64,000 nucleotides of DNA, taken from assembly GCA_963843795.1 (NCBI GenBank), contig CAWJLW010000004.1:1-64000 (forward strand), in the 5' to 3' direction. The notes beneath the pieces are model-generated. The model saw only the letters and a program-made list of their open reading frames with translations. It did not search any database and had not been told where the DNA came from. Positions 1 through 64,000 of the stretch are shown here, one piece after another (within the stretch, counting starts at the first letter, position 1; each line of letters starts with the position of its first letter). The DNA is from an uncultured bacterium (GTDB lineage: Bacteria > Armatimonadota > Abditibacteriia > Abditibacteriales > Abditibacteriaceae). The position numbers and the translations under genes are program-made.

Positions 1-405
1 AAGCGATTTTTCGCGCCCACGAGAAAGCCAAATGCAATCGCTGTCAGGCCAAGTATCTGGCGCATCTCATCCAACATTTGAAGAAATTGGAAGCCTCTTA
101 AATTCCAATTGACCAATCGGGCCAGCAACGCGACAGTGTTTGGATAGTGGAAAAATTCGATCACTTCCAAGTGTTGCGCGAAGTCGCTTTATTGATCGAC
201 AGCTTGGAGCCAAGCCAACGGCGCACAGGTCATGGCGTCACAGGTCATGGCGTTACAGGTCTTGGCGTCACGGGCCGAGCGTTTCGGGATGGAACTGACG
301 GAGAAGACGACCGGAAGCGGGAACAGCTTTCGCCCCCACTACAGGCTTAAATCCAAATTTTGATGAACCATAATCCAAGCAGAAAAATCGTCTCCCAAAT
401 CAAAA

Positions 406-441
406 AGACGCTTGACGTAGCGCGTCTATTTATGGCATAGT
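406..441 (+). promoter_or_regulatory. Candidate sigma70 promoter of higBA with an overlapping inverted repeat (operator)
   Basis: TTGACG (412-417), 18 bp, CATAGT (436-441). Inverted repeat AGACGC (406-411)/GCGTCT (422-427) flanks the -35. Confidence 0.4.
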
Positions 442-447
442 CATTTT

Positions 448-873
448 ATGATTGACGATGAGCCAATAGAGGAATCCGTGCCGGAATCGGACGAGCCGGA
501 GCAAGGCGAAACCAAAGCGGACGAGACCAAAGCGGACGAGACCGAAGCGGACGAAACCGAAGCGGATGAAACCGGAGAACCTGCCGAGGTTGGCCCGTTG
601 TATCGGGATAAGCGCACCGCGCGCTTTGCCGCCGGTGAGCGGGTCAAAGAGTTTCAGGGCTTTGAGGAGCAGGCCAAGAAACGATTGGTGATCCTGAATG
701 CGGCGGTCACGCGCAACGGTCTGGCAATGTTGCCCAGCAATCGCTTTGAGGCATTAAAGGGCGACCGCAAAGGGCAGTTCAGTATTCGCATCAATCAGCA
801 ATGGCGTCTGTGCTTTGAATGGTCCGACACTCGGGAAAGACCATTCAATATCGAAATCGTCGATTATCATTGA
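448..873 (+). CDS. higB: HigB-like RelE/ParE toxin with an acidic repeat N-terminal extension
   Basis: C-terminal PSNRFEALKGDRKGQFSIRINQQWRLCFEW...NIEIVDYH is typical of HigB. Toxin precedes antitoxin. Confidence 0.93.
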   Translation: MIDDEPIEESVPESDEPEQGETKADETKADETEADETEADETGEPAEVGPLYRDKRTARFAAGERVKEFQGFEEQAKKRLVILNAAVTRNGLAMLPSNRFEALKGDRKGQFSIRINQQWRLCFEWSDTRERPFNIEIVDYH

Positions 874-884
874 GGGAGAAAAAT

Positions 885-1229
885 ATGAACACACCAGAAA
901 AACGACCGATGGAAAAACGCCCCGTTTACCCCATCCATCCGGGCCGCGTTTTGGCCGATGAGTTGGATGAGTTGCAGATGACGGCGGCGGAGTTGGCGCG
1001 CGAACTTCATGTGCCTTCCAATCGGCTTTATCAGTTGATAAGCGGCAAGCGCGCCATGACCGCCGACACCGCCTTGCGCTTGGAGCAGTGGTTGGGCGTG
1101 GAAGCGGGTTTTTGGATGAACCTGCAAAAAAGCTATGAGCTGGATTTGGCCGCTGCCGAGATCGGTGAGGAGATCAAGCGCACCGTTCACCGTCGCGCCC
1201 CCGCGTCGGAACACGCGATGATGAGTTGA
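885..1229 (+). CDS. higA: HigA antitoxin (XRE HTH)
   Basis: PIHPGRVLADEL...LYQLISGKRAMTADTALRL...FWMNLQKSYEL. ATG at 885 follows a GGGAGA RBS. Confidence 0.93.
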   Translation: MNTPEKRPMEKRPVYPIHPGRVLADELDELQMTAAELARELHVPSNRLYQLISGKRAMTADTALRLEQWLGVEAGFWMNLQKSYELDLAAAEIGEEIKRTVHRRAPASEHAMMS

Positions 1230-1247
1230 TAAGGGACTGATGATCGA

Positions 1248-1285
1248 AAACCGGCCCTGCAAGTACTTGCAGGGCGGGTTTTTGC
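1248..1285 (+). terminator. Hairpin terminator after higA built on the GCAAGTACTTGC palindrome
   Basis: AAACCGGCCCTGCAAGTACTTGCAGGGCGGGTTTTT. Confidence 0.55.
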
Positions 1286-1345
1286 GTGTTTTTCTTAACG
1301 GACGGCATAGGGCGGGCTTATGGATGGGCGAGAAGGAAGCCGCCC

Positions 1346-2273
1346 ATGACCCACAAGCCCCAATCGCCCCCGCACATCGCCACAACGCCGACCGCGCCCG
1401 ACGACGAGGGCGAATTGGCGCTTTATGAACTGCCCAACCTCTTGCACGGCGCACGCTTCAAATTGCACCCGCCCGCCTTGAGCCCAGCGCGCCGAAATCG
1501 CCGGAGCCTTGACCTATCTCGACAGCAGAGACCCCACGCGGGCCGCACTGGTCAAACGCTGTCTGCGCATGGCGGCAGTGATGGCCCAAGAAGCCACCGA
1601 ACTGCTGAGCGAGGGCATGGATTGGGCGACCATCGAGCGCTTGTTTGCCCCCGACGAAGGCGAGTTTCAGGACAGCCCCCAGCATTGGCTCGCCATTGCG
1701 CGCAGCCCGTCGCGTCCCGTTCAAATCGTCACGCCCGCCGCACCAGTCACCATTGAAGCCACGACACCAGCCGAAGCCACCGTAGCCGCGCCCTCAAAAC
1801 CAACCGCCAAAGACCCCGTGCCCGACCGCACCACACTTTACCCCGAAGAAGCGGCCCACCCTGAAGATGTGTGGCCCGACCCGATGCCACCGCGTGACCC
1901 TTTGCCCGCCCCGCGCAAGGCGTCACTGCAAAAGCACGGGCGCACGCTGCGCAACGAGTGCAACGCCGAGCAGCGGCGCTTCTATGCCATCGCGGGCGCG
2001 CATGGACTGCCGACCGCAACCGCAGCGGGTGACGCCATCCGCGAAGCGCTCTCCGAACTCTTTCAAATCCCCATCGCCAGCCGCCGCGAGCTGACGGCGC
2101 GCCAGTGGAGCCAAGCGGCTTCCGCCATCGAAACCCACGACCTGCATTGGACGACCCAGCCCAAGCATCCCAAGCCCAAAGCCGCATCCAACGGCCACCC
2201 GTCTGCCAACGGCTACTCGTCTGCTAATGGCACCATCGCATCCAATGGCCACGCGAGACCGTTGCGCCCCTGA
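1346..2273 (+). CDS. Hypothetical protein, apparently frameshifted near 1480-1510
   Basis: ORF from ATG 1346 (after AAGGAAG) overlaps the 1509-2273 ORF in another frame. Pro/Ala-rich linker. Confidence 0.5.
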
Positions 2274-2543
2274 TGAGGGAAGCGGTGACGGCGTGCCGTT
2301 GCGACACGGGCGGATTTTCCTTTCGCCAAACACATTGCTCTTTCAAGGAGCCGAAGCTGCGGCGCTGTGCGCGCCCCGCAAGAGGCACCCCAGTTTCGGA
2401 TTGGTCGCTTTGCGCTCTGCGCTTGCTGATCCTGCAACCGGGGAACTGCGTTTTTCCCCACCTCTGGCGTTGCGCGCTTGACAGCGCCCGCCTTGTTTTC
2501 GGCATCAAGAGCAATCACGCTTTTGACATTGAAAGGAAAGACA

Positions 2544-3518
2544 GTGACCCAGACAGAAACGTCACCAAAACCCACACCGATATTTACACCAGCATCACCA
2601 AACAGATTATCGCGGCCATCGAAGCCGGAGCCGGCAGCTTTCAAATGCCGTGGCACACGGACGGCGTGGATACCTTGCGCCCGATCAACGTCACGACCGG
2701 CAAGCCCTATCGAGGCGTGAACGTCTTGGCCTTGTGGAGCGCGGCCCAAGCCCACGGCTACAACAGCGACCGCTGGGCGACTTACAAGCAGTGGAGCGAG
2801 ATCGGCGCGCAGGTGCGCAAGGGCGAGAAATCCTCTCCGGTTGTCTTCTGGAAGATCAACGAAGGCCGCGAAAGCGAAGAGAGCAGCGACAGCGCCGAGG
2901 ACGACGGCACGCGCCGCAGCGTTTTGGCACGCGGCTATGCGGTTTTTAACGCCGAGCAGGTCGATGGCTACGAAGTGCCCCCGACGCCACCGCGCCCCGA
3001 AATTGATCGCGTGCAGGAAGCCGAAGCCTTCTTTGCTGCTCTGGGAGCCGAGATCAAGCACGGCGGCCACCGCGCCTATTATCGGCCCAGCAGCGATCAC
3101 ATTCAAATGCCGAACTTTGAGAGCTTCCGCGATGCGGTTTCGTATTACAGCGTCTTGGCCCACGAAGTGACCCATTGGACGGGCGCGACCACGCGCCTTG
3201 ACCGCGATCTGAGCGGGCGTTTCGGCAACGCAAGCCTATGCCGCCGAAGAACTGATTGCCGAACTGGGAGCGGCGTTTTTGAGCGCTGATCTGGGCTTGA
3301 CCAACGAGCCGCGCCCCGACCATGCGGCCTATGTCGCCAATTGGCTCAAAGTCCTGAAAGACGACAAGCGGGCGATTTTCACCGCAGCAGCCCAAGCGCA
3401 ACACGCGGCGGATTATGCGCACGGCTTGCAGCCCCAAGCACGCGGCGAACCCGAACCGGAAGAGGAGCCGCAAGGGAAAGCGCCCGATGCGAAGGGGCAG
3501 TTTGCGCTGAATTTTTAG
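2544..3518 (+). CDS. ardC: ArdC-family antirestriction protein (ssDNA-binding plus zincin-like domain), frameshifted
   Basis: DIYTSITKQIIAAIEAG..MPWH..PINVTTGKPYRGVNVLALW..WATYKQW..GAQVRKGEK..VFNAEQ..LAHEVTHWTG. The C-terminus (PDHAAYVANWLKVLKDDKRAIFTAAAQAQHAADY) is in another frame. Shifts near 2570 and 3230. Confidence 0.9.
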
Positions 3519-5444
3519 GTGGCCAGTGCGCTGGGAGTAGCTACATCCGTTTCAAGCGTTTCGTCTTCTCCCCAAACCCTCGCGATGGTGTGCTGTATTT
3601 TATGCTCATTGCGCGCAATTTCAGTGTTTAAATTTTCGATCTCGATTTGATAACCCTCAATCTCCGCCACGATTTCTTGCTGCACATTCAAAGGTGGCAA
3701 GGGGATTTTATGGGTTTCGTAAACATCAGAACGGTTTAACCCGGGAATACCTGCGCCGCCTCTCAACTCAGGCAAATTCAAACTTTGAAAATCCAATATA
3801 GATACTTAAGATCAGATTGATCCGGTTCTGTTTGCTTAATGTAGTAAGTCGTATCTATTGGAAAACAATTTTCCTCGTATAAACGTGACTTCACCTGCTG
3901 AACCTTTCGACCAACAACAATTGCCGGCCCTCTACAAGGTAATCATCATGGTAGCCAGTTATTCCGTTTGATCCTACAACTGGAAATGGACCTTCTCTTC
4001 GTGTTGCTTTTGGCAGACTTGCACCGTATTCCAATGTGCAAACATTCTCAAATTTTTTGAGAGGAAAGAGAGATGTGCGAACATCCATTCTCCCGATACC
4101 TTTCTCCACTCAAATTGTAGTCGCCATTGGCAGCGATTTTGGTTTTTGCGCACAATTTGGCCCAGCGTGAGCGTGAAGATCGTTCAAGGCTTCACCCGCG
4201 CGCAGCCGCTGCAGATATTGCTTGATTTCACTTTGGCTTGGGCAAGTCGTTTTTTTCGATGGCACGACGCTGCGCGCCCAAACCAAAGCCATCGTTTTCG
4301 ATTTTGAAAAATCCGACCGTTTCACTGTGCTTTGGCAATGCTTTTATCAAAGATCAGAATTGAAGTTTTAACACCCGAATACGGCTGAAAAATTCCCGCC
4401 GGAAGCGAGACTACGGCCACTAGATAATCTTCAACCAGCATCTTACGCAATGCTTTGTAAGCGGTCTGGCTTTGAAAAATGATGCCTTCGGGCACGATAA
4501 TTCCGGCGCGGCCCGCGCGTTTTAAGATGTTCGGCGATGTAATCCACAAACAACACTTCGCTGCGGTTGGATGTGAATCGAAAATCTCTTATGCGGCTTG
4601 ATGCCGCCTTTGGGCGACATAAAAGGCGGATTCGCCAGAACCACATCAGAGCGTTCGTTCCATTTTTCATCGGAGGTCAGCGTGTCGTATTCGTCAATGT
4701 GCGGTTCGTTGAAGCCGTGCAGATACAAGTTCACCAGAGAGAAGCGCACCATATCGGGCGAAATATCATAGCCGCATCAGGTTTTTGGCCATCGCGCCCG
4801 TCTCGTCGGGAGTGAGCGTGTCATTGCCCTTTTTCGTCGCGGTTGGTTGCTCATGATATGCTTGTAAGACGAAATCAAAAAGCCCGCCGTGCCACAGGCC
4901 GGATCAAGAATGGTTTCGTGCTTTTTGCGGGTCGAGCAGTTCGACCATGAAATCAATAATATGGCGCGGGGTGCGGAACTGTCCCGCCGCGCCCTGCGAA
5001 CCCAAGCACCGAAAGCAGATATTCAAAGGCATCGCCTAGACGTTCGGAGTGGTCGTATTCAAATTCCTCAATGATTTTCAAAAAGCTTTTCAGCGTTTCC
5101 GGGTCGCGATAAGGCAGAGTAAGCGTTTTTGAAAATCTCTCGAAACAGTGGCGGGATGATCGGGGTTTTCCGGCATTTTGTCGATGGCTTCGCCGTAGAA
5201 TTTCAGTGTTTCAGCGCCGCCTCGCCCCGGTTTGCATCAATTTGGCCCAGCCAAAGCGCGCGTAATCGCCCGCGAAAAATTGGCGTTTGCCGCCGAGTTC
5301 TTCGACTTCGGCGTCCATGTCATCCATGAACTTGTAAATCAGGGCAATGGTGATTTGTTCGACTTGGGATTTGGGATCGGGCACTTTGCCCACAAGAATG
5401 TCGCGCGCCGTGTCAATGCGGCGTTTGGTCGTGGTATCGAGCAT
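3515..5444 (-). pseudogene. hsdM: Type I R-M N6-adenine methyltransferase fused to a specificity (TRD) domain, in several frameshifted pieces
   Basis: MLDTTTKRRIDTARDILVGKVPDPKSQVEQITIALIYKFMDDMD, VVLANPPF, GIIVPEG, VVSLPAGIFQPYSGVKTSIL, and HsdS-like GPFPVVGSNG and IPLPPLNVQQEIV. Confidence 0.85.
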
Positions 5445-5507
5445 AAAAATGAAAAGGCCAAGCCCATCAATGGCTGAGCCATAATGGGGCCTTAGCCAGT
5501 CGCGGGT

Positions 5508-8035
5508 TTAGCTCGTAAATTGATTGGTCTGCACATAAGTCTCGATATATTCGGGGACTATGGTGCGATATTTTTCGGGTACGGCTTTGAAATCAGTTGT
5601 CGAAAATGCGGCGTTGGTCGCCAGATCACCGAACTGCTTCGTGTTGATGATTTCGCGCAGAGGTTGCTGGTAGTATAAGCCTTGAAAAAATTGCGCAGCG
5701 CGGGAATGGCTGGCGTATCGGCAGGAATATGTTCGGCCAAAAACTTGTCAAATTCTTCTTCCAACAGTTCATCTTTGGATTTGAAGCGCGGGATTACGCC
5801 CAACGCTTTTTCGACGATCTCGCGCAACGAAAGACGACGATCTACGGCCGCTGCTTTGCGCAGATTGTGGCAGTGTGAAAAGTCCGTCCGGTTGGTTCAG
5901 CACATGGCGGTTGAGATAATCCACCGCGCGCTCCCAATCGCCCTCAGCCACGCTTTGGGCGATAACCGGCGAGGCTTTGACCTTCTCTTCGAACTTTTCC
6001 AAAAACATGCGGTCGATTTTCATGCCCTGAGCGCCCACAGGTTGCTCTTGGAGGGTGGTGAGAATATCGCTGCCCTGATACTCATGAGCACCACCGACCA
6101 CACCCTTTGAAGGGTCGCCGCCGTCACCAGTGGGCAGCGGCGGCAAGGTCAGAACCTCATCGTATTGAAAATCTTTTTCAAAGTACTGGCAGTTGGCAAA
6201 GAAATCAAACAGCTTGAAGGTGGTTTTTTGCGGCGCGCTGATGCTGTCTTTTAGCTCGTCATCGGTGATCTCTTCGCGAAAATCGTGTTTGCGCGTGCCG
6301 CGCCCCTTGATCTGAATGAAATCTGTCGGCGAAAAAATCGGACGGAATAAGCCGAGGTTGAGCAGATCGGGACAGTCGTAGCCGGTCGTCATCATGCCGA
6401 CCGTCACGCACACGCGCGCCTTGCTGGTGCGGTAAGCATCCAAGATGTTGGCCGTGCCGAGCAGATTGTTATTGGCGAAGTTAATGGTGAACTGCTGCGC
6501 ATCATAAATCTGCGAAGTCACCTGCACCGCAAAGTCCGACTGGTAGCGGCCCGGAAACAGCTTATCGGCCATCACATTGAGAATTTGGGTCAGCTTGCAA
6601 GCGTGATCTTGGCTGACGGCAAAGATAATGGACTTGCCGATTTCACCGCTGACCGGATCGCGGAGGGCTTCTTCGAGGAAAGTTTTGCAGAACACTTCAT
6701 TGGTGGCTTGGGAAGTGAAGCGCTTTCCAAAGTCGCTGTGATCGAAAATCTGCCGTTGGGTCTTCGCCGTTCTCGTCTTGAAACTCGTGGATGAAACCCT
6801 TTTCCGAAAGCAGTTCGGTCGTGACTTCAGTGCGCGCATCGACAACGGTCGGATTGACCAGAAATCCATCTTTCACGCCATCAAGCAGCGAGTAGCGATA
6901 GGTCGGCTCGCCATCTTCGCAGCCAAAGGTGCGGTAGGTATCGAGCAACATGCGGCGCTCGTATTCGCGCGGGTCGGAAGTTGTCGGATTGGTGCGGTCG
7001 AAATGCTTCAGGTATTCGCGTGGCGTGGCGGTCAAACCCAGCTTGTAGCCCACGAAATACTCAAAGACCGCGCGCGCGTTGCCGCCGATGGAGCGGTGCG
7101 CTTCGTCAGAGATCACCAGATCAAAGTCAGTCGGCGAAAAGAGCGACTTGTATTTGTTGTTGAAAAGCAGCGATTGCACCGTGGTGACGACGATTTCGGC
7201 GTGCTGCCAATCGTCGCGATTTTCTTTGAAAATCACGGTTTTGTAATCGTTGGCCAGCAGCGTGGTGAAGGCTTTTTTGGCCTGATCTTCCAATTCGAGA
7301 CGATCCACTAAAAAGAGCACGCGGCGCGCATTGCCCGAGCGCAGAAACAGTTTGATGACCGCCGCCGACAAGAGCGTTTTGCCGGTGCCGGTCGCCATCT
7401 CGAAAAGGAAGCGATCTTTGTTGGCGCTGACGGCGGCTTGCAACTGGTGAACGGCTTTTTCTTGGTAGGGACGCAAAAAGCGCAGCTTGTTGGCTTGAAT
7501 GTAAGCGGGCCGCTCCGCTTCGTTTTTCCACGCCGCCACCGTTTGGTATTCGGGGCGTTGGGTCAGGGCGATGTAATCCGCGCCCACCGTTTCAGCGATC
7601 AGCTTTTGCGGATCGGGTGCGCTTTTGCTGTAACCGATCACCGATTGCGGCGAGGGAAACGCCGTGATGAGGCTTGGGACTGCCGCGCTCTAAATCCCAG
7701 AAATAATGCAGATTGCCATTGGACAAAATCACGAAACGACAGTTGAGTGAACGGGCGTATCTGCGCGCTTGCTCTTTGCCGATCAACGGCTCTTTGTCCT
7801 CAGCTTTGGCTTCCAATACGATGAGCGGCGAACCTTTGGCATCGAGCAAAAGAAAGTCGATGAAGCCTTTGCTGGCCTTCTCAAAGTTCTCTCCCAACTC
7901 GTTCAATGCGGTTTTGGTTAACGCCACGCCGGGTTCCAGACGGATGTTCGCGGGGCCGTCAACATCCGCAAAAAAACGCCATCCCGCCGCTTCCAACAAA
8001 CGATTGATTTTAATTCTGGCAGTCGCTTCTTTCAT
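5508..8035 (-). pseudogene. hsdR: Type I R-M restriction subunit (EcoEI-like DEAD/H helicase-nuclease), frameshifted
   Basis: IDFLLLD..LEAK nuclease, LRPYQ, MATGTGKT, DEAHRS, GLTATP, TGYDCP and QIKGRGTR motifs spread over ORFs 7592-8035, 6697-7641, 5769-6869 and 5558-5827. Confidence 0.88.
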
Positions 8036-8422
8036 AGGTCAATGGATAAAACTAATTGACTTACTATGATGCCACACTTTTTGACGGAAGCGGCGACTGT
8101 CTGCCCAATAATGCTTCGGCCCATGTGCTCAGGCCCGACAATAGCGTTTTGCAAGTACTTGCTGGCCACATTGACCGGATGTAGGATCGCTTGTGCAGTC
8201 TCGTCTTTCTATGTGTTGTGAGGCGTTACTTTCCGCAGCCAGCAGTCATCGAGCCAACCTTTGTTCTGAAATCTACCAATCCACGCGCCTAATGACTTCA
8301 AGGCCCGGCCCGCTCCATTCGCTGCGCTCCCGTGTGGAACCGTTGAAGTCGGCGCGCGCTCGGGTAAGCCGCTTTCAGAAGGTTGGCAATGCCGCTGGCC
8401 TCAACACAAAAGGGAACACCCC

Positions 8423-8698
8423 ATGACAACGACCGAAAAAACCAACGAGACCGCCAACGCAACCAACAGCCCGCCCGTGGCCAAACTGCGCATCGGCTTA
8501 ATCAACGCCAGCATCTGGAAACGCACCCACGCCGAAGGCACTTTCCATTCGGTCAGTTTCGAGCGTCGCTACCGTGACAAAGACGGCCAGTGGCATTCCT
8601 CGCAGAGCTTCAACACCGACGATCTTCTGGTGCTGGCCAAGCTCGCCGATCAGGTGCATAGCGAAATCTTGCAATTGCGCAGCGGAGACGCTGAATAA
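8423..8698 (+). CDS. Small hypothetical protein typical of mobile elements (possible ssDNA-binding fold)
   Basis: PVAKLRIGLINASIWK..SVSFERRYRDKDGQWHSSQSF..DDLLVLAKLAD. AAAGGGA RBS upstream and a hairpin downstream. Confidence 0.65.
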   Translation: MTTTEKTNETANATNSPPVAKLRIGLINASIWKRTHAEGTFHSVSFERRYRDKDGQWHSSQSFNTDDLLVLAKLADQVHSEILQLRSGDAE

Positions 8699-8854
8699 AC
8701 GCAAAAGGGGCGGCTCCTTGAGCCGCCCCGCGATTATTCTGGTTCTGGCCCAATATTGTGCGGCAACAGCGGTGGATATCGACAACCCCACCAGGCGTCT
8801 AAAACAAAACGTGGTAATTTTAAGCGCGCGATATGTGAACACCTAAATGTCATT

Positions 8855-9425
8855 CTAAAGCAGCGTTTCATATTCGCTGAGCCTTTGGACCGTTTGAGGC
8901 AGGGGAATAGCCCGTAAGTGATCCAAATGTTCTTGGACTGTGCGGGGAGGTTTCTTTAGTAGCTCTCGTTGATCTTTGACGCACTTGCAGACTTTGCCGG
9001 GATGTAAATCTATTTGAGAACATATAAAATCGTCTGGATGAATAGCTTCGATGTCCCACTTTTCTAGCTCTGATGCGGGAAAATCTTTTACGTTCATCGT
9101 GATAATTCCACCTGCACCACATTTGATAGCTGCCGCCAACACATGCCTGTCGTCTAGGTCATGCAAAGACAAAATATCAATGAGTGGCTCATAGCCCGTC
9201 ACCAAAGCATCCCTTACATGCATATCCATCAGATCCCTAGTTCTTTCTAGTTTGCTGAATGGAATGTCAGGCATGTTATTATGGACATTTCGCATCCATT
9301 CGTCATGGATTTGCGCAGTCCATCTCGCTTTGAACATATCGGTGAGAGCAAGATGCATTAAAAGCCCGCGTAAATTCTAGAGGGTACAAAACGCATGCAT
9401 CGTAAATGACAGTGAATTTAGCCAT
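8855..9425 (-). CDS. PIN-domain (VapC-like) toxin with a frameshift near the 5' end
   Basis: MAKFTVIYDACVLYP from 9425, then WTAQIHDEW..DLDDRHVLAAAIKCGAGGIITMNVKDFP..IHPDDF. Confidence 0.85.
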
Positions 9426-9484
9426 AGCTCGCTTAAGCACACAAAATAAAACTTCAGCATCCTAAGGATACTGAAGTTTTATAT

Positions 9485-9979
9485 TTAGTAGTCAGGGCCG
9501 ATTTCCTCGGATAGTTCTGACAGTTCTCGCAAGGCAGCCAAGCGCTTCGTATCCACCTCTTCCTTGTAACGTACAACATCTTCAAGATATACGCGCCGAT
9601 GGGTACCGACTTTGTGATAGTCGATTTTCCCATTTTCCAGTAAGTTAATGAAATACGGGCGTGACACATTCAAAATTTCACTAGCCTCAACGGTGGTGAG
9701 AACACAATTTTGGGGCAAAATGCTAATACCTTTCCCCAAAGACATCTGAGTGAGGATCTCATTCAAAAGCTCCAACGCCGAGGACGGCAAACAGACTACC
9801 TCGTGCTCTCCATCTAACCGGATCTCTATTTTGACTGGCCCAGAAGAGGGGGATTTTGCCTCCCTCACACGCAAGCCTCCTAATAAATGCGAAAGCTTTT
9901 GGCTAGATTCCTTTGCCATCGCGCTCTCAGATGGGGTAGGCAAAAGCGAACTGGGCATTTGTTTAATTTGTGTGCTCAT
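9485..9979 (-). CDS. Excisionase-family HTH_17 DNA-binding protein, probable antitoxin of the PIN gene
   Basis: LTTVEASEILNVSRPYFINLLENGKIDYHKVGTHRRVYLEDVVRYK, directly upstream of the PIN gene. Confidence 0.88.
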   Translation of the reverse strand: MSTQIKQMPSSLLPTPSESAMAKESSQKLSHLLGGLRVREAKSPSSGPVKIEIRLDGEHEVVCLPSSALELLNEILTQMSLGKGISILPQNCVLTTVEASEILNVSRPYFINLLENGKIDYHKVGTHRRVYLEDVVRYKEEVDTKRLAALRELSELSEEIGPDY

Positions 9980-10126
9980 TTTAATCACCTTTTCATTTGT
10001 GCCTAAGGGTACGAACTGGTGTTGGGACATCCTCTAACTTTCGTACCTCTCTACTTGTTTATACCTTAAACGCAATAAGTGCAACAAAGGTTTCGTCTCG
10101 TTGTTTTCAAATATAGGAGCGTGATA

Positions 10127-10330
10127 GGCGATACCGTATATATACGGTATCGCCCTTTTTATCTCCGACCCTATGAGGTATATATACCTCATAGGGTACG
10201 GCCACCCACTGCTATGCAATAGGTATATATACCTATTGCATAGCAGTGGGTGGCCGCGCGTACACGCGAATCACATCAAGTGTGTAGAAAGGCCTCATGA
10301 GGTATATATACCTCATGAGGCCTTTCTACA
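10127..10330. repeat. Four perfect palindromes (28, 30, 58 and 48 bp) sharing a GTATATATAC centre
   Basis: 10127-10154, 10168-10197, 10199-10256 and 10283-10330 are each fully self-complementary. Confidence 0.97.
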
Positions 10331-11215
10331 ATGAATGAAATCCTTCTTACCAAATTGAGAGCTATGACTGCGGAAACTTTAACCGGCGCTCCTGGTTCAG
10401 TTTTTACTCAAACGCAAATCAGTAGCTTTCTTGAGAAGCTAAAATCTAATGATGAGGAGCTAACTTCAGTATCACTTAGCAGTTTCATCAAATTCCTTTT
10501 GGATGAGCCTTTCTTGAGCGAAACTCGCCTAGATTTTCCTCACCGTTCGTTGCTACGTTTTTTGAAAAGTAATGAGGATGCAAACCTTTTTGAGCTAGCA
10601 CAGTCTCTTGCCCCACATGGCTATTTGTCACACAGATCTGCAATTGAGATACATGGCTTGTCGAAAAAAAACTCTCAGACCTTTTATGTCAATGAGGAGC
10701 AAACTCCGAAGCCTGAAAATAGTTCAGATATGCAACAGTCTAATATCGACCGGAGTTTCAGAAAATCGCCCCGTGTCTCCAACAACTTTATCTCGATTGA
10801 GGGGAACAAATTTTATGTGTTAAACGGGAAAAATACCAAAAATGCAGGTGCGATAGATTACGAGTTGCCTAATGGTGCAATTGTTCGTGTTACTGGTGTC
10901 GAAAGAACTTTGATAGATATTGTAGTCAGACCCTTTTACGCAGGGGGTGTTGAAGAAGTAATAACAGCCTATCAACGTGCCATTTCTAAAATCAATCCTG
11001 ATCTGATGATTAAGCTTTTGGCGCGCTGCCATCATGCCTATCCTTACCATCAGGCTATTGGCTTCTACATGGAGAGAGCAGGAGGCTATGAAAAAGACGT
11101 TATCCAGATTTTCGGCAATATGCCACGCGACTATGATTTTTATTTAGATAATAAAATGAAAGATCCCAACTACTCAGAAAAATGGCGTATCTACTATCCA
11201 AGAGAATTAGACTGA
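10331..11215 (+). CDS. AbiEi-like (type IV TA antitoxin/regulator) protein with no adjacent AbiEii
   Basis: GYLSHRSAIEIHGL and VRVTGVERTLIDIVVRPFYAGGVEEV are typical of AbiEi C-terminal domains. Low GC. Confidence 0.7.
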   Translation: MNEILLTKLRAMTAETLTGAPGSVFTQTQISSFLEKLKSNDEELTSVSLSSFIKFLLDEPFLSETRLDFPHRSLLRFLKSNEDANLFELAQSLAPHGYLSHRSAIEIHGLSKKNSQTFYVNEEQTPKPENSSDMQQSNIDRSFRKSPRVSNNFISIEGNKFYVLNGKNTKNAGAIDYELPNGAIVRVTGVERTLIDIVVRPFYAGGVEEVITAYQRAISKINPDLMIKLLARCHHAYPYHQAIGFYMERAGGYEKDVIQIFGNMPRDYDFYLDNKMKDPNYSEKWRIYYPRELD

Positions 11216-11341
11216 ATTCAGATGCCCACTTTAATCCTAATTCCAAGTAGACAGAAGTGCATCCACCATCAAGACACATCAAAATTAGGACTTACAGATT
11301 TTAAGCGCTTGTATCAATTCTAAAGGAGCGTTGAGAATGGC

Positions 11342-11372
11342 TTGACCGTAAATGAAACGTCCGTTTCATTTA
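11342..11372 (+). promoter_or_regulatory. Inverted repeat (candidate res/operator site) next to a TTGACC box upstream of the resolvase
   Basis: TAAATGAAACG-TC-CGTTTCATTTA at 11349-11372. Confidence 0.55.
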
Positions 11373-11411
11373 TGGACAAAAGCCCTAAAAAAGCCCAAAC
11401 TGTGACCCACC

Positions 11412-12149
11412 ATGACACAATCACAGCCGACACCACCCCGCCCCTTTGTGGCCTACTACCGCGTTTCGACCGACAAGCAGGGCCGCAGTGGTTTGGGATT
11501 GGACGCGCAAAAAGCCGCCGTGCAGCAATTCATTGGGCGCAGCGGCGGCGAACTGTGCGCGAGCTTTCAGGAGATCGAGACCGGAAAGCACAGCGCGCGG
11601 CCCGAATTGCAAAGCGCCTTGAAATTGTGCCGCCAGAAAAAAGCGGTTCTCGTAATCGCCAAACTGGATCGCCTGTCGCGCAATCTGGCCTTTATCGCCA
11701 ATCTGATGGAAAGTGGCGTGGATTTCGTGGCGTGTGATATGCCGACCGCCAACAAGACCATGTTGCAAATTATGGCCGTGTTTGCCGAGCATGAACGCGA
11801 GGCGATTTCGCAGCGCACCAAAGATGCCCTGCAAGCCGCCAAAGCGCGCGGACAGCAATTGGGCAATCCCCGCCCCGATGTGCCGAAGATGAACCGGAGG
11901 CGCGCCCAAACTGCGCGCGCGTTTCGGGAAGGACATTACCTGCAAATCAAAGCCTTGCACGATAGCGGAATGACCTTGCGCGCCATCGCCCAGACGCTCA
12001 ACGAGCGCGGCACCCGCAGCCAGAACAACCGCCAATGGCACGCCGAAGCGGTGCGCCTGATCTTGAAACGCCACCAAGAAACTTCCCACGACACCAGCCC
12101 CGAAGCTAATCCCAACACTAATCGCAGCACTAATATAGAGGCCGCGTAG
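11412..12149 (+). CDS. Serine recombinase/resolvase
   Basis: FVAYYRVSTDKQGRSGLGLDAQ, RPELQSAL, AKLDRLSR, AEHEREAISQRTKDALQAAKARG..LGNP and a C-terminal HTH. Confidence 0.95.
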   Translation: MTQSQPTPPRPFVAYYRVSTDKQGRSGLGLDAQKAAVQQFIGRSGGELCASFQEIETGKHSARPELQSALKLCRQKKAVLVIAKLDRLSRNLAFIANLMESGVDFVACDMPTANKTMLQIMAVFAEHEREAISQRTKDALQAAKARGQQLGNPRPDVPKMNRRRAQTARAFREGHYLQIKALHDSGMTLRAIAQTLNERGTRSQNNRQWHAEAVRLILKRHQETSHDTSPEANPNTNRSTNIEAA

Positions 12150-12181
12150 TTTTGTGCTGCAAGTACTTGCAGCACAAAACT
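12148..12181. terminator. 34-bp perfect palindrome around GCAAGTACTTGC at the resolvase stop
   Basis: AGTTTTGTGCTGCAAGTACTTGCAGCACAAAACT. Confidence 0.55.
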
Positions 12182-12291
12182 GGAGTTGCCAATGGGGCAA
12201 ACATGTTGTAAAGTCTGCAAGACAGCTTGTAATTATGTAAACATTATGGCATTCATACAAGCAAGCTCGAAAAGGAAACGGGACAGACGAC

Positions 12292-12961
12292 ATGATTTTT
12301 TCGGTCATTAACCAGAAGGGTGGCGTGGGCAAAACCACGCTCAGCATTCATATTGCCGATGGACTGGCCAAGCGCGGTCGCAAGGTGGCGCTGATTGATG
12401 CCGATGCACAGAACTCTACCCTGCTCTGGTCGGCGTCGCGCCCGGGCGACACACTTTTTCCGGTAATGGGAATGCCCAAAGAAACGCTTTATCAGGAAGT
12501 GCAGAGCTTGCGCGATAGCTTCGATGATATTGTGATCGACGGCCCGCCGCGCGTGGCGACCGTGCTCAAAGCGGCTATCGCCGCTGCCGATCTGGTTTTA
12601 GTGCCGGTCAAACCCAGTTCGCTCGACGTGTGGGCGGCAACTGATGTCGTCAGTTTGATTGAAGAAGTGCGCACCTTCCGGCCCGATCTGCGCGCCGCCT
12701 TTGTGATCAACGAACGCCGCCCGAATACACGTTTGGCGCGTGACATGGAGGAAGCCTTAAAGGGGATCGGCTTGGCGGTCTGCCAGAACCAGCATTCATA
12801 CCCGCGCCGCCTATCCGGTCGCTATCGGACAGGGACTAAGCGTTTTTGACATCGAACCCAAAGGCAAAGCCGCTCTGGAAATGGGACGGCTCATCGACGA
12901 AATCTCAGCACTTCCAACTCAAAAAGGAAACTCAAAAAGGAAAATAAAAGGAGCCAGATGA
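12292..12961 (+). CDS. parA: Short (type Ib/ParF-like) ParA ATPase, frameshifted near 12790-12840
   Basis: NQKGGVGKTT, LIDADAQ, IVIDGPP, VPVKPSSLD. The C-terminus SVFDIEPKGKAALEMGRLIDEI is in another frame and ends at TGA 12961, overlapping the next ATG. Confidence 0.92.
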
Positions 12962-13254
12962 ACAGCAAACCAAACTCGACTATCGCCGCCAAACCCGCCA
13001 TTGATCCCGCTTTACAATGGATCGGAGGAATGCCAGAAACCCCAGAAAAGCCTGCTGGCATACAAGACAACAAGAAGACAAGCAAACAAAACAACAAAAA
13101 TACAGATGCGGATGAGAGCGAGCCAACCGCGATGCTCAGCGCCCGCGTGCCGGTTTCCTTGACCCGCAAATTACGTATTCGCGCCGCGACTGAAGGCCGA
13201 ACTATTCAGGAAATCGTTACGGAGCTTTTAGAAAATTATCTGGGCCAAGATTGA
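12958..13254 (+). CDS. ParG-like ribbon-helix-helix partition adaptor
   Basis: Disordered N-terminus plus SARVPVSLTRKLRIRAATEGRTIQEIVTELLENYL. Translationally coupled to parA. Confidence 0.8.
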   Translation: MNSKPNSTIAAKPAIDPALQWIGGMPETPEKPAGIQDNKKTSKQNNKNTDADESEPTAMLSARVPVSLTRKLRIRAATEGRTIQEIVTELLENYLGQD

Positions 13255-13425
13255 ACTTTGGTCGAGATGTGAACATGGATTGCGAAGGGGGCGATACGAT
13301 GAGCGACGATCAAACACGCGGCCCCAAGTCGGGTAGCCCCAAGTCAGGTAGCCCGAACGGTAGCCCCAGTCAGGTAGCCAAGTCGGGTCTTTCCCCGACG
13401 CAGGCCGACTTTACCTTAGTTGCCC

Positions 13426-13905
13426 CTATTGATCCATGCTCCATCGCTGCGCCAAATAAACACCATGCATCGAAGTCGTGCTCAAAACATCGTCTTCGGC
13501 CACCAGCGCGGGCCAGTTCACAGCAGGCAGGTTCTTGGATGGGGGCAGGGCAATTCCGCACAGCGTGACCGTCGCATCCGCAAATTCGATATCGCCGCCC
13601 GAAATGTTGCTCAACTGCAAATGCACCCGACGATGCACATCAAAGCGGCGCGCGACCGCATCCGGCAGATCAGGCGTCAAGCGCGTGCGATGGGCGGGCG
13701 CAAGTACTTGCAGACCGGCAACCGGTTCGATGTCGAGGCTCAGGATCAGAGCGAAATTGGCGGCGACCGTGGGCGCTTCCAAAAACGTCAGACCATTGAG
13801 ATCGACAATTCCGTTCACTTGCGCCCCGGCAGCGAGCGGCCCAGTCGTGGAGAGCTTAAATTGCGCGTGCACGATCAATTCCGGCAAACCTTCAATTTCA
13901 AACAT
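13426..13905 (-). CDS. Hypothetical beta-rich virion protein at the end of the structural operon
   Basis: AAAGGA RBS, codon usage consistent with the operon, position. Confidence 0.65.
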   Translation of the reverse strand: MFEIEGLPELIVHAQFKLSTTGPLAAGAQVNGIVDLNGLTFLEAPTVAANFALILSLDIEPVAGLQVLAPAHRTRLTPDLPDAVARRFDVHRRVHLQLSNISGGDIEFADATVTLCGIALPPSKNLPAVNWPALVAEDDVLSTTSMHGVYLAQRWSMDQ

Positions 13906-13962
13906 GGTGTTTCCTTTGGAGCTTTCACTTTCCTAAAATTGTGGGAGTTTCTGCAGAAACTC

Positions 13963-16061
13963 CTAATTCGCCGCCGTCAGATCGCTTTCGCGCGGCACTT
14001 GCAAAGTCGCCGTAAAACTCAGATTAAAGCCCGAACCGACGAGCGCCCACGGCGAAATGGCGCGATTCTGAAAACGCGCCAGATACCAGCTCCCATCCGT
14101 GCGCCGTGTCGTCGCGATCAGGTTGTCAATCGTGACGGGTGACGTGCCCCCAGCCAGCACATTGCCACTGCCCGCGACAATCGTTTCGGTCAGGGCATCC
14201 AACCAAAAGACCGTACCCTCGGGCACGCCCCGCGCCGCACGATAAATCCCGTCCTCATCTTCGAGCCATACCGTACCGTCCGAACTGCCACTGAGGGCAC
14301 CGCGCAAGAAAGGCGCATTGCCCCGATAATCGCACGCCGCCACTGGCTCAAACGCGAAGTCACCCAACCCTTGCACTGTGCCATCGGCAAGTACTTGCGC
14401 CAGCAGCCCCGAATCATCACCAAAGCGCACCGTTCCATCGTCGCCGATGAGCTTAATGAAGCTTATCGCTGCGGTATGTGCAAGTACTTGCAGCGCGCTA
14501 TTATCGCCTTTTTTCCAGCGATAAATTCGATCTTCGCCAGTAGCCAAGGCCACCCATTCACCACTCACATCAATTTCTAAAATCGACATATCCAAATCGG
14601 CGCGGCGCCGGGTTTCCAGTGCGCCGTTTTCGATCCAGCTTTCATACAACGCCGCGCTGCCAACGTCACCATAGACGCGCAAATAATGAGCATCGGCACC
14701 CGTCCCAAGTGACTCAATGAACCGAGCCGCGCGACTTTCGCCATAGGGCGCTTCGAGCGTCGAATACTGCACGCCGTCATCACCGGCAGCGTCGAGATCA
14801 AGGCTCACAAACTTGTCCTCGCACACCGCCAAAAGCCGCGCACCGCGCACGCTCAGGTCACTCACCACGATACCCGCGGGCACGCTGTGCGTTTGCTCCA
14901 AGCCCTCGGGCGTAAGCAGATACACCACTTCTGACGTATAGATGCGCAGCTGAATCGGCAGCGTCCTGGCGCGTTTTGATGACCAAGCCATCCAACTCGT
15001 AGAACACGGTTTTTTCGCGCCGCGAGCGCCGCACGCGCAGAATCGCGACCTCGGTCGGCAGCGTGATCGTGCCATCCGAAGCGCGCAAGCCCAAAAGCGG
15101 TTCATCGCTGTGATTGGTCACGGCTTGCATCAACCCGTGGCTCGCTTCCAAAGCGGCCAGTTCGGTGGGCGTTGGATTGGCGGGCGGCGGCGAATCGGCG
15201 GGCGGAGGACTCGCGACCGCCGGTTCGTAGTAAAAGGTGTCGGCTTCACACGTCGGCGGATCGAGAATCATATCGACTTGAACGCTATCGAGCAAGCCCT
15301 GTACCCACGAACACGAAGTCGCCAAAGGCCACCTCACTGCGCAGCGTGTGATTCACATTGACGGTGATTTCGACCTCATTGGAGCAGCCACCCGCATCGA
15401 GGACGACCGCGCGCAGCTTGACTTGTCCTTGCCAGGCTTCGAGCGTAGCGGGCACGGTCGCATAAAACTGTTTGGTATTGCCGGGGGCACGTTTGACGCC
15501 CGCAAGCGGCGTCCCGGCATAGCTCAAGGTCACCGGCGTTGAGGCGTCGAGTGCGAGCGGCCCACTGACTTGCACGACAATCTGTTGCAGATCGTGAAGG
15601 GTATCGCCCTCGGCGATTCCCACGAACGTTATCGTATTCGCGCTGCGCAGTTCGGCCACCAAGGGCGGTCCCAGAGCACTGCACGCGCTGCCATTGCAGG
15701 CGCGCGCGCGATAGGTATACGGTCGAAGCGTCACGACATCGGTATCGGTGAAGGTATCGCTGGCACTGGTCAAAGACGCCACCGGTGCTTGTGAAACTCC
15801 CTGGGCCAGATCATCGCGAAAAAGCTCCACACGATCCCAGATTCCGGGTGCTTCGGGCCAGGGCGGGCTGCCGATTGTGAAAGCTGGCGGTGCGCAGGTG
15901 TGCGCTGTGAGAACGGGCGCATCGGGAACAGCGGGCGCTTCGCCGCCGCCATTGCCATCGCAGCAGATGGTTTCCAATAAAATGGCGGGGCCAGGAGTTG
16001 AGGGTGGGGCGGGTGGCGACGTGGTGAAGGTGCCGATTGCGCCGGGAGTTTCAGTAGCCAT
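13963..16061 (-). CDS. FN3/Ig-like plus beta-propeller-like tail/adhesion protein split by frameshifts into three ORFs
   Basis: FTDTDVVTLRPYTYRARACNGSACSALG (FN3). Overlapping ORFs 15285-16061, 14858-15337 and 13963-15105. Confidence 0.6.
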
Positions 16062-16081
16062 AGGAATTGGGCAGGACTTGC

Positions 16082-16836
16082 CTAACGGATTTGTAGCGCG
16101 ACTTGTTCGCCGAATTTGTTGTAGCTCAGATACTCGAAATTAAGCCCACGGAATCGTAAGTGTTGGTCAACAAAGTTCCGCCACGCGCGCGCCTCGTTGT
16201 TTTGCCAGAACGGATAATTGAAAAACTCATCGAAAACAATGACGGTGCCCGCCACGATTCTTTCGTTCATTAACTCCAGAACTGTCCGAGCCGAGGAACC
16301 CAGATCGCAGTCGATGTGCACGAAGGCCAGGGGAAGGGGCGAAGTTTCCAGAAACGGGGGGATTGTCTGCGCGAACCAACCTTGATGCAGGCGCACGTTG
16401 ACCGGGACTTCGGGCACCGCACAGGCGAATTCACCGGCTTCCCAGCCATCGCGCCAGCGTGCGGGCAAACCCCGAAAGGAATCGAATCCGTGAAATAATT
16501 GCAGCGGCCTTTGGGCGGCACAATAGCGAATCGTGTGACCATCGGCCACGCCAAATTCACAACACAAGCCGTCCACACTGACTGTGATCCAGCGCCATCT
16601 CCAACACTTGCCAGCGATTTGCCAGCGAAGTGGCCGCTTCCATGTTTTCCAGAACATAACGAGCCGTTGATTGCAGCGCTTGGCGCTGCAGTTCGACCTC
16701 GATATCGCGCAGTGGAGAAAAGTCGCGCTCCTGAGCGATCTGAGCGATTGCATCCAGACGCTGAGGTTTGACCTGATGGAATGTCTTGACCTGCTGAAAG
16801 GTCTTGACCTGTTGTATGGGTGGGGTTTGATGACAT
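16082..16836 (-). CDS. TylF/MycF-like SAM-dependent O-methyltransferase, frameshifted at the 5' end
   Basis: CEFGVADG, FHGFDSFRGLP, GWFAQT, LAFVHIDCDL, GTVIVFDEFFNYPFWQNNEARAW. Confidence 0.85.
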
Positions 16837-16854
16837 GAGATATTTAAACCGTGA

Positions 16855-18001
16855 CTAAACTGTGACTAAACCAAAACTCTCGATTTCGTTGGCGACCTCA
16901 TAGAGAAAGGGCCGGGTGGTGCCCAGAAAATGCAGCACCCTGGCGGCTTCTCCCAGCCGGGTGTATTGCATTCCGTGGGGCGTTGGTGCGGTTTCCATCC
17001 AGTTGGCGCGCACGTGCATCGTAAAATTGCACATTCCAGGTCGGTGCCAGTTCGAGCCGGTTTTCCATTTGTGCAATCGCCACATTCATCACGAACTCAT
17101 CCGCAAACGTCGCGCGTAGGCCGCCCTCGATAAAAAGCGCAGCAAAAGGCATCATGCCGCAAATGGTTTCGTCGAGCTGCTGCCAGGCGGCGCGCCCACC
17201 GGCGATCAGGCCGCCATTGAAGGAGAACTTGGCGTTCCATTCCTCGCCCGTCAGAAATCGGATGTCGGCAGGGGGCGCACCGTGATGTCCTAGAACCGCG
17301 TGCAGGTGGAAGCGTTGGGCCACGCACTGCGCGCGGCAACCGGCTATTGTGGTCGGGTGCGCATTTTCCAGGGTGGCAAACAGTGGCTCGAATGACCCAA
17401 CGGCCAGCATGTCGGCTTCGAGCGAGACAATGGTCTCGGCTTCGATCCAGCGCGCGCACGAGTAGATGGCCCCTTTGATCGCTGCCGAGACGCGCTCGAC
17501 GCTTTGGCAGTCGATGAAATACAAGTCCAGCTCATTCAAGCCGCCATCGGTTTGTTCTCGCAATGCTTCCCCGGCACCGTTGACCACGAAAACCACCACC
17601 GCAGTTTCGCGCAGCTGAGCCGAACGACGCAGCGAGTGGAGCATCAATTCCAGCAGGTTTTCGTAGCCCGGGGAGATCACGGTCACGATCGCTCGCCGGG
17701 CACGAATCGGATACGGCGGGGGCGTGACTTCGACGCGTTGCAAGCAGTCCAGTTCGCGGCCCGCCCGCGGGCGAACTTGCCGCACCTGCGACCACGCGGC
17801 CCGCAAATAATCGCGCGGCACCGCGCGCAGCGTCCAGAAAGCCGCGCAGCGGGTGTCGATTTCGTCGCTGCGCAGTTCGAGCATGGCGTCTTGCAAACTG
17901 TTCAACGAAATCGAAGCTCTGGGTGCGGGATAAAGATTGCCCGCACCCGAGGACAAGGGCTGATTTTGGGCCGGGGGCGCATCGCGCAAACTGACTCTCA
18001 T
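16855..18001 (-). CDS. GT-A glycosyltransferase (GT8-like), frameshifted near the 3' end
   Basis: AIVTVISPGY..LMLHSLR, IVSLEADML (DxD-like), FNGGLI, ADEFVMN, LAPTWNVQ. RVLHFLG lies in the 16855-17085 frame. Confidence 0.72.
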
Positions 18002-18016
18002 CGCTTTCTCACTTTT

Positions 18017-18277
18017 CTAAACTGCGTTTTTGACCGCGATCCATTGGCGTTGGTATTGGGTTGCGGGCTGCAAATCTTCGACTCGCACGGTTTCCGAAAA
18101 GCCCACGTTATCAGCAGCCAGAAGCCAGGTCCCGTCCGGCGGGGTCGAGGGCCGGATGTGAAGCCGAAAATAATCTGTGCAATCGTTGGCGACCGGGGCG
18201 ACCACTTCGACCCAGGTCGGCCCGATGCCGGATTGAGTGGGCGCAGCGGCCACAGCAGGGGTGCAGGGTTCAGGCAT
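18017..18277 (-). CDS. Small FN3-like protein
   Basis: DYFRLHIRP..GTWLL..VRVEDLQPATQY. GAGGAG RBS. Confidence 0.6.
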   Translation of the reverse strand: MPEPCTPAVAAAPTQSGIGPTWVEVVAPVANDCTDYFRLHIRPSTPPDGTWLLAADNVGFSETVRVEDLQPATQYQRQWIAVKNAV

Positions 18278-18328
18278 AAGTTATTCTCCTCTTCGTGGCT
18301 CCTCTTTAGTGGCTCCTCTTTGTAGCTC

Positions 18329-19918
18329 CTATTTATGGGCGACGAAGCGCGCCTGCATCCCCGCGCACACCGGCACATTCGCCGAGAACGGGAAGTTTGT
18401 CAAGATATTGGTGGAGCGCTCCTGCCAGGTCGCGCCGTTGTCGGCAGAAGTTTCAAAGCTCAAATAGCTGGTGCACGCGGGCCAGGCCGCTGCGCTCACA
18501 CCTTGCACGCGCACGCTGTGCAGATTTTGGATGCACGCCACGGGCGAGGGCGGCACCGCGGGCACGCAACCGTAATCGCCCGTGCTGGGCGGGTTAGGCT
18601 GTCGCTCCGGGATGACAAAAAATACCGAATCGCTAAAAGTGCGCCCCACGCTATCGCTGGACTGATAGCGAAGACGGTATTGATTGAGGGCCACCGTGCG
18701 GGCGGTGTAGGAGCCGGGGGCGAGATTGCGCAGGGTAAAGGACTGCTCCGGGACTGTCACATAGGTTTGCTCATACGACGACCCGAGCGGCGGCAAAACG
18801 GTTAATACCAAGTTGACCGAGGTTGCCCCTACCGGAAGCGGGGGCATCAGGAAGTCGGCCCCGGTGCGATTTTCAATGATTTCCAGTGCAGGCGGGGCGG
18901 GCTTTTCCGGCGCGCCGCTGACGTTTAACGGGCGGCCTTGGCTTTCAATCGTGCCCACCAAAAAGGGTTCATCATAGGTTTTGCGCAGGAACAAAACATA
19001 ATTGTAGGGCTGCAATACACCGGTATCATAAACCGCGTCCTGCTCGACATCAGGAAACACCATGCCCCGCGAAAAGCCGACGCCCGGAATTAAGGTCGCT
19101 TCTGTGATGTCGTATTGGAACCCGGCGGGCAAGACGGCGGCAGTGCGCACGTTGTAGCGCTTCCACGCCGTGCGCTCATGGACTTGCAGGAGAGGCGGCG
19201 CGACTGGCCCCGTCTGCGGCCCGTAGTTATTGGAAATGTCTTGGTTTACCGTTGCCGGAAAATAAGCCAAACAGTATTTGCGGTCGCTCGTGCTGTGCGG
19301 GAGGTTGTAAACGTGCGGCCCGTCTCGGTGGAGTATCCAGCCATACGTCGGATCTTGTTCCCCGATGGCGACGCGGACGTATTGCTGCGGGTTGGTCGCG
19401 TCCCAGAGCGCAACGCCTTCAACGCCTAGCGGGTAAACCCCGTCCCAATCTAACTTGTAGCGAAATTCGGCGTAATCGCTGATTAAAAGCCGGGGCGGCG
19501 GCGGTGTTAAGCGGGCGTCCACTTCCAATTTGCGGAGGGCAAACTGCGTCGCGCTGGAGAAATTTAACGTCACGTAACGCACGGAAACTGTCCCGTTGCC
19601 TATTGCGGACGAGCGAATTGTCCCGGGCTGGTCGTTGGCAGGCCAATTGGCAAAGAAAACGCCGTCCCCGGCGGCGCCCGCCCAATCAAACGGGGCGGCA
19701 CTGCGAAGTACTTGCAGTTCCGCCGCAGCCGTGCCCATTGTCCCGTTGGTGGCCGCGTAATAATGGACGTTGTAGTAATTGCCTAAATCCAAAACCACCG
19801 ACGACGCATTACCGCCCGCACAAAGCACGGCCTCAGTCGCCGTGCTGCCATCGAAAAGCGCTGCCGGGTCGGTTACGTTCACCGAGCTTAAAATGGTCGG
19901 GTTTAAAAATATGTTCAT
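18329..19918 (-). CDS. Discoidin/galactose-binding-like plus FN3 virion adhesion protein
   Basis: ALFDGSTAT..VVLDLG..VRYVTLNF at the N-terminus, and FTLRNLAPGSYTARTVALN (FN3). Confidence 0.65.
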   Translation of the reverse strand: MNIFLNPTILSSVNVTDPAALFDGSTATEAVLCAGGNASSVVLDLGNYYNVHYYAATNGTMGTAAAELQVLRSAAPFDWAGAAGDGVFFANWPANDQPGTIRSSAIGNGTVSVRYVTLNFSSATQFALRKLEVDARLTPPPPRLLISDYAEFRYKLDWDGVYPLGVEGVALWDATNPQQYVRVAIGEQDPTYGWILHRDGPHVYNLPHSTSDRKYCLAYFPATVNQDISNNYGPQTGPVAPPLLQVHERTAWKRYNVRTAAVLPAGFQYDITEATLIPGVGFSRGMVFPDVEQDAVYDTGVLQPYNYVLFLRKTYDEPFLVGTIESQGRPLNVSGAPEKPAPPALEIIENRTGADFLMPPLPVGATSVNLVLTVLPPLGSSYEQTYVTVPEQSFTLRNLAPGSYTARTVALNQYRLRYQSSDSVGRTFSDSVFFVIPERQPNPPSTGDYGCVPAVPPSPVACIQNLHSVRVQGVSAAAWPACTSYLSFETSADNGATWQERSTNILTNFPFSANVPVCAGMQARFVAHK

Positions 19919-19982
19919 GTTTCCGCTTTTTCCGCTTTTTCGTTTTTCATCAATACACGGTTTAAGAGCTTAATACACGGCT

Positions 19983-22518
19983 TTAATGAACGGCATTCAA
20001 AACCGGCACCACCGCAATGCCAGGATCGACAATCGCCACCAGATCGAACTTGTGCCCGCGTTTGGGCAGCCACAATTCGCGCGCGTGCGGAAGCGCGATA
20101 TTGAACTCGGCAAGTACTTGCGGGTTGGTAATGCGCAGTTCGTGAATCGAATTCCAACGCCGCCGTGCCATCGACCCGCCCCCAAAGACGCTGCTCATCC
20201 GCGCACATCGCCTCAAAAGCCGCGACCTCTTCCACGTTCTGAAACCAGACCGCGTTGATCTCACCCGGCGCGCTCAATTCCATCCAACCAATGCGGATCG
20301 TCGAACCCTCGCCCGTGCCATCTTGCCCGGCGTGCGCGTCGTAAACGTCCTGGGCGTGATTGGAGCACGCCACCCGCTCCACCAGGTCATCGGTGCAGTA
20401 TTCGACGGTGCTCTGCCCACCTTGCCCGCCGCCGCTCACCACCACATCGGCTATCGCCGCACCCGCGCCCACGCCCCTGGCCCCGGTGCGCACGAACAAG
20501 CCCTGGCTCACATCGGCGTAGTCTTGCATGATGCCAGTAATCGCGTTGTCGCCCGAAGGCGAGCCGGTCGGTGCATAGACGCTCGATACCCGAATGCCCG
20601 CCGCCGCCGCTTGTTGCGCAATCAGATTCGCGTGCACGTCATCAAGCCCGGCCTGGTATTGGTCATCCAAACCCGCGGGCAAGTCATCGGTGATGAGCAC
20701 GGCAAGCTTCAAGGCCGCATCGCGCCACGGCACATCGAAGTCGCCGACTTGTTGCCCTCCAGGGCGCGCACTGGCGCTGAGATTATTCACGACCGTATTC
20801 AAGGCTTCGTCGCTGGCCTCGGGAGGGTTGAGATTCTGCGTTTGCAGCGCGCCCCCGCCCGCTTCCAACGCGCGCATCGCCAGTTCAAACTCGTCCCAGT
20901 TCCGGGCGCTAAAGTTGACGTTCACATAAATGCCGAAATCGAAGGTGACCAGCGCGACCCGGTAATCGCCGCCCGAAACTTCTTCGATTTGGGCGCGCAG
21001 GCCCAGGAGTTCGTTGACCACGTTTTGGATCGCCACTCCCATCGAACCCGAAATATCCAACACAATCGCCAGGTCAATCGCGCCGTAATCGGGTGGCGTG
21101 GGTGGCGTGCGCGTCACTACCCCCTGGCAAGTACCGGCGGTGAAGCGAAGGCCGCACCAGTTATCGACATCATAGGGCAAACTTTGCCCCTCTCCCAGCC
21201 CATAACGCAACGGATCGCCGGAGTTGTCGAGTTGCAGATAGATAGCGCCGTCCGGCACCTCGCCCGCAGCCAGCCACGCATCGGGCGGCGTTGCCCACAC
21301 CAAAAAGGGTGGAAACGCGCTGCCCACAAAGCCACTGCCATTGAGCGTATCCAGGTCGAGCGCGAATGACGACGATGTCGCATCCCAGCCAAAGTCCACC
21401 GTCGGCGCGCCACTGCCCGCTTGCACGCCACCATTGCGCGCGCCATAGGTGCCCTCGGCAGCATACGAACCCGGCAGCGCGTGACGCCCAAAAAACTTGC
21501 GCCCCACGATGCGCAGACATTCGCTTTGCTTGTCGGGCGTGAGCTCGCTTTTGCCACCCAACACCAGATAATCGCACGGTAGGGCCAGCTGCAACGTGCC
21601 GTCACCCGAGCCGACAAAGCGGAACATTCGCGGCTCGAAACGCGAGTTGACGCCGAAGCAGTAAATACCGGTCGCATACGGAATTACGCGACTCATATCC
21701 CAGTTACGTTTGTGCCAGCGCGCAAGTACTTGCGGCCCGCCCGAAACGAAGCGCGCGAGCATTTGCAGGTTGTCGCGCGATTCGTCGACTTCCTCGCTAT
21801 CAACGATTGTCGTGGTCTCTTCGTGAGGCGCTTTGGCCTCTTCATAGGTGCTGCCTTTCTCGGCGCCCACATCTTCCAAAATCGCCCAGAAGGTTTCTTT
21901 GGCGCACAGCGCAGCGCTCAACTGTTTGGGCAAGACCGGGCCGAGCTGGTTATTATCGTAAACGACATTCGCGGCACCTTTGGGCGTATTGAAGCGGGCG
22001 CCATAGCGCGCATTGGCGATCTCGCTATCGACTGCGCGCGCAAGTACTTGCAGTCCGTCGTAGCGCGAAAGCTGGGCGAAGCTCTGCCCGCCCGCGCCGA
22101 CCGGCACCAGTTGCGGCACCAGTTGCGGCACCAGTTGCGGCACCAGTTGCGGTGTATCAGCGCGCGGAAAATACCGCATCGTGCACAGTGGCGTGCCGAC
22201 GAAGAGCGCGCCTTCGCGGTCGCGCCAGATCGAACGCCCTGCCTGCGCTGTCACCAATGCGCCACTGCCCTCAAGTGTCGATGCGCTTTGTCCAAAGGGA
22301 AACGCCTGGCCAGATGTGGCGCTGCCATAGGCGGTCGCCAGAACATTCCAACTGCTATCGATGTGGAGCAGTGCCGTCATGCTCCCATTGCGTCCCGCCG
22401 CGTAACCGGTGAGCCACAGTGTGCCGTCGATGTCGTGAAAAATATCAAATACGCCGCGCAAACGCGGCTCGATGACAAAGGGCGCCAGCGTGCCGTCGTT
22501 GTCATTACGTCGCGCCAC
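19983..22518 (-). CDS. vWA (MIDAS) domain-containing tail-associated protein with frameshifted ends
   Basis: IDLAIVLDISGSM, YRVALVTF, PEASDEAL, LAVLITDD. The C-terminus probably continues in the 19983-20264 frame. Confidence 0.8.
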
Positions 22519-22745
22519 AAGGCCGCGCCCGCTGTCGCGCCCAGATGCACGTTTTCGTCACCGCACCAAGTACTTGCGGATTGAATTTTCAGGCACGACC
22601 ATTCGCCCGCGCCCGCAGCAGTTTGAGCCTGAACCCAGAACAGCAAAGAGCGCCCGGCGCTGCCCAGTGTCGCGGCACTAATCGCCGCACCATAAATCCC
22701 ATTGACTGGGGTGCTGACGACGCCCGAAGCCAGCGTGGCGCCACG

Positions 22746-23231
22746 TTAGGCATCGCACAAACGCCACTGCCAGCCCTCGCCCTCACCCAACGCAATTGGC
22801 TCCGAGCTGTCCCAGCGCACCAATAAGCCGACATCGGGTGCGACAATCGCGCGCTCATCGATGCCCTGATATTGCGTTGCTGCAAGTACTTGCAGGCCGG
22901 TTACACGAGCGGAGAGAAAGCCACTTGCGGGTGCATCGGCTGCGGGCGGCGCGAAGCCTTCATAGCGCGCGCCGAGGAAAGGCCGTAGGGCGCGGCTTTG
23001 AATCCAGGTCGCGCTGTCGGCTGCGACCAAACCGGTCTGGCCACCGAACAGCGGCGTGTTCGATGCGCTCGTGCGCGTCCAACAGTGCAGCGCGCAGTCG
23101 GAGATGGCGATGCCGAACGCGGGTGAGGTGCGCAAGACCCATTCGCGGGGGAATTGAGGAGAAGTCATGGCAGAGGATTCGTTCACGATTTTGGGGGCAG
23201 CGCTGCCCGCACCAGTTCGCGCCAGGTGCAA
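22746..23231 (-). CDS. Hypothetical virion protein, possibly the N-terminal part of the vWA gene
   Basis: Minus-strand ORF in the operon with overlapping ORF fragments to 22377. Confidence 0.45.
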   Translation of the reverse strand: MHLARTGAGSAAPKIVNESSAMTSPQFPREWVLRTSPAFGIAISDCALHCWTRTSASNTPLFGGQTGLVAADSATWIQSRALRPFLGARYEGFAPPAADAPASGFLSARVTGLQVLAATQYQGIDERAIVAPDVGLLVRWDSSEPIALGEGEGWQWRLCDA

Positions 23232-23330
23232 TTAATGTCTAGGTGCAATTGATGTCCGGCACTGTGACCTTGGCCAGACCTTTTCCATGCCGCGATCCGA
23301 CTGGTCGCCGTCGCATAAAAACAAGATTTT

Positions 23331-24998
23331 TCATATCCCGATTCCTATGCCGACTGATAGGTTCGAGGGCCGCAATTTTTTGAGGCCTACTCCGACTGCA
23401 CTGGCCAAATTAGCCGCCAGTTTTTGATGCGCGCTCGCCAGAAAATGCAGGCCGCCATCGATCTCGCCGGTTGGGTTTGTGCTGGGGTTGTAGAGGGTGA
23501 GATTGACCCCATTCCACGCTTTGGCCGCGTAGATCACTTTGCTGGAATACGTCGGATCGGCGGCGATTTGCTGCAAGGCCGTCGCGCATGCGGCCAGGTT
23601 TAAGCCCTTCGCGCTGGTGGCCCCTTGCGGTGTCGCGGGCGGGATGAGAACAATTTTGCCCGTGGTTGTCAATCCCGTCAATGCGGTATCGACTTGGGCC
23701 AGAACATTGGCTTTGTATTGCGCCGCCGTTGTGGTGTTGGAATTGATGTCGTTGGTGCCTTCCAGCAAAAAACAGTAGTCGAAGCCAGTACGCGCGTAGC
23801 TTACGATGTCGGCTTTACGGCTCGCCTGATTGATCGTATCGGTGCCCTGAATGCCAAGGTTAATATCTTCCCAGCCGCGCGCCTTGCACATTCGCCAAAG
23901 CCAGGAAGCGCGGTTGTCATAGCCCGTGTAAATCAGCCCCGTTGTGGGGTCTGGCGTGACGGTGTAAGGATTGGCTCCCTGCGTGTTACTATCGCCTATC
24001 CCTACGCAGCGTTTAGTCGGGACGGGCAAGCTCGCAGCGCGCGCGGCATTGAATGAACCTTGTGCGACATGATAGCTTTCAAACGGTTCGTTAATGGCAT
24101 GAGCGGCGGTCGCGGCGGGCGTGAAGGTGACTGTCGTGCCCGCGATGGCTGTGATTTTTACGTCTTGGCGATTGGTCGTCGTGCCCAGCCTCACCCAATG
24201 CCCAACCGCTAAATCCGTCGCGCTTGCAACACTGGCAGTGGTGGCTCCCGATGCAACACTGGCAGTTAGTCGCGTTCCGTTGAGCGCGCGAAAGCACGCG
24301 TAAACGTTCGTGGCGTAACTCAAATCATGATAGACGATTGTGTGCGCTGTGTTGCTGAGGCCCGTGCCCACGGTGTAAGGCGCATAAGCGTTGATCGATG
24401 GAAATTGATAAAGGACATCGAGCGCGCCGTCCACTGAAAGCGCATAGTTGCGATTGTTGGAATTGTGAACTAACTCCAAGCCGCTGCCCGTAAACCCGAA
24501 CTGCGCCACGAACGATCCATAGGGGCCAACACTCACACCTGCTGTGTTGCCGCGATCTTCTTTGTAGGCACCTTGGCGCGCGATGAGGGTGGTTTCACTG
24601 GGGCAAGTCAAACCCACGCTGCCATTGGTCAGGTTGTCGAGCAAATAGGCTTGCTTTTTGGCGACCGACACAATTTGTTCGCTCCCGCCGCTCAAGGTGA
24701 AGCCGCGCAGATAAGGATTGTACCGACAGCGCACCAGATGGTTGCCCGCCGCCAATCCGCTCGCCACTACCACATTCCCAAAACCCGTATTGGTGTAGTT
24801 CGTGAACGCACCGCCATCAATCGACACCTCCAGCGAGTTAAACCAGTCGTTGACCTGCAAATCGGTGAAGTGTCCAACAAAGGTCACTTCTTTGTTGTTC
24901 ATACCGAAGTCGTTGCGGATGCGCCCACCCTGCACACCGTGAATCCCATTCACGTCGATTTTACTCAGGTTGGTTGCGATGTCAAAAGTAGAAGGCAT
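23331..24998 (-). CDS. SGNH/GDSL-hydrolase domain fibre/spike protein
   Basis: CVGIGDSNTQG (block I), NLGIQG (II), LLEGTNDI (III), DGGLHF (V). Thr/Gly-rich beta N-terminus. Confidence 0.85.
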   Translation of the reverse strand: MPSTFDIATNLSKIDVNGIHGVQGGRIRNDFGMNNKEVTFVGHFTDLQVNDWFNSLEVSIDGGAFTNYTNTGFGNVVVASGLAAGNHLVRCRYNPYLRGFTLSGGSEQIVSVAKKQAYLLDNLTNGSVGLTCPSETTLIARQGAYKEDRGNTAGVSVGPYGSFVAQFGFTGSGLELVHNSNNRNYALSVDGALDVLYQFPSINAYAPYTVGTGLSNTAHTIVYHDLSYATNVYACFRALNGTRLTASVASGATTASVASATDLAVGHWVRLGTTTNRQDVKITAIAGTTVTFTPAATAAHAINEPFESYHVAQGSFNAARAASLPVPTKRCVGIGDSNTQGANPYTVTPDPTTGLIYTGYDNRASWLWRMCKARGWEDINLGIQGTDTINQASRKADIVSYARTGFDYCFLLEGTNDINSNTTTAAQYKANVLAQVDTALTGLTTTGKIVLIPPATPQGATSAKGLNLAACATALQQIAADPTYSSKVIYAAKAWNGVNLTLYNPSTNPTGEIDGGLHFLASAHQKLAANLASAVGVGLKKLRPSNLSVGIGIGI

Positions 24999-25194
24999 AA
25001 ATTAAGGAGAAGGCATAAATTAAGAAGGAGCTATAAATTAAAAAGTTGTCGCCATAAAATAAACCGTATCGTTTGGTTTTAGCACCTCACGCTCCGGCAG
25101 TTCGGTGGATGAGCCCAAGCGGGCTTCCACCCAACGCTTGCGAGATATCAATTCTAATCCCCATTCCGGGCGTAGTTAAATCTCACCCATGTAG

Positions 25195-25491
25195 TTAAAT
25201 CTCACCCATAATGCCGGTCGCCGTTGTTCCGGTTGCGAACACTTTGCGCACGCGAATCGAATGGGCGATACCAGCAGCCAGCGCACCATCAGGAAACGTG
25301 AGAGTGCGGCCCGCTGCATTGACGACTTTCAAGGTTCCGCTACCGGTAATGCGGATCGCGCGGGTCACATATTCCAATTCGTCGGTGTCGCTGGGCGTAA
25401 CCAGAAACTGGTCGTCGCTGGCGGCGTTGACGCCATCGCGGTATTTGCTCGAATGACGATTGGCGTAAGGGTCTTTGGCTACAATGGGCAT
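25195..25491 (-). CDS. Capsid spike base protein (RcGTA Rcc01079-like)
   Basis: VTPSDTDEL..TRAIRITGSGTLKV....G.TLTF..LAAG..HSIRVRKVFATGTTATGI pattern. Confidence 0.82.
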   Translation of the reverse strand: MPIVAKDPYANRHSSKYRDGVNAASDDQFLVTPSDTDELEYVTRAIRITGSGTLKVVNAAGRTLTFPDGALAAGIAHSIRVRKVFATGTTATGIMGEI

Positions 25492-25609
25492 AATCTCTCC
25501 TTGAGCGGACTGTGTTGGTTGATTCCGGCTCTACTCTTTGTTCCGGCTCTACTCTTTGTTCCGGCACTACTCTTCGTTCTGGCACTATTACCGGTTCTGT
25601 CACTACTCC

Positions 25610-26584
25610 TCATTCCATTCTGCGTTTGGCTGCGTTGATCTGAAGCGAGCCGCCCAGATAGACCGCTTTTTGATGGGTGCCATCGGGCAAGAGTTCGTCA
25701 TTACCGGCCAAGCCACCGACCACAATCGCACTGTTCAAGCGTTGCGCAGTGCGTGGCAGTTCGCGCATGGTCGAAAGCGCCAAACGCGAGTGCTCGGCGC
25801 GCAACTCCTCGACGCGACCGTTCAAACGCAGAGTGAGCGGCGCGTCCAAACCGTTTTGAGCTTTGAGAACAGCGATCTGCGCATGAAGCGCTGCGAGCTG
25901 GGCTTTGAGCGCGTTGAACATCGCGAGTGTGACTTCAGTCGCGGGCTGCCCGTTGTCGTCAGTGCCCGCGCCCAGGGCGTTGATACGCTCGTCCACACTG
26001 CCTTTGGCGCGCGCCGCTGCGTCATAGCCCACATCGGCTTCCAACTGCGCGATGCGCGCGAACAACACATAGCTGTCGACATATCGGCGGCGATCCGTCA
26101 CCCCACCCGCGCTGTCGATCTCAGCCAACAGTTGCGCATTGGGCACGCTTTCATCGGCAGTGACAACAATTGTCGGCGCACTGCCTTCGGTGGTATCAGG
26201 ATCGCCAGGGTTGACTAAATCCAACAATTGCAGCTGCACATAGCGCGGGTCGCTCCCGACCGCAGCGGGCACAATCGGCTCGATCTCATCTTGGGATTGA
26301 ACGACCACGAGATGACCGCGCGTGTGGCGCACGCTCGCGCGCCCAGCGGCCACGACGATTGTGCCGCCCACATTCGAGACTTCAAAATCAGCCGCGCCAA
26401 ACACGCCCTCGCCAATCGCTTCGAGAGCACCGGGCACCTGGGCGCTGAGAACGTTGCCCACGCGATTGAGATAGCGCGCGCCCACATCCGCACCCCGGAC
26501 GAAATTGTTTTTCAGCGCGTAAGACGCCGTTTCGTTTTGTGGCATCAAAAATCCTCGTGCAAGTACGTGCAGAAAGTTATTCAA
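25610..26584 (-). CDS. Hypothetical tail protein with a coiled-coil C-terminus
   Basis: VVAAGRASV..QLLAEI..VTDRRRY, resembling minor tail protein N-termini. Likely start near 26545. Confidence 0.65.
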   Translation of the reverse strand: MNNFLHVLARGFLMPQNETASYALKNNFVRGADVGARYLNRVGNVLSAQVPGALEAIGEGVFGAADFEVSNVGGTIVVAAGRASVRHTRGHLVVVQSQDEIEPIVPAAVGSDPRYVQLQLLDLVNPGDPDTTEGSAPTIVVTADESVPNAQLLAEIDSAGGVTDRRRYVDSYVLFARIAQLEADVGYDAAARAKGSVDERINALGAGTDDNGQPATEVTLAMFNALKAQLAALHAQIAVLKAQNGLDAPLTLRLNGRVEELRAEHSRLALSTMRELPRTAQRLNSAIVVGGLAGNDELLPDGTHQKAVYLGGSLQINAAKRRME

Positions 26585-26596
26585 GTGAACCGCGGT

Positions 26597-26863
26597 TCAC
26601 TTTTTGTATCGTGGTCCACTTTTTCTATTGGTTTGCAGTGGCGCGAGCCAGCCCGCGCTGCCCAGCGGATCGCCACAGCGCAGATAACTCACCCAGTTCC
26701 CGTCGTCGTCATACTCACCACCGTTTTGCACCACTTCGGGTGAACCGCCCGCAAATAGCGTTTCGCGCGCGGGCAGACCGCGCAGGGCCGCACTCAGCGC
26801 GCTATCGACAGCGAGCTGGGTTTGCCTTTGTAAGATCACATCGTCATCGAGAGCACCACTCAT
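26597..26863 (-). CDS. Small hypothetical virion protein
   Basis: GAGG RBS and operon position. Confidence 0.55.
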   Translation of the reverse strand: MSGALDDDVILQRQTQLAVDSALSAALRGLPARETLFAGGSPEVVQNGGEYDDDGNWVSYLRCGDPLGSAGWLAPLQTNRKSGPRYKK

Positions 26864-26901
26864 TCATTTAAACCTCATCATCATTTGCACCTCATCATCA
26901 T

Positions 26902-29661
26902 TTAAACTTCACCTGCCAGAAGCGGAAACACGTTCAAGGTCTGACGGAACGACTCGGCGCCGATTTTGGCTTTGTTCAAACTATCCAACACTTTCAAAAC
27001 CCGAAAACTTTTGCCATCAAAGTTCATGTTGGGATCGCTGTATTTGCCCCGTCCATCGAGATCGCCATTGTTGCGCTGTTTGATGATTACCTTATGGCCC
27101 CATGAAATCTGTTCGTGGCCTCTTGTAAGCGTGAGTGTGGGCCATTGCACATCGACGCCTTCGAGACCTGCCAAGTATAATACCGCCCAGGCGTTGGCGG
27201 CACCGGGAAACCAGAGTTGCGCATCTTGATTGACCAGCGTGCGCGCGCCACCGCTATTTTCTATCGAATTGGGATCACTCGCCGGTAAGCGCGCTTCGGC
27301 CATAATGGTGGCCGGAAAGGGCAAGTTATTACTTTGGGCGCCCGGTGGATTGCTCCACACCAGCACGCGGTTGTGATTGGTGCCGCCGCGCTTGACGGTT
27401 TCCAGGGCGTACAAAATGTAATCCAAATCGCCCGGGTCATAGATCGCATCACTCAGCGTCCAGGTCGGAGCCTTCGCCACCCATTGCCGCCAGTCGGCAT
27501 AAATCGGAACCGGACGACCGGTGCTCGAGCCATCGGGATAGATGATGTGGTCGTGAAAGAACATCATCAGGTCGTCTTTGGCGATCTCGCCGATCAGTTC
27601 GAGCGGGCCGCGTCCCCAGGGGACGGGCAGCAGCGCGTTATTGGTCGTGGCCGGATGTTTGAGAAACGTCACGTAGCCGATGCGGTCGGTCTGGGACGAG
27701 AGCAGCGGCGCTTTATCGGGTATGGCGAACTCTTGCGGGTTGCCGTTGCCGTTGAACAGCGCCGCTTCGGTCGCGCCGAATTCGGTTTCGATGACGTATT
27801 GCACGCAGTCGCCGCCATACAGATAACCACCGCGCCCGTCGTTTTGGTACGCCATCAAAAGCGCCAGGTCGAACAGATAACGATGGTCGATGACCGCGTG
27901 CGCCGCGCTGTAGCGATGGGTTTGATCGTGGCAGGTCAGGCGCATTTTCCACTCGTTGGGCTTGGGATTCGAGAACGCCATATCTTCAATCGTGCCCCGA
28001 AAGCGCTCCTTCCAGGGGCTAAAAGTGCCATCGCGTCGTTGCCAACGAATATCAATCGCGAGCGGTGCGTACTGCTTGACCCAGCTCTGCCAGTCCACGC
28101 CGCGCGTGCGACTGAGATCGTTCAAAATATTGCGCGACAGTTCGAGCGTGAGCGTCGCGCCGCCGGTCTGGGTTTCGGGAGAAGCCGAATCGCGACTGCC
28201 GCTCAACATCGCCGCGCTGATATCCCACTCGTCACCCGTTGAGGTGGTTTCCAGACCCGCGACCAGGCCATTGACCACACTCAAAAACGGGGCGCCCTGG
28301 CCACTGCGCGCGGCGGATAAGGTAATCTCGTATTCGACACCATGGCGATCCACTGTGGCGCTTGGAACGATCTTGGTGCCGCGCCCTTTCCAACCGCCGG
28401 TCGCGATGCGAATGCGCCCGTTTTCGATTGAGGGCGCTGCTTCGCCGCTGGGTGTGGGCGGTAATTTGCGAAAAATGCGCCGCTTGACCGCACCCGTGAG
28501 AGCTTTGTTACCCGTATCGGTCGTCGATAAGAGTTGCACGCCCACGCGCGCACGCACGCCAAAGCAGGTCACATTGAAGCGGCCCGCAGGCCATTCGGCG
28601 TCGATTTCTTCGTAAGTTTTGGGCTGACCTGGTGCGCTTGCACTGTTCTCGATGGAGTCGATGAAGGTGAAGCGATGCTGGTCGATCTGTAAGTGGATCA
28701 TGCCATTCACCAGGCGCACGGCACAATGCGTTTCGCCCGCGAACGCGCTCAAACGCGCCTGGTCATAGCGCGCGCGCGTCGTCCAGTTGGCACCGACCAT
28801 TTCTTCGAGGGTGATGCCGACGCCGTTCTGACTATCGCCGCGAAAGCACAGGCTCCAACGGTTGTCGCCCCAGGCGAAACGAAAGCCCGCCGCGCCCGTG
28901 TGTCCGGGCGCGACCATGATCCATCGAATATCGGTGAGAAATTCCACGCACGCGGGCAGCTTGGCTGCGGTTTCGATCTCTGCCGTGCGATTGGCCAGCG
29001 GTGTCGCCAGTTGCAGGCGCGCGCGCCTCTGGGCATCGAAGGGCACGACAGTTTCCCACGGGCTGAGTGCACTACCCGTCAACTGGGGCTTTTTGTGTCG
29101 CCACTTCAACGTCGGATACGCCGTATTGAGTTTGGGTGACTTCTCGTTGGCGCCCGTGGAAACGAGGAGGCAGTTCTGAGGCACGGCGCGCGGACGCAGG
29201 GTAAAGCCGCCCACACCGCCATCGTTTAGGGTTTTGCCCGCGCTGGCACTCGCACCCGCGCGCGCCAGACCGCTTGGATTGAGCAGTTCGATGTATTCCA
29301 AAGCGGGGTCGATGGAAACGAAGCCCGGTTGCTGTGACCAGGGTTGGGCATTGACGATCGAATTCGCGATGTCCACGAAAGGTTGGAAGGTGCCCGTAAC
29401 CGGAGGCGTTGCATTAGCGCTGCTCGAAGCGCTGTTCAAAGCGCTGTTCAAAGCGCTGTTCAAAGCGCTAGCGCTGGTGTGGGGAGCGAGCACGTTATCG
29501 GCATGGTCTCCCCGGTCGCGCTTGACCAGCCCGCGCATCACATCAAACCAGGCGAAAGCGTCCTGGGCGTTGCGCGAAGCGCCGAGATCGCTCAGCATGC
29601 GCAGGCGGAATTCGGGCAAGTACTTGGATGAGGGAACTTCAAGAGGCGGAGTTTCAGGCAT
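26902..29661 (-). CDS. Large tail-tip/hub-like protein (919 aa)
   Basis: Downstream of the tape measure gene. ERFRGTIEDM..MRLTCHD, NRVLVW and C-terminal SFRVLKV..QTLNV patterns resemble tail-tip proteins. Confidence 0.65.
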   Translation of the reverse strand: MPETPPLEVPSSKYLPEFRLRMLSDLGASRNAQDAFAWFDVMRGLVKRDRGDHADNVLAPHTSASALNSALNSALNSASSSANATPPVTGTFQPFVDIANSIVNAQPWSQQPGFVSIDPALEYIELLNPSGLARAGASASAGKTLNDGGVGGFTLRPRAVPQNCLLVSTGANEKSPKLNTAYPTLKWRHKKPQLTGSALSPWETVVPFDAQRRARLQLATPLANRTAEIETAAKLPACVEFLTDIRWIMVAPGHTGAAGFRFAWGDNRWSLCFRGDSQNGVGITLEEMVGANWTTRARYDQARLSAFAGETHCAVRLVNGMIHLQIDQHRFTFIDSIENSASAPGQPKTYEEIDAEWPAGRFNVTCFGVRARVGVQLLSTTDTGNKALTGAVKRRIFRKLPPTPSGEAAPSIENGRIRIATGGWKGRGTKIVPSATVDRHGVEYEITLSAARSGQGAPFLSVVNGLVAGLETTSTGDEWDISAAMLSGSRDSASPETQTGGATLTLELSRNILNDLSRTRGVDWQSWVKQYAPLAIDIRWQRRDGTFSPWKERFRGTIEDMAFSNPKPNEWKMRLTCHDQTHRYSAAHAVIDHRYLFDLALLMAYQNDGRGGYLYGGDCVQYVIETEFGATEAALFNGNGNPQEFAIPDKAPLLSSQTDRIGYVTFLKHPATTNNALLPVPWGRGPLELIGEIAKDDLMMFFHDHIIYPDGSSTGRPVPIYADWRQWVAKAPTWTLSDAIYDPGDLDYILYALETVKRGGTNHNRVLVWSNPPGAQSNNLPFPATIMAEARLPASDPNSIENSGGARTLVNQDAQLWFPGAANAWAVLYLAGLEGVDVQWPTLTLTRGHEQISWGHKVIIKQRNNGDLDGRGKYSDPNMNFDGKSFRVLKVLDSLNKAKIGAESFRQTLNVFPLLAGEV

Positions 29662-30898
29662 CGGCAGTGATTTCTTCCCAGGTGTTCATCTCATCGTGCG
29701 ACAAATACAAGCGCGTGGTGTTGCCGTCCTTGGCCAGCAAGCGAAACGTCCCATCGTCCAAAAACAAACTGGTGACTTTAGCGGGCAAAGCGGCGCCGTG
29801 CGTGCGTGCGCGGTGCACGATCTGCCACGGCTGACTTTCTTCGCCGCCCCGACGCGCCACCACGCGAATGATTTCGCCCTGTTTCACCAGGTCATCGAGG
29901 TTCTTGCTGCTGTCGATCTCGGTCGCGGTCGCTTGCGACAGCACATAAAGTGTGCTGCCATCTGCGGACGGCACACTCGCGAGCAGCTTGGAATTGTCGT
30001 CTATCGCCATCGTTTGGCTCCACTCTCCCCCATCATCAGAAGAAACCCGCAGTCCGAGCTTCTGCAGCCCCAACTTCTTTTGGCCCAGTACGCACCACAG
30101 CTCACCACCCACGCGATGCGCCCGAAACGCGCTTGGCACTTCATCAATCACAACCGTATCGGTGTCGCGCAGCGCGGGCGCTTCGTGGCGTCGGGTCTGG
30201 GCCATGCGCAGCGCGCCCGCCGCTTTATGAAACCACCAGGTCTTTCCCAAGTACTTGTCGAGACAAATCCTATCACTCGCGGCGAGCTTGAAGCCGAACG
30301 CATAGGTCGCTTCGGTAAGAAGGGTGCCGATGCCCCAGCGGTCGAAAACGCGATCCAGCACACCCCCCGCTGGCAAGTCGCAAAGGTAGCCCGGTGAATA
30401 CCAAGTCCCGAAAAAATCATAGCCCCCAACGGTGGCCACACCTTCGGGTGCAAAGATCGTGTAACCTGTGGTTTCTGAAAACTCGGTCGGAATCGGTGTA
30501 TCGACAGACTGCCAAGCCGTTGTCGGGTCGATGGTTTGGCCATTGATGATCGTGGTTTGTATTTTACCGTTGCCGCCATCCAAAGGTTGCCAGGTCACGA
30601 GACCGATGCCACCGAAAAACGGATCCGTGAGGGCCGTCACAGCGATGCGATAGGTCACTTCCTGTTCGAACAACACCTTGCCCTTGGGCGCATCGAGTAG
30701 TTGATTTTTCCAGCTCGCGCTTATGATCTGAGAAGCAGTCGAAGTAAAGCGCGATAAATCGACGTGAAAAAACAGTTCCTTGCGATAGCGAAACGCCGAA
30801 GCATCTTCGCCATCCATCGGCAGCAAGCCCTTGATGGTGCCCGGTGCCAGACCCGATTCGACATTTTTATACGGGGTGTAAGATTCGGCCATGCGCAA
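29654..30898 (-). CDS. Hypothetical tail protein with BNR/Asp-box-like motifs
   Basis: VSSDDGGEWS and LSHDEMNTW. Overlaps the next gene. Confidence 0.65.
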   Translation of the reverse strand: MRMAESYTPYKNVESGLAPGTIKGLLPMDGEDASAFRYRKELFFHVDLSRFTSTASQIISASWKNQLLDAPKGKVLFEQEVTYRIAVTALTDPFFGGIGLVTWQPLDGGNGKIQTTIINGQTIDPTTAWQSVDTPIPTEFSETTGYTIFAPEGVATVGGYDFFGTWYSPGYLCDLPAGGVLDRVFDRWGIGTLLTEATYAFGFKLAASDRICLDKYLGKTWWFHKAAGALRMAQTRRHEAPALRDTDTVVIDEVPSAFRAHRVGGELWCVLGQKKLGLQKLGLRVSSDDGGEWSQTMAIDDNSKLLASVPSADGSTLYVLSQATATEIDSSKNLDDLVKQGEIIRVVARRGGEESQPWQIVHRARTHGAALPAKVTSLFLDDGTFRLLAKDGNTTRLYLSHDEMNTWEEITADA

Positions 30899-31133
30899 AG
30901 AATTTTAGCAGATGAGAAAAAGTGAACCACGGTGCACTGCAAGTACTTTGCAAAGTACTTTGCGAAGTATTTTGCGCGGTGTTTGTGACTCGAGAACGCG
31001 TTTGTCATCGCTTCTGACGAGATTGACAAGCTTTCGACAAGTTTTGACGAGCATCTTGACCAGCTTATTGACTCCCCTGCTCGTGTTTTTCCTGCATCTT
31101 CTGATTCCACTCAAGACAAAGTGTGAATCGCCA

Positions 31134-33927
31134 TTACACGCCTCGTCGGGCCAGTGAACGATGCTGGGCTTCGACTTTGGCAGCCACGACTTGGGCCATG
31201 AAGCTCGATTGTGGCGTGACTTCTTGGGTCAGGTGCAGATTGATATCGGCGGGTTCATCGGACTTCTTGGCCAGTTTGTCGATGCCGTTGGCCATGCGCT
31301 CAAAGTGATTCCACTGCTTTTCGCGATCTTCGGGCCGCAAGCTTTGACGCCACGCGTCCATGCGTTGGGCCATGTTATCGGTCAAGCCCATACGACCGGT
31401 CATGCCCATGCGCCCGGTTTTTTCGCCTTTGATCGATTGGCCCAGATCGGAAGAAAAGTCGCCCCATGCGTGGACGTTGCGCTGCAAATCCGTGATCCAG
31501 GTTGCCGAGTTTTGGTAACGATTGGCTACCAAGCGCGCTTCAGCGGCTTGGGCTTCGGGACTCCATTTCGCCTTTTCTTCCTCTGTGGGTTTGCGCAACT
31601 GGCCACGCGAGAAGGGATTGTCGGGATGGTTGGGATTCAAGATCGACATCTGTTTGCGCCACTCGTCGGCAACGGTTTGTCGGTCTTTTTCTTTTTGGGT
31701 GTCGGCGGCCTTGTATCCGGCCATGTCGGATTCGGGCACGGTTTTTAGGAACTCATTTTTGGCGCGCACATACGAGCCTGCCACATCCCACACGCGGCCA
31801 TGCATCAGGGCGTTGCCCGCCGCCGCCGCGCCCACGCCCATCGCGGCCATATCGCGAAACCCATTGATCAGCGTGTCGATCATGCCCAAAATTTGCGGCA
31901 GATTGTCGGCGATGCCGGTCAGAGCGCGCCCGACGATTTTGGCGATGGTGCCGAACACATCGACGGCCACGGTCGCGACACCCATCAGTGCCGAAGGCAG
32001 CTCGACGTAAATGTAGCGCGCGACCCCTTTCAAAACGCTACTGATTTCGCCCTTGTTTTCTTTGACCCAACCGACAAACGATTGGAACATCTCGGTCAAG
32101 AACGGGAGCACATCGGCAGCGAATGTCAGCTTCAACCACTCGCCAAAGGTACCCAGTGCGCTACTGCAAAAATCCGATATCCTCGTTGAATTGTTTGATG
32201 GCCGAAGGCGACATGCCACCGAACTCGCTGGCGAAATCCAGACGTTTTTCCAGGCCGCCGCGCGACACGCCCATCATCGGCATCAGCTGCATCGCGTCGT
32301 TGCCCTGAAGCATCATGCGGCCCATCAACGGTCCCATGAAGCCCGGGAACGATTGGAGCATGTTCTGATACTGGTCATGGAGCGATTGCACCCACTTGGA
32401 GGTTTGGAATTCGCCCTGCATCGGCATTCCCTGCACGCCCCAGGCGCTCCCGACAATCGAGCGCACCCACTGCATCTGGCCCATGCCCGAAAACATGCCC
32501 TCGGCCTGGGGACGATTGACGCCCAACATGCCAAGAGTCGCGACCGCCGAGTTCGCCGAAGCATCGCTCATGCCGCTCATGAGCGAAATTTGGCGCACGC
32601 TGGCGGCGTATTGCATTCCGGCATCGGTACAATCTTGCAGGATTTCGACAAAGGACTTGAGCGCTTCTCCGGCGAACTTGAACGCCTCGCCCAATACGCG
32701 CCCGCCGACTTCGCCCATCTTGCCCAGCATCTCGAACCAGCCGCCCAGCATCTTGCTGGCCAGAACACCGAGAATCGAACCGACCAGGCCGCCCACCAGC
32801 GCGCCGAGGGGTCCGGCTCCCAGACCCGCTGCGGCACCGGCGAGCGTAACTCCAATTGTGCCCACCGTGTTGACGACACCGGCCATCAACTTTTTGTGAT
32901 CGGTACCGATTTTAAAGAGCGCTTCGCCGGTATCCACCAAGGTGCTGGTCGTCCGCGAAAACATCGAGGCGAGGGCATTGCCGCTGCGACCAAAGCCCGC
33001 CAGAATGGTGCGCGCCAAGATCTGGGCGATCTCTTGACCCGCGCTGATAATCGCCGTGCTACCGCTGTGGATACCGCTGGCATAGGCTTCGGCCATCTGG
33101 CGTCCCAGCGCGCCCGCGTGCGTGAGGTTGCCCAGTGTGGAAGCGACCAGCAGGGCGATGGCGGTCGCAATGCTGGAAACCGCCGCGCCACTGAGTGCGC
33201 CACCGGGCGTGGATAAGCCCAACTGTTGCCCGATGCCACCGATCACGCCACCGGCGCCACGCGCCACCACGCCCAGAGCACCGCCCGCCGAAGGCAAGGC
33301 TGAAAAAATGCTCCGAAACACATTGACGCCACCAGACAGGATCTGGCTGAGATTGCTCAGTGATTGACCAATGTTCGCGACAGAAAAGGAAAGGCCCGAA
33401 CCGTTGTTGGGATTGGCCGCTCCCCAGTTCACACCCGCACTGGTGCCCGCACGAACTGGCTCGCGACTCCACCCCACGCGCCGCCGACCGTGCCGCCCGA
33501 TGCGTGAACCGCGTTGCCCAGCGACAGGCCCGCTTGCATGGCCGGACTAAACATTCCGCCCATCGTGAGCGAATTGAACAAGCCCCCACCACTGGCACCG
33601 GCAAATAGCGACCACGCGTTGCCAGCACCACCAAGACCACCACCGGGATTACCCGCGCCCGCCGAAGGCCGCCGCCGCCGCGTTGCGCCCCGCCATGCGT
33701 CCGGCGCGCTCACCGGCATCGGCACCCACGCGCCGCCCGATCCGTTCGCCTTCCTTTCCATATTGGGCCAAACCCAGCGCCGCGCCTTCAACCGCGCCCA
33801 CATGGCGACCCGCCGCCGCGCCCGCGTCCGCCGAGCCAGCCGCCGCACCAGCAGCGGCACCAGATGCCGCTGCAACGGCTTCGGCATCGCGCGTGAGTTG
33901 AACGACTTGGGCTGTGGTTAAAGCCAT
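31134..33927 (-). CDS. Tape measure protein, split by frameshifts
   Basis: Ala/Gly-rich amphipathic repeats across 33649-33927, 33429-33887, 32161-33477 and 31134-32219, directly after tail tube and chaperone. Confidence 0.78.
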
Positions 33928-34061
33928 GAAGAAAACAAAAGGGCCAGAAAATGCAAAAAACTAGAAAATGCAAAGAACTGGGAAGTGCAAAGGCCCGAAA
34001 ACGCAAAAACGCCGCTGCAAGTACTTGCAGCGGCGGAGTGCCAGATCAGATTGGTTTGCGG

Positions 34062-34349
34062 TTACGCTTGCTCGACACTGAGCATTTGCTCGGCACTGAG
34101 CAGGGGACGACGGAGGATCGTGAGTTGGCCGGTGTGCCAGAGGAAGGACAAGTGGCGTTTCGATTGTTGCCAGCGCTGGCTTTTTTGTTCGTAAACGATG
34201 CCGTGAGGAGGCGTCATCAAATCGAAAAATTCCATCACGATCCGCCACAGGTGAGGCCGTTCTTTAGCGAATGATTGGGTTGATTCTTCCAGGAGAATCG
34301 CCTTCATCGTCCGGTCGAAAAAAGGATTGCTCGACCTCGCCAAAGCCAC
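34062..34349 (-). CDS. Possible frameshift extension (GT-like) of the tail assembly chaperone
   Basis: Overlaps the chaperone 3' end in the +1 frame across a T6 run. Confidence 0.4.
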   Translation of the reverse strand: MALARSSNPFFDRTMKAILLEESTQSFAKERPHLWRIVMEFFDLMTPPHGIVYEQKSQRWQQSKRHLSFLWHTGQLTILRRPLLSAEQMLSVEQA

Positions 34350-35097
34350 TCACCTCCAAAACTTTGGCCACTACAGCGTCGCGGACGCGCTTGCCCAAGC
34401 GCACTTTGGTTTCGTCCGTGCAGTCACGCGCACTGGGTGAGGGATCTTCCCACTTGGCGATGCCCTGAATCAACATGCGGTCGCGCACTGCCACCGACAA
34501 TTCTTTGATGAGTCGGCTGTCGGCCATCGAAACCGCGTTGAACTGTGCGATCTGTTCGGAGGTGGCATTCGCGCGCGTTCGCGGATTGGCCATGATCATA
34601 AACAGTTCGGCAGTCACGCGCTTTTCGGTCGCTTCTTCCACGCGGTGCGGCAGCATCTGCACATAGAACACATCTTCTTCATCCAAATCGCGAATGAAAA
34701 GGGTTTTGTCGCCGACTTTGAGTGTCGCAACCCAATACTCATCATCGTCTTCGAACATCGAATGGCCGATATCCAGAACCGGCTCCGATTTCTCTGCGGC
34801 GGCGCGTGCCTGAGCGGCGCGTGCCTGGGCATCGTGCACCGCATCGAGGGCTTCGGCTTCTGCGGGCGTCACGCGACGACCATCTTCGAGAACCACATTG
34901 GTGATTTCGGGAATATCGAGACGTGGCGCTTCCACATTTGGGGCTTCCACACTTGGCGTTTCCACATTTGGCGTTTCCGGCGCGGGAATTTCATGAGACA
35001 GCGGCGGCACATGGATGGGAGCGGCTGGGACGGGAGCGGCTGGGAGGGAAGCAAGTGGGACGGGAGCGGCTGAAAGGGGAGAAATGGAGTCGTTCAT
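34264..35097 (-). CDS. Tail assembly chaperone
   Basis: Between tail tube and tape measure genes. Acidic, with IQGIAKW and a terminal EVEQSFF. Confidence 0.68.
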   Translation of the reverse strand: MNDSISPLSAAPVPLASLPAAPVPAAPIHVPPLSHEIPAPETPNVETPSVEAPNVEAPRLDIPEITNVVLEDGRRVTPAEAEALDAVHDAQARAAQARAAAEKSEPVLDIGHSMFEDDDEYWVATLKVGDKTLFIRDLDEEDVFYVQMLPHRVEEATEKRVTAELFMIMANPRTRANATSEQIAQFNAVSMADSRLIKELSVAVRDRMLIQGIAKWEDPSPSARDCTDETKVRLGKRVRDAVVAKVLEVSGFGEVEQSFFRPDDEGDSPGRINPIIR

Positions 35098-35151
35098 CGG
35101 TAAATTTGTCCTTTGGAAAAATGGTAATTTGAGTGGCTTTGCAGACAGCGT

Positions 35152-36138
35152 TTAGGCCAGGGTTTGGGCGATGTCGATCACGCGCGAGCTGGTGTTGGTC
35201 GAAAAGCCAAACGGGCGACCGCTTTGAATCGCGTCCAGATCGTGGCTGCTCAGTCGGTTGTTGGCGATAGTGGTTGTGACCGTGCGCACGTTGCCGACAC
35301 CCGCCGTGCGCGAATTCGAGGCGACCAGTTGAATGCTGCCCCAGTTGCCGCTGTCTTTGGCGGCCCGCCACAGGGCGTTGGGCAGCTTGTCTTTCAACTG
35401 ATAGGAGACTTGCAGCTTTTCTTGGCCTGGAATAATGGCGTAGTTGGTGCGCGACAGGGCGACATCGGCGCCGTAATCCAGACGCGCGCCATCGCGCTGC
35501 AAATTGTTCTGGACCGTCACGCGCGCGCTACGCAAAATCACGCGATGGCAGGTGCTGCCGATGAGCCAGTTGACGTGATGCCAGGTCAGAATTCTACCGC
35601 CAACAGCGGCCATCTGCGAGCGCGTCAGGGTTTGGGCCGCGACCGTTTCATCCATCGCGAGGCCCATCGCTTCGATATTGGCGGTGACCGGCGAAGCAGA
35701 GCCTTCTTGAAAGTTGAGCGTCAGCGAGTTGATGAGTGCATAGCGCATCGCCCACGAGAACGGGTCGATGCCGCAGGTGTCGAGGGCACCCGTGACCAGC
35801 GCCATCACCGGCAGGCACATATAGCCGCCCAGCGCGCTCGAACGCAGCGCCGAGCGTAAAATCGTCGCATCGCCCAGTTTGGCGGTGAAGCTCATCGATG
35901 GCTCGCGGTTGCCCTCGACGGTATCGATTTCGACGTAATCGCCAATTGCATCCACACCCTGGGTGCCCTCGGGATTGGAGACGCGCGGCTGGTCGATATA
36001 GCCCGCCACGTTGAGTGTGGGCAGCGCGCCCAACACACTGGCATCGGGCGCGAGCATGCCCGTTTCCATGCCATATTTGAGAAAAGCTTGTTGGCCCGAG
36101 CGATACTTCGACCCACTGTAAACCGGAAATTCTGCCAT
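35152..36138 (-). CDS. Major tail tube protein
   Basis: YGMETG, VEGNREPSMSF, INSLTLNFQEG..VTANIE and VTVQNNL patterns. Position. Confidence 0.78.
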   Translation of the reverse strand: MAEFPVYSGSKYRSGQQAFLKYGMETGMLAPDASVLGALPTLNVAGYIDQPRVSNPEGTQGVDAIGDYVEIDTVEGNREPSMSFTAKLGDATILRSALRSSALGGYMCLPVMALVTGALDTCGIDPFSWAMRYALINSLTLNFQEGSASPVTANIEAMGLAMDETVAAQTLTRSQMAAVGGRILTWHHVNWLIGSTCHRVILRSARVTVQNNLQRDGARLDYGADVALSRTNYAIIPGQEKLQVSYQLKDKLPNALWRAAKDSGNWGSIQLVASNSRTAGVGNVRTVTTTIANNRLSSHDLDAIQSGRPFGFSTNTSSRVIDIAQTLA

Positions 36139-36335
36139 GATTCATTGCCCCCGAAAACGACAAACGGCACTGCAAGTACGAAAGTCGTTTGACTTGCAGC
36201 GGCGTAATGCCAATCAAATTTAAATTTGCAAACAGTTGTTTTGGGGTAGTGGTGTGAGCGTGCGCGCGTGTGTAAGTGGACGTGAGCGCGTGGGTGCGTG
36301 GGCGTGTGCGGAACTCGTTCCACGCGAAGAATATT

Positions 36336-37568
36336 TTACTTGGTTGTGGCACGTTCGGGCACGCTTTCGATGACGAAGGCACCGCGTGTGGCCGTCGTTT
36401 CAATTGTGACGCCTGTCACGAGTTGCACGTTGGTATCGTTGTCTTGTAACGCGAGGAAAGAGTTTGCACCCGCCGGAAACAACTTGCCAGCGCTGGTGTT
36501 CGTCCACGTCGCTTGAGTTTTCTCTCCCGTGGCAAGATGCCCCGACAGATATTGAACCGTGGGTGTCACATGATGGCTGATGGAATAGAGCGCGCGCAAT
36601 TTCAACTGGCGGGGCGCATCATACGGTTTACCGATGAGTGGGTGACTTTGGACAAGATACGCTGTCGAATCGCTGCCGATGAGCACTAGTCCCAGGCCGC
36701 GCCCGCGCTCGATGCCAGCAATGACCGGAGGCGTTTTGACCGTTTTGGCCGCGTTGACCGTTTTGGCCGCGCGCGAAAAGCGCAGATAATAACGTGGTGT
36801 CTGGTCGCCGACCGTGTGCGCGCACCAGCCGAACGGGTGATTAAATGCAATTATGCCGCTCTGAGTCAGGCCAGATGTGTCCTGATTGTCGAAAGGGGTT
36901 GCTAGAGGTGCTGTTTCGACCGGTACCCATGCGGAGCCGTTCCAATATTCGACACTTAAGCCCACATTCTCACTCGCCACTGTCGAAAGGTTGAGACTCA
37001 AATGTTCGACCGGCACGGTTTCGTCGCGCTGATTAAAGCCCACATAAAAGACATCTTCAGGCTTGGAGAGCGCAGTAAAGGTGGCTTGATCGGTCACATC
37101 CTTCAATTCCCCTTCGGCCCCATCAAAAATCACATCAGGCGTCTGGGTCGTAAGGCTAGGCGCGAACACGTTGTGGGGTGAGAATTCGTAGCCCAGTGCC
37201 ATCGCAGCGGGCGCGACAGTTTGCAATATCGGCGGCACGCGCACGCCCAGCGCCGTAAAGGCCGCATCGAGAGATGGATAACGCCCATCGGCTCGCACTT
37301 GCGCTTGCAACGCGGCCAGCGGTGGCCCGAACAGTTGCGCCAAGCGATTGGCCAGCGTGCTTTGGTCACGCAACGACAGATCGAAGTCGCGAAATGGTTT
37401 GATTAGCGCCATTTTGAGGTCGGGATCACTGATGCCGTCGATCTGCGAAAACAGCGTGCCGTTTTGAGGCGTGTGAGCCGCATCGGCAAAGCCTGCGCGC
37501 ACGGACAGCAATTGCGCGGCGAGCGTGTCCAAATTCTTTTCGTACTGAGCTTTTGTGGGTAAGGCCAT
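36336..37568 (-). CDS. Hypothetical virion protein between tail terminator and tube
   Basis: ATG at 37568 after AGGAG. Contains LSVEYWNGSAW and RYYLRF beta motifs. Confidence 0.7.
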   Translation of the reverse strand: MALPTKAQYEKNLDTLAAQLLSVRAGFADAAHTPQNGTLFSQIDGISDPDLKMALIKPFRDFDLSLRDQSTLANRLAQLFGPPLAALQAQVRADGRYPSLDAAFTALGVRVPPILQTVAPAAMALGYEFSPHNVFAPSLTTQTPDVIFDGAEGELKDVTDQATFTALSKPEDVFYVGFNQRDETVPVEHLSLNLSTVASENVGLSVEYWNGSAWVPVETAPLATPFDNQDTSGLTQSGIIAFNHPFGWCAHTVGDQTPRYYLRFSRAAKTVNAAKTVKTPPVIAGIERGRGLGLVLIGSDSTAYLVQSHPLIGKPYDAPRQLKLRALYSISHHVTPTVQYLSGHLATGEKTQATWTNTSAGKLFPAGANSFLALQDNDTNVQLVTGVTIETTATRGAFVIESVPERATTK

Positions 37569-37799
37569 AATTCTCCTGCAAGTACTGGGGCATGTTCTAC
37601 AACAGTTCAAAACAAAAATCTAAAGCAAAAATTCAAAACAACAGTTCAAAACAATAGTTCACAGGCGTGCCAGACGCGACCATCGCGTGCATCAGCGCGT
37701 ATTATTCCAGTGTCATCGCGACCTCGAACCAACCGTCAAAACTCCATTTAGCCATCAATCAGCATTTAGCCATTAATCAGCATTAGCCATCAATCAGCA

Positions 37800-38399
37800 T
37801 TAGCCATCAATCAGCGGCGCCCAGCGTTCTTCGCCAGGGAATTGCACGATATTGTAATGCTGCGCGAAGCCGCGCGCGTTCTCCCAACCGGGCAGACCAC
37901 GCAAAAACACGCGCTGACCGGGCACCAGTTCGTCCCACACACGCAAACCGCCCGCATCAGTGTGTCCGGCGCGAAACGGGTAGAGCAGCATATTGATAAT
38001 GTCGAGCGTGTCGTGGCTGTTTTTGATGTCACCGGCAGACAGCAGAGAATTATACGCCAAATAAATGATGGTGTCGCCGGTCATCTCGCTTTGCATCGGC
38101 GTGAAATCATTCATCCCAATCGAGCTGCTAATCACCAGCATCGGAAAGTCACCCGCGAGCTTTTCGGGCGCGACCTGGCACTCTTTGGGAATCGGCAAAC
38201 GCAACAGTTCGCGACTGCCATTTTTGCGGCGCACGCCCAGCGGGCTGGCGTTGCTATTGGCCAAATTCAGTGCACCCGGCAGCACATCCAGCATCAAGCG
38301 GCGCAGCGCGTCCCACGCGACCGAAATGCGACCGCCCGCAAACGGCGCGTAACTCAGCACTTCTTCGGGTGTGGGGTCAGGAGGCATCGACACAGTCAT
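37800..38399 (-). CDS. Tail completion/terminator-like protein
   Basis: Size, position and DFPMLVI motif. Confidence 0.55.
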   Translation of the reverse strand: MTVSMPPDPTPEEVLSYAPFAGGRISVAWDALRRLMLDVLPGALNLANSNASPLGVRRKNGSRELLRLPIPKECQVAPEKLAGDFPMLVISSSIGMNDFTPMQSEMTGDTIIYLAYNSLLSAGDIKNSHDTLDIINMLLYPFRAGHTDAGGLRVWDELVPGQRVFLRGLPGWENARGFAQHYNIVQFPGEERWAPLIDG

Positions 38400-39436
38400 C
38401 AGGCATCACCTCGCATATTCCACAGCGACACGTCCCACGCGCCCATCAGCGGTGTGCCCGCCAGCGGCACAGGAGGAACGTTACCCGTGACCTGGGCTTC
38501 GCTGAGCGCGCTTTGTTGCGCGCGCGTGCGGGCGCGGCGCACCGCCTGTGCCCAGGCCGCGTTGAGTTGGCTAGCGAACATCAGGGGCGCGGTCGCGAAC
38601 GGTCCGTGCGCCTGCATTTTGCGCGTGCCGCTGGCCAGAGCAAAGGGATACGAAAAACCGCTGCGCGACTTGGCCGTGTTGCGCAGTTGCAGCACCAGCT
38701 TATCGCCGCGCGTCACGAATTCCATCTGCCACGAATCATTCATCGTGCCCGACTGTCGGTTCACGACCGCCATTGTCGGCACGCTCCCGCGCACACCTTT
38801 CACTGAACCGATGCTTTTGCCTTCGAAGAAACGTGGCACGGCGCGCTTGACGGGCTGGCCACCCTTTCCACCCACCGCGGGCAGAGCGTCGAAGCCATAG
38901 GGATGGTTCATCTGGCGCAGATCGCGCGTTTGATACGGCCCGTTCGACATATCGAGAATGCGATTTAAAATCCTCTGTCCGACCAGGCGCATGCCGTCCC
39001 AATCCTCGGCGTGCATCGAAGCCATGTACTGGGTTTGGCGCTCCCACTCGATCAGCAAGTCACCCGTGCGCGCGTCCTGGATGATGTTCAATGACGGCGC
39101 ACCGATGACATCGAGGCGCAAATCGGAACTGAGGTCGGAACGAGTCGGCGAAGGCAATTGCGAAGGCAGTTGCAGCTCGGGCGTGCGGCGGGGTGTGGCG
39201 AAGGGTTGGGCGAGTGTGGTTTCGCCCAGACGCGGGTTGCGCGCCGACTGCGGCGTGTTTTTTACCGCGGGCAAATGCGACAGCAGAGCAAGGACCGGCT
39301 GCACGCGTGCCCGCGCCAAGCGCTCACTCGCAACCGTCGCGACCGCCTGATCCGCGTAGCCCCACAAGCTGGGCGCGCCCTCAGCGCTATTGTCAAACAT
39401 ATTCGCTCCCCTCAATTCCCACGTCATCACCGGCAA
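38399..39436 (-). CDS. Neck protein (HK97 gp10-like C-terminus)
   Basis: QSGTMNDSW..NTA..Y..ALASGTRKMQAHGPF resembles the gp10 GTxKMxxxPF motif. Confidence 0.65.
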   Translation of the reverse strand: MPVMTWELRGANMFDNSAEGAPSLWGYADQAVATVASERLARARVQPVLALLSHLPAVKNTPQSARNPRLGETTLAQPFATPRRTPELQLPSQLPSPTRSDLSSDLRLDVIGAPSLNIIQDARTGDLLIEWERQTQYMASMHAEDWDGMRLVGQRILNRILDMSNGPYQTRDLRQMNHPYGFDALPAVGGKGGQPVKRAVPRFFEGKSIGSVKGVRGSVPTMAVVNRQSGTMNDSWQMEFVTRGDKLVLQLRNTAKSRSGFSYPFALASGTRKMQAHGPFATAPLMFASQLNAAWAQAVRRARTRAQQSALSEAQVTGNVPPVPLAGTPLMGAWDVSLWNMRGDA

Positions 39437-40094
39437 AGGGTTGTTTCACGGCGAGCGCGCCCAGAAACGGTAAAAAACCGCCCGGTTGCGCGGGCATCGC
39501 TTCCTGTTGCAGTTCGCCCAGATACCAGTACGTCGGGTGATACATGTGCACCACGCTGTAGAATTCGCCTTCTGCGGGCGCATCACCTGCGGGCGCATCA
39601 CCACCGGGCGTCCAAATCAATTCATCACCCGAAAGCGTGCAGTCGGTACCAAGGGCAAAGGGCCGGTTGCCCTGCATCACGCTCAGGAGCGAAAAGGCAC
39701 CGCCGCGTTTCAAACTATCGCTTGCGCCCTCGCCACGCCGATAGGTGTCGGCATGGCGCGCGGCCATGAGTGGAAAATAAAATTTGTCGGCAAAACCCGG
39801 TAGGATCTCATCGGGCATGCCCGCCAGCGTCGCCGTGCCCGAAGGAATCAGGCCCAGTTCGGCATCGTTGATGCGCCGCGTGGTTTTGTCCAGATACACG
39901 CGCACTTCGGGCGCGAGCGCGCGATGGGTGTAAATCTGCCCCTGCGAACAGTTGCCACAGCCACGGCTGTTATCGCTATCGCCGCTCGCCTGACACGAAC
40001 ACGGCAACGCGGACCACCATTCAACCGGCTGACCATGACGGCGGATCAGCGCGCGAAAATGCTCGGGATGGAGGGAGGCGATAGCGCTTAACAT
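39393..40094 (-). CDS. Head closure/neck protein, Herelleviridae-like, with CxC..CxxC
   Basis: LIRRHGQPVEWWSALPCSC..GCGNCSQGQIY. Likely ATG at 40094. Confidence 0.72.
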   Translation of the reverse strand: MLSAIASLHPEHFRALIRRHGQPVEWWSALPCSCQASGDSDNSRGCGNCSQGQIYTHRALAPEVRVYLDKTTRRINDAELGLIPSGTATLAGMPDEILPGFADKFYFPLMAARHADTYRRGEGASDSLKRGGAFSLLSVMQGNRPFALGTDCTLSGDELIWTPGGDAPAGDAPAEGEFYSVVHMYHPTYWYLGELQQEAMPAQPGGFLPFLGALAVKQPFAGDDVGIEGSEYV

Positions 40095-40191
40095 AAGAAG
40101 AAACCCATTTGAGAAAAGGAAGGCAGAAAAGTGAACCGTGGTGCACTGCAAGTACTTTCCACTGCAAGTACTTGCAGCAGCGGTACGGTAT

Positions 40192-41028
40192 TTAGCTGGA
40201 GCAGATGAGCGGGCCGGAAAAGCCCGCCAGGTATTGGGTTTTGATGTCGGCGATGTCGTCGCTATAGCTCTTGGTTTCGGTCGCGAAGCGTCCCGCAACG
40301 AACGACTCGCTCAAGCCGAACATGCCGATCGAACCACCACCGGCACCGATGGCGCGCTCGCAGGCTTTGAGTACGGCGATACAAGCGCCCAGGCGCACGG
40401 CTTTGAGCAGTTGCGTCACGTCGTAATCGGGCGAGGCGTCGTAGGGATCTTCGGTTTCGGGATGGAAGTCATCAGGCAAAAAGCCCGCGGTGTAATCGAC
40501 GGTGACCAGAGAAGGGAGTGAGGCGCGATGGATCGGGCCGCCGGTCATCGGCAAGAGGATCATCGCGCCCGCGCCATAGGTCGCGCTGCCCACAATCGGA
40601 ATTACGTTCACGACACCCAGGCGCCCTTCAAAGCTGATCCAGTTGCGCGGATATTCGACGGCTTCGAACACATCCGGGCCTTGGCCGTAGCGAATCGCCA
40701 CGCGCTGCACCGACTGGATCGGGCGCCGATAGGTTTTGATGCGTCCCTGGCGCATCCAGTCATCGCGCACGAATGGATACGCGTCATCGAGGCGCGTGTA
40801 ATCGGTGCCGCGCACCAGACCCTCATCGAGCGGGCGCGATTTGATGACCTGCTGAAAGAGGTAGGTGTGGAGCGAATTTTCGATCTCTGATTGCGCTTCA
40901 CCGATGCGCTGCTCAATGATGCGCGTTTGCTGGTCGGGAGTGCCCAGAGCGGTGAGAAACATTTCCATGCCCTGACCGGACAGTTCATCGCGCACGGAAT
41001 CCACCGTGATGGCTAAAGAGCGGGGCAT
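40192..41028 (-). CDS. Head-tail adaptor, Herelleviridae-like
   Basis: IGEAQSEIE..YPF...DW..IKTYRRPIQSV..YPRNWI..VTVDYTAGF. Confidence 0.75.
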   Translation of the reverse strand: MPRSLAITVDSVRDELSGQGMEMFLTALGTPDQQTRIIEQRIGEAQSEIENSLHTYLFQQVIKSRPLDEGLVRGTDYTRLDDAYPFVRDDWMRQGRIKTYRRPIQSVQRVAIRYGQGPDVFEAVEYPRNWISFEGRLGVVNVIPIVGSATYGAGAMILLPMTGGPIHRASLPSLVTVDYTAGFLPDDFHPETEDPYDASPDYDVTQLLKAVRLGACIAVLKACERAIGAGGGSIGMFGLSESFVAGRFATETKSYSDDIADIKTQYLAGFSGPLICSS

Positions 41029-41121
41029 GATGCAAAAAACCTTTCAAACGGTCAAACGGTCAAACGGTCAAACGAAAAATCAAATGGAGAAAAGTAAAAA
41101 ATTGCGGGCAAAAGTGCACGA

Positions 41122-41454
41122 CTAGCCGCCCTGTTCGCGAATCTGGTCGCGGAGGTTACGCACCATGGCGTGAAATGCGAAGGGGCCAACGGTGACCACA
41201 TCGTTGCGAATATCGTTGAGCAGTTGGCCCAGCGAACTCGCCAGGAGACCCTCGGGAGTTTTCAGAACGAAAAACTTCTCGTTGCGGCGCGGGTCGCTTT
41301 GCTCGGCGTTGCGGCGGATCGCAATCAGCGGCCAGCCCAGCAAACGCAGCGTGGCTGCCATGGCAATCGCCGGTGTCGCATATTCGCGCGGCGCGAGCTC
41401 TTTTTCGTGCTCTTGGCTGGTTGGGGCAGAAGGGGAGAGTTGGATGTTGTCCAC
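41122..41454 (-). CDS. DUF5659-like small protein
   Basis: YATPAIAMAATLRLLGWPLIAIRR..DPRR..FFV. GTG at 41454 after AAGGA. Confidence 0.55.
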   Translation of the reverse strand: MDNIQLSPSAPTSQEHEKELAPREYATPAIAMAATLRLLGWPLIAIRRNAEQSDPRRNEKFFVLKTPEGLLASSLGQLLNDIRNDVVTVGPFAFHAMVRNLRDQIREQGG

Positions 41455-41589
41455 GAAAATAATTCCTTGCGGTGTAAATACAATTGAAAAATGCCACCCG
41501 AAAAGACAAAACGCCGCTGCAAGTACGAGAAGTCGTTTGACTTGCAGCGGCGTAATGCCCAACGGATTGTAAAGTGAAAAAACTAATGC

Positions 41590-42324
41590 CTATGCAGCCG
41601 CGTTGGCTTTGGCGGCGTTGGCTTTGGCCGCATTAGCGGCGCGCGTGCGAGCCGCCTTCTGGGCCGGTGTTAAAACATCGGTTTCGGTTTCTTCGATTTC
41701 ACCGGTTTCTTCGCTGTCGTCCGATGCATCATCGTCGGAGGTTTCATCATCGGTCACAGGGTTGTTGTCGCCAGAACCAGCACCAGAATCAGTTCCTGTA
41801 TCATCGACTTTCGGCGGTTCGACTTTCAGCGTTTCGACTTTCGGCGGTTCGAGCAGCTCGATTTCGATGTGCATCGGGACCTCAATGCCGGTTTTGGTAC
41901 CGAGCGAGCCTTGAAGCGCTTCACGCACGGCGTGGGCATTTTCCAGACTGACAACAGCCACGCCGTTTTCGTCGAAGCTGATCGGTGAGTTGTCGGGAGC
42001 CATCAGACGGTCATTGGCCAGAGTGGGAATGGTGAGGCGCGCCAGTTCACCGACCGCGCGCAGTTCGCCATCGACTTCAATCGCGCGGTTTTTCCAGGCT
42101 TCAATTTCTGCGCGCGCCTGATCACTGGCAGGAACAAAGATCGCTTCGTTGCGTTCGGTTTGGGCATTGTGCACGGAGATGGCGCACAGGGAAGCAGCGG
42201 TCGCGACATCGACTTGGGCACGTCCCTCATGGTCGAAGTGGATGCTAGTTTCGTTGACGGTGGTCGATTGACCAAAAAGTTCGGGGATCAGGGTGAAGAT
42301 AGCAAGTGTGGAGGAGTTCATCAC
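41590..42324 (-). CDS. Hypothetical head-associated protein with an acidic tail
   Basis: Internal duplication (IHFDHEGRAQV / ISFDENGVAVV). Follows the capsid genes. Confidence 0.65.
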   Translation of the reverse strand: MMNSSTLAIFTLIPELFGQSTTVNETSIHFDHEGRAQVDVATAASLCAISVHNAQTERNEAIFVPASDQARAEIEAWKNRAIEVDGELRAVGELARLTIPTLANDRLMAPDNSPISFDENGVAVVSLENAHAVREALQGSLGTKTGIEVPMHIEIELLEPPKVETLKVEPPKVDDTGTDSGAGSGDNNPVTDDETSDDDASDDSEETGEIEETETDVLTPAQKAARTRAANAAKANAAKANAAA

Positions 42325-42433
42325 GGATGTTCGGAGATAAGTTCGAAGAAATGTTCGGAGTTGTGAGAGATGTTCGGAGTTCAATTGAAGCCTGCAAGTA
42401 CTTACTTCAATATTTGCGGACTCCAAACGCTTC

Positions 42434-42763
42434 TCAGGTCAAATCGCGGTACTGGATCACGAGCGTGCCAGCGGTCGCGGTGCCGCCGGTGTTGTTGATG
42501 GTGTCGGCTGCCGACACACTAAATTCGCCCGTCAGATTCTGGACGGTTGTGCCATTGTGATGGATGACCGAAACGATCTCATCACCGACCGAGATACCGG
42601 TCACCGTGAAATTGCCCGCCGCTCCCCCGGCCACGACAGCCGGAACCACATTGGTGCGCTTGCCAAGGGCATTGAGCAAAAGGCCCAGACGATTGTCCTT
42701 GTAGAGGCCAGGAGCCGCGTGATTGAGTGCATTAAGCACTGGGTTTACAAACGTTTTGAACAT
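42434..42763 (-). CDS. Small capsid decoration-like protein
   Basis: Directly after the MCP. TVTGISVGDEIVSV..VSAADTINNTGGTATAGTLVIQY. Confidence 0.65.
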   Translation of the reverse strand: MFKTFVNPVLNALNHAAPGLYKDNRLGLLLNALGKRTNVVPAVVAGGAAGNFTVTGISVGDEIVSVIHHNGTTVQNLTGEFSVSAADTINNTGGTATAGTLVIQYRDLT

Positions 42764-42959
42764 ATCAATCCTTCTTTGATTTTTAATCCAATCAGCAACA
42801 AAAAACACCACTGCCCACGGTCTAAAACCATGAGACAGTGGTGTTTTCGATGGATTGTCGGTCGCTACTACTGGCCGCCTAATTTATCGCTTCCGCTTTG
42901 GCTAACAAGCCAATGGCTAAAAGCCGATGACTAAAAGCCGATGACTAAAAGCCGATGGC

Positions 42960-44516
42960 TTACGCACCGAAGCCGTTGAGCGGTCCGATGTTGCGAATGA
43001 CCACGTTGTGCGTGCGGGTCAAGCCTTGAGGGGTCCAGCCGCAGATGTAGGCCGCTTCGTTGGCCAGCACGTCTTGGGGCAGAATGACTTTAGCGATCGG
43101 ATGCAACATACGGATCATCCAGCTCGCGCCACCGACACCGTTTGGACGGTTGCTCATCGCAAACGCGGACGAACAACCGGGCACGAATTCGCCCTTGTCC
43201 TCAAAGGTAACCGTCGCGCCATTGGCCACGCCGTTGGCCGGAATGCGCGTCAGGTAACGACGCGTACCACCGACCGCCGCGCGCCAGATTTCAAAGTAAT
43301 CGACCGAGTAATCACCGGCAGTGTCCGCGCCATTGGTGATCGTCAAAACTGCTTTCTGGCTGCCGTTGACCGTGACCGAAGCCGCAATCGGGCGCACATC
43401 CGAACGACCGTTGGTGCCGACCGCACTCACGGAGTAGGTGTAGACACCAGCGGGCAGTTTGCCGCCCAGCGGGTTGGTCACACTGCCCGCAGAACTGTTG
43501 GCACCCGTGACGCTGGTCGGTTTGACCGGCGCTTCGGGATCGGCTCCAAAGGTGTCATCGGGGAAGATCGGGTCGAGCATCAAGTCCATGTGGAACTTGC
43601 TTTCGCCGACTTTGCCGCCCATCGCCTTGACCATCTGGCCCTCGGGAATCAGTCCCAGGGTCAAACGCTGACCGGTTTCGGAACGCACGATGGATTCCAT
43701 CATGATTTCCAAGTCGGCCTCGGTCTGGTTGCCATGCCAGAAGTCCGTCCACACCGCACCCTTGGCGCGCAAGGTTTTCGTGATGATCGGCAAGGTTTCG
43801 GGCGTGATCGGCTCGCCCTTCAAGTCGATGATCGTCACGGTGCGATAATCGCTGCCATCATGGGCCAGAACGGTTTGCTGAATCAAACCATTCGGCTCGT
43901 AATGGTTCACGGAAAAGTTTCCGTGCCAACCGAGATAATTATTGTCTAAAATCAGCGATTCCATCGCTGCCATCGAGTTGACCTGATCTGCGCCGCCGAC
44001 CACGGGATCGTTGTTGAACGACAGCGTGCGCTGCGAGTTCAGGGTGGTGAAGGTCTGCCAGCGCTGACCCGTCCAGCGCACCGGCGTGACTTCACGCTCC
44101 ATTTTCGGGTCGCGCGAACGCAGACCGCCGCTTTTGATGTTGGTGCGCAGATAACCGCCGCCACGGTGACGACCGTAGGATTGCATCTGCGTCATTTCGA
44201 CCACGTCGCTGTCGCAGGGAACCTGCTTCAAGAAGTTCCATAGTGGAGCGTGATCTTTGCTGTTGAGTTCGGCGTTGGCCAGGGTCTGGGTCAAATCCTG
44301 AATTTTGAGCGACTCGCCGCCGACTGTGCCCGCAATCGCGATGTTGCTGTCGCTGGTCAAGGCTTTGCTCAAACCGCTGCCGTTGCTGGCCGCTGTGCCC
44401 ATCGCATTGACCACATCAGTGTTGACCATGGCGTCGGTTACTTGTTCGGCGCCGTAACGCACCGCGAGCTGATCGCGATGGTAGTTCTGAAAATCTTCTA
44501 CGCTTAAAATACTCAC
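42960..44516 (-). CDS. Major capsid protein, SPO1/Herelleviridae-like with an FN3/Ig insertion
   Basis: LSKALTS..GGESLKIQDL..LWNFLKQ..SDVVEM..SYG, EPNGLI, IIDLKG, YTYSVSAV..GRS, YFEIWR and VTFEDKGEFVPG. GTG at 44516 after GGAG. Confidence 0.9.
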   Translation of the reverse strand: MSILSVEDFQNYHRDQLAVRYGAEQVTDAMVNTDVVNAMGTAASNGSGLSKALTSDSNIAIAGTVGGESLKIQDLTQTLANAELNSKDHAPLWNFLKQVPCDSDVVEMTQMQSYGRHRGGGYLRTNIKSGGLRSRDPKMEREVTPVRWTGQRWQTFTTLNSQRTLSFNNDPVVGGADQVNSMAAMESLILDNNYLGWHGNFSVNHYEPNGLIQQTVLAHDGSDYRTVTIIDLKGEPITPETLPIITKTLRAKGAVWTDFWHGNQTEADLEIMMESIVRSETGQRLTLGLIPEGQMVKAMGGKVGESKFHMDLMLDPIFPDDTFGADPEAPVKPTSVTGANSSAGSVTNPLGGKLPAGVYTYSVSAVGTNGRSDVRPIAASVTVNGSQKAVLTITNGADTAGDYSVDYFEIWRAAVGGTRRYLTRIPANGVANGATVTFEDKGEFVPGCSSAFAMSNRPNGVGGASWMIRMLHPIAKVILPQDVLANEAAYICGWTPQGLTRTHNVVIRNIGPLNGFGA

Positions 44517-44740
44517 TGCATTCTCCACAAACCGGAATTGAGGAGTCGGGTTAATTTGGAGTAGGGTGAGCAAACACGGTACAAACGACTGGTTACAACC
44601 AATGACGAACAACCAATGACGATTAAACGGTGCGACCAGGGCCATCTGTGGCCTCGTTCAAACCGACCGAAGCGGATTTGAAACGCAATTTTCGAAAGCA
44701 GCTAAGCTGAAGCAGCTAAGCTGAAACCGCTAAGCCGTAG

Positions 44741-45796
44741 CTACTGAGCCGAGGTTGCGGGCGCTTTGGAGTAATTGCCCGCCAGCTCTTTATCCACGAC
44801 ATCATTGACGCGCTGCATTTCCTGCGGACTGAGAAGACTGAAACGCTCCAGATATTCGCGGCCCACACCGCTTTGCGCGTCGTGGCCCGCTTCAATGTGG
44901 GTGAGCAAGGATTTGATGATCTGGTCGCGGCTGCGCCCGTTGCTGTGGCTGCCATCGCCCGCGATTGTGACGTCATCCATCGCGCCTTGAGCGCCCGGGG
45001 CGATATTGTGATGGAGAACGCCGCCCACAACCGGAGCGCGCCCGTTCATCGTGCCCAGCGGGCGCATACCCAGCGATTCCAATGATTTGGAAATTTCGCC
45101 CTGCACCTGATTCTGATTTGCCATCTGGTTTTCGATGTTGTCCAGGCGCGCCTCCAACGCTTCGTTCTGCTTCATCAAGGCTTGATTTTGTTTCAGTACG
45201 GCGTCGTTCTGGCCCATCGACTTGGACAGCATTTTGGCATTGCGCTCATTGTGGCGATTGGCAATCGCCAGCTCTTCGGCGATGCCTTCGAGCACGGGAG
45301 CGGCATCGATTGCTTCACCCGCGAATTCGCCCGCATCGTCCGCAGACCGATCACCCACATTGGCTTTGCTGAGTCCGGGCTTGACACCGGTTTCACCAGG
45401 CGCAGGAATTTCTGCGCCTTCGTCATCGTCGTCCAAATCGTCGTCATCGCCCAAGGCGCTTTCGTCGTCCAGAGCGCTTTCGTCGAGTGGCGCGTCATCA
45501 TCATCATGCAATGGCGCATCATCGTCGGTGGCGTCATCGTCGGTCGCGTCGGGATCGGCGGGCAAGCCTTTGGACAATTGGCGGCGCAGTTCGGCGTTTT
45601 CGGATTCGAGCTGGCTCACGGCGTCGCGGGTGATTGCGCCCAGACTTTTGACCAGATCGCGCGCATCATCATTGTCGATGGTATCGGCCTGGTCGATCAG
45701 GGGCTGCACACGCGACTGAAAATCGGCGGCTTCGGGGCTAACAGATTGGGTGTTGCCCTGGGGCTTGGAACGGAAAAAATCTAACAAACCAGACAT
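44741..45796 (-). CDS. Scaffold-like acidic coiled-coil protein
   Basis: Between protease and MCP. Asp-rich tract with repeated LSKS/LSKA/IIKS motifs. Confidence 0.75.
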   Translation of the reverse strand: MSGLLDFFRSKPQGNTQSVSPEAADFQSRVQPLIDQADTIDNDDARDLVKSLGAITRDAVSQLESENAELRRQLSKGLPADPDATDDDATDDDAPLHDDDDAPLDESALDDESALGDDDDLDDDDEGAEIPAPGETGVKPGLSKANVGDRSADDAGEFAGEAIDAAPVLEGIAEELAIANRHNERNAKMLSKSMGQNDAVLKQNQALMKQNEALEARLDNIENQMANQNQVQGEISKSLESLGMRPLGTMNGRAPVVGGVLHHNIAPGAQGAMDDVTIAGDGSHSNGRSRDQIIKSLLTHIEAGHDAQSGVGREYLERFSLLSPQEMQRVNDVVDKELAGNYSKAPATSAQ

Positions 45797-45822
45797 AATA
45801 AAAACCTTGTAAGAAACTTGTC

Positions 45823-46749
45823 TCAGATGGATGGAGTTAAAACTGCCGCGAACACATCGCGTGTCAATTCACCCAGCGATTTGCACAGCTCGCCACAATC
45901 GCCGCAGTATTTGCGACGGGCGCTCACAGTCCCACCGCATTTGAGGCAACGGCGCGCGGGCTTTTTATCGCTGTCGCCTTCGCTAGTGCCATTGGAAACG
46001 CCCATCAAATCCTGAATTTTGAGCGCTTCTCCGCTGCTGGATCCGGGCGTTGCGATCCCGCCCTCACTGGTCAGTGCTTTGATGATGGCGGCATCGCCGC
46101 CCATGACCAGCAGTTGCGGCACGCGCTCGTTCCACTGGACGGCTTCGACTTCGATGCCTGCGACTTCGGCCTCATTGATGTGATCGAGCGCGTGCAGGCT
46201 TTTGGCGATAAAGCACGGCGAGTTGCCATTGACCGGCTGTTCGGCGATGGCGATTTTGTAGATTTGGCCGGGAATCGCGACCGGCACTTTTTTCCCGTTG
46301 CGCATCTCGAAGCCGCCACCGACTTGCGGCGCGCGAATCGAAAAGCCCAAGCGCTCGCCCACATCGGCGTAATGATGCAAGGTTTTGAGGTCGTTAGGCG
46401 CGAGATCGGGCTTGGATCCCAAGGGATTGATGTAGCCCGTCACTTCGATGGCGGGGCCTTCGATTTGATAATCCGGGTATTTGCTGCGCGCTTCGGCTTG
46501 AGAGAGAAAACGCGCCGATTCGGGGCGTCCGACCATCGGCCCGCCCCGGTCCGAGTTGTGGTTGTAGTCAAAAATCGCGCGACCCTGATTGATAAAGCGG
46601 ATGCAACTGGGATTCGAGGAGGCTTTGACGATTTCGTCTTGCTCGTCCTGGCTACAATCGGTCGCCAGGCCCGTCACTTTGAGGCGACCATCGCCCTGCG
46701 ACTCGGCTTTAACAATCGGCATCCAGAGATGAGGAGCGTTTTGAGACAT
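45823..46749 (-). CDS. Prohead protease (Herelleviridae-like) with a C-terminal zinc ribbon
   Basis: KVTGLAT..DEQDEIV, FDYNH, MVGRP, RLGFSI, IAIAEQPVN, then CLKC..CGDC. Confidence 0.83.
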   Translation of the reverse strand: MSQNAPHLWMPIVKAESQGDGRLKVTGLATDCSQDEQDEIVKASSNPSCIRFINQGRAIFDYNHNSDRGGPMVGRPESARFLSQAEARSKYPDYQIEGPAIEVTGYINPLGSKPDLAPNDLKTLHHYADVGERLGFSIRAPQVGGGFEMRNGKKVPVAIPGQIYKIAIAEQPVNGNSPCFIAKSLHALDHINEAEVAGIEVEAVQWNERVPQLLVMGGDAAIIKALTSEGGIATPGSSSGEALKIQDLMGVSNGTSEGDSDKKPARRCLKCGGTVSARRKYCGDCGELCKSLGELTRDVFAAVLTPSI

Positions 46750-46910
46750 GGAAAATAAAAACGAAAACTGAAGCCAAAAAATCGGCTGGACAAAACAAAA
46801 AAACCGCTGCAAGTACTGCAGCGGCGAATGCCAGATCAAATTTAGTGAGAGTGCCAATGCTTAATCGGCCTCACCCGAACATCACAGATTCTACAAGATT
46901 GTTTGGTGAG

Positions 46911-46944
46911 CGTCAATCAGTGCACCGCGGTGCACTGATTGACG
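46911..46944. repeat. 34-bp perfect palindrome at the distal end of the cassette array
   Basis: CGTCAATCAGTGCACCG|CGGTGCACTGATTGACG. Confidence 0.9.
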
Positions 46945-47076
46945 AGGTGTTGCGGCGATAAAAGTGTTGGAACTGGTCAAGCGCAGTGCTACAATCGACC
47001 CAATAACAGGCACAAAAAACGCCAAAGGACATTCTTTGGTGACACAGTCTCTTGTTCGGCTGCTGTTGTCCAACTT

Positions 47077-47613
47077 TCAGGTTGGTTTTGTTTGCGTAAA
47101 TAACTGTTCGCGAAAAACGATAGATAGGCCAACGAACGCAACTGTCAGAACGCTGAAAACAATAGCGGCGTAGAGACCTAATTGCCTGTTTCTTGTCTCC
47201 CATTTCTTGCGCCCTTCAAGCGTGCTATAAACTGCCTTATCATCCCGTAAACCGTGAACAAAAATTGTTGGTATAGGATTCAATGGTGGAAGAAATGGGT
47301 GTTGAATTTGGTTTGTTTCGGCAGTGATGTCAATTCTTTTGCCTTTTCTGACGTTGGCGAAAAATGCATCCTCGTTAAATTCTTCTTTATACCCATCTAT
47401 CGCAACGCGAAACCGCGCTGGATTTTCTTTGATATGAAATTCCATAAAAGGAGATTCATCAGAACCCATGCCTTTAGCAGATATGATTGTGCCTGTAAAT
47501 GTGGTGAAATCTGCTTCCTTCAGCGGAGGATTCATAAAATACCAACGCCATGTTACGACCGTAACGGCAGCCATCAAGAATAAAAATATCAAAGGCGTTA
47601 ATTTTCTCGTCAT
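47077..47613 (-). CDS. Cassette 6: hypothetical membrane protein (TM helices at both ends)
   Basis: Bounded by GTTCGGC (47669-47663) and GCCGAAC (47060-47054). Confidence 0.8.
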   Translation of the reverse strand: MTRKLTPLIFLFLMAAVTVVTWRWYFMNPPLKEADFTTFTGTIISAKGMGSDESPFMEFHIKENPARFRVAIDGYKEEFNEDAFFANVRKGKRIDITAETNQIQHPFLPPLNPIPTIFVHGLRDDKAVYSTLEGRKKWETRNRQLGLYAAIVFSVLTVAFVGLSIVFREQLFTQTKPT

Positions 47614-47689
47614 ACTTGTAATTTACAAAAATGTCGATTCCGAGACAACACTGCGCGCAGCCGCCGAACGCCAAGCTTGTATGTTAGAT

Positions 47690-47860
47690 ATTGGGAGTCA
47701 GTGATGCACACGTCAAGCTGAGATTTCGAATCTGTGGGTGAGATGAGCACCTGACTCCCTTCTTGCCTTGCCCCAAAGACCGGACAGTATCATAAGCCAG
47801 GACGCACCACGTTCATGAGCTTGCATTCACAAGGCTGGTTCTCTGGCGAGGCGTTTTTCC
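47690..47860 (+). ncRNA. Bridge RNA (target-binding and donor-binding loops)
   Basis: LTG CGTCAAGCT 47711-47719, RTG GGGTGAG 47736-47742, LDG ACAGTATC 47784-47791, RDG ACAAG 47829-47833. Stems GGGAGTCAG/CTGACTCCC and AGATT/AATCT. Ends approximate. Confidence 0.88.
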
Positions 47861-47883
47861 GTTTCTAGAAGGAGGAGGACACG

Positions 47884-48909
47884 ATGGTTTCAGAAGTAGA
47901 AGTCACACAAGCAACCGAAGTCTCAGGCATTTTAGGGATTGATGTCAGTAAGAAGACAGTGGATGCGGCTTTGATGCTGGCTAATGAGCCAACTCGTAAG
48001 CCGCGCCACAAAGTCTTTGCCAATACACCCGCAGGCCACCAACAGCTTTTGCAGTGGCTGACTCACAATGGCGCGCTTCGGGTTCACGCCTGTCTCGAAT
48101 CGACGGGCACTTATGGCCAGGCTGTGGCGCAAACACTCCATCACGCCGATCACAACGTCAGCATCGTCAATCCCTCATTGATTCGGGCTTTTGGTCAAAG
48201 TCAACTCTCCCGCACCAAGACCGATAAAGCCGACTCTCAGCTCATCGCGCGTTTTTGCCAGATGAATAATCCGCCATTGTGGACTCCTCCGTCTCCCGAA
48301 GTCGCTGCCTTACAAGGATTAGTGCGGCGTCTGGAGAGCTTGGACGAGATGCGCGTGATGGAAGAGAACCGTCTGGAATCTCTGGCAGCGAGCCTGTGGT
48401 GCGAGGAAGTGGAAGCCTCTTTGCAAGAACACATCGCTTATCTCCACGCTCAAATCGAGAAGACACGTCAACAGATCAAAGACCATATCGATCAGAACCC
48501 GACCCTCAAAAGTCAGCGCGATCTGCTCCTCAGCGTTCCCGGCATCGGCGAGGCCACAGCGTCTTTGCTGCTGGCCGAAGTCGAGATGTCCCAGTTCCAA
48601 AGCGCTCGTCAAATCGCGGCTTTCGCCGGGCTGGTGCCGCGTATCCGTCAGTCGGGAACTTCGGTGCGCGGACATTCGCACTTATGCAAAGCGGGTTCAT
48701 CGCGTCTGCGCAAAAGCCTCTACTTTCCCGCACTCACGGCCTTACGCTTCAATCCTCTGATTCGAGCTTTGGGATTGCGACTGGCGGAGAAGGGCAAATC
48801 CAAGATGTTGATTGTGGGTGCGGCGATGCGAAAACTGCTGCACATCGCTTTCGGTGTTCTTAAGAGTGGCCAGCCTTTTGATCCCAATTATCTGGCTCAA
48901 ATCGACTGA
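47884..48909 (+). CDS. IS110 DEDD recombinase/transposase
   Basis: LGIDVSK, CLESTG, KTDKADS (RuvC DEDD), SVPGIG, AFAGLVP..RQSG, RLRKSLY, GAAMRKLL. Confidence 0.97.
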   Translation: MVSEVEVTQATEVSGILGIDVSKKTVDAALMLANEPTRKPRHKVFANTPAGHQQLLQWLTHNGALRVHACLESTGTYGQAVAQTLHHADHNVSIVNPSLIRAFGQSQLSRTKTDKADSQLIARFCQMNNPPLWTPPSPEVAALQGLVRRLESLDEMRVMEENRLESLAASLWCEEVEASLQEHIAYLHAQIEKTRQQIKDHIDQNPTLKSQRDLLLSVPGIGEATASLLLAEVEMSQFQSARQIAAFAGLVPRIRQSGTSVRGHSHLCKAGSSRLRKSLYFPALTALRFNPLIRALGLRLAEKGKSKMLIVGAAMRKLLHIAFGVLKSGQPFDPNYLAQID

Positions 48910-49055
48910 AAACTACTTAAAGACCTTGACGAGCAACACAGTATCTCACCCGCCGCCGGAAGCGGAATGAGTGAAGTGAGGAGGAACGACGAACGAAACG
49001 AATGGAGCTGTAGAAGGTCGGATGCAGCGCCTTGTTAGCCCGCTGTTTGGCAGTT

Positions 49056-49301
49056 TCAAGTTGTGTCTTTAACGCCCGATACGACCAGCACTGTTCCGAG
49101 TAGCCACATCACCGCAACGTAAATCCATACCAACCAAGGCAGGCCGAAGAAGTGACTGACTACTTGTGGAAAATTATAGAATTGGTCTTTGCCTTTCAAT
49201 GATTCTACCGACAAGCCCATTAAAATGGCGTGTTGAGCAACAGGCAACAGGGTGCCAAGAGACCACAATAACACTCCAAACCCAATCTTCTTCATATTCA
49301 T
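49056..49301 (-). CDS. Cassette 5: small membrane protein
   Basis: Two hydrophobic segments. Cassette bounded by GTTAGCC and GGCTAAC. Confidence 0.7.
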   Translation of the reverse strand: MNMKKIGFGVLLWSLGTLLPVAQHAILMGLSVESLKGKDQFYNFPQVVSHFFGLPWLVWIYVAVMWLLGTVLVVSGVKDTT

Positions 49302-49380
49302 ATTGAGGTTCTCACTTCTTCATGATGTCACTTCCATATCATACCATAAGCGTAGAGCTTCAGTAGCATTGCGCGCAGCG

Positions 49381-49465
49381 GGCTAACGCTAAGTTCAGCC
49401 GCCGCTGAAAGCGCAGAGAGGAACGAACGGAGCTGTAAGCGGTCTGCTGCAACGCCTTGTTGTGT
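49381..49465 (-). other. attC site
   Basis: ACACAAC-AAGGCGTTGCAGCAGACC...GCGGCTGAACTTAGC-GTTAGCC on the minus strand. Confidence 0.9.
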
Positions 49466-49583
49466 TGGCGCAGAAGCCTTGAAGCACGAAGCTGCAACCA
49501 ATTGGCGCGAGGGAAAGAACACAAACAATTGGTGCAAGTACTTGCAGCGCAATTTGAAACCAAGCACCAACAACATAATGCCG

Positions 49584-49669
49584 ACACAACGACCAAATTC
49601 ACCCGCTGCGGAAGGCGGAGCGAGGCACGAGCGTAGCATGTAGCAGTCGGGTGCAATGCCTTGTTGTGT
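49584..49669 (-). other. attC site
   Basis: ACACAAC-AAGGCATTGCACCCGAC...GCGGGTGAATTTGGTC-GTTGTGT on the minus strand. Confidence 0.9.
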
Positions 49670-49684
49670 TGGTGTCTGCTTGCT

Positions 49685-50137
49685 CTACGGGTGCTGGCTC
49701 ATCTTCCTCAAAGCATCTTCGTATTGTTGTCTATCAAAATGGAAAGGCCCCAAGTCGTTGTAGTTGTAAGGGTTTGATCTGGAAGGTCGTGACCTGACAG
49801 AATTATCAAAATTGTGCAAGATAACTTCTCCATCTGTTAGGGTGATTGTTGCATCTAAAGGCGAGCATATTGGTTCGCCACAGGTGCAAACTAACACAGC
49901 ACCCCTGTTCTTCAAGCCATAGCCCAAATAAGATTCACCAAGCAGATGCTTGGATGGTAACAAGGCAATCTTCTTGGGTAATCCGGCATATTTCCCTGCT
50001 ATATTGGGATGGCCTTCTGCAAGGGCATAAGGCAGCTCCACTTCTCGCACAATGTCAGTCAGGTTGCGTGAATTGACGAGAATGTTGACGATTTCCCAAC
50101 GGTCGCCCTGCTCAATGCTGAATGATATGGTATCCAT
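49685..50137 (-). CDS. Cassette 3: hypothetical protein with a CxCG..C motif
   Basis: VLVCTCGEPICSPL..LGPFHFDRQQYEDAL. Confidence 0.8.
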   Translation of the reverse strand: MDTISFSIEQGDRWEIVNILVNSRNLTDIVREVELPYALAEGHPNIAGKYAGLPKKIALLPSKHLLGESYLGYGLKNRGAVLVCTCGEPICSPLDATITLTDGEVILHNFDNSVRSRPSRSNPYNYNDLGPFHFDRQQYEDALRKMSQHP

Positions 50138-50189
50138 ACGTATCTAATGCTATCGTCCTCGACCACCCACAGCAATGCCGTGCGCACCA

Positions 50190-50292
50190 ACACAACGCTT
50201 AGCTCACCCGCCGCCGGAAGCGCAGCGAGTGTAGCGAAGAATGAGCGAAACGAACGGAGCTGTAGGCGGTCGGGTGCAGCGCCTTGTTCTGC
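50190..50292 (-). other. attC site
   Basis: GCAGAAC-AAGGCGCTGCACCCGACC...GGCGGGTGAGCTAAGC-GTTGTGT. Confidence 0.92.
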
Positions 50293-50320
50293 TGTTGTTG
50301 GTTCGCTTCGGGCTGCTGGC

Positions 50321-50731
50321 TTAATAGCCCCGCTCGTAGACAGATATAAAATACAAGCGGTCAATTTCATCGAAGCTCATTTCAAAACAAACGGTAGGAG
50401 AACAAAGTCCGCCTTCGGGCGTGGATTCAATTCCTTGTTCTGCAAACAACTGAAATAATTCTTGCTTTGTCCAGTTCATAAAAGGCTTGCCATATAACAC
50501 AGCATCTTCTCTTTTGAGAACTTGAAACTCTGTGAAACGGCTATTTTCGAGAGGCCCATGTGAATCGCATTTGTCAAAACCTAAAATTAGGCCAGGATAC
50601 AAAAGTGAATCGTTGAGATTCCCGCCCATCCAATTCTCATAAACCTGTTTTGAACCGAAGACCTTCATAACTTCCTTTGGCGTCATGCCGAACGAAGTTT
50701 CTCCAAGTCCTCCAGATAACTTGATTTCCAT
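50321..50731 (-). CDS. Cassette 2: hypothetical protein
   Basis: GLGETSFGMTPKEVMKVFG N-terminus. Bounded by GTTCTGC and GCAGAAC. Confidence 0.8.
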   Translation of the reverse strand: MEIKLSGGLGETSFGMTPKEVMKVFGSKQVYENWMGGNLNDSLLYPGLILGFDKCDSHGPLENSRFTEFQVLKREDAVLYGKPFMNWTKQELFQLFAEQGIESTPEGGLCSPTVCFEMSFDEIDRLYFISVYERGY

Positions 50732-50771
50732 ACATCAAATTATAACGGCACCTGAAAAGCCGCGCGCGACA

Positions 50772-50857
50772 GCAGAACGACCAAGCTCACCCGCCGCCGG
50801 AAGCGAAGTGAGGAACGAACGGAGCTGTAGGCGGTCGGGTGCAGCGCCTTGTTGGGC
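50772..50857 (-). other. attC site
   Basis: GCCCAAC-AAGGCGCTGCACCCGACC...GGCGGGTGAGCTTGGTC-GTTCTGC. Confidence 0.92.
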
Positions 50858-50879
50858 TGCTGTTGGTGCCTTTGGCTGT

Positions 50880-51316
50880 TTAGAACGTAGCGGGAACACC
50901 ACGCTTGACCGTGACTGTCTTCGAGGTGGATGCGGATGCGGTGACGATGCCCTTCGCATTGGTGATGGTGACTTTCTTTTTGATAATGAAACGAGCGGTT
51001 TGACGTTTCTGAAAGGCGAGGTCATTGGAATACCCCAGAATTCCTCACCTGAGTCATTTTTGCAAATGAAACCGTAGCCGTTCCAATAAACTGTAGCGGT
51101 AGGTTTCGATTTTGGCCCGACGGTAAATGAGGTTGATGCACTGTCGCTGTATGTTTGCTTTACATTTCTGATTGACACTTGCACTTTTTTCGTTCGCTTT
51201 AGCTGAGACTTCGATTGTGTCACAGCAAAGGACGCGTTCGGTTGCGGACAACCAATCACGGACAGAGCGGCAACAAGCAATCCGGTAAGCGAGGATTTAG
51301 GAGCAGTCATTTTCAT
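50880..51316 (-). CDS. Cassette 1: secreted/lipoprotein-like protein, probably frameshifted near 51010
   Basis: Signal-like LLVAALSVIGC. An alternative frame (..ARFIIKKKVTITNAKGIVTASAST..PATF) stops at 50880 just before the attC. Confidence 0.6.
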
Positions 51317-51350
51317 GTTTATCTATTCTAAGATCAAGCCGCGCGCAGCA

Positions 51351-51590
51351 GCAGAACTATTATTATACCGCGTTTTGCGAATTAATACACTCTAGAGCGA
51401 GCAAAAGCTGACTTTTGCTGCAAAAAACATCTCACACAGCTATTATACGGTATTTTTCCGTATAATAGGTTGCATGGCTAGCAAAACCTTAGATTTCGCG
51501 TCGATGGACGCTTTTTGGACGAGGACCGGCGCACAACGATTATTCTATGGGATTTTTCCGTATAGTGCCTCCTATGGGTAGCAAAAGCCG
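51351..51590 (-). repeat. Three degenerate 60-bp attI-like repeats at the head of the array
   Basis: 51351-51410, 51431-51490 and 51531-51590 align without gaps. Copies 1 and 3 end in GTT cores on the minus strand. Confidence 0.65.
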
Positions 51591-51611
51591 CTGTGAAGGA
51601 CTTGTAGCTTG

Positions 51612-53159
51612 TTAACTTTGCTTCCAAAACAGCACTTGCGATAAAGCCTTAAAGAGCGGTTGCCCGTTGACCAGAATATCGTGTGCCATGTTCTCGGGAA
51701 TGGGCAGCAGGCGAACGAGCACCGTGTCGTCGTCGGAATTCGAAACTGAGACTTCGCCTGTCGTGGGGGTAACGCCCCACGCGCGCGCATATTTCTTGAG
51801 ATATTGCGGCACGATAGCATCGTAGAACCCGCACATGCCACGATTCCCGAACTTCAGGTCATCGCCCTGCATCAAACCTTTGTCATCGGGCGAGTAGACG
51901 ATTTTGAGAGCCATCTCCCTGCCCATCAACTCTTCCATCTTTTCGGGTTCGGTGTCGGCTTGTTTCCAGATCACCCGTTGGTTTTTGTAGATGTGAATGT
52001 CGAACCGTCCGCGCGCGTTGCGCTTCCATTCCAGAGCATCAATGCGCTGGTCGAGGCTGTAACGTTCGGCCTGTTGGTCGCCAGTTGTCCAGGCAATAGC
52101 CGTGCAGCCATCCATAACGGCTTGATGCAGCAGGCGGCGCAGGAGCAGTTCGTGCCAGGTGCGCGCAAAGGGCGCGGGATCGACATTTTTACCGGCCCGC
52201 GCGTCCTGGTGCCAGTCGCTTTGCAGCTCTTCGATAAAAAGCACGTCCTGACCACTCGCATCGGGACGATAGTTGTAGCGCGCGTGCGCGAGCACATTAG
52301 GCTCATCCCAATGTTTGGATTGATAGCGGGTGAACGGGTCGGGTGGCGCCCAGTGGATGAGCAGCTCGCGATAATCCGAACCACCCGGCAGCACGTAATC
52401 GGCGAATTTGGGCGCGCCTTCACCACGCTGTAAGGGCAGGAGCGCGCGCGAGGCTTCACCATACTCTTCGCTCAATCGGTTGCGTTTGGCGACTTCGGCG
52501 GGCGTCCATTCGTCGCTATGAGCGTAGCGCTGGCGCAAGTCCTCATCAAAGGCATTGAAACAATGAAACGCGAATTCTTGCGCGTCGATGGCCGCGCGCA
52601 GGCGCTCCTCATGACCGTCATCGTGGCGCGTTTCGCTCAGTTGCACGCCGTGAGTCGCCAGAAATTCCAGTACTTGCTCCCGAGTGATTCTGATGTTTTC
52701 GCCCCCTTCGGCTTGCACGGCCTCGACTTGCACGGCCTCGGTTTGTGCAGCCTCGACTTGTGCGCCCAGCCACCTTTCCAAGCCCGACCAGCGCAGCTCA
52801 TCGCGTGAAATCTGCGCTTTGGAAAGCAATCCCAGCAGTTGCGCCGGTGTCGTGCGTCGCGGCATTTTCTCTTCGATGACCTGGACCAATCGCGAGTAAA
52901 AAGCGGGTGAGGGTGCTGGTGAAGGTTGCGACGAGGACGCGGGCGTTTGATTGGGCGCGGGCGCGAGTGTGTGAGTGGGCGCGTGTGTGTCCGAAATCGT
53001 CGCAGAAGTGGTCTTTTCGGACGCGCGTTTTCCTGGTGTGCGGTGCCGATGACCCGCATACACTTCGTAATGGTGCGGTTGTTTGACCGTCAGCGCTTTG
53101 CTCAGCAAGCGTTGATAAATCGTGTTTCCAGTTTCGAGGGTCGATGCAGGCGTTGACAT
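51612..53159 (-). CDS. Phage polyvalent-protein domain (IEELQSDWHQ family), probable internal virion protein
   Basis: YVLPGGSDYRELLI, SKHWDEPNVLAHAR, VLFIEELQSDWHQ, APFARTW, GMCGFYDAIVP. Confidence 0.78.
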   Translation of the reverse strand: MSTPASTLETGNTIYQRLLSKALTVKQPHHYEVYAGHRHRTPGKRASEKTTSATISDTHAPTHTLAPAPNQTPASSSQPSPAPSPAFYSRLVQVIEEKMPRRTTPAQLLGLLSKAQISRDELRWSGLERWLGAQVEAAQTEAVQVEAVQAEGGENIRITREQVLEFLATHGVQLSETRHDDGHEERLRAAIDAQEFAFHCFNAFDEDLRQRYAHSDEWTPAEVAKRNRLSEEYGEASRALLPLQRGEGAPKFADYVLPGGSDYRELLIHWAPPDPFTRYQSKHWDEPNVLAHARYNYRPDASGQDVLFIEELQSDWHQDARAGKNVDPAPFARTWHELLLRRLLHQAVMDGCTAIAWTTGDQQAERYSLDQRIDALEWKRNARGRFDIHIYKNQRVIWKQADTEPEKMEELMGREMALKIVYSPDDKGLMQGDDLKFGNRGMCGFYDAIVPQYLKKYARAWGVTPTTGEVSVSNSDDDTVLVRLLPIPENMAHDILVNGQPLFKALSQVLFWKQS

Positions 53160-53267
53160 GAGAGTGGTTCGAATTTAAAAGAGAGAATTTCGCACCTATC
53201 CCGCAACCAACCCGCAAGTACTTGCGGGATAGGTGCGAGATGGGTGCGGAATGGGTGCGGAGAGGTT

Positions 53268-56200
53268 TCACCTCTTGAAGCGCAGGAACAAGCGCTGGGT
53301 TTTGCCCAGCATGCGCATCGCCTTACTCAGTCCCGATCCCTCGGCTCCCAGTACGTCAACGACCGGACGAGAAGCGGTCAGCTTTTCGATGACCGCTTCG
53401 GCTTTATCTTGCGGGATGAAGTAGCGATTTTTGAATTCGATGCGCTCGCGGAAGGCGCCCGCAGTTTCGAGTTCGGCGTGATGCGAGAAATCCGGCCCGC
53501 TGATTTCGATGCGGCTTTCACCGCTCACGCGCCGCTTGCGAATCGTCCAGCCGTTGGAGAGCTTGACCATCGAGCCATCAAGCACATGATCTACAACGTT
53601 GGCGGGCGAATACTGCTTTTGCGCGCCTTGGGCCGTGATACCGAAGTTTTTCATCACGGCATCCAAACGTTTGGGCGGGATGACCATGCCGATCATGCGC
53701 TGGCCGTCATCGGTTTGCACGCGACGCACCTGCAAGGGCGCATCACCCGATTTGATACGATCCCAGACCGGCAGAATGGTTCCCGTGATGAAGTGCATGG
53801 TTTCCTGGCGGGTTTCGGGTTCGGCGGCGTGCTGTTCCTGCCACGCGTCGCGCGCTTCGTCGCGACTCAGCGGCACCCAGCGATCCGGGTCATCCAGTTG
53901 TGATTTATCGACACGCTGCGCATTGGTCACGCCCTTCAAGGGATGCTGGGCGCGGATAAAGCCGGTATCGGTATCGGTTGTGTGAACGAGATCGCCCACC
54001 GAATAAACCTTGCCGCTGCGCTTATTTTTGACGAACGCGCCACCGTGCAATCCTGGGAACGCGTTGCGCTCATTGGGCTGAGTCAACTCCAATTTGAGGT
54101 AGCGCGTTTCGGCACCGCTGCGCGAATCGGTATGGATCACCTGATCGTGCGCGGCAATGGTCGAAAGGGCATCGACATTTTCCATGCCCTGATCCAGCGT
54201 GCCCGCTTCGATTTTGGCGTCCACCACGCGATCCAAGCGTTCGCTAAAAGCATCGAACACCTTGTTTTGGGTGTCGAGTGTCAGCGACAACAAGCGATTC
54301 AAGAACTGCGTAATCGGTGGCGTGCTTTCCAGCAGGTTGCCTTCGCTATCGCGCAATTTGAGGCCCATTTCCTGTTCCAGCACATCGGGTGACAGATCGG
54401 GGATGCGCCCGCCGACCACATCGCGATAAAAGCCGCTGAGCGCGGTTTTGGCTTCTTCGCTTTCCAGGTTGTCGCGCGCCTTGAAAAAGCCCTGGCTGCC
54501 GGTCTGGCGGCTGCCTTTGGTCAAAGCGCCCAGCTGATCGAGACGGCGTGCAATGGAGGAGATAAAGCGCGCTTCGCCCACCACGTCTGAAGTCGCGAGC
54601 GCGTATTCGGGCGGCTGTTTTTGGTTGTTGCGATGGGTGCGCCCGAAGCCTTGAATCGCTTGCGCGGCCTGCCAGCCCGGTTGCACCAGGACGTGATAGC
54701 GCTTTTGCTGGTTACGGGCTTTGCGGTCGGCGTGGTAGCTGCGACCGGTGCCGCCCGCGTTGGAAAACACCAGCACGCGGCGTTTGCCGTCCTGGAACTC
54801 ATTGGCTTCGCTGATGCCGTGCGACTTGCCCCGCCGCTGCAAAATGCGTTTGGTTTGTCCGTCCTCATCGGTATGGGCGACCACGCGCTGGGTGCGTCCG
54901 GTCACTTCGGCGACGTTTTCGTGCCCGAAGTGATTGAGAATCATTTCCAAAGGCCCATCGGGCACGGCGATTCCGCCCAGCTTGTCGAGTAGGGCATCGC
55001 GCATCGCGACCGCTTCTTTGTTGATGATCGGGTTACCTTTGGAGTCAACGGCGGGACGCGAAAGCAGGTTGCCGCTGTCGTCGGTGTATTGCTCCTGTTG
55101 GGTGACGGGAAACGAGCGCTCGATCATCTGCATCAAAATATCGCGCGGCGTGAGATCCAACTCTTCGTAATCGACCGCTTCTTCGTTATCGGCGGCTTCG
55201 TTGCGCCGCTTGTCCAGGGCGCGGTTCTGGGAAGCTTCGTTGGTGTTGACGAGCTGCATCACAACTGACTTGTTATCGTCTAGCTGGCGCGAAGCGTTGG
55301 CGAGCACGGTGGGCATTTTCATCGAAGTGATGACCTGGTTAAAGAAGCGTTGGTGCGCGCCCCAGAACGCCGAGCGCATCGCGCTTTTGGCGTTTTTGTT
55401 CAGCACTTTGGTGTCGCCGGTTTCGGGATCTTCGGCGGCACCGCCGACGACTTTAAGCGCTTCGTCCATGTTTTGCAACGCTTCTTGCCAGCCCAAAGCG
55501 AGCGTGTCGTAGATCTCGCGTTGGTTGGGCGTCAGGGTGTGTTCGATTTTGGCGTAGTCGATGCCTTTCCACGAGATCGAACGTGAGACATACAGGCCCA
55601 TCGCTTTGAGGTCGCGGGCGACCAGCTCCATCGCGGCGACACCTCCGGCGGTCACTTGCTCGATGAAATCATTCTTGTTGGCAAAAGCAGTTCCCGGCCC
55701 CCACAGGCCCAGGCGCTCGGCATAACCCAAGTTGGCGACTTCGGTCGCACCGGTCGCGCTCAGATAAACGATGCGGGCGTTAGGCAAACGGCGCTGAAGC
55801 TCCATGCCGACCAGAGCTTGGGCACTGGGTGTGGTGTTGCCGCGCTTGCCTTTGGTCGTGCTGTTATTGGCCATCGCGTGACTTTCATCCATCGCGATCA
55901 CGCCATCGTAATCATCGCCGCACCAGTCGATGATTTGTTGAACGCGGGTCTTGGCTTTCTCGCCATCTTTGGGGCTGCGTTCTTTGGAACGTAGCGTGGC
56001 ATACGATACAAAGCCAACGCCCTGGGGCGCGCCGATGGAATCTGTGAGCTTGGTTTTGGAGATGTCGAACAATTGATCGCCCATATCGCCCACGTCATTG
56101 AGGTCGCGTTTGGCGTCATTGAACAGAGCGGGCTTTTCGCTGATCCAGAGCGCTTTTTTGCGGCCCTGCATCCAGTTATCTTGAATGATGCCCGCGACCT

Positions 56201-59200
56201 GCCTGCCCTTGCCCATGCCGGTATTGTCGCCGCAAAACCAGCCGCGTCGCAGCTCTTCGGGTGGAGAGGTGCCGTATTCTTTTTCGTATTCGCGGCGCTC
56301 GTCATCGGTATAGGCGACCGGAATCATATCCTGGTGAGCGTTGCCCGCCAGGACGACCGATTCCATCGCAATCGCCGACAAACGCCCCTCGGTCGCATTG
56401 CCCTGGGGCTGATAGTATTGGGGCGTGAGAGCGGGACGATACGTGGGTTTAATCGGGTCAACGCTCGCCATCGCTGCTGACTCTTGTACTTCGACCGGCG
56501 GCATCGTGGTTCCCTCAATGACGACACGCGGCACATAGGAGTCGTAAACCGCATCGGTTAAAGCGCCCCGGGGCTGAACTTCGGCGTGACCGATTTCTAA
56601 GCGCTCAGCTTTGGATGTCAATTGCTCGGGTGTCGATGCTTTGGGTGTCAATTGCTCGGATGTCGATGCTTTGGATGCCGATTGCTCGGATGACGATTGA
56701 TCAATGGATGCTTGAGGAGCCGCAGCGCCTGGCGAGGCACTTACTCCGTCAGGCTTTGTCCCGCCGCTTGCACTTCCTGATCCCCGTCGTGATCCGTCAA
56801 CGCTTGGGTCCGATCTTCCACCCAGTCCAGCATCAGGAGCGCCGCTTCGAGAGGTTGGGCTTCCCGTTTGATCAGGTCGCACCATTCCTGGTCGCTGCGT
56901 TTCTGAAGCGCTTGGCCCACTGTCGGAAAGCGCAGCGCTTCCCGCAGTTCTGGCACCGGCTTCTGGAGCAGGGCTTGGGGCAGCGGATCCGGCAGCGTCT
57001 CCGCGTTGTTCTTCACGGCTTGTAGAGCTTCTTTGACGTTCATTGCGTATGGTCTCCAAAAGTGGGATCAACTCTTCGACCTGTTCGACACGACCGGTCA
57101 GCGTGGTTGGTGCGTTTTGGGCATCAGGTTTGGTGCCCAAAACGGGCTTAGTGCCCAGAGCGGGCTTGGTGCCCAGAGCGGGCTTGTCGATCACCAGAAT
57201 TTGATTATCCCAAGTTGTACCGTATTTTGCATATTCGGCACCATTGACCTGCACATTGGCGCGCACATGAAAGCGTTCGCCCATGCTTTTCCACCAGTGG
57301 CGAAAAGAAGGTCGGTCGTGCGCCATGCCGTTGCCGACAATGGCGACCAGACGCCCACCGGGCTGCAAGCGCGCCATCGCTTGCTCGATGTGTTTGGTGG
57401 CGTTGGAGGTATCGCGCACGCCCTGCATGCGGCCCGCCGTGGAAGAAAAAGGCGGATTCATCACGACGACGGTCGGCGCGATCTCAGCGGGCAAAATATT
57501 GTGCAGTTGTTCGGCATTTTCGCCGAAGGTGTGTGTGAACAGTCCGCTTTGATTGAGCAGGGCCAGACGGCGCTCACTCAGTTCGTTCACGGTCGTTTGG
57601 GCACCGGCATTGACGGCGAAGGCGGCCAGGCCACCGACACCCGCCGAAGGTTCGAGGACATGATCGCGGTGGGACAAGTTGGCGACCCAGTTCGCGACAT
57701 AGGCCAGGGGCGGTACAGTCGAGAATTGTTGGAATTCGTCCATCTCCGCTGTGCGCCTGGATTGGGTCGGAATCAGTTTGATGAGTTCCTTGAGGCGTTT
57801 AACCGCGCGTTCGGCGTGCTCGGCGCCGCCAATCGGGTCGAAGACTGATTGGGTCGCGATCATGCGATTGATCGCCATCTCGACCGCATCATAAGCATCT
57901 TTGGGCGTGTAATCGCCGTTGGCTTGCGACCCGCCAAAAGCTTTGTCGGCCTGGCGGAATAAGTCGTTACCATTAAGCGCGACACCTTGGCCCATCTGCT
58001 CTTGAACCCACTTGGCCAGATCTTCGCTCTTGCGCGCCAGGGGCGTGGACGCAGCGGCCTGTGCCGCGATACGCTCGTGATTGGCCGCACCCTGTGCGGT
58101 AAACGATGACAATTTGAGCAGGTCTTGCGTTGAGACTTCAGAAGCCGATGTTTGTGAAGATGTTTGTGAAGCGGATGCGGTATCTTCTGGCGATGCACCG
58201 CGCACACGGTGACCGTTTTCGTAGTGGTGCGCGTCCTCGACATTGATTTTGTCGCGCCCGTCATCGACTGAAGGGGCGCGCGAAGCGTTTGCGGATGACT
58301 CGACAGGGGCTTTGGCGCGCGCGTATAAATCTTCGATGGTTTTGCCGTTGCGCGCTTGGGTCAAGATGTTGACGAAATCTTCATTGGAAAAGTCATCGAC
58401 GCGATCAAACACCGCGCTCGTGAGCAGCTTGTCCACGCCCAGCGCGAAATTCAGGGCGCTATTGTTCTGCGCCATCTGTTGGATTTCGGGAGTCCGGGCC
58501 AGTTTTTCGACGATGCTTTCCAGACCTTTTTTCGTCGCATTGCCATCGCGCCCGCCCTCATGCCAGCTCTGGGCGCGAAGATTCTTGCTCCACTGACTGG
58601 CGAAGCTGGCGATATCGGCCTGACGGCGGCGGTTGATGGATTTGACGCCGGTGCCGTCATCGGTGAGCGTCATTGTCGATTGATGACCGCCGTAAGCGCC
58701 TTGGGTGATTTGGGTGGGCGCCCAGGTTTTGCCGTCAGCTCCGCCCGCCGTGAAAAAGACGATTTCAGGATCGGCGATCATATCACCGTTCTGGGTGTAA
58801 TAATGCGCGACCGAGACTTGGTTTGGCCCGACGTTTTCCACGACCAGCGGCATGTAATTGTCTTGCTCCAAACGCAGGTGCGCTTCGGGTTGCGACAAAT
58901 CAACGCCATGTTTGGCCGCGATTTTTTCTATCGTGGCCTGCATGGTTTTCGAGGTTTTACCCACATTCGAAGGTTGTTTGGGTTCTTTGGGTCGCTCAAC
59001 TTCGGGTGGCTCAACTTTGGGCGTAGCTTTAGCTTTATTTTCTGTGGTTTGGCCGACCAGATTCTTGGCTTCTTGAACAGCGCGCTCTTCGGTCGGATAA
59101 ATCGTGATCTTGTTGAGAGTTTCGTCGGCTTGGGTGTCGCGCAAGACCACCGAAAAGCCGCCTTTTTGATGCGGTAGCACTTGGGATTCCATGCCGCCGT

Positions 59201-60017
59201 CCTCATCGCGAAAAGTGTGCAACGGTTTGGTTTTGGCGGCTGCCACCGGTTTGGCGGCTGCCACCGGTTTGGCCGTTTCTATCGGTTTGGAGGCGGCTGG
59301 GGGTGCGGGAGTCGAGGGAGTCGGTTTGGGCGCATCGAACAACCCAGCTTGCTGAGCGGGACGCTGGCGCAGACTATCGAAGAACGCTTGTTTGCTGTCA
59401 CCCGATGGCATCGGTTTGGTTTCGGGTGTGGCAGCGGATGCGGCAGTAGATGCGGCAGTGGGTGAGGCAGGCTTGACGACCGGTTTCGCGGGCGTTTTCT
59501 GATCCACATTCGCGAACAATCCGCCTAGCGATGACTGGGAAGGTTTGGCCGGAGCACTGGCCATGCTTTGCGGTTTGAGCACGCTATCACGCGCGGGTAA
59601 TGGCGACGACGGGATGCGAGCCGGTGGATTCGAGACGCCCAAATTATCGAAGAGTGAAGGTGTCTTTACTGGCGCGCGCGAAGCGGGCGAAGGCGAAGCC
59701 GCAGCGGGCGCATCGAACAGCGAGGGCATGTGCGGTGCCTGAGGTGGCGGCGCTTTTTTGCGCGGTGCCGTTGGCGTGACTACCGGCGCGCGACGCGGTA
59801 CGGGTGCCTGGTTTTTGTTGGGATCGATCCAGTGATCCGCGTAAAACAGCGAACCCTGTGCGCCGTGTACGAGCGTTTTTCTGCGCACCAGTCCCGGACG
59901 CGCTTTGATGAGACCGGCGTCGAAAAACAGCACCAGATTCTTTTGGATGATAAAACGCGACGACGAGAGCAATGGCGACGGCGAGAGCGACGGCGAATGG
60001 GAAGATGAATTGGACAT
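53268..60017 (-). CDS. DarB-like 2249-aa protein: DUF6908-like, N6-MTase and strawberry-notch helicase domains
   Basis: VSVAHYYTQNGDMIADPEIVF, VLEPSAGVGGL, VVMNPPF, GDNTGMGKGRQ, DESHAM, YLSATGA, IQGFGRTHR. Confidence 0.92.
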   Translation of the reverse strand: MSNSSSHSPSLSPSPLLSSSRFIIQKNLVLFFDAGLIKARPGLVRRKTLVHGAQGSLFYADHWIDPNKNQAPVPRRAPVVTPTAPRKKAPPPQAPHMPSLFDAPAAASPSPASRAPVKTPSLFDNLGVSNPPARIPSSPLPARDSVLKPQSMASAPAKPSQSSLGGLFANVDQKTPAKPVVKPASPTAASTAASAATPETKPMPSGDSKQAFFDSLRQRPAQQAGLFDAPKPTPSTPAPPAASKPIETAKPVAAAKPVAAAKTKPLHTFRDEDGGMESQVLPHQKGGFSVVLRDTQADETLNKITIYPTEERAVQEAKNLVGQTTENKAKATPKVEPPEVERPKEPKQPSNVGKTSKTMQATIEKIAAKHGVDLSQPEAHLRLEQDNYMPLVVENVGPNQVSVAHYYTQNGDMIADPEIVFFTAGGADGKTWAPTQITQGAYGGHQSTMTLTDDGTGVKSINRRRQADIASFASQWSKNLRAQSWHEGGRDGNATKKGLESIVEKLARTPEIQQMAQNNSALNFALGVDKLLTSAVFDRVDDFSNEDFVNILTQARNGKTIEDLYARAKAPVESSANASRAPSVDDGRDKINVEDAHHYENGHRVRGASPEDTASASQTSSQTSASEVSTQDLLKLSSFTAQGAANHERIAAQAAASTPLARKSEDLAKWVQEQMGQGVALNGNDLFRQADKAFGGSQANGDYTPKDAYDAVEMAINRMIATQSVFDPIGGAEHAERAVKRLKELIKLIPTQSRRTAEMDEFQQFSTVPPLAYVANWVANLSHRDHVLEPSAGVGGLAAFAVNAGAQTTVNELSERRLALLNQSGLFTHTFGENAEQLHNILPAEIAPTVVVMNPPFSSTAGRMQGVRDTSNATKHIEQAMARLQPGGRLVAIVGNGMAHDRPSFRHWWKSMGERFHVRANVQVNGAEYAKYGTTWDNQILVIDKPALGTKPALGTKPVLGTKPDAQNAPTTLTGRVEQVEELIPLLETIRNERQRSSTSREEQRGDAAGSAAPSPAPEAGARTAGSAALSDSGPSASETQRPGMVRPDQTGSPTSRSGAPDAGLGGRSDPSVDGSRRGSGSASGGTKPDGVSASPGAAAPQASIDQSSSEQSASKASTSEQLTPKASTPEQLTSKAERLEIGHAEVQPRGALTDAVYDSYVPRVVIEGTTMPPVEVQESAAMASVDPIKPTYRPALTPQYYQPQGNATEGRLSAIAMESVVLAGNAHQDMIPVAYTDDERREYEKEYGTSPPEELRRGWFCGDNTGMGKGRQVAGIIQDNWMQGRKKALWISEKPALFNDAKRDLNDVGDMGDQLFDISKTKLTDSIGAPQGVGFVSYATLRSKERSPKDGEKAKTRVQQIIDWCGDDYDGVIAMDESHAMANNSTTKGKRGNTTPSAQALVGMELQRRLPNARIVYLSATGATEVANLGYAERLGLWGPGTAFANKNDFIEQVTAGGVAAMELVARDLKAMGLYVSRSISWKGIDYAKIEHTLTPNQREIYDTLALGWQEALQNMDEALKVVGGAAEDPETGDTKVLNKNAKSAMRSAFWGAHQRFFNQVITSMKMPTVLANASRQLDDNKSVVMQLVNTNEASQNRALDKRRNEAADNEEAVDYEELDLTPRDILMQMIERSFPVTQQEQYTDDSGNLLSRPAVDSKGNPIINKEAVAMRDALLDKLGGIAVPDGPLEMILNHFGHENVAEVTGRTQRVVAHTDEDGQTKRILQRRGKSHGISEANEFQDGKRRVLVFSNAGGTGRSYHADRKARNQQKRYHVLVQPGWQAAQAIQGFGRTHRNNQKQPPEYALATSDVVGEARFISSIARRLDQLGALTKGSRQTGSQGFFKARDNLESEEAKTALSGFYRDVVGGRIPDLSPDVLEQEMGLKLRDSEGNLLESTPPITQFLNRLLSLTLDTQNKVFDAFSERLDRVVDAKIEAGTLDQGMENVDALSTIAAHDQVIHTDSRSGAETRYLKLELTQPNERNAFPGLHGGAFVKNKRSGKVYSVGDLVHTTDTDTGFIRAQHPLKGVTNAQRVDKSQLDDPDRWVPLSRDEARDAWQEQHAAEPETRQETMHFITGTILPVWDRIKSGDAPLQVRRVQTDDGQRMIGMVIPPKRLDAVMKNFGITAQGAQKQYSPANVVDHVLDGSMVKLSNGWTIRKRRVSGESRIEISGPDFSHHAELETAGAFRERIEFKNRYFIPQDKAEAVIEKLTASRPVVDVLGAEGSGLSKAMRMLGKTQRLFLRFKR

Positions 60018-60054
60018 GATGGCAAAACAACAACCGAAGTTTCAGGTGAGAAAT

Positions 60055-60396
60055 TCAAAGGTTGGACGCGATAATGCGTTGACGGCGCGCGAGGCGAAAA
60101 TTCTGGTGGCAGCGCGCCAAGTTCTGGCGCGCCTTCAAGTACTGGCGACTGGCATCGGCTTTGGCTTGCGGATCGGTCGCACCTTTTACCGCGCGACTGA
60201 GAGCTGGCCACTGCTCATTCAGGTGCTTGATCATGCCCGCCGCATCGGTTTCGAGTTGGCGCGCGCGCGCTTCGGTTTGCGTGCGCACGGTCGAGCTGCG
60301 TTCCAACTGCGCGCGAATCGCCGTGTGAACGGTTTGCGCGGCTTCCATTGGTGTGGTTTGTGAGTCTTGTGACTTGGTATCGGGAGTATTTTTCAT
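60055..60396 (-). CDS. Hypothetical helical protein
   Basis: Fills the gap between two large minus-strand genes. Confidence 0.6.
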   Translation of the reverse strand: MKNTPDTKSQDSQTTPMEAAQTVHTAIRAQLERSSTVRTQTEARARQLETDAAGMIKHLNEQWPALSRAVKGATDPQAKADASRQYLKARQNLARCHQNFRLARRQRIIASNL

Positions 60397-60471
60397 AAAC
60401 CAAAAACAAACGACAAACGCCGCTGCAAGTACTTGCAGCGGCGTAATGCCAGATCAGATTTAAAAGCGGTT

Positions 60472-63400
60472 TCATGTGCCAGCGGACATGCCAGCGGGCG
60501 TGCCACCGGACACCGCAGATTTTACTAACTTTTCGCGTGCGTTCGTCACTTCCTGGCGAATTTTGGCGCTCAAGCCGGTGTCGTCGATTAATTCGGCGGG
60601 TGTGGTCAGCGCATCGCGCATATCGTCTTTGCGTTCCAAGCGTGCACGCGCCGTGCGTTCGAGTTGTGTGTCGGTCAACAGATGGTGCACGGTCACATCG
60701 CGCGTCTGGCCCACGCGATAGGCGCGTCCCTCGCGCTGGCGAAAGGTCATCGCGGTATCGGGTGTATCGTAATGGATGATTTGGTTAGCGCGAGGGGCAT
60801 TCCAGCCTGCTGCGCCCGCATCGGAATAAACGCAAACATCGAAACGCGGATCGTTGACATAACGATTGGCCGAAGCGTCCCACTGGGGCGAAAAGCCCAG
60901 TTGGCGTTCCTGCTTTTCTTGTGCGCCCATCGAGCCATCAATTTTCACGACGCGCACGCCTTGAGACTTCAAATGATCGTGGATCAAGTCCACCGCCGCG
61001 CGATTGTGCGCAAAGATGACTTTGGGATGTTCACCGGCGGGATGCTCTTGGAGGATCGCATCGAGCTGGCGGAGCTTGGTGCCTTGCGGATGAAAGTTCA
61101 CCACGCGATTGAGCGCCGCGCGCCGCAGCATACCCAGCGAACTTTGCAAGCGCTTGGCGACCGCTTCGTGTTCGCTTTGCGGCACCCCTTCAAACGAACC
61201 GGGCGAAAGCGCTTGCACGGCTTCGATATCGACGCGCTCACCACGCCGCGCCGCGCGCGCGCGCTGATACATCGCAAGCGCTGTGTCATAGTCGCGCTTT
61301 TGCGGCGGCGTAAGGTCGAGCTGATGAGTTTGGGTGCGCTTTTGGGTATCGGGATCAATTGATTCTGCGTATTGGTAGGGTGCCATTTCGGCTTGGAGCG
61401 CTTCGCTGGCCGCGGGCGTATTGACCGCGTAACGGCGCAGAAACTCGCTTTTGGTGACGACACCGCGCGAGTGCGCGTCCGGGTGATCGTCTTCGACATA
61501 ACGAGACGGCGCAACTTTGGCGAGCGCTGAAAAACTCTCGCTGGCATCATTCTTCACGGGATCCGCGCTCATCGAAGCGAAATACGGCTTATCTTCCATG
61601 AAGCCATCCAGCGCGTTGGCCATCGCACTGTTTTCTTTACCCTGGCGGTTCAAAAGTCCATGCGCTTCATCGGTCACTGCCATATCGAAGTGCCAGCCCT
61701 GGGCTTCGGTCGCGGCTTTGATCGCCGCCGTGCGTTCTTGAGTGGGCGCGTCCTGCAAGTACTTGCGGGCCGCTTTTTCATCGCCGCCAAACCGCTGCTG
61801 GGCCAGCGCCCAATTCAAGTCATCGCGCAGCGCCTGGTGCGTCACGACGCAAATATCGTGGCCGCTTTCGTGATGATAGGCGGCGCGGCGCGTTTTGGCA
61901 TCGACACCGCCTTGGGCGAACCATTTGGGTGCTTCAGGACTGGTCACATCATAAAAGCGCGCGGCTTCGGCGCCGAAGTTTTCCTGCACTTGCGAGGGCA
62001 CAGCAAAGATCGAACGCTTGAGCTTGTTCTGGGCTTTGAGATGCGAATGGCACGCCAGACCGATACTCGTTTTGCCGCTTCCGGTGCCGAGCGTGAACAT
62101 CATGCGGCCCACAGCTTCGAGCTGTTTGATCGCGCGCTGACGCTTGATGTTATCGCCCGTGCTCATGTCGATATCACCCGCCGCCGCAGTGCCTTTGGTG
62201 AGGTGGACATTGGGAATCAAACCTTTGACCATCGCTTCGGCAGCCGTTCCGAGGGTCACACGCTGGGTCGCCAGCTGTTGCCCCTGGGTTTGGGTCGCTT
62301 CCTGCCCAAAGAGCGCGGCACCGCGATCCCGCTCGGCGCGCTGGTCGTCCAGTCGATCTTTGACGCCGCCTTCGGCGAACTTGCCGCCCGCGCGGTTCAT
62401 GGCTTTGGCCTGCTCCGAGCGCGCCTGGGCTTCGACTTCGCGCCGTTTCTCAGGTGGTAGGGACGCCAAAAAATGTTTTTCGGCGTGCGCGACCGGCGTG
62501 TGCACGGTTTTCCAATCGCGACCGGTCTGCTGCCGGAAGCCTTTGGCAAAGCGCGTGGCAAAGTCACCCTTCATGGTGTCGCAAATCGCCGCATAAGCGC
62601 GCTTTTCGCCACCCATATCGCCCACATATTGCGCCCAGCGCCCGCTCGCGGTCGCCACGTTGCCCGCGTTGAAATCACCGCCAACGCCCGGTGTGCCAAA
62701 CATCGTCGTATACGCCCGTGCGCGCAATTGCGCCTGAATGCGCGACCGCGCCTCGCGCGCGACAACGTTTTCGGGCCTGTCGTTTCCGGGCCTGCCGTCT
62801 CCGGACCTATCGTCTCCGGGCCTATCGTCATTCGTTTCAAGTTCGGGCACCACATCCTGATATTGACCGCTGCGGGCATCCGTTACGCGCCGTTCGGGCG
62901 TGTAACCGAGCGTTTGGGCATGGGCGCGCGCGGCTTCAATCACGGCACGGTCATCACTTAGATCCACGCTGGCAAAAGCGTGAGGCTCGGGCGCATCGCC
63001 GAACAAGCCGCCGCCGCTTTCCTCATCGCTTTGCTTCCACTGCGCTTGAATCGCGCGATAAGGGTCGCCCTCGGGCGCGCTGCGGGCCAAGTCGCGCCAC
63101 TGCTCCCACGCGCGGCGCTCATCGGGGGAAAGCGGCGAGATCGGCTCTTCACCGTTTTTGGGGTCGAGTCCAAAAACGTGCTCATAGGCGTAATCGCGCA
63201 CCGCACGCCGTCCGGCATGACCCAAATCGCCCACGCCGCCAAAGGCATGGCGAAGGCGCGGGTCCTGGATCGACACCTGGTGCAATAAGTCGCGCGTGGC
63301 ATCGGTCTGGGGCAGCGTTTGACGATGGACAGAAACCGCTTCGGAGGCGAGGCGACCGGCTTTGACTTCATTTTGCAACCAGCCCGCGTGATAGCCGCGC

Positions 63401-64000
63401 AAACGCTCATCCGTCAAACGCTTGTGATCGACCTGATCTTGTGTGGTGACACGGCGCGCTTGCCCGTCCAAACCGACCGGCGCTTTCATTGCGGGCACGA
63501 CGACATCGAGAGCTTGACGCCACGCATCATGCAAAGCGGGATCGACCTGGGTTTGGCGCAGCAGCTCCGAACGCAGCTCCGAGACCATCAGCGTCGGGTC
63601 TTGCCCGTGTTCAAAGCGCTGGGCCAGATTGTCGCGCATGATTTGTGCGATCTGCGGCACGCTGGCATGAGGAGGCAAATTGAACTGCAAGGCCAGCGGC
63701 GGCGGTGGTTTGATTTCGTCGCGCGATACGTCGATTTTCGGGCGACGACTAAAGCCCGCGGGCAGCCAGTTGGCTTCGTCGTGTTCACCAGCTTTAATCG
63801 CTGCGACACGCTGCAAACGTTCGAGATGCGCGGGATCCTCGTGCAGGGTTTGCGCGAGCTGATCCAAGCCCGAGGGATGCACAATCAGAATCTGGTTGTG
63901 GCCATCGGAATGCAGATGAAACTGCCCGGACTGAGACAGATTGCCGATGCTATCGAATGAATCCGGCTGTGTCAAACCACACGCCGCCGCGCGTTTGAGC
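60472..64000 (-). CDS. Large SNF2/SF2 helicase-domain protein, 5' end beyond the window
   Basis: LGTGSGKT, VTDEAH, SADPVKN, KVIFAH, GAAGWN, QREGRAYRVGQ. The frame is open to position 64000. Confidence 0.88.
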   Translation of the reverse strand, partial: LKRAAACGLTQPDSFDSIGNLSQSGQFHLHSDGHNQILIVHPSGLDQLAQTLHEDPAHLERLQRVAAIKAGEHDEANWLPAGFSRRPKIDVSRDEIKPPPPLALQFNLPPHASVPQIAQIMRDNLAQRFEHGQDPTLMVSELRSELLRQTQVDPALHDAWRQALDVVVPAMKAPVGLDGQARRVTTQDQVDHKRLTDERLRGYHAGWLQNEVKAGRLASEAVSVHRQTLPQTDATRDLLHQVSIQDPRLRHAFGGVGDLGHAGRRAVRDYAYEHVFGLDPKNGEEPISPLSPDERRAWEQWRDLARSAPEGDPYRAIQAQWKQSDEESGGGLFGDAPEPHAFASVDLSDDRAVIEAARAHAQTLGYTPERRVTDARSGQYQDVVPELETNDDRPGDDRSGDGRPGNDRPENVVAREARSRIQAQLRARAYTTMFGTPGVGGDFNAGNVATASGRWAQYVGDMGGEKRAYAAICDTMKGDFATRFAKGFRQQTGRDWKTVHTPVAHAEKHFLASLPPEKRREVEAQARSEQAKAMNRAGGKFAEGGVKDRLDDQRAERDRGAALFGQEATQTQGQQLATQRVTLGTAAEAMVKGLIPNVHLTKGTAAAGDIDMSTGDNIKRQRAIKQLEAVGRMMFTLGTGSGKTSIGLACHSHLKAQNKLKRSIFAVPSQVQENFGAEAARFYDVTSPEAPKWFAQGGVDAKTRRAAYHHESGHDICVVTHQALRDDLNWALAQQRFGGDEKAARKYLQDAPTQERTAAIKAATEAQGWHFDMAVTDEAHGLLNRQGKENSAMANALDGFMEDKPYFASMSADPVKNDASESFSALAKVAPSRYVEDDHPDAHSRGVVTKSEFLRRYAVNTPAASEALQAEMAPYQYAESIDPDTQKRTQTHQLDLTPPQKRDYDTALAMYQRARAARRGERVDIEAVQALSPGSFEGVPQSEHEAVAKRLQSSLGMLRRAALNRVVNFHPQGTKLRQLDAILQEHPAGEHPKVIFAHNRAAVDLIHDHLKSQGVRVVKIDGSMGAQEKQERQLGFSPQWDASANRYVNDPRFDVCVYSDAGAAGWNAPRANQIIHYDTPDTAMTFRQREGRAYRVGQTRDVTVHHLLTDTQLERTARARLERKDDMRDALTTPAELIDDTGLSAKIRQEVTNAREKLVKSAVSGGTPAGMSAGT

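What the first reader, a model, noticed from the sequence alone, without database searches (positions are those of the whole stretch)
1259..61766. Highly iterated 12-bp palindrome GCAAGTACTTGC
Seen: exact copies start at 1259, 8151, 12159, 13700, 14387, 14480, 20110, 21722, 22040, 22882, 34017, 40164, 49534, 53214, 60425 and 61755, with many near-copies. About 0.004 copies are expected in 64 kb at equal base frequencies. They occur both between genes and inside CDSs (read as QVLA), and are absent from the low-GC 8.9-11.3 kb island. Inference: a HIP1-like or uptake-sequence-like lineage signature, possibly tied to methylation (it contains AGTACT) or a DNA-binding protein.
Basis: partly seen in the sequence, partly recalled or inferred. 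Interest (0 to 1): 0.75.

Follow-up and report, generated by a model that had tools for sequence, protein, structure and literature searches.

The report
Uptake-sequence-like palindrome dialects in Abditibacteriaceae
A little-studied bacterium (likely family Abditibacteriaceae) carries one 12-letter DNA palindrome about every 1.7 kb across its chromosome and a resident phage, relatives carry their own versions of it, and it likely works as a 'self-DNA' uptake tag like those of Neisseria and Haemophilus, although the protein that would read it has not been found.

Summary
Confirmed, and larger than the window. All 16 copies are real. The genome holds 2,567; a codon-aware null expects 4.7 in genes, 742 are seen. 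About 70% are intergenic, often the tip of terminator hairpins; gene copies mostly arose by in-place substitution at tolerant sites. Copies are more evenly spaced than chance, gene copies fill gaps between spacer copies, and A/T tracts flank them at 10-bp phase, so DNA, not RNA, is likely what is read. Seven of 27 family genomes carry a GTAC-core dialect, one of them asymmetric and paired into terminator hairpins like Neisseria DUS. The window is a prophage-like contig that took on its host's word; a colinear relative in a motif-free host lacks it. Best reading: a DNA-uptake-type self signal spread by molecular drive (0.55). No reader was found: competence genes occur equally in motif-free kin, and genes without homologues are not clearly depleted. 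Not found in five paper searches. This scan noted the same system before on another genome (e1-5297255); new here are the asymmetric dialect, gap filling, helical phasing and phage adoption.

The parts
1259..1270 (.). Exact copy; tip of a terminator-like hairpin with T-run, 30 nt after the HigB/HTH toxin-antitoxin pair
   Evidence: fold -28.3 kcal/mol
8151..8162 (.). Exact copy, intergenic, no extended hairpin
12159..12170 (.). Exact copy; tip of a long hairpin 10 nt after ORF 11412-12149, before parA
   Evidence: -23.7 kcal/mol
13700..13711 (.). Exact copy in CDS 13426-13905(-), reads LQVLA; G023 phage homologue aligned without a gap at the site, other residues
14387..14398 (.). Exact copy in CDS ending at 13963(-), reads AQVLA; homologue ungapped, other residues
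14480..14491 (.). Exact copy in the same CDS, reads LQVLA; homologue ungapped, other residues
20110..20121 (.). Exact copy in CDS 19915-22518(-), reads ASTC; outside the aligned part of the homologue
21722..21733 (.). Exact copy in CDS 19915-22518(-), reads PQVLA; homologue TETLG, ungapped
22040..22051 (.). Exact copy in CDS 19915-22518(-), reads LQVLA; homologue TQLEA, ungapped
22882..22893 (.). Exact copy in CDS ending at 22746(-), reads LQVLA; alignment gapped here
34017..34028 (.). Exact copy; tip of an intergenic hairpin with A-run in the tail-gene region
   Evidence: -25.4 kcal/mol
40148..40175 (.). One-mismatch copy (40148) followed by an exact copy (40164), intergenic
49534..49545 (.). 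Exact copy, intergenic by my gene calls, no extended hairpin
53214..53225 (.). Exact copy; imperfect hairpin 43 nt after the stop of the 2,249-aa helicase/methylase gene
60425..60436 (.). Exact copy; tip of a hairpin 36 nt after the helicase gene stop
   Evidence: -23.1 kcal/mol
61755..61766 (.). Exact copy in helicase CDS ending at 60472(-), reads RKYLQ; homologue SEFLA, ungapped
22566..42405 (.). Further one-mismatch copies at 22566, 26559, 29616 and 42394
32161..44645 (-). Context: virion gene block (major head protein 42960-44645, tail and weak tape-measure hits) marking the contig as prophage- or phage-plasmid-like

Best explanation
The palindrome is a genome-wide, lineage-specific DNA word that likely acts as a self-recognition signal for DNA uptake and recombination, a likely third family-level uptake-sequence system beside those of Neisseriaceae and Pasteurellaceae. 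Shown: thousands of near-perfect copies; dialects around a GTAC core; origin mostly by substitution at tolerant sites; even spacing with gap filling; A/T tracts at 10-bp phase; use as terminator tips in some lineages; adoption by a resident phage. Inferred: a reader in the pilus/competence route, probably a two-fold symmetric complex that bends about 50 bp, prefers fragments holding at least one site. Point mutations that create a site are then taken up and recombined more often and spread (molecular drive). The gain is largest where no site lies within 1-2 kb, which evens the spacing. Terminators are the cheapest place for a site because a palindrome already folds. Whether methylation of GTAC is needed, as for Campylobacter RAATTY or HIP1, is open.
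For: 2,567 exact copies against 506 one-mismatch copies; order-4 Markov expectation 20. Dialects in 7 of 27 family genomes: RAGTACTY 2,695-4,371 in six, backwards control 54-418; TCGACCGTAC 2,981 in G006, control 2. In 97 kb of G006 the asymmetric word forms 27 inverted pairs and 34 singles, the layout described for DUS (PMC3630211 section 11). In genes 742 seen against 4.7 expected; QVLA 571 against 43 for its permutations. Orthologue alignments are ungapped at 64 of 80 and 25 of 33 site comparisons, with lower amino-acid identity than controls. Variance/mean 0.42-0.50 against 0.93-1.23 for 7 control words. Gene-copy density rises 3.2-fold with distance from the nearest spacer copy; 9 control words give 0.81-1.23. 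Non-hairpin gene copies show A/T excess at 8-10 and 18-21 nt on both sides in all three frames. The two 26-kb empty stretches look like insertion-sequence and restriction islands. ComEA, ComEC, DprA, a ComF-like gene, RecA, secretins and a type IV pilus locus are present. The window's phage has a colinear relative without the word in a motif-free host.
Against: No reader found. ComEC (30 of 31 genomes), ComEA (29 of 31) and the pilus locus occur in motif-free kin too, with no feature that separates the groups; the three pilins compared are neutral or acidic. Genes lacking a G000 homologue are not clearly depleted: 68 against 61-85 per 100 kb in G009, 39 against 51-53 in the metagenome loci, unlike the pattern reported for uptake sequences (PMC2817400 abstract). 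Six of seven genomes have palindromic words, whereas the DUS quoted in PMC3630211 is asymmetric and its receptor is a pilin. Gene copies cluster slightly among themselves (49 spacings under 300 nt against 36 +/- 5). Gaps near sites are commoner than in controls (16 of 80 against 9-14%; 8 of 33 against 7%), and a few ASTC-frame sites look like 4-residue insertions. pilC, pilD and two other pilus genes are split in G000; 12 of 96 other conserved genes are flagged split too, so assembly error is likely but not shown. Even spacing and helical phasing fit an intracellular chromosome-binding protein as well. No transformation data exist here.
Confidence: 0.55

Rival explanations
1. Binding sites of an abundant cytoplasmic dimer that bends or wraps DNA and organises or protects the chromosome; selection keeps about one site per 1-2 kb.
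For: Two-fold symmetric words in 6 of 7 genomes; 10-bp phased A/T tracts; under-dispersed spacing in G000 and G009; genes without homologues carry the word at similar density. The SlmA site GTGAGTACTCAC (PMC3020112 passages) shares GAGTACTC with the G009/G012 dialects.
Against: No TetR-family match in G000, G001, G006, G015 or G019. No dip at the GC-skew peak (54-64 per 100 kb). Lowest density between divergent genes (172 against 392 per 100 kb between convergent genes). Whole sister lineages lack any such word, and one dialect is asymmetric.
Confidence: 0.2
2. HIP1-like ratchet inside the cell: a methylase marks GTAC, and biased repair or recombination converts near-matches to the full word, with no uptake preference.
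For: All dialects hold GTAC, a word otherwise avoided in the family (observed/expected 0.015-0.63 in motif-free genomes, 0.84 in outgroups). A beta-class methylase is conserved across much of the family. HIP1 raises transformation in a methylation-dependent way (10.1101/2024.09.10.611283 abstract).
Against: The methylase has 56-69% identical orthologues in motif-free genomes, so it cannot by itself set presence or dialect; its target is unknown. No C5 or Dam-type methylase in G000. No C-to-T excess at the core cytosine among one-mismatch copies. A local ratchet would not predict gap filling.
Confidence: 0.17
3. An RNA-level tag: a standard terminator or stability hairpin with a GUAC loop, selected on transcripts.
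For: 657 of 975 terminator-like strand hits in G000 contain it; flanks co-vary in spacer copies, and copies peak 5-35 nt after stops.
Against: 746 gene copies show no flank co-variation. Stem extensions of 5 bp or more occur in only 10 of 376 G009 and 0 of 77 G012 copies. G006 single copies are asymmetric. Flank phasing is helical.
Confidence: 0.04
4. A REP-like selfish repeat spread by insertion through a Y1/RAYT transposase.
For: 70% intergenic and hairpin-forming; two Y1-like genes in G000 (only one has a Pfam Y1 hit); a few apparent 4-residue insertions.
Against: Most gene copies align without gaps; flanks differ between copies; the Y1-like genes are flanked by their own unrelated inverted repeats.
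Confidence: 0.03

Closest known systems
DNA uptake sequences (DUS) of Neisseriaceae and their dialects (PMC3630211; 10.1101/2025.10.24.684340)
   Same: Thousands of strict 10-12-bp copies; lineage dialects around a shared core; inverted pairs in terminators; gene copies at permissive sites; overlapping dyad pairs are reported in Simonsiella muelleri.
   Different: Unrelated sequence (3 copies of the canonical DUS in G000); most dialects here are perfect palindromes; no ComP match found (control silent); different phylum; uptake untested.
Uptake signal sequence (USS) of Pasteurellaceae (PMC7811141; PMC2817400)
   Same: AT-rich flanks beside a core, relatively even spacing attributed to molecular drive, inflated peptide frequencies, under-representation in new DNA and rRNA.
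   Different: Symmetric core with flanks on both sides; stronger peptide inflation (QVLA 13-fold); genes without homologues not clearly depleted here.
HIP1 and alternative HIPs of cyanobacteria (PMC4390886; PMC5861425; PMC13756078)
   Same: Highly iterated palindrome in genes and spacers, conserved at some orthologous positions, lineage variants, proposed role in transformation.
   Different: Different word (GCGATCGC has 33 copies here); no C5 or Dam-type methylase found; strong terminator use; one asymmetric dialect; confined to part of one family among the genomes searched.
Campylobacter RAATTY / CtsM self-DNA mark (PMC10046745 passages)
   Same: Palindromic motif tied to selective uptake; a methylase without an evident partner nuclease is also present here.
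   Different: 6-bp degenerate, methylation-defined mark; here 10-14-bp strict words with dialects, and the methylase's target is unknown.
SlmA binding sequence GTGAGTACTCAC (PMC3020112 passages)
   Same: 12-bp palindrome with the same AGTACT centre.
   Different: SlmA sites avoid the terminus and need a TetR-fold protein; neither holds here, and the exact site occurs once in G000.

Membership tests
DUS/USS uptake sequences | Hundreds to thousands of strict copies; the top over-represented word | tested here: met
   2,567 exact, 506 one-mismatch; next 12-bp palindrome has 33
DUS/USS uptake sequences | Lineage dialects sharing a core | tested here: met
   GTAC-core dialects in 7 of 27 family genomes
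DUS/USS uptake sequences | Spacer copies in terminator hairpins or inverted pairs | tested here: met
   G000 and G006 yes; G009 and G012 barely
DUS/USS uptake sequences | Gene copies at poorly conserved positions, inflating the encoded peptides | tested here: met
DUS/USS uptake sequences | Relatively even genomic spacing; AT-rich flanks (USS) | tested here: met
DUS/USS uptake sequences | Depleted in newly acquired DNA and in genes without homologues | tested here: inconclusive
   islands empty and phage contig at 24 against 63 per 100 kb, but no-homologue genes not clearly depleted
DUS/USS uptake sequences | Competence machinery in the genome | tested here: met
   present, but also in motif-free kin, and four pilus genes are split in G000
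DUS/USS uptake sequences | Known receptor (ComP; predicted ComN/PpdA) | tested here: inconclusive
   PF16732 found in 0 of 5 genomes but the control was silent; ComN/PpdA not searched
DUS/USS uptake sequences | Sequence is one of the known DUS or USS words | tested here: not met
   3, 43 and 41 copies (USS words recalled); so not a member of the two known families
DUS/USS uptake sequences | Sequence-dependent DNA uptake shown experimentally | not testable with these tools
   needs a transformation or uptake assay
HIP1 / cyanobacterial HIPs | GCGATCGC or a close derivative | tested here: not met
   33 copies
HIP1 / cyanobacterial HIPs | Palindromic and highly iterated | tested here: met
   met in G000 and five relatives; G006's dialect is asymmetric
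HIP1 / cyanobacterial HIPs | Cognate methylases (Dam-type and mostly C5) that recognise part of the word | tested here: inconclusive
   no PF00145 or PF02086 match in G000; one PF01555 enzyme of unknown target
HIP1 / cyanobacterial HIPs | Quasi-periodicity at tens of kb | not tested
   only kb-scale under-dispersion was measured
REP / RAYT | Spread by insertion; copies flank a cognate Y1 transposase | tested here: not met
SlmA binding sites | TetR-family reader and exclusion from the terminus | tested here: not met
Chi / KOPS polar motifs | Strand polarity | tested here: not met
   palindromic in 6 genomes; G006 has 1,508 forward and 1,473 reverse copies, singles 18+/16-

The most novel reading that the evidence does not exclude
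A third, independently evolved DNA-uptake-sequence system, outside Proteobacteria, read by an unknown symmetric receptor that wraps about 50 bp. Its dialects switch between palindromic and asymmetric words, are gained and lost between sister species, set species barriers to gene flow, have taken over two-thirds of the host's terminator-like hairpins and are written into resident phages.
Probability: 0.45. Interest if true: 0.88.

Novelty: new variant of a known kind. Interest (0 to 1): 0.72.

Why it matters
Sequence-specific self-DNA uptake is established in only two bacterial families, and the role of HIP1 has been open for three decades. This family offers a natural experiment: seven genomes with five distinct words, twenty without one found, and a sister pair that differs (G012 with, G017 without). 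Palindromic and asymmetric dialects share one core, which links HIP-like and DUS-like signals. The gap-filling test gives a measurable signature of fragment-level drive that can be run on HIP1 genomes. If uptake is confirmed, the word is also a practical key to genetic tools for a lineage that is hard to culture.

Tried and rejected
Assembly artefact: rejected. Codon or amino-acid bias: rejected. Meaningful absence from the 8.9-11.3 kb island: rejected (P = 0.55). Reader search: ComEC, ComEA, the pilus locus and its pilins, secretins and gene neighbours of comEA, comEC, recA and the methylase do not separate motif-positive from motif-free genomes. TetR/SlmA not found in five positive genomes. 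PabI-type nuclease and ComP gave no match, with silent controls. Y1/RAYT-like genes have their own repeats. The methylase orthologue was found in motif-free G003 and not found in G002, G026, G035 or G087. Viral scans gave 6 single-copy loci for a 16-mer and 119 loci for the G009 dialect, 80 read, none with more than 2 copies; no viral locus matched the capsid. Sequencing runs: no RNA holder listed; contigs of three runs covered only scraps of window 8000-27999 and decided nothing. The careful rpoB tree did not finish; only the quick tree was used. A multi-copy element test found only 1 kb of such DNA and was uninformative. Structure and complex prediction were not used, for lack of a candidate reader.
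Full report
Observation. The 16 exact copies are at the stated positions and none of 100 shuffles gives one; 28 matches with up to two mismatches compare with 2.3 expected. The window is bases 1-64,000 of contig C4 (100 kb) of a 4.30-Mb assembly, G000. It is prophage- or phage-plasmid-like: major head protein, tail genes, a weak tape-measure hit, two large helicases, ParA and ArdC. By my own rough gene calls (no standard gene caller was available) 8 copies are in CDSs (6 QVLA, 1 ASTC, 1 KYL) and 8 are intergenic, five of them tips of long hairpins. The empty low-GC island is expected by chance (P = 0.55).

Scale. The genome holds 2,567 exact copies, 63 per 100 kb on the 3.6-Mb contig C6 and 24 on C4; an order-4 Markov model expects 20. 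One-mismatch copies total 506. 1,796 are intergenic, 746 in CDSs and 25 straddle a boundary. Given the real peptides and codon usage, 4.7 gene copies are expected and 742 seen; QVLA occurs 571 times against a mean of 43 for its permutations, ASTC 128 against 3.5. Homologues of its one PF01555 methylase are named Abditibacterium utsteinense (77% identity), Abditibacteriaceae and Armatimonadota, which places the organism there by inference.

Spacer copies. They peak 5-35 nt after stop codons, and left and right flanks co-vary (pairing 0.49-0.58 against 0.27-0.41 in shuffles at positions 3-8), ending in A and T runs. Stems extend by 5 bp or more in 614 of 1,817 spacer copies and 29 of 746 gene copies. 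657 of 975 terminator-like strand hits, by my own definition, contain the word. 227 of 319 convergent, 942 of 1,612 tandem and 206 of 382 divergent gaps of 40 nt or more on C6 hold a copy. Termination itself was not measured.

Gene copies. In 80 site comparisons with sampled relatives, 64 align without a gap within three residues and 16 do not (controls 9-14%); amino-acid identity at sites is 0.19-0.38 against 0.54-0.63 (a site can be counted once per relative). A few ASTC-frame sites look like 4-residue insertions. A metagenome scan returned 33 loci. I pooled 26 with protein matches to G000, dropping one overlap and six small or unmatched loci. In these 427 kb, 391 of 504 AGTACT lie in CAAGTACTTG; 25 of 33 G000 sites align ungapped and 8 of those keep AGTACT at the same offset, against 0.02% in controls. 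The window gives a direct case. Its capsid has 41-43% identical relatives in four motif-free hosts. A colinear contig of G023 (94 of 107 kb read) has 3 AGTACT, and 6 of the 7 window sites that fall in alignments are ungapped with other residues. The phage lineage thus likely acquired the host's word in place.

Spacing and flanks. Counts per 5-50 kb on C6 (first 100 kb and one island left out) have variance/mean 0.42-0.50, against 0.93-1.23 for seven control hexamers; 25 samples of G009 give mean 22.3 and variance 10.1. Density of confident gene copies rises from 14 to 44 per 100 kb with distance from the nearest spacer copy, a ratio of 3.2 against 0.81-1.23 for nine control words. The trend holds in three of four strata of distance to gene ends, and density falls again beyond 3.5 kb. 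Gaps over 4 kb number 78 against 125 +/- 6 in 200 randomisations. Gene copies do cluster slightly among themselves (49 against 36 +/- 5 spacings under 300 nt). Non-hairpin gene copies (71, 113 and 376 by frame) show A/T excess at 8-10 and 18-21 nt on both sides and G/C excess between; a weaker trace is seen in G009. This points to double-stranded DNA read over about 50 bp. There is no dip at the GC-skew peak. The two 26-kb empty stretches hold genes that I read as transposases and type I restriction subunits from their sequences; the 16S gene has no copy.

Dialects. The exact 12-mer reaches at most 3 copies in 400 other genomes of the phylum. RAGTACTY reaches 2,695-4,371 in 6 of 31 genomes of the class and 0-396 in the rest, and at most 396 in 228 sampled genomes of other families. 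Samples of 8-86 kb give CAAAGTACTTTG (G001), TCGAGTACTCGA (G009, G015, G019) and a loose GAGTACTC/RAGTACTY (G012). G006 has an asymmetric word, WWTCGACCGTACT, with 2,981 copies of its 10-bp core. It occurs singly, also in genes, and as inverted pairs two bases apart that end in A and T runs. Terminator use varies: long stems in 10 of 376 G009 and 0 of 77 G012 copies. Samples of 6-97 kb from the 20 other family genomes and two outgroups show no comparable word; the smallest samples are weak. On a quick rpoB tree motif-free G017 is sister to G012, and G003 is sister to that genus, so the trait was lost or gained more than once. GTAC, GATC, CTAG and many 6-bp palindromes are otherwise avoided in the family.

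Reader. Not found. Competence genes are present in G000 but also in motif-free kin, and alignments show nothing that separates the groups. Four pilus genes are split in G000; 12 of 96 other conserved genes are flagged as split or holding a stop, which suggests assembly error. The methylase is beta-class with orthologues on both sides of the divide. No C5, Dam-type or TetR match was found in G000. Against the uptake reading, genes lacking a G000 homologue carry the word at similar or slightly lower density.

Comparison. DUS dialects share a core, sit in permissive sites and form inverted pairs in terminators, and one species has overlapping dyad pairs (PMC3630211: passages and section 11). About half of uptake sequences lie in predicted terminators (10.1101/2025.10.24.684340: part 1 of 5). 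USS have AT-rich flanks and an even spread attributed to molecular drive (PMC7811141: passages) and inflate their peptides (PMC2817400: abstract). HIP1 is tied to methylases and is periodic at tens of kb (PMC4390886 and PMC5861425: passages) and is now linked to transformation (10.1101/2024.09.10.611283 and PMC13756078: abstracts). Campylobacter takes up only RAATTY-methylated DNA (PMC10046745: passages). The SlmA site shares the centre but avoids the terminus (PMC3020112: passages). It works most like DUS/USS but is not a member of either known family; Chi, KOPS and REP features are recalled from my own knowledge.

Novelty. No paper holds the 12-mer. Searches listed nothing on such a motif in this lineage; I saw listings only, the library lacks most subscription papers, and I read no supplements, where k-mer surveys could list it. 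This scan reported the palindromic dialects before from another genome (e1-5297255). I found them independently and took two HIP1 papers from that note. Other notes report AGTACT excess in enterobacterial phages; I did not test them.

Verdict. A real, selected, family-restricted DNA signal with dialects; most likely an uptake-type self tag (0.55), with an intracellular chromosome-binding site (0.20) and a HIP1-like methylation ratchet (0.17) as live rivals. New variant of a known kind; interest 0.72.

Noticed in passing
window 13426-64000 (contig C4) and L311-L318: The contig looks like a roughly 100-kb temperate phage or phage-plasmid with a colinear relative in G023 and partial relatives in G008, G011 and G022; most genes have no family match and the viral collection gave no capsid hit.
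   Followed up: partly
window 53268-60017 (-): 2,249-aa protein with strawberry-notch-type helicase domains, DUF6908 and a weak methylase hit, resembling DarB-type anti-restriction proteins (resemblance recalled).
   Followed up: no
window 448-1229, 2273-3289, 5769-8035, 10331-11215, 12292-12849, 47884-48909: HigB/HTH toxin-antitoxin pair, ArdC anti-restriction gene, a type I restriction subunit in three ORFs, AbiEi antitoxin domain, ParA and an IS110-family transposase.
   Followed up: no
G020:C179, G020:C210, G024:C98, G024:C508: In motif-free genomes the few RAGTACTY copies cluster on single contigs, possibly DNA imported from motif-positive kin or binning error.
   Followed up: no
family-wide samples: Strong avoidance of GTAC, GATC, CTAG, GGWCC and many 6-bp palindromes; GTAC is almost absent in genus g5 (6 seen, 403 expected).
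   Followed up: partly
L120:1483-2253 (-): Beta-class DNA methylase conserved at 56-74% across much of the family, in different gene neighbourhoods; target unknown.
   Followed up: partly
L157:5841-6272 and L158:5935-6357: Two Y1/RAYT-like genes flanked by their own inverted repeats, those at L158 starting GTAG: a likely separate REP-type system.
   Followed up: partly
L153:1799-15195: pilC, pilD and two pilin-like genes are split in G000 and whole in most relatives; other conserved genes are split too, so the assembly likely has indel errors.
   Followed up: partly
G000:C6: Seven to eight secretin-domain matches per genome, more than one pilus locus needs; about 30 prepilin-type proteins as well.
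   Followed up: no
L171: One exact 22-bp copy in a record titled Acidobacteriota; single copy, chance or misbinned DNA.
   Followed up: no

Follow-up and report, generated by a model that had tools for sequence, protein, structure and literature searches.

The four perfect palindromes that fill the space between two divergent genes in the stretch of DNA analysed here (the window, the first 64 kb of the 100-kb contig C4) probably constitute the operator array of the adjacent AbiEi-like protein, with arms that are likely kept symmetric by copying from one arm to the other. Palindrome arrays of this type are a trait of the AbiEi-like subfamily, present before nearly all of the genes sampled, and not just of the window. 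The operator function is best inferred from the precedent of AbiEi proteins, the position of the sites and their 10.5-bp phasing. In the proposed mechanism, two subunits of the AbiEi-like protein would occupy each 28-bp unit, one on either half, the bound protein would repress its own promoter, looping might occur between phased sites, and repeated template switching during replication would keep the arms perfectly symmetric. The window locus would work as an AbiEi operator region, yet it is no canonical AbiE system but a variant, in which some process seems to keep the arms symmetric.

The palindromes of the window and their neighbourhood

The array and the genes on its two sides are arranged as follows:
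8855..9358, minus strand: PIN-domain gene, partner of the HTH_17 gene; RSP_2648-like, below the cut-off of that model
9485..10030, minus strand: HTH_17 (excisionase-like) gene, member of a divergent toxin-antitoxin-like pair; potential target of the array, no fixed part of the family
10127..10154, no strand: palindrome 1, 28 bp (14+14), the basic 28-bp unit of the family; likely distal operator
10168..10197, no strand: palindrome 2, 30 bp (15+15); likely operator
10199..10256, no strand: palindrome 3, 58 bp (29+29), arms longer than the 14-bp unit; likely operator
10283..10330, no strand: palindrome 4, 48 bp (24+24); likely proximal operator
10331..11215, plus strand: AbiEi-like antitoxin/regulator, 294 aa, winged helix and NTase-like C-terminal domain

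The original prediction described four spacer-less palindromes of 28, 30, 58 and 48 bp with a shared axis, a sequence common to three of them and the abutment of the last one on the ATG at 10331. All of this was confirmed (the lengths being those of the assembly): the core GTATATATAC is present in all four, AGGTATATATACCT is found in three and palindromes 2 and 4 have 20 bp in common. The nested palindrome that had been noted in the last member, CCTCATGAGG, is also there, but it measures just 10 bp. The expected numbers of such palindromes by chance per 64 kb are 3e-4, 8e-5, 4e-13 and 4e-10 for palindromes 1 to 4, and the array region folded as single-stranded DNA has a z of -20. Its GC content is 42-44%, compared to 56% in the window. 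The centre of palindrome 4 lies 24-25 bp before the ATG and that of palindrome 1, which is followed by a T run, 110 bp from the start of the divergent HTH_17 ORF. The spacing between palindromes 3 and 4 is 79 bp (7.5 turns).

In the 4.3-Mb genome GTATATATAC occurs four times, every time inside the array. Long palindromes as such are common in the host, since 717 of its 802 perfect palindromes of at least 20 bp are built around a different core, GCAAGTACTTGC; this richness may help to explain the unusual arm length of two of the four palindromes. The 12-mer GCAAGTACTTGC has 2567 copies in the genome (G000) and 0-3 in each of 60 relatives. About 700 of the copies extend into perfect palindromes of at least 20 bp, whose arms vary and whose lengths show a second maximum at 16-18 bp per arm. 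They often have A/T runs at their ends, in the manner of two-way terminators; in the window they lie at 1254-1275, 12148-12181, 34010-34035, 60417-60444 and elsewhere. Single perfect palindromes of 30-34 bp with neither core were also observed at window 46911-46944 and at 2527-2556 of contig C3 of the same genome (G000:C3:2527-2556), the latter starting with TGTAGAA, as does palindrome 4.

The product of ORF 10331-11215 matches Pfam AbiEi_1 (PF09407) above the cut-off and the PADLOC AbiEi model with an E value of 2e-19. Its AlphaFold2 model (pLDDT 95) retrieved 6y8q (E 8e-8) and 1zel (E 3e-5) in Foldseek, with fold alignment Z scores of 14.5 and 13.1; the best fold match is Rv2827c (Z 14.5, rmsd 4.5, 244 aligned residues, identity 12%). 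As modelled, the protein thus has the AbiEi/Rv2827c fold. A PDB sequence search with the family profile gave nothing significant, and the link to AbiEi structures came from the fold search only. The protein has 1669 homologous protein clusters. Neither Pfam nor a profile of 106 family toxins detected a cognate AbiEii/DUF1814 toxin in the window or in the genome, which is 92% complete. A weak tblastn hint of a toxin remnant at 11230-11298 (minus strand) was rejected, being unsupported by the toxin profile.

Homologues of the HTH_17/PIN pair were detected at none of the 179 other loci collected, so HTH_17 is an unlikely reader of the palindromes and the pair was discarded as a part of the system. 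Among the 78 ORFs scanned on contig C4 are genes for a terminase, a tail tube protein, RepA, ParA/ParB, a tyrosine integrase and an S24 repressor, a 2249-aa Strawberry-notch helicase, an intein-bearing gene, ArdC, HigB and PemK toxins, and IS110 copies; by its gene content the contig looks like a phage-plasmid. The 16S rRNA gene of the genome (L001) appears Armatimonadota-like (Abditibacteriaceae). A resolvase gene lies downstream of the array, within the window. At 3900-8035, type I restriction-modification-like genes are split into several overlapping ORFs, suggesting frameshifts through assembly or decay.

The array across the AbiEi-like subfamily

The locus set comprised the best 80 of 559 genome loci, the best 80 of 560 metagenome loci, one viral locus, 17 plasmid loci and the family relative G016, that is, 180 loci including the window. 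A palindrome was counted if its arms had at least 12 bp and it lay at most 450 bp from the start, at loci with at least 300 bp upstream. Such palindromes precede 70 of 73 genome loci and, after removal of 12 near-duplicates, 114 of the 122 non-redundant genome and metagenome loci, from many phyla, leaving eight without one. The original prediction had proposed looking for similar arrays at homologous loci, and this count, together with arrays before homologues in complete isolate plasmids and chromosomes, implies that the array type is not an assembly artefact. As a background, none was found in 70 kb of genes and eight in 361 kb of other flank, five of these eight being further-upstream copies that bear the family core. 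Most loci have two or three sites (range 1-5).

The family core is GTAT-nn-ATAC, usually TAGTATATATACTA, and it differs by protein clade, with variants at Burkholderia, Hymenobacter, Flavobacteriia and Acidobacteriota loci. In the relative G016, the sole GGTATATATACC lies inside a 24-bp palindrome just before its sole homologue. The consensus 16-mer was found in none of 401 genomes of the phylum, hence it is no general host site. The covariation of core bases with the protein peaks at residues 96-104, 115 and 152-154 of the C-terminal domain and not in the winged helix, a result confounded by kinship.

Spacings between neighbouring sites show a 10.5-bp period with half-turn phase (R 0.24 for 190 spacings; none of 500 jittered sets reached this R), as expected for duplex DNA. 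In the window, the 79-bp spacing is on the half-turn phase, and those of 42 and 45 bp are off it. In 179 of 314 sites a TATAAT-like (-10-like) hexamer begins at the centre; no -35 element was found beside it, the left and right flanks being alike, and a promoter scan found no sigma-70 site over the window array.

Two loci have much longer palindromes: at L063 (about 1-142) a perfect palindrome of 142 bp has one core at its centre and duplicates a neighbouring site, and upstream of L018 a 76-bp perfect palindrome overlaps the next site. These may be snapshots of array growth by inverted duplication, or assembly artefacts.

The original prediction had named operators, hairpin-telomere or cruciform origin sites, and traces of a process creating fold-backs at a fixed core. 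Of these, operators of the AbiEi-like protein are the preferred interpretation, as the array accompanies the gene across phyla. The fold-back process is supported in a modified form, namely as concerted evolution of the arms, and the telomere and the origin find no support (see below).

Toxin layout and toxin-less loci

Among the 180 loci, the toxin is tail-to-tail with the antitoxin gene at 145, a match lies upstream on the opposite strand at five, and 30, many of them at contig ends, have no match; 145 of the 150 loci with a toxin match are therefore tail-to-tail. None of the 88 loci scored on both strands has the co-directional, bicistronic antitoxin-toxin arrangement. Three of the five upstream matches are annotated head-to-head pairs on Lactobacillales plasmids; in L181, L185 and L187 (Lactococcus, Lactiplantibacillus and Streptococcus plasmids) a head-to-head cognate toxin lies on the other side of the array, and the arms hardly differ among copies. 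The other two appear to be weak matches to unrelated AbiEii genes. Inspection by eye of about half of the eligible loci found no half-sites upstream of the toxin starts, where the sequence is ordinary and promoter-like; with toxin starts free of half-sites, a circular permutation of the cassette between convergent and divergent forms was rejected. The tail-to-tail layout with a separate toxin promoter is unlike known AbiE and represents a new variant in this AbiEi subfamily. In these relatives, the array would set the level of the antitoxin alone.

Toxin-less loci with enough flank face a divergent toxin-antitoxin-like operon in 11 of 13 cases, compared to 2 of 66 toxin-bearing loci. The operons, all divergent from the array, are:
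DUF6088 and AbiEii: G016, L018, L060 and L171
AbiEi_4 and AbiEii: L056
AbiEi_2 and weak AbiEii: L077
Homologue of the L077 AbiEi_2, partner unannotated: L168
HTH and DUF6036: L157
HTH and Fic: L154
HTH-M78 and PemK: L046
HTH_17 and PIN: the window

Toxin-less L098 and L172 have no divergent toxin-antitoxin operon. The only toxin-bearing loci of the 66 that face another such operon are L075, whose own toxin is truncated, and L079; this control covered 94 of 129 neighbouring ORFs at E 1e-8 and passed over short ORFs that overlap the array as well as any ORF standing second behind a large gene. The distance from a site to the divergent start is 31-42 bp at L046, L077 and L139, a mirror image of the proximal site, and 110 bp in the window. 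Many of the toxin-less loci are kin, while L154 and L157/L168 stand elsewhere in the tree, and the adjacency has an alternative explanation in the clustering of toxin-antitoxin operons in defence islands. With no toxin in the window and the HTH_17/PIN pair facing the array, the antitoxin copy of the window may act as a stand-alone regulator of this divergent operon, a weaker proposal than the operator function itself. Arms at toxin-less loci are longer (mean 20 vs 15.9 bp; p 0.005 on the maximum arm), and other assemblies of toxin-less relatives have arms of 25-38 bp; the difference is discounted as evidence because most such loci belong to one deep part of the tree.

The antitoxins of L020 and L027 are 92% identical, and their palindrome arms are almost wholly different; one of these loci has a tail-to-tail toxin, and the other shows no toxin within the 846 bp downstream and stands opposite a DUF6088 antitoxin gene. 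Upstream neighbours of homologous loci are mostly housekeeping genes, with no common recombinase. The cassette lies directly behind uxaE (tagaturonate epimerase) at L019, L023, L030, L100 and L123 and behind tRNA-synthetase or ribonucleotide-reductase genes at other loci, which suggests preferred insertion sites with no linked recombinase.

Matching sites in phages

The consensus 18-mer occurs in 11 viral contigs; in eight of these its arms are perfect over 13-16 bp and the sequence beyond them is unrelated. A degenerate variant of it gave seven viral matches, three with arms of 13-16 bp. Three control palindromes of the same composition gave three, one and no viral matches. Those of the first control have 10-bp arms and two of them are one element; the single match of the second has 18-bp arms, so that long TATATA-centred palindromes are not unique to the family motif. 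At the end of viral contig L220, a 36-bp perfect palindrome with the centre ATATATAT, detected with a control pattern, stands just before a ribosome-binding-site-like GGAGG.

The phage sites lie in short gaps between co-directional virion or DNA-metabolism genes (L190-L200, L208-L214; G061-G065, G067). In several phages the site occurs once per genome, and it ends at the arm length of the family. Four of the six phage records compared belong to one clade, with one site each in the virion module, and are thus not independent. No antitoxin homologue was detected in the 10 site-bearing phage records searched, and the element is therefore not strictly tied to the antitoxin gene. The 20-mer of the window is absent from the viral contigs, and blastn of one phage site against named phages returned chance-level matches only. 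The phage sites may be decoys, sites of phage proteins or RNA hairpins.

Symmetry of the arms and its evolution

For the analysis of arms, 315 sites were chosen by their core alone, symmetry not being a criterion. The sequence information at positions 11-14 from the centre amounts to 0.02-0.19 bits, and yet the arms are complementary there at 0.91-0.96, compared to 0.26-0.36 expected from other sites within one locus. The chance per base that an arm ends is 0-3% at lengths 9-13 and about 25-40% from 14 to 20 (random DNA, 75%), i.e., the symmetry falls sharply beyond base 14. The central two bases vary and do not pair. Where a site has inner mismatches, the pairing over positions 9-14 is still 0.78. 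The two strands behave alike.

Divergence was followed in 21 related locus pairs with a protein identity of at least 75% and in 52 aligned sites; these pairs are heterogeneous, and site orthology comes from pairwise alignment of fast-changing DNA. At positions 11-14, 51 of 74 changed columns are altered on both arms with pairing kept, and the divergence is 0.32, compared to 0.34 at four-fold codon sites. The paired changes at 9-14 comprise 42 transitions and 31 transversions, a ratio similar to that of synonymous sites (251:233), with G.T and A.C mismatches in balance. A joint change of both arms at a neutral rate is what arm-to-arm copying would predict. Slow compensatory evolution via wobble pairs is at odds with these results. 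However, plain template switching does not explain the sharp edge at 14 bp, and ordinary operators do not require exact symmetry. Either the footprint of the protein bounds the copying, or a 14-bp stem is itself what is read.

The second possibility, which we consider unlikely, assumes that the protein recognizes an extruded DNA hairpin or cruciform with the conserved apex GTAT-nn-ATAC and a 14-bp stem whose sequence is arbitrary. Extrusion at the AT-rich centre, dependent on supercoiling, would be the regulatory switch, pairing would be selected for, and template switching would supply the paired changes. This would account for the 14-bp limit, the free but paired positions 11-14, the unpaired central bases, the pairing kept beyond inner mismatches, the equal treatment of strands and the equal length at which phage sites stop. 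On the other hand, the paired changes run at the full synonymous rate, and selection on pairing would slow them unless copying is fast; the helical phasing fits duplex binding, and the host encodes SbcD, a protein that attacks hairpins. Moreover, the available part of the work on solved relatives describes binding to linear duplex probes (PMC7319586).

A broader proposal joins these observations. The subfamily would either read self-complementarity (a hairpin or cruciform with a 14-bp stem) or enforce it (bound protein triggering copying over its footprint), toxin-less members would be switches for unrelated toxin-antitoxin operons, and phage mimics would soak up the autorepressor so that the antitoxin, and not the toxin, goes up. 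As a whole, it is improbable at present, and the operator array with arm-to-arm copying stays the preferred explanation.

Transcription across the array offers another explanation for self-complementary arms, in which the palindromes are RNA hairpins, i.e., processing sites, leader hairpins or RNA antitoxin units. The location of phage sites in short gaps between co-directional genes, the T run after palindrome 1 and a slight G.T excess at positions 15-18 (137:104) point in this direction. Nevertheless, there is no G.T excess in the stem (20:25) or at the first mismatch when compared to the control (Fisher p 0.76), transversions reach the frequency of synonymous sites, the spacings keep phase with the DNA helix, and proximal sites probably overlap the transcription start. 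The arrays of eight loci gave no Rfam match, and with no one-strand G.U bias a structured RNA motif was set aside; we regard RNA hairpins as very unlikely.

Possible roles in recombination, nicking or telomere resolution

The 28-bp unit with its 2-bp centre resembles the crossover sites of serine resolvases, and protelomerase target sites of linear phage-plasmids have a like size and perfect symmetry. The array lies on a phage-plasmid-like contig (terminase, tail tube, RepA, ParAB) and has a resolvase nearby, several phages have the site in a single copy per genome, and L063 has its inverted duplication centred on a core, all of which would suit recombination, nicking or telomere-resolution sites of a phage-plasmid or a mobile cassette. 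However, the sites are tandem and at promoter distance from one gene, with none seen upstream of the toxin, and the homologous loci, mostly preceded by housekeeping genes, have no recombinase in common. The original prediction advised a search of the replicon for a protelomerase or an HUH protein: PF16684 has no match in the genome, and no HUH domain was found among the 78 C4 ORFs (one Y1_Tnp lies on another contig). Unlike protelomerase sites, the four tandem sites are internal and tied to the antitoxin gene, which they follow into chromosomes and plasmids, and not to a replicon end; this speaks against the hairpin telomere. The cruciform origin is unsupported because the Rep/Par module of the contig is about 75 kb away. 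REP/RAYT or HUH-processed hairpins were also rejected, as there is no adjacent HUH enzyme and the core is not dispersed (its four copies are all in the array). Taken together, a role in recombination or telomere resolution is highly improbable.

Finally, that the long arms of the window are fold-back artefacts of sequencing or assembly, as its frameshifted genes might hint, has a very low probability, considering the like arrays before homologues in complete isolate replicons, the match of the window core to the family core, and the 25-38 bp arms in other assemblies of toxin-less relatives.

Relation to known AbiE systems

The AbiE system of Streptococcus agalactiae is described, in the available part of its report, as a bicistronic operon whose single repeat, of 23+3+23 bp, contains four mismatches in 23 bp (PMC3985639). 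The window gene and its homologues have in common with it the antitoxin fold of winged helix and C-terminal domain, the inverted repeats in the promoter and, in most homologues, a DUF1814/AbiEii nucleotidyltransferase partner. They differ in that the toxin is tail-to-tail (145/150), head-to-head (three Lactobacillales plasmids) or, as here, absent, and in that the single mismatched repeat is replaced by one to five perfect 14+14 bp units with a conserved centre and unconstrained outer parts. Both AbiEi and Rv2827c were reported to bind promoter inverted repeats and to autorepress (PMC3985639; PMC7319586, as far as their available text goes). The Rv2827c/MenA4 promoter of M. tuberculosis is similar in having several repeats in one promoter; unlike the window, it belongs to an operon and contains two pairs of 23-bp repeats with 13-bp spacers, for which the accessible text reports no exact symmetry (PMC7319586). 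As to the mechanism, a preprint available in part states that the AbiE antitoxin binds the toxin and induces its auto-phosphorylation in phage defence (bioRxiv 10.64898/2026.01.19.700257).

A precedent for toxin-less copies that face other toxin-antitoxin operons is AbiEi of S. suis ICESsuHN105, which, according to the available part of the paper, represses the promoter of another toxin-antitoxin system and binds sites outside its own promoter (PMC11062541). This AbiEi has a canonical operon with a toxin, whereas the window has no cognate toxin and has an intergenic region in common with the other operon. For the arms, the nearest parallel is quasi-palindrome correction, in which template switching perfects inverted repeats, presented in the accessible text as a general bias conserving repeats (PMC5941160). 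The concerted evolution of short inverted-repeat arms is the same; the synonymous rate, the core of one family as an anchor and the sharp 14-bp boundary are different. The literature consulted, with subscription journals covered incompletely, contains no account of a tail-to-tail AbiE, of the GTAT-nn-ATAC motif or of concerted operator evolution for the AbiEi subfamily.

Significance

AbiE, one of the most frequent defence and toxin-antitoxin systems, has been described as an operon that regulates itself, a layout from which this subfamily departs. The operator motif of the subfamily is legible directly in the sequence, which makes its regulation testable. The phage copies of the site suggest that DNA decoys may be a route of counter-defence. 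In addition, the arrays show the concerted evolution of short palindromes in an unusually clean natural form, with a fixed anchor, a 14-bp range and a neutral rate, and they provide a handle on the frequency of template switching in regulatory DNA and on cruciform reading by a bacterial repressor.

Follow-up and report, generated by a model that had tools for sequence, protein, structure and literature searches.

The stretch of DNA analysed here (the window) comprises 64,000 nucleotides of a contig from an uncultured bacterium of the Abditibacteriaceae, whose genome is referred to below as G000. It contains an insertion sequence, IS-A, that lies antisense to the genes of a cassette array and is present as one full copy in the genome. 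Its non-coding ends are unequal, with 206 nt on the left and 35 nt on the right, which is the long-left and short-right layout described for the IS110 group (Durrant et al., 2024; PMC11208160). An earlier note on this DNA had placed the element between two CT cores. A CT core is indeed present at both junctions, and every motif named in the note was found at its position. The element consists of the following features.

47678..48946, plus strand: IS-A, an IS110-group insertion sequence of the IS621 type, 1269 bp from core to core
47669-47675 and 47676-47677, plus strand: left target CGCCAAG and left CT core, located as motifs
47680..47685, plus strand: putative -10 hexamer TATGTT of a circle-junction promoter, a consensus match whose activity would be as in IS621
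47884..48909, plus strand: IS110 recombinase of 341 aa, an open frame with a ribosome-binding site upstream
48910..48946, plus strand: short right end, with a -35 hexamer TTGACG (48926-48931), AAC (48935-48937) and ACAGTAT (48938-48944), followed by the right CT core
48938-48951, plus strand: right junction ACAGTAT-CT-CACCC, located as a motif

The right-end AAC reads as GTT on the cassette strand, and ACAGTAT is the left donor. Joining the two ends would create a promoter consensus (TTGACG, 17 nt, TATGTT). It would also create the donor ACAGTAT-CT-TGTAT, which is the IS621 donor in the Durrant 2024 supplement; the earlier note had called the donor IS621-type, and the supplement entry is identical. 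The terminal inverted repeat is only 4 bp long (AACA/TGTT, around the donor). No promoter or terminator consensus was found inside the integrated element, and an Rfam scan of the 64-kb window gave 0 matches.

The recombinase carries the DEDD (PF01548) and Tnp (PF02371) domains, and its residues D20, E72, D114, D117 and S257 align with the IS621 motifs. It has only two solved relatives, ISCro4 (PDB 9t56, E 7.7e-80) and IS621 (PDB 8wt6, E 8.3e-76). In the plasmid database PLSDB there are 83 matching records, none of them at 60% identity or above. Contigs from four sequencing runs cover only parts of the locus; one of 257 nt is the exact left junction, and another joins 47670 to 48945 via a different spacer and is probably a related empty attC. 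Of the sequencing runs listed, none with RNA holds the locus and all shares are below 0.2, and the contigs are given no weight here. Judged by sequence, IS-A looks intact, and it is an IS621-type IS110 element in every feature of that type that can be checked in this way.

A predicted bridge RNA in the left end

The long left end has the elements of a bridge RNA.

47689..47850, plus strand: predicted bridge RNA, with a target-binding hairpin at about 47693-47759 and then a donor-binding hairpin
47711..47719, plus strand: left target guide and core, CGTCAAG-CT (CGTCAAGCT at 47711), with six Watson-Crick pairs and one U.G wobble against the left target
47736..47744, plus strand: right target guide GGGTG, core AG and handshake AT, which matches donor positions 6-7
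47784..47791, plus strand: left donor guide ACAGTATC, identical to the IS621 template
47825..47835, plus strand: right donor guide, discontinuous (AT-TC-ACAAG plus handshake GC), following the IS621 template

These guides agree with what the earlier note had claimed. The left guide at 47711 was said to match the left target at eight of nine positions, and the single mismatch turns out to be the U.G wobble. GGGTGAG at 47736 and the second-loop donor guides (at 47784, and ACAAG at 47829) are likewise as described.

How well does the left end fold? Taken alone, it folds as two hairpins. This fold leaves free the donor guides and a portion of the right target guide, but draws most of the left target guide as paired. 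The energy of this single-sequence fold is unremarkable (z -1.39), and 14 of 200 shuffles fold as well. An alignment of 15 sequences is more telling, since the IS621 bridge-RNA architecture proposed in the note is kept across all of them. Compensatory, two-sided changes are seen at 18 of the 31 predicted pairs, and the target guides form an internal loop. By this model the left end is a two-loop bridge RNA with its guides in internal loops; the single-sequence fold is weak on its own.

One further detail concerns the handshake dinucleotides. The reported rule is that the target-loop handshake matches the donor (PMC13626964), and the target loop of 13 of the 15 aligned left ends carries AT, matching the donor in this way. 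In IS621 the donor-loop handshake in turn matches the target. In contrast, IS-A has no such match, as its donor-loop handshake is GC and its target positions 6-7 are AG.

The occupied attC and the cassette array

IS-A interrupts an attC site of an array whose features are as follows.

47077..47613, minus strand: last cassette gene, 178 aa, without a Pfam family
47663..47677, minus strand: start of the last cassette, with the attC R' box (AAC at 47667-47669 on the plus strand, GTT on the cassette strand), a 6-nt spacer, the left target and the left CT core
48931..49040, minus strand: hybrid attC, in which the IS-A right end (R'-like triplet plus 7-nt spacer) is joined to the original L', variable stem, L'' and R'' (46.8 bits, E 6.5e-11)
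49056..49301, minus strand: cassette gene of 81 aa, owner of the invaded attC, without a Pfam family
49382..49465, minus strand: empty attC, 54.4 bits
49584..49669, minus strand: empty attC, 65.5 bits
50190..50292, minus strand: empty attC, 94.8 bits; its left target at 50203 has two mismatches and one wobble against the guide
50772..50857, minus strand: empty attC, 85.9 bits; its left target at 50786 has one mismatch and two wobbles against the guide

The attC model was built from nine intact sites at other loci, eight of them near intI genes, with the structure drawn by hand. In the window it finds the five array sites (46.8-94.8 bits) and three weak matches of at most 16 bits; there are nine matches in the genome as a whole, and 24 of 27 family genomes have matches. 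Like the sites beside intI, the array sites have inverted boxes in the order R''-L''-L'-R', two extrahelical bases and matching cassette ends. The cassette start at 47663..47677 matches the R'' end of that same cassette at about 47052-47066. The insertion point of IS-A is the R'/L' spacer at the 3' (crossover) end of the site, and the element is antisense to it.

The earlier note held that removal of IS-A restores an intact attC. Excision in silico does bring back all four boxes. However, the L-box stem of the restored site has three mispairs, and the most stable DNA fold of this site differs from the attC hairpin. Single-strand DNA folding gives that hairpin for three of seven sites; the restored and the hybrid site are not among these, and the folds are given no weight as support. 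The hybrid is a full-length match to the attC model (R1) with three stem mispairs, and the mispairs of the occupied site may mean that the insertion is old. Two more sites had been named as possible targets, at about 50201 and 50784, where AGCTCACCC is located. Both are attC sites, but both match the guide imperfectly and both are empty. Spacer length also differs between sites. Among 44 surveyed attC the spacer is 7 nt in 35, the commonest length, and 6 nt in nine, and it is these nine 6-nt spacers that the guide of IS-A fits.

No intI was found above the cut-off in the genome, an assembly that is 92% complete; the best TIGR02249 score is 85.7 bits against a cut-off of 265. The locus is therefore not a complete integron as judged by intI in the locus or elsewhere in this 92%-complete assembly. 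An intI is found in 13 of 26 family genomes. Clusters of attC without an integrase are called CALIN, and the window array resembles one in its five attC, its short genes without a Pfam family, their placement on one strand and the lack of an intI above the cut-off. On both sides of the array, at 35152-46857 and 53268-63975, there are phage-like structural genes, including a tail tube gene (PF18906), and a protein of 2249 aa that has a Strawberry-notch helicase domain (PF13871). The 100-kb contig resembles a cassette-bearing prophage or phage-plasmid. The same contig has a second attC cluster (G000:C4:78400-82600, with model matches at 79933, 81866 and 82089), near which lies a tyrosine-recombinase gene (83102-83629) that scores far below the intI cut-off. 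Elsewhere in the genome there are a solitary attC-like site on the main contig (C6:1239074-1239178) and a third, distant IS110 gene of 28% identity (G000:C6:72189-73211).

Relatives of IS-A and their targets

A protein search of 401 phylum genomes gave matches at 27 places in 18 genomes. Flanks were inspected for these and for four further loci. A protein scan of genome contigs gave four loci, two of which duplicate earlier ones. The closest matches in named genome records, an Abditibacteriales bacterium (78%) and an Abditibacteriaceae bacterium (66%), are both the same loci as family-genome matches. Among elements with at least 59.5% protein identity, seven of eight, IS-A included, sit at the same attC base. 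One of these (L016) has only its right junction visible, and another locus (L014) has a degenerate R' box. The exception is L025, a frameshifted element (68% over part of the protein) that lies outside attC. The earlier note had named copies in unrelated targets as one finding that would overturn its reading; for the closest relatives this is not the case, as six of seven are in attC and guides track flanks. It had also predicted flanks of the form CGYCAAG-CT-CACCC. The attC position is as predicted, but the consensus is broader because the guides come in two registers, for 6-nt and for 7-nt spacers.

Copies at 55-58% identity behave differently. All eight (L019, L032 (G084), L020, L033, L035, L037, L039 (G125), L023 (G096)) are in other, mostly palindromic, repeats; they have the same donor and guides for REP-like palindromes.

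A pattern scan of metagenomes, biased by its pattern to attC-like right flanks, listed 121 matches, or 112 after nine duplicates were dropped. Among the matches listed, 46 of 112 have an IS right end together with an attC, and 35 of 112 have an IS end without an attC call, mostly from a distant clade of 31-41% identity at another repeat, with some beside damaged attC. The remainder are too short (8/112), have neither (20/112) or are attC-like without a called IS (3/112). These attC calls, like those of the tree below, are approximate counts from a regex caller that does not detect the site in the window and gives a call on 122 of 1960 shuffled sequences. The distant IS110 clade (L067, L089, L096, L119 and similar metagenome loci, 31-41% identical where the gene is present) has the same left donor arm and targets a non-attC repeat beginning CTCACCCGG. 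In viral contigs there were two pattern matches, both without recombinase or attC.

A quick, midpoint-rooted tree of 49 rows places all 24 attC-called rows in one group of 36 rows (SH-aLRT 85, not starred), and five non-attC rows are nested in a branch of that group with support of 97. As far as such a tree goes, it suggests that attC targeting is old in the IS-A group and was lost by retargeting in some members. This bears on the proposal of the earlier note that the element was naturally retargeted to attC. The targeting of attC stands, but it belongs to a lineage instead of a single event, as the REP-like targeters nest within the attC group. The lineage comprises at least 120 proteins at 63% identity or more, a count in which genomic context plays no part.

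Guides and flanks vary together

If the guides choose the target, they should change with it. The comparison covered 35 complete elements, from which three rows below 40% identity were dropped. Left ends were aligned and guides were read by column, blind to the flanks. This gave 20 distinct guide pairs, with two misaligned pairs kept in. Left guides agree with their flanks at 115 of 140 bases, against a shuffled mean of 49.2, and right guides at 64 of 80, against 36.0. In neither case do any of 20,000 shuffles reach the observed value, although related elements are not independent and these counts are not clean probabilities. Restricted to the 13 attC-type pairs, the left guide still tracks (79/91 versus 42.9; 0/20,000). 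The right guide in these pairs does not track beyond shuffling (43/52 versus 39.8; 1158/20,000), because the right flank hardly varies. Many of the left-guide mismatches are U.G or G.T wobbles, which IS621 also tolerates.

What decides the target?

The best explanation of these data is that IS-A is very probably an IS621-type bridge-RNA recombinase element with integron attC as its landing pad. Its anatomy, the identity of its donor, the flanks of its relatives, the covariation of guides with flanks and the conserved fold all point this way. By analogy with IS621, the element would leave as a circle whose joined ends build the donor and a sigma-70 promoter, and this junction promoter would drive both the left-end RNA and the recombinase. 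The first loop of the RNA would pair with the R'/L' spacer, the core and the start of L', and the second with the donor. A recombinase tetramer, as in IS621 structures, would then exchange strands at the shared CT. Wobble pairs with U and G in the guide would accommodate the C/T and A/G variation among attC spacers, and the element would insert antisense, within a few bases of where the integrase crosses over. IS-A would be one of a broad attC-targeting lineage, some members of which have been retargeted to REP-like repeats.

Perhaps the folded single-stranded attC hairpin, or its readout by protein, decides the target, with only a lesser role for the guide match. Every insertion is antisense, attC is known to fold as a single strand, and many non-attC targets of relatives are palindromic repeats too. 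An exact copy of the occupied 11-base target outside attC model matches (G000:C10:122441-122455, the 11-mer at G000:C10:122443, preceded by AA) is empty, and insertion at a half match has been reported for IS621 (2026 preprint, bioRxiv 10.64898/2026.08.31.748434). What does not fit is that guides shift in step with flanks both inside and outside attC, and that recombinases of 55-58% identity are found at sites other than attC, the sequence of which is encoded in their guides. Hairpin readout is therefore improbable. It has also been considered that IS-A is simply a member of the known IS1111-attC group, which likewise targets attC and inserts antisense (PMC3001079). Its anatomy refutes this almost entirely. 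The non-coding end of 206 nt is upstream and that of 35 nt downstream, the terminal inverted repeat is 4 bp, the nearest solved relatives are IS621 and ISCro4, the bottom-strand guide comes first, and the other end of attC is struck. What remains preferred is a guide-directed element of the IS621 type.

Comparison with known systems

An IS1111-attC group with ISPa21, ISPst6, ISKpn4 and ISPa25 as members reportedly goes back to Tetu and Holmes in 2008 and Post and Hall in 2009. The earlier note had stated that attC targeting is described mainly for IS1111-group elements, and two papers agree (PMC11187229; PMC3001079). The first describes seekRNAs of the IS1111 family, and a third paper cites work on attC targeting by that family (PMC12444791). 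Like IS-A, these elements are RNA-guided, site-specific and inserted antisense in the attC of cassette arrays. However, their RNA is downstream of the gene and they have long sub-terminal inverted repeats, whereas the RNA of IS-A is upstream. In ISPa21 and ISPst6 the insertion, likewise antisense, is close to the 5' end of attC (PMC3001079), whereas IS-A is near the 3' crossover end. Of the group's characters, IS-A has the antisense orientation; it lacks the downstream RNA, the sub-terminal inverted repeats of 7-17 bp and the 5'-end insertion. Group IIC-attC introns are an unrelated RNA-based mobile element that has converged on the attC bottom strand, but they are reverse-splicing ribozymes with a reverse transcriptase and lie near the 5' end (PMC3001079).

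The closest known systems are IS621 and ISCro4 (PMC11208160; PDB 8wt6, 9t56; PMC13626964). These share with IS-A the DEDD and Tnp recombinase, the long left end with a two-loop bridge RNA, the CT core, an identical 14-bp donor, the junction promoter, a target-loop handshake matching the donor and the tolerance of wobble. The difference is in the target, a REP repeat for IS621 and the attC R'/L' spacer for IS-A, with Abditibacteriaceae as host. No description of IS110-group elements in attC was found in the titles and abstract openings of the literature searched, and two forms of the IS-A target have no match in the parts of the Durrant supplements consulted. As far as these sources go, what is new is the IS621-type branch and the crossover end of attC as a target; the mechanism itself is known. 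Supplementary Data 2 of PMC11208160 does contain unlabelled targets resembling the R'' end of attC, so targeting of the kind considered next may already be present, unnamed, in public data.

IS-B, an IS621-type element at the opposite end of attC

The genome has another IS621-type element, IS-B, outside the window at about G000:C4 80015-81314 (L002, L186). It is frameshifted and 40-50% identical, and it has inserted into an attC at GCAGCGC-CT-TGTT, in the L''/R'' spacer, which is at the 5' end of the site. Its donor is ACAGTCT-CT-CATA and its left end contains matching guides. Close relatives (L028, L185) occur at the same base in two other genomes, one of them on an intI-bearing contig. IS-B shares the 5' end of attC with the IS1111-attC group, yet it is IS621-type. 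A remnant of such an element is present in the window.

47002..47056, plus strand: right-end stump of IS-B, 55 bp, 87.5% identical over 56 columns to the IS-B right end (G000:C4:81266-81321)

The attC of the last cassette has the stump at its R'' end and is otherwise lost, as is the remainder of the element; the window array ends here. To judge from these sites, IS-A and IS-B use two different guides to target opposite ends of a single attC family, on one and the same strand. At a metagenome locus (L129) with a relative of IS-A, the R'' end of the attC is cut by sequence resembling the left end of another IS, and this is a possible second case of both ends being struck.

The hybrid site and a donor-arm scar

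The right end of IS-A puts AAC seven bases before the core, so the upstream cassette keeps a four-box site after insertion. One further site resembles such a hybrid. At G000:C4:79923-80014 (L002:1501-1592) the attC spacer is the left donor arm of IS-A, but the IS-A body is missing. Identity to the IS-A right end stops exactly at AAC/GTT. Beyond the AAC is a true cassette start that matches its own R'' end and belongs to a PemK-type toxin-antitoxin cassette. The scarred attC is also interrupted at its other end by IS-B. In the cassette (G000:C4:79318-79860, in L002), a short gene upstream of the PemK/MazF-type toxin gene (PF02452) probably encodes the antitoxin. The attC of this cassette is also destroyed, at the R'' end beside a short duplicated motif.

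What if the integrase still uses the hybrid site? An IntI crossover at G/TT of a hybrid attC would produce such a scar, and the site would stay usable after invasion. This fits the exact halt at AAC/GTT with a true cassette start beyond. The 7-nt spacer is the commonest natural length (35/44 sites), the hybrid scores as a full attC (46.8 bits), and intI is present in half of the family genomes (13/26). However, the scar is a single case, one of nine pattern matches in 31 class genomes; none was seen among the listed metagenome matches with upstream DNA and no further one in 401 genomes. The reciprocal product, an IS with a natural spacer, has one match in the 401 genomes, which lacks an upstream recombinase and is put down to chance. 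The G000 genome has no intI above the cut-off. Moreover, IS621 target entries in REP repeats bear the same donor-arm scar without an integron, and AAC precedes the donor in non-attC relatives too, so it is no special adaptation; the idea that it evolved as attC mimicry was rejected on the same ground. A crossover by IntI is a possible origin, though a minority view. Alternatively, the scar is a by-product of the bridge recombinase or of host repair, with the IS body lost between short matches left of both 7-nt arms; such a loss would leave left donor, core and right target. Eight of the ten places of ACAGTATCTAC in the part of Durrant Supplementary Data 2 consulted are IS621-type, REP-like target entries in which the left donor replaces the left target, and single-strand, donor-only excision of IS621 is reported in the 2026 preprint (bioRxiv 10.64898/2026.08.31.748434). 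Against this, the Durrant entries are sequences taken from around element boundaries that were themselves predicted, so pipeline artefacts may be among them, and the by-product is not described in the relevant passages of the literature. On balance it is about an even call that the scar arose in this way, and a recombinase or repair origin is rated above IntI.

Four other scar candidates were discarded. L240 and L238 lack both an upstream recombinase and a downstream attC, L239 is a distant IS whose site is not an attC, and L077 keeps part of the -35 region, which makes it a truncation and not a crossover scar.

A wider scenario can be built on the IntI reading. Two IS621-type lineages would share out attC, and the one at the crossover end would be compatible with recombination. 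Its right end would supply a new GTT and a 7-nt spacer, IntI would use the hybrid, and the upstream cassette would stay mobile with an 8-bp signature. The element would travel as a passenger at the head of the following cassette, and the scar at G000:C4:79923 would be a fossil IntI crossover. As a whole this is doubtful.

Significance

Programmable elements are expected to be retargeted to repeated sites, which limits the surprise. Nevertheless, IS-A adds an independent invader of integron attC beside the IS1111-attC elements and the group IIC introns. Since the structure and rules of the IS621 clade are known, each claim made for IS-A is directly testable at the bench. Its lineage is also a natural series of guides, in which the donor is fixed and a degenerate, two-register target is followed via wobble, and it bears on the tolerance of bridge RNAs. 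Two RNA-guided elements are found at opposite ends of attC in one genome, and their costs differ. The 5'-end element leaves stumps that end the array, whereas the 3'-end element rebuilds an attC in sequence. If the doubtful scenario of continued IntI use were true, an RNA-guided parasite would invade the site of another recombinase and yet leave that site working.
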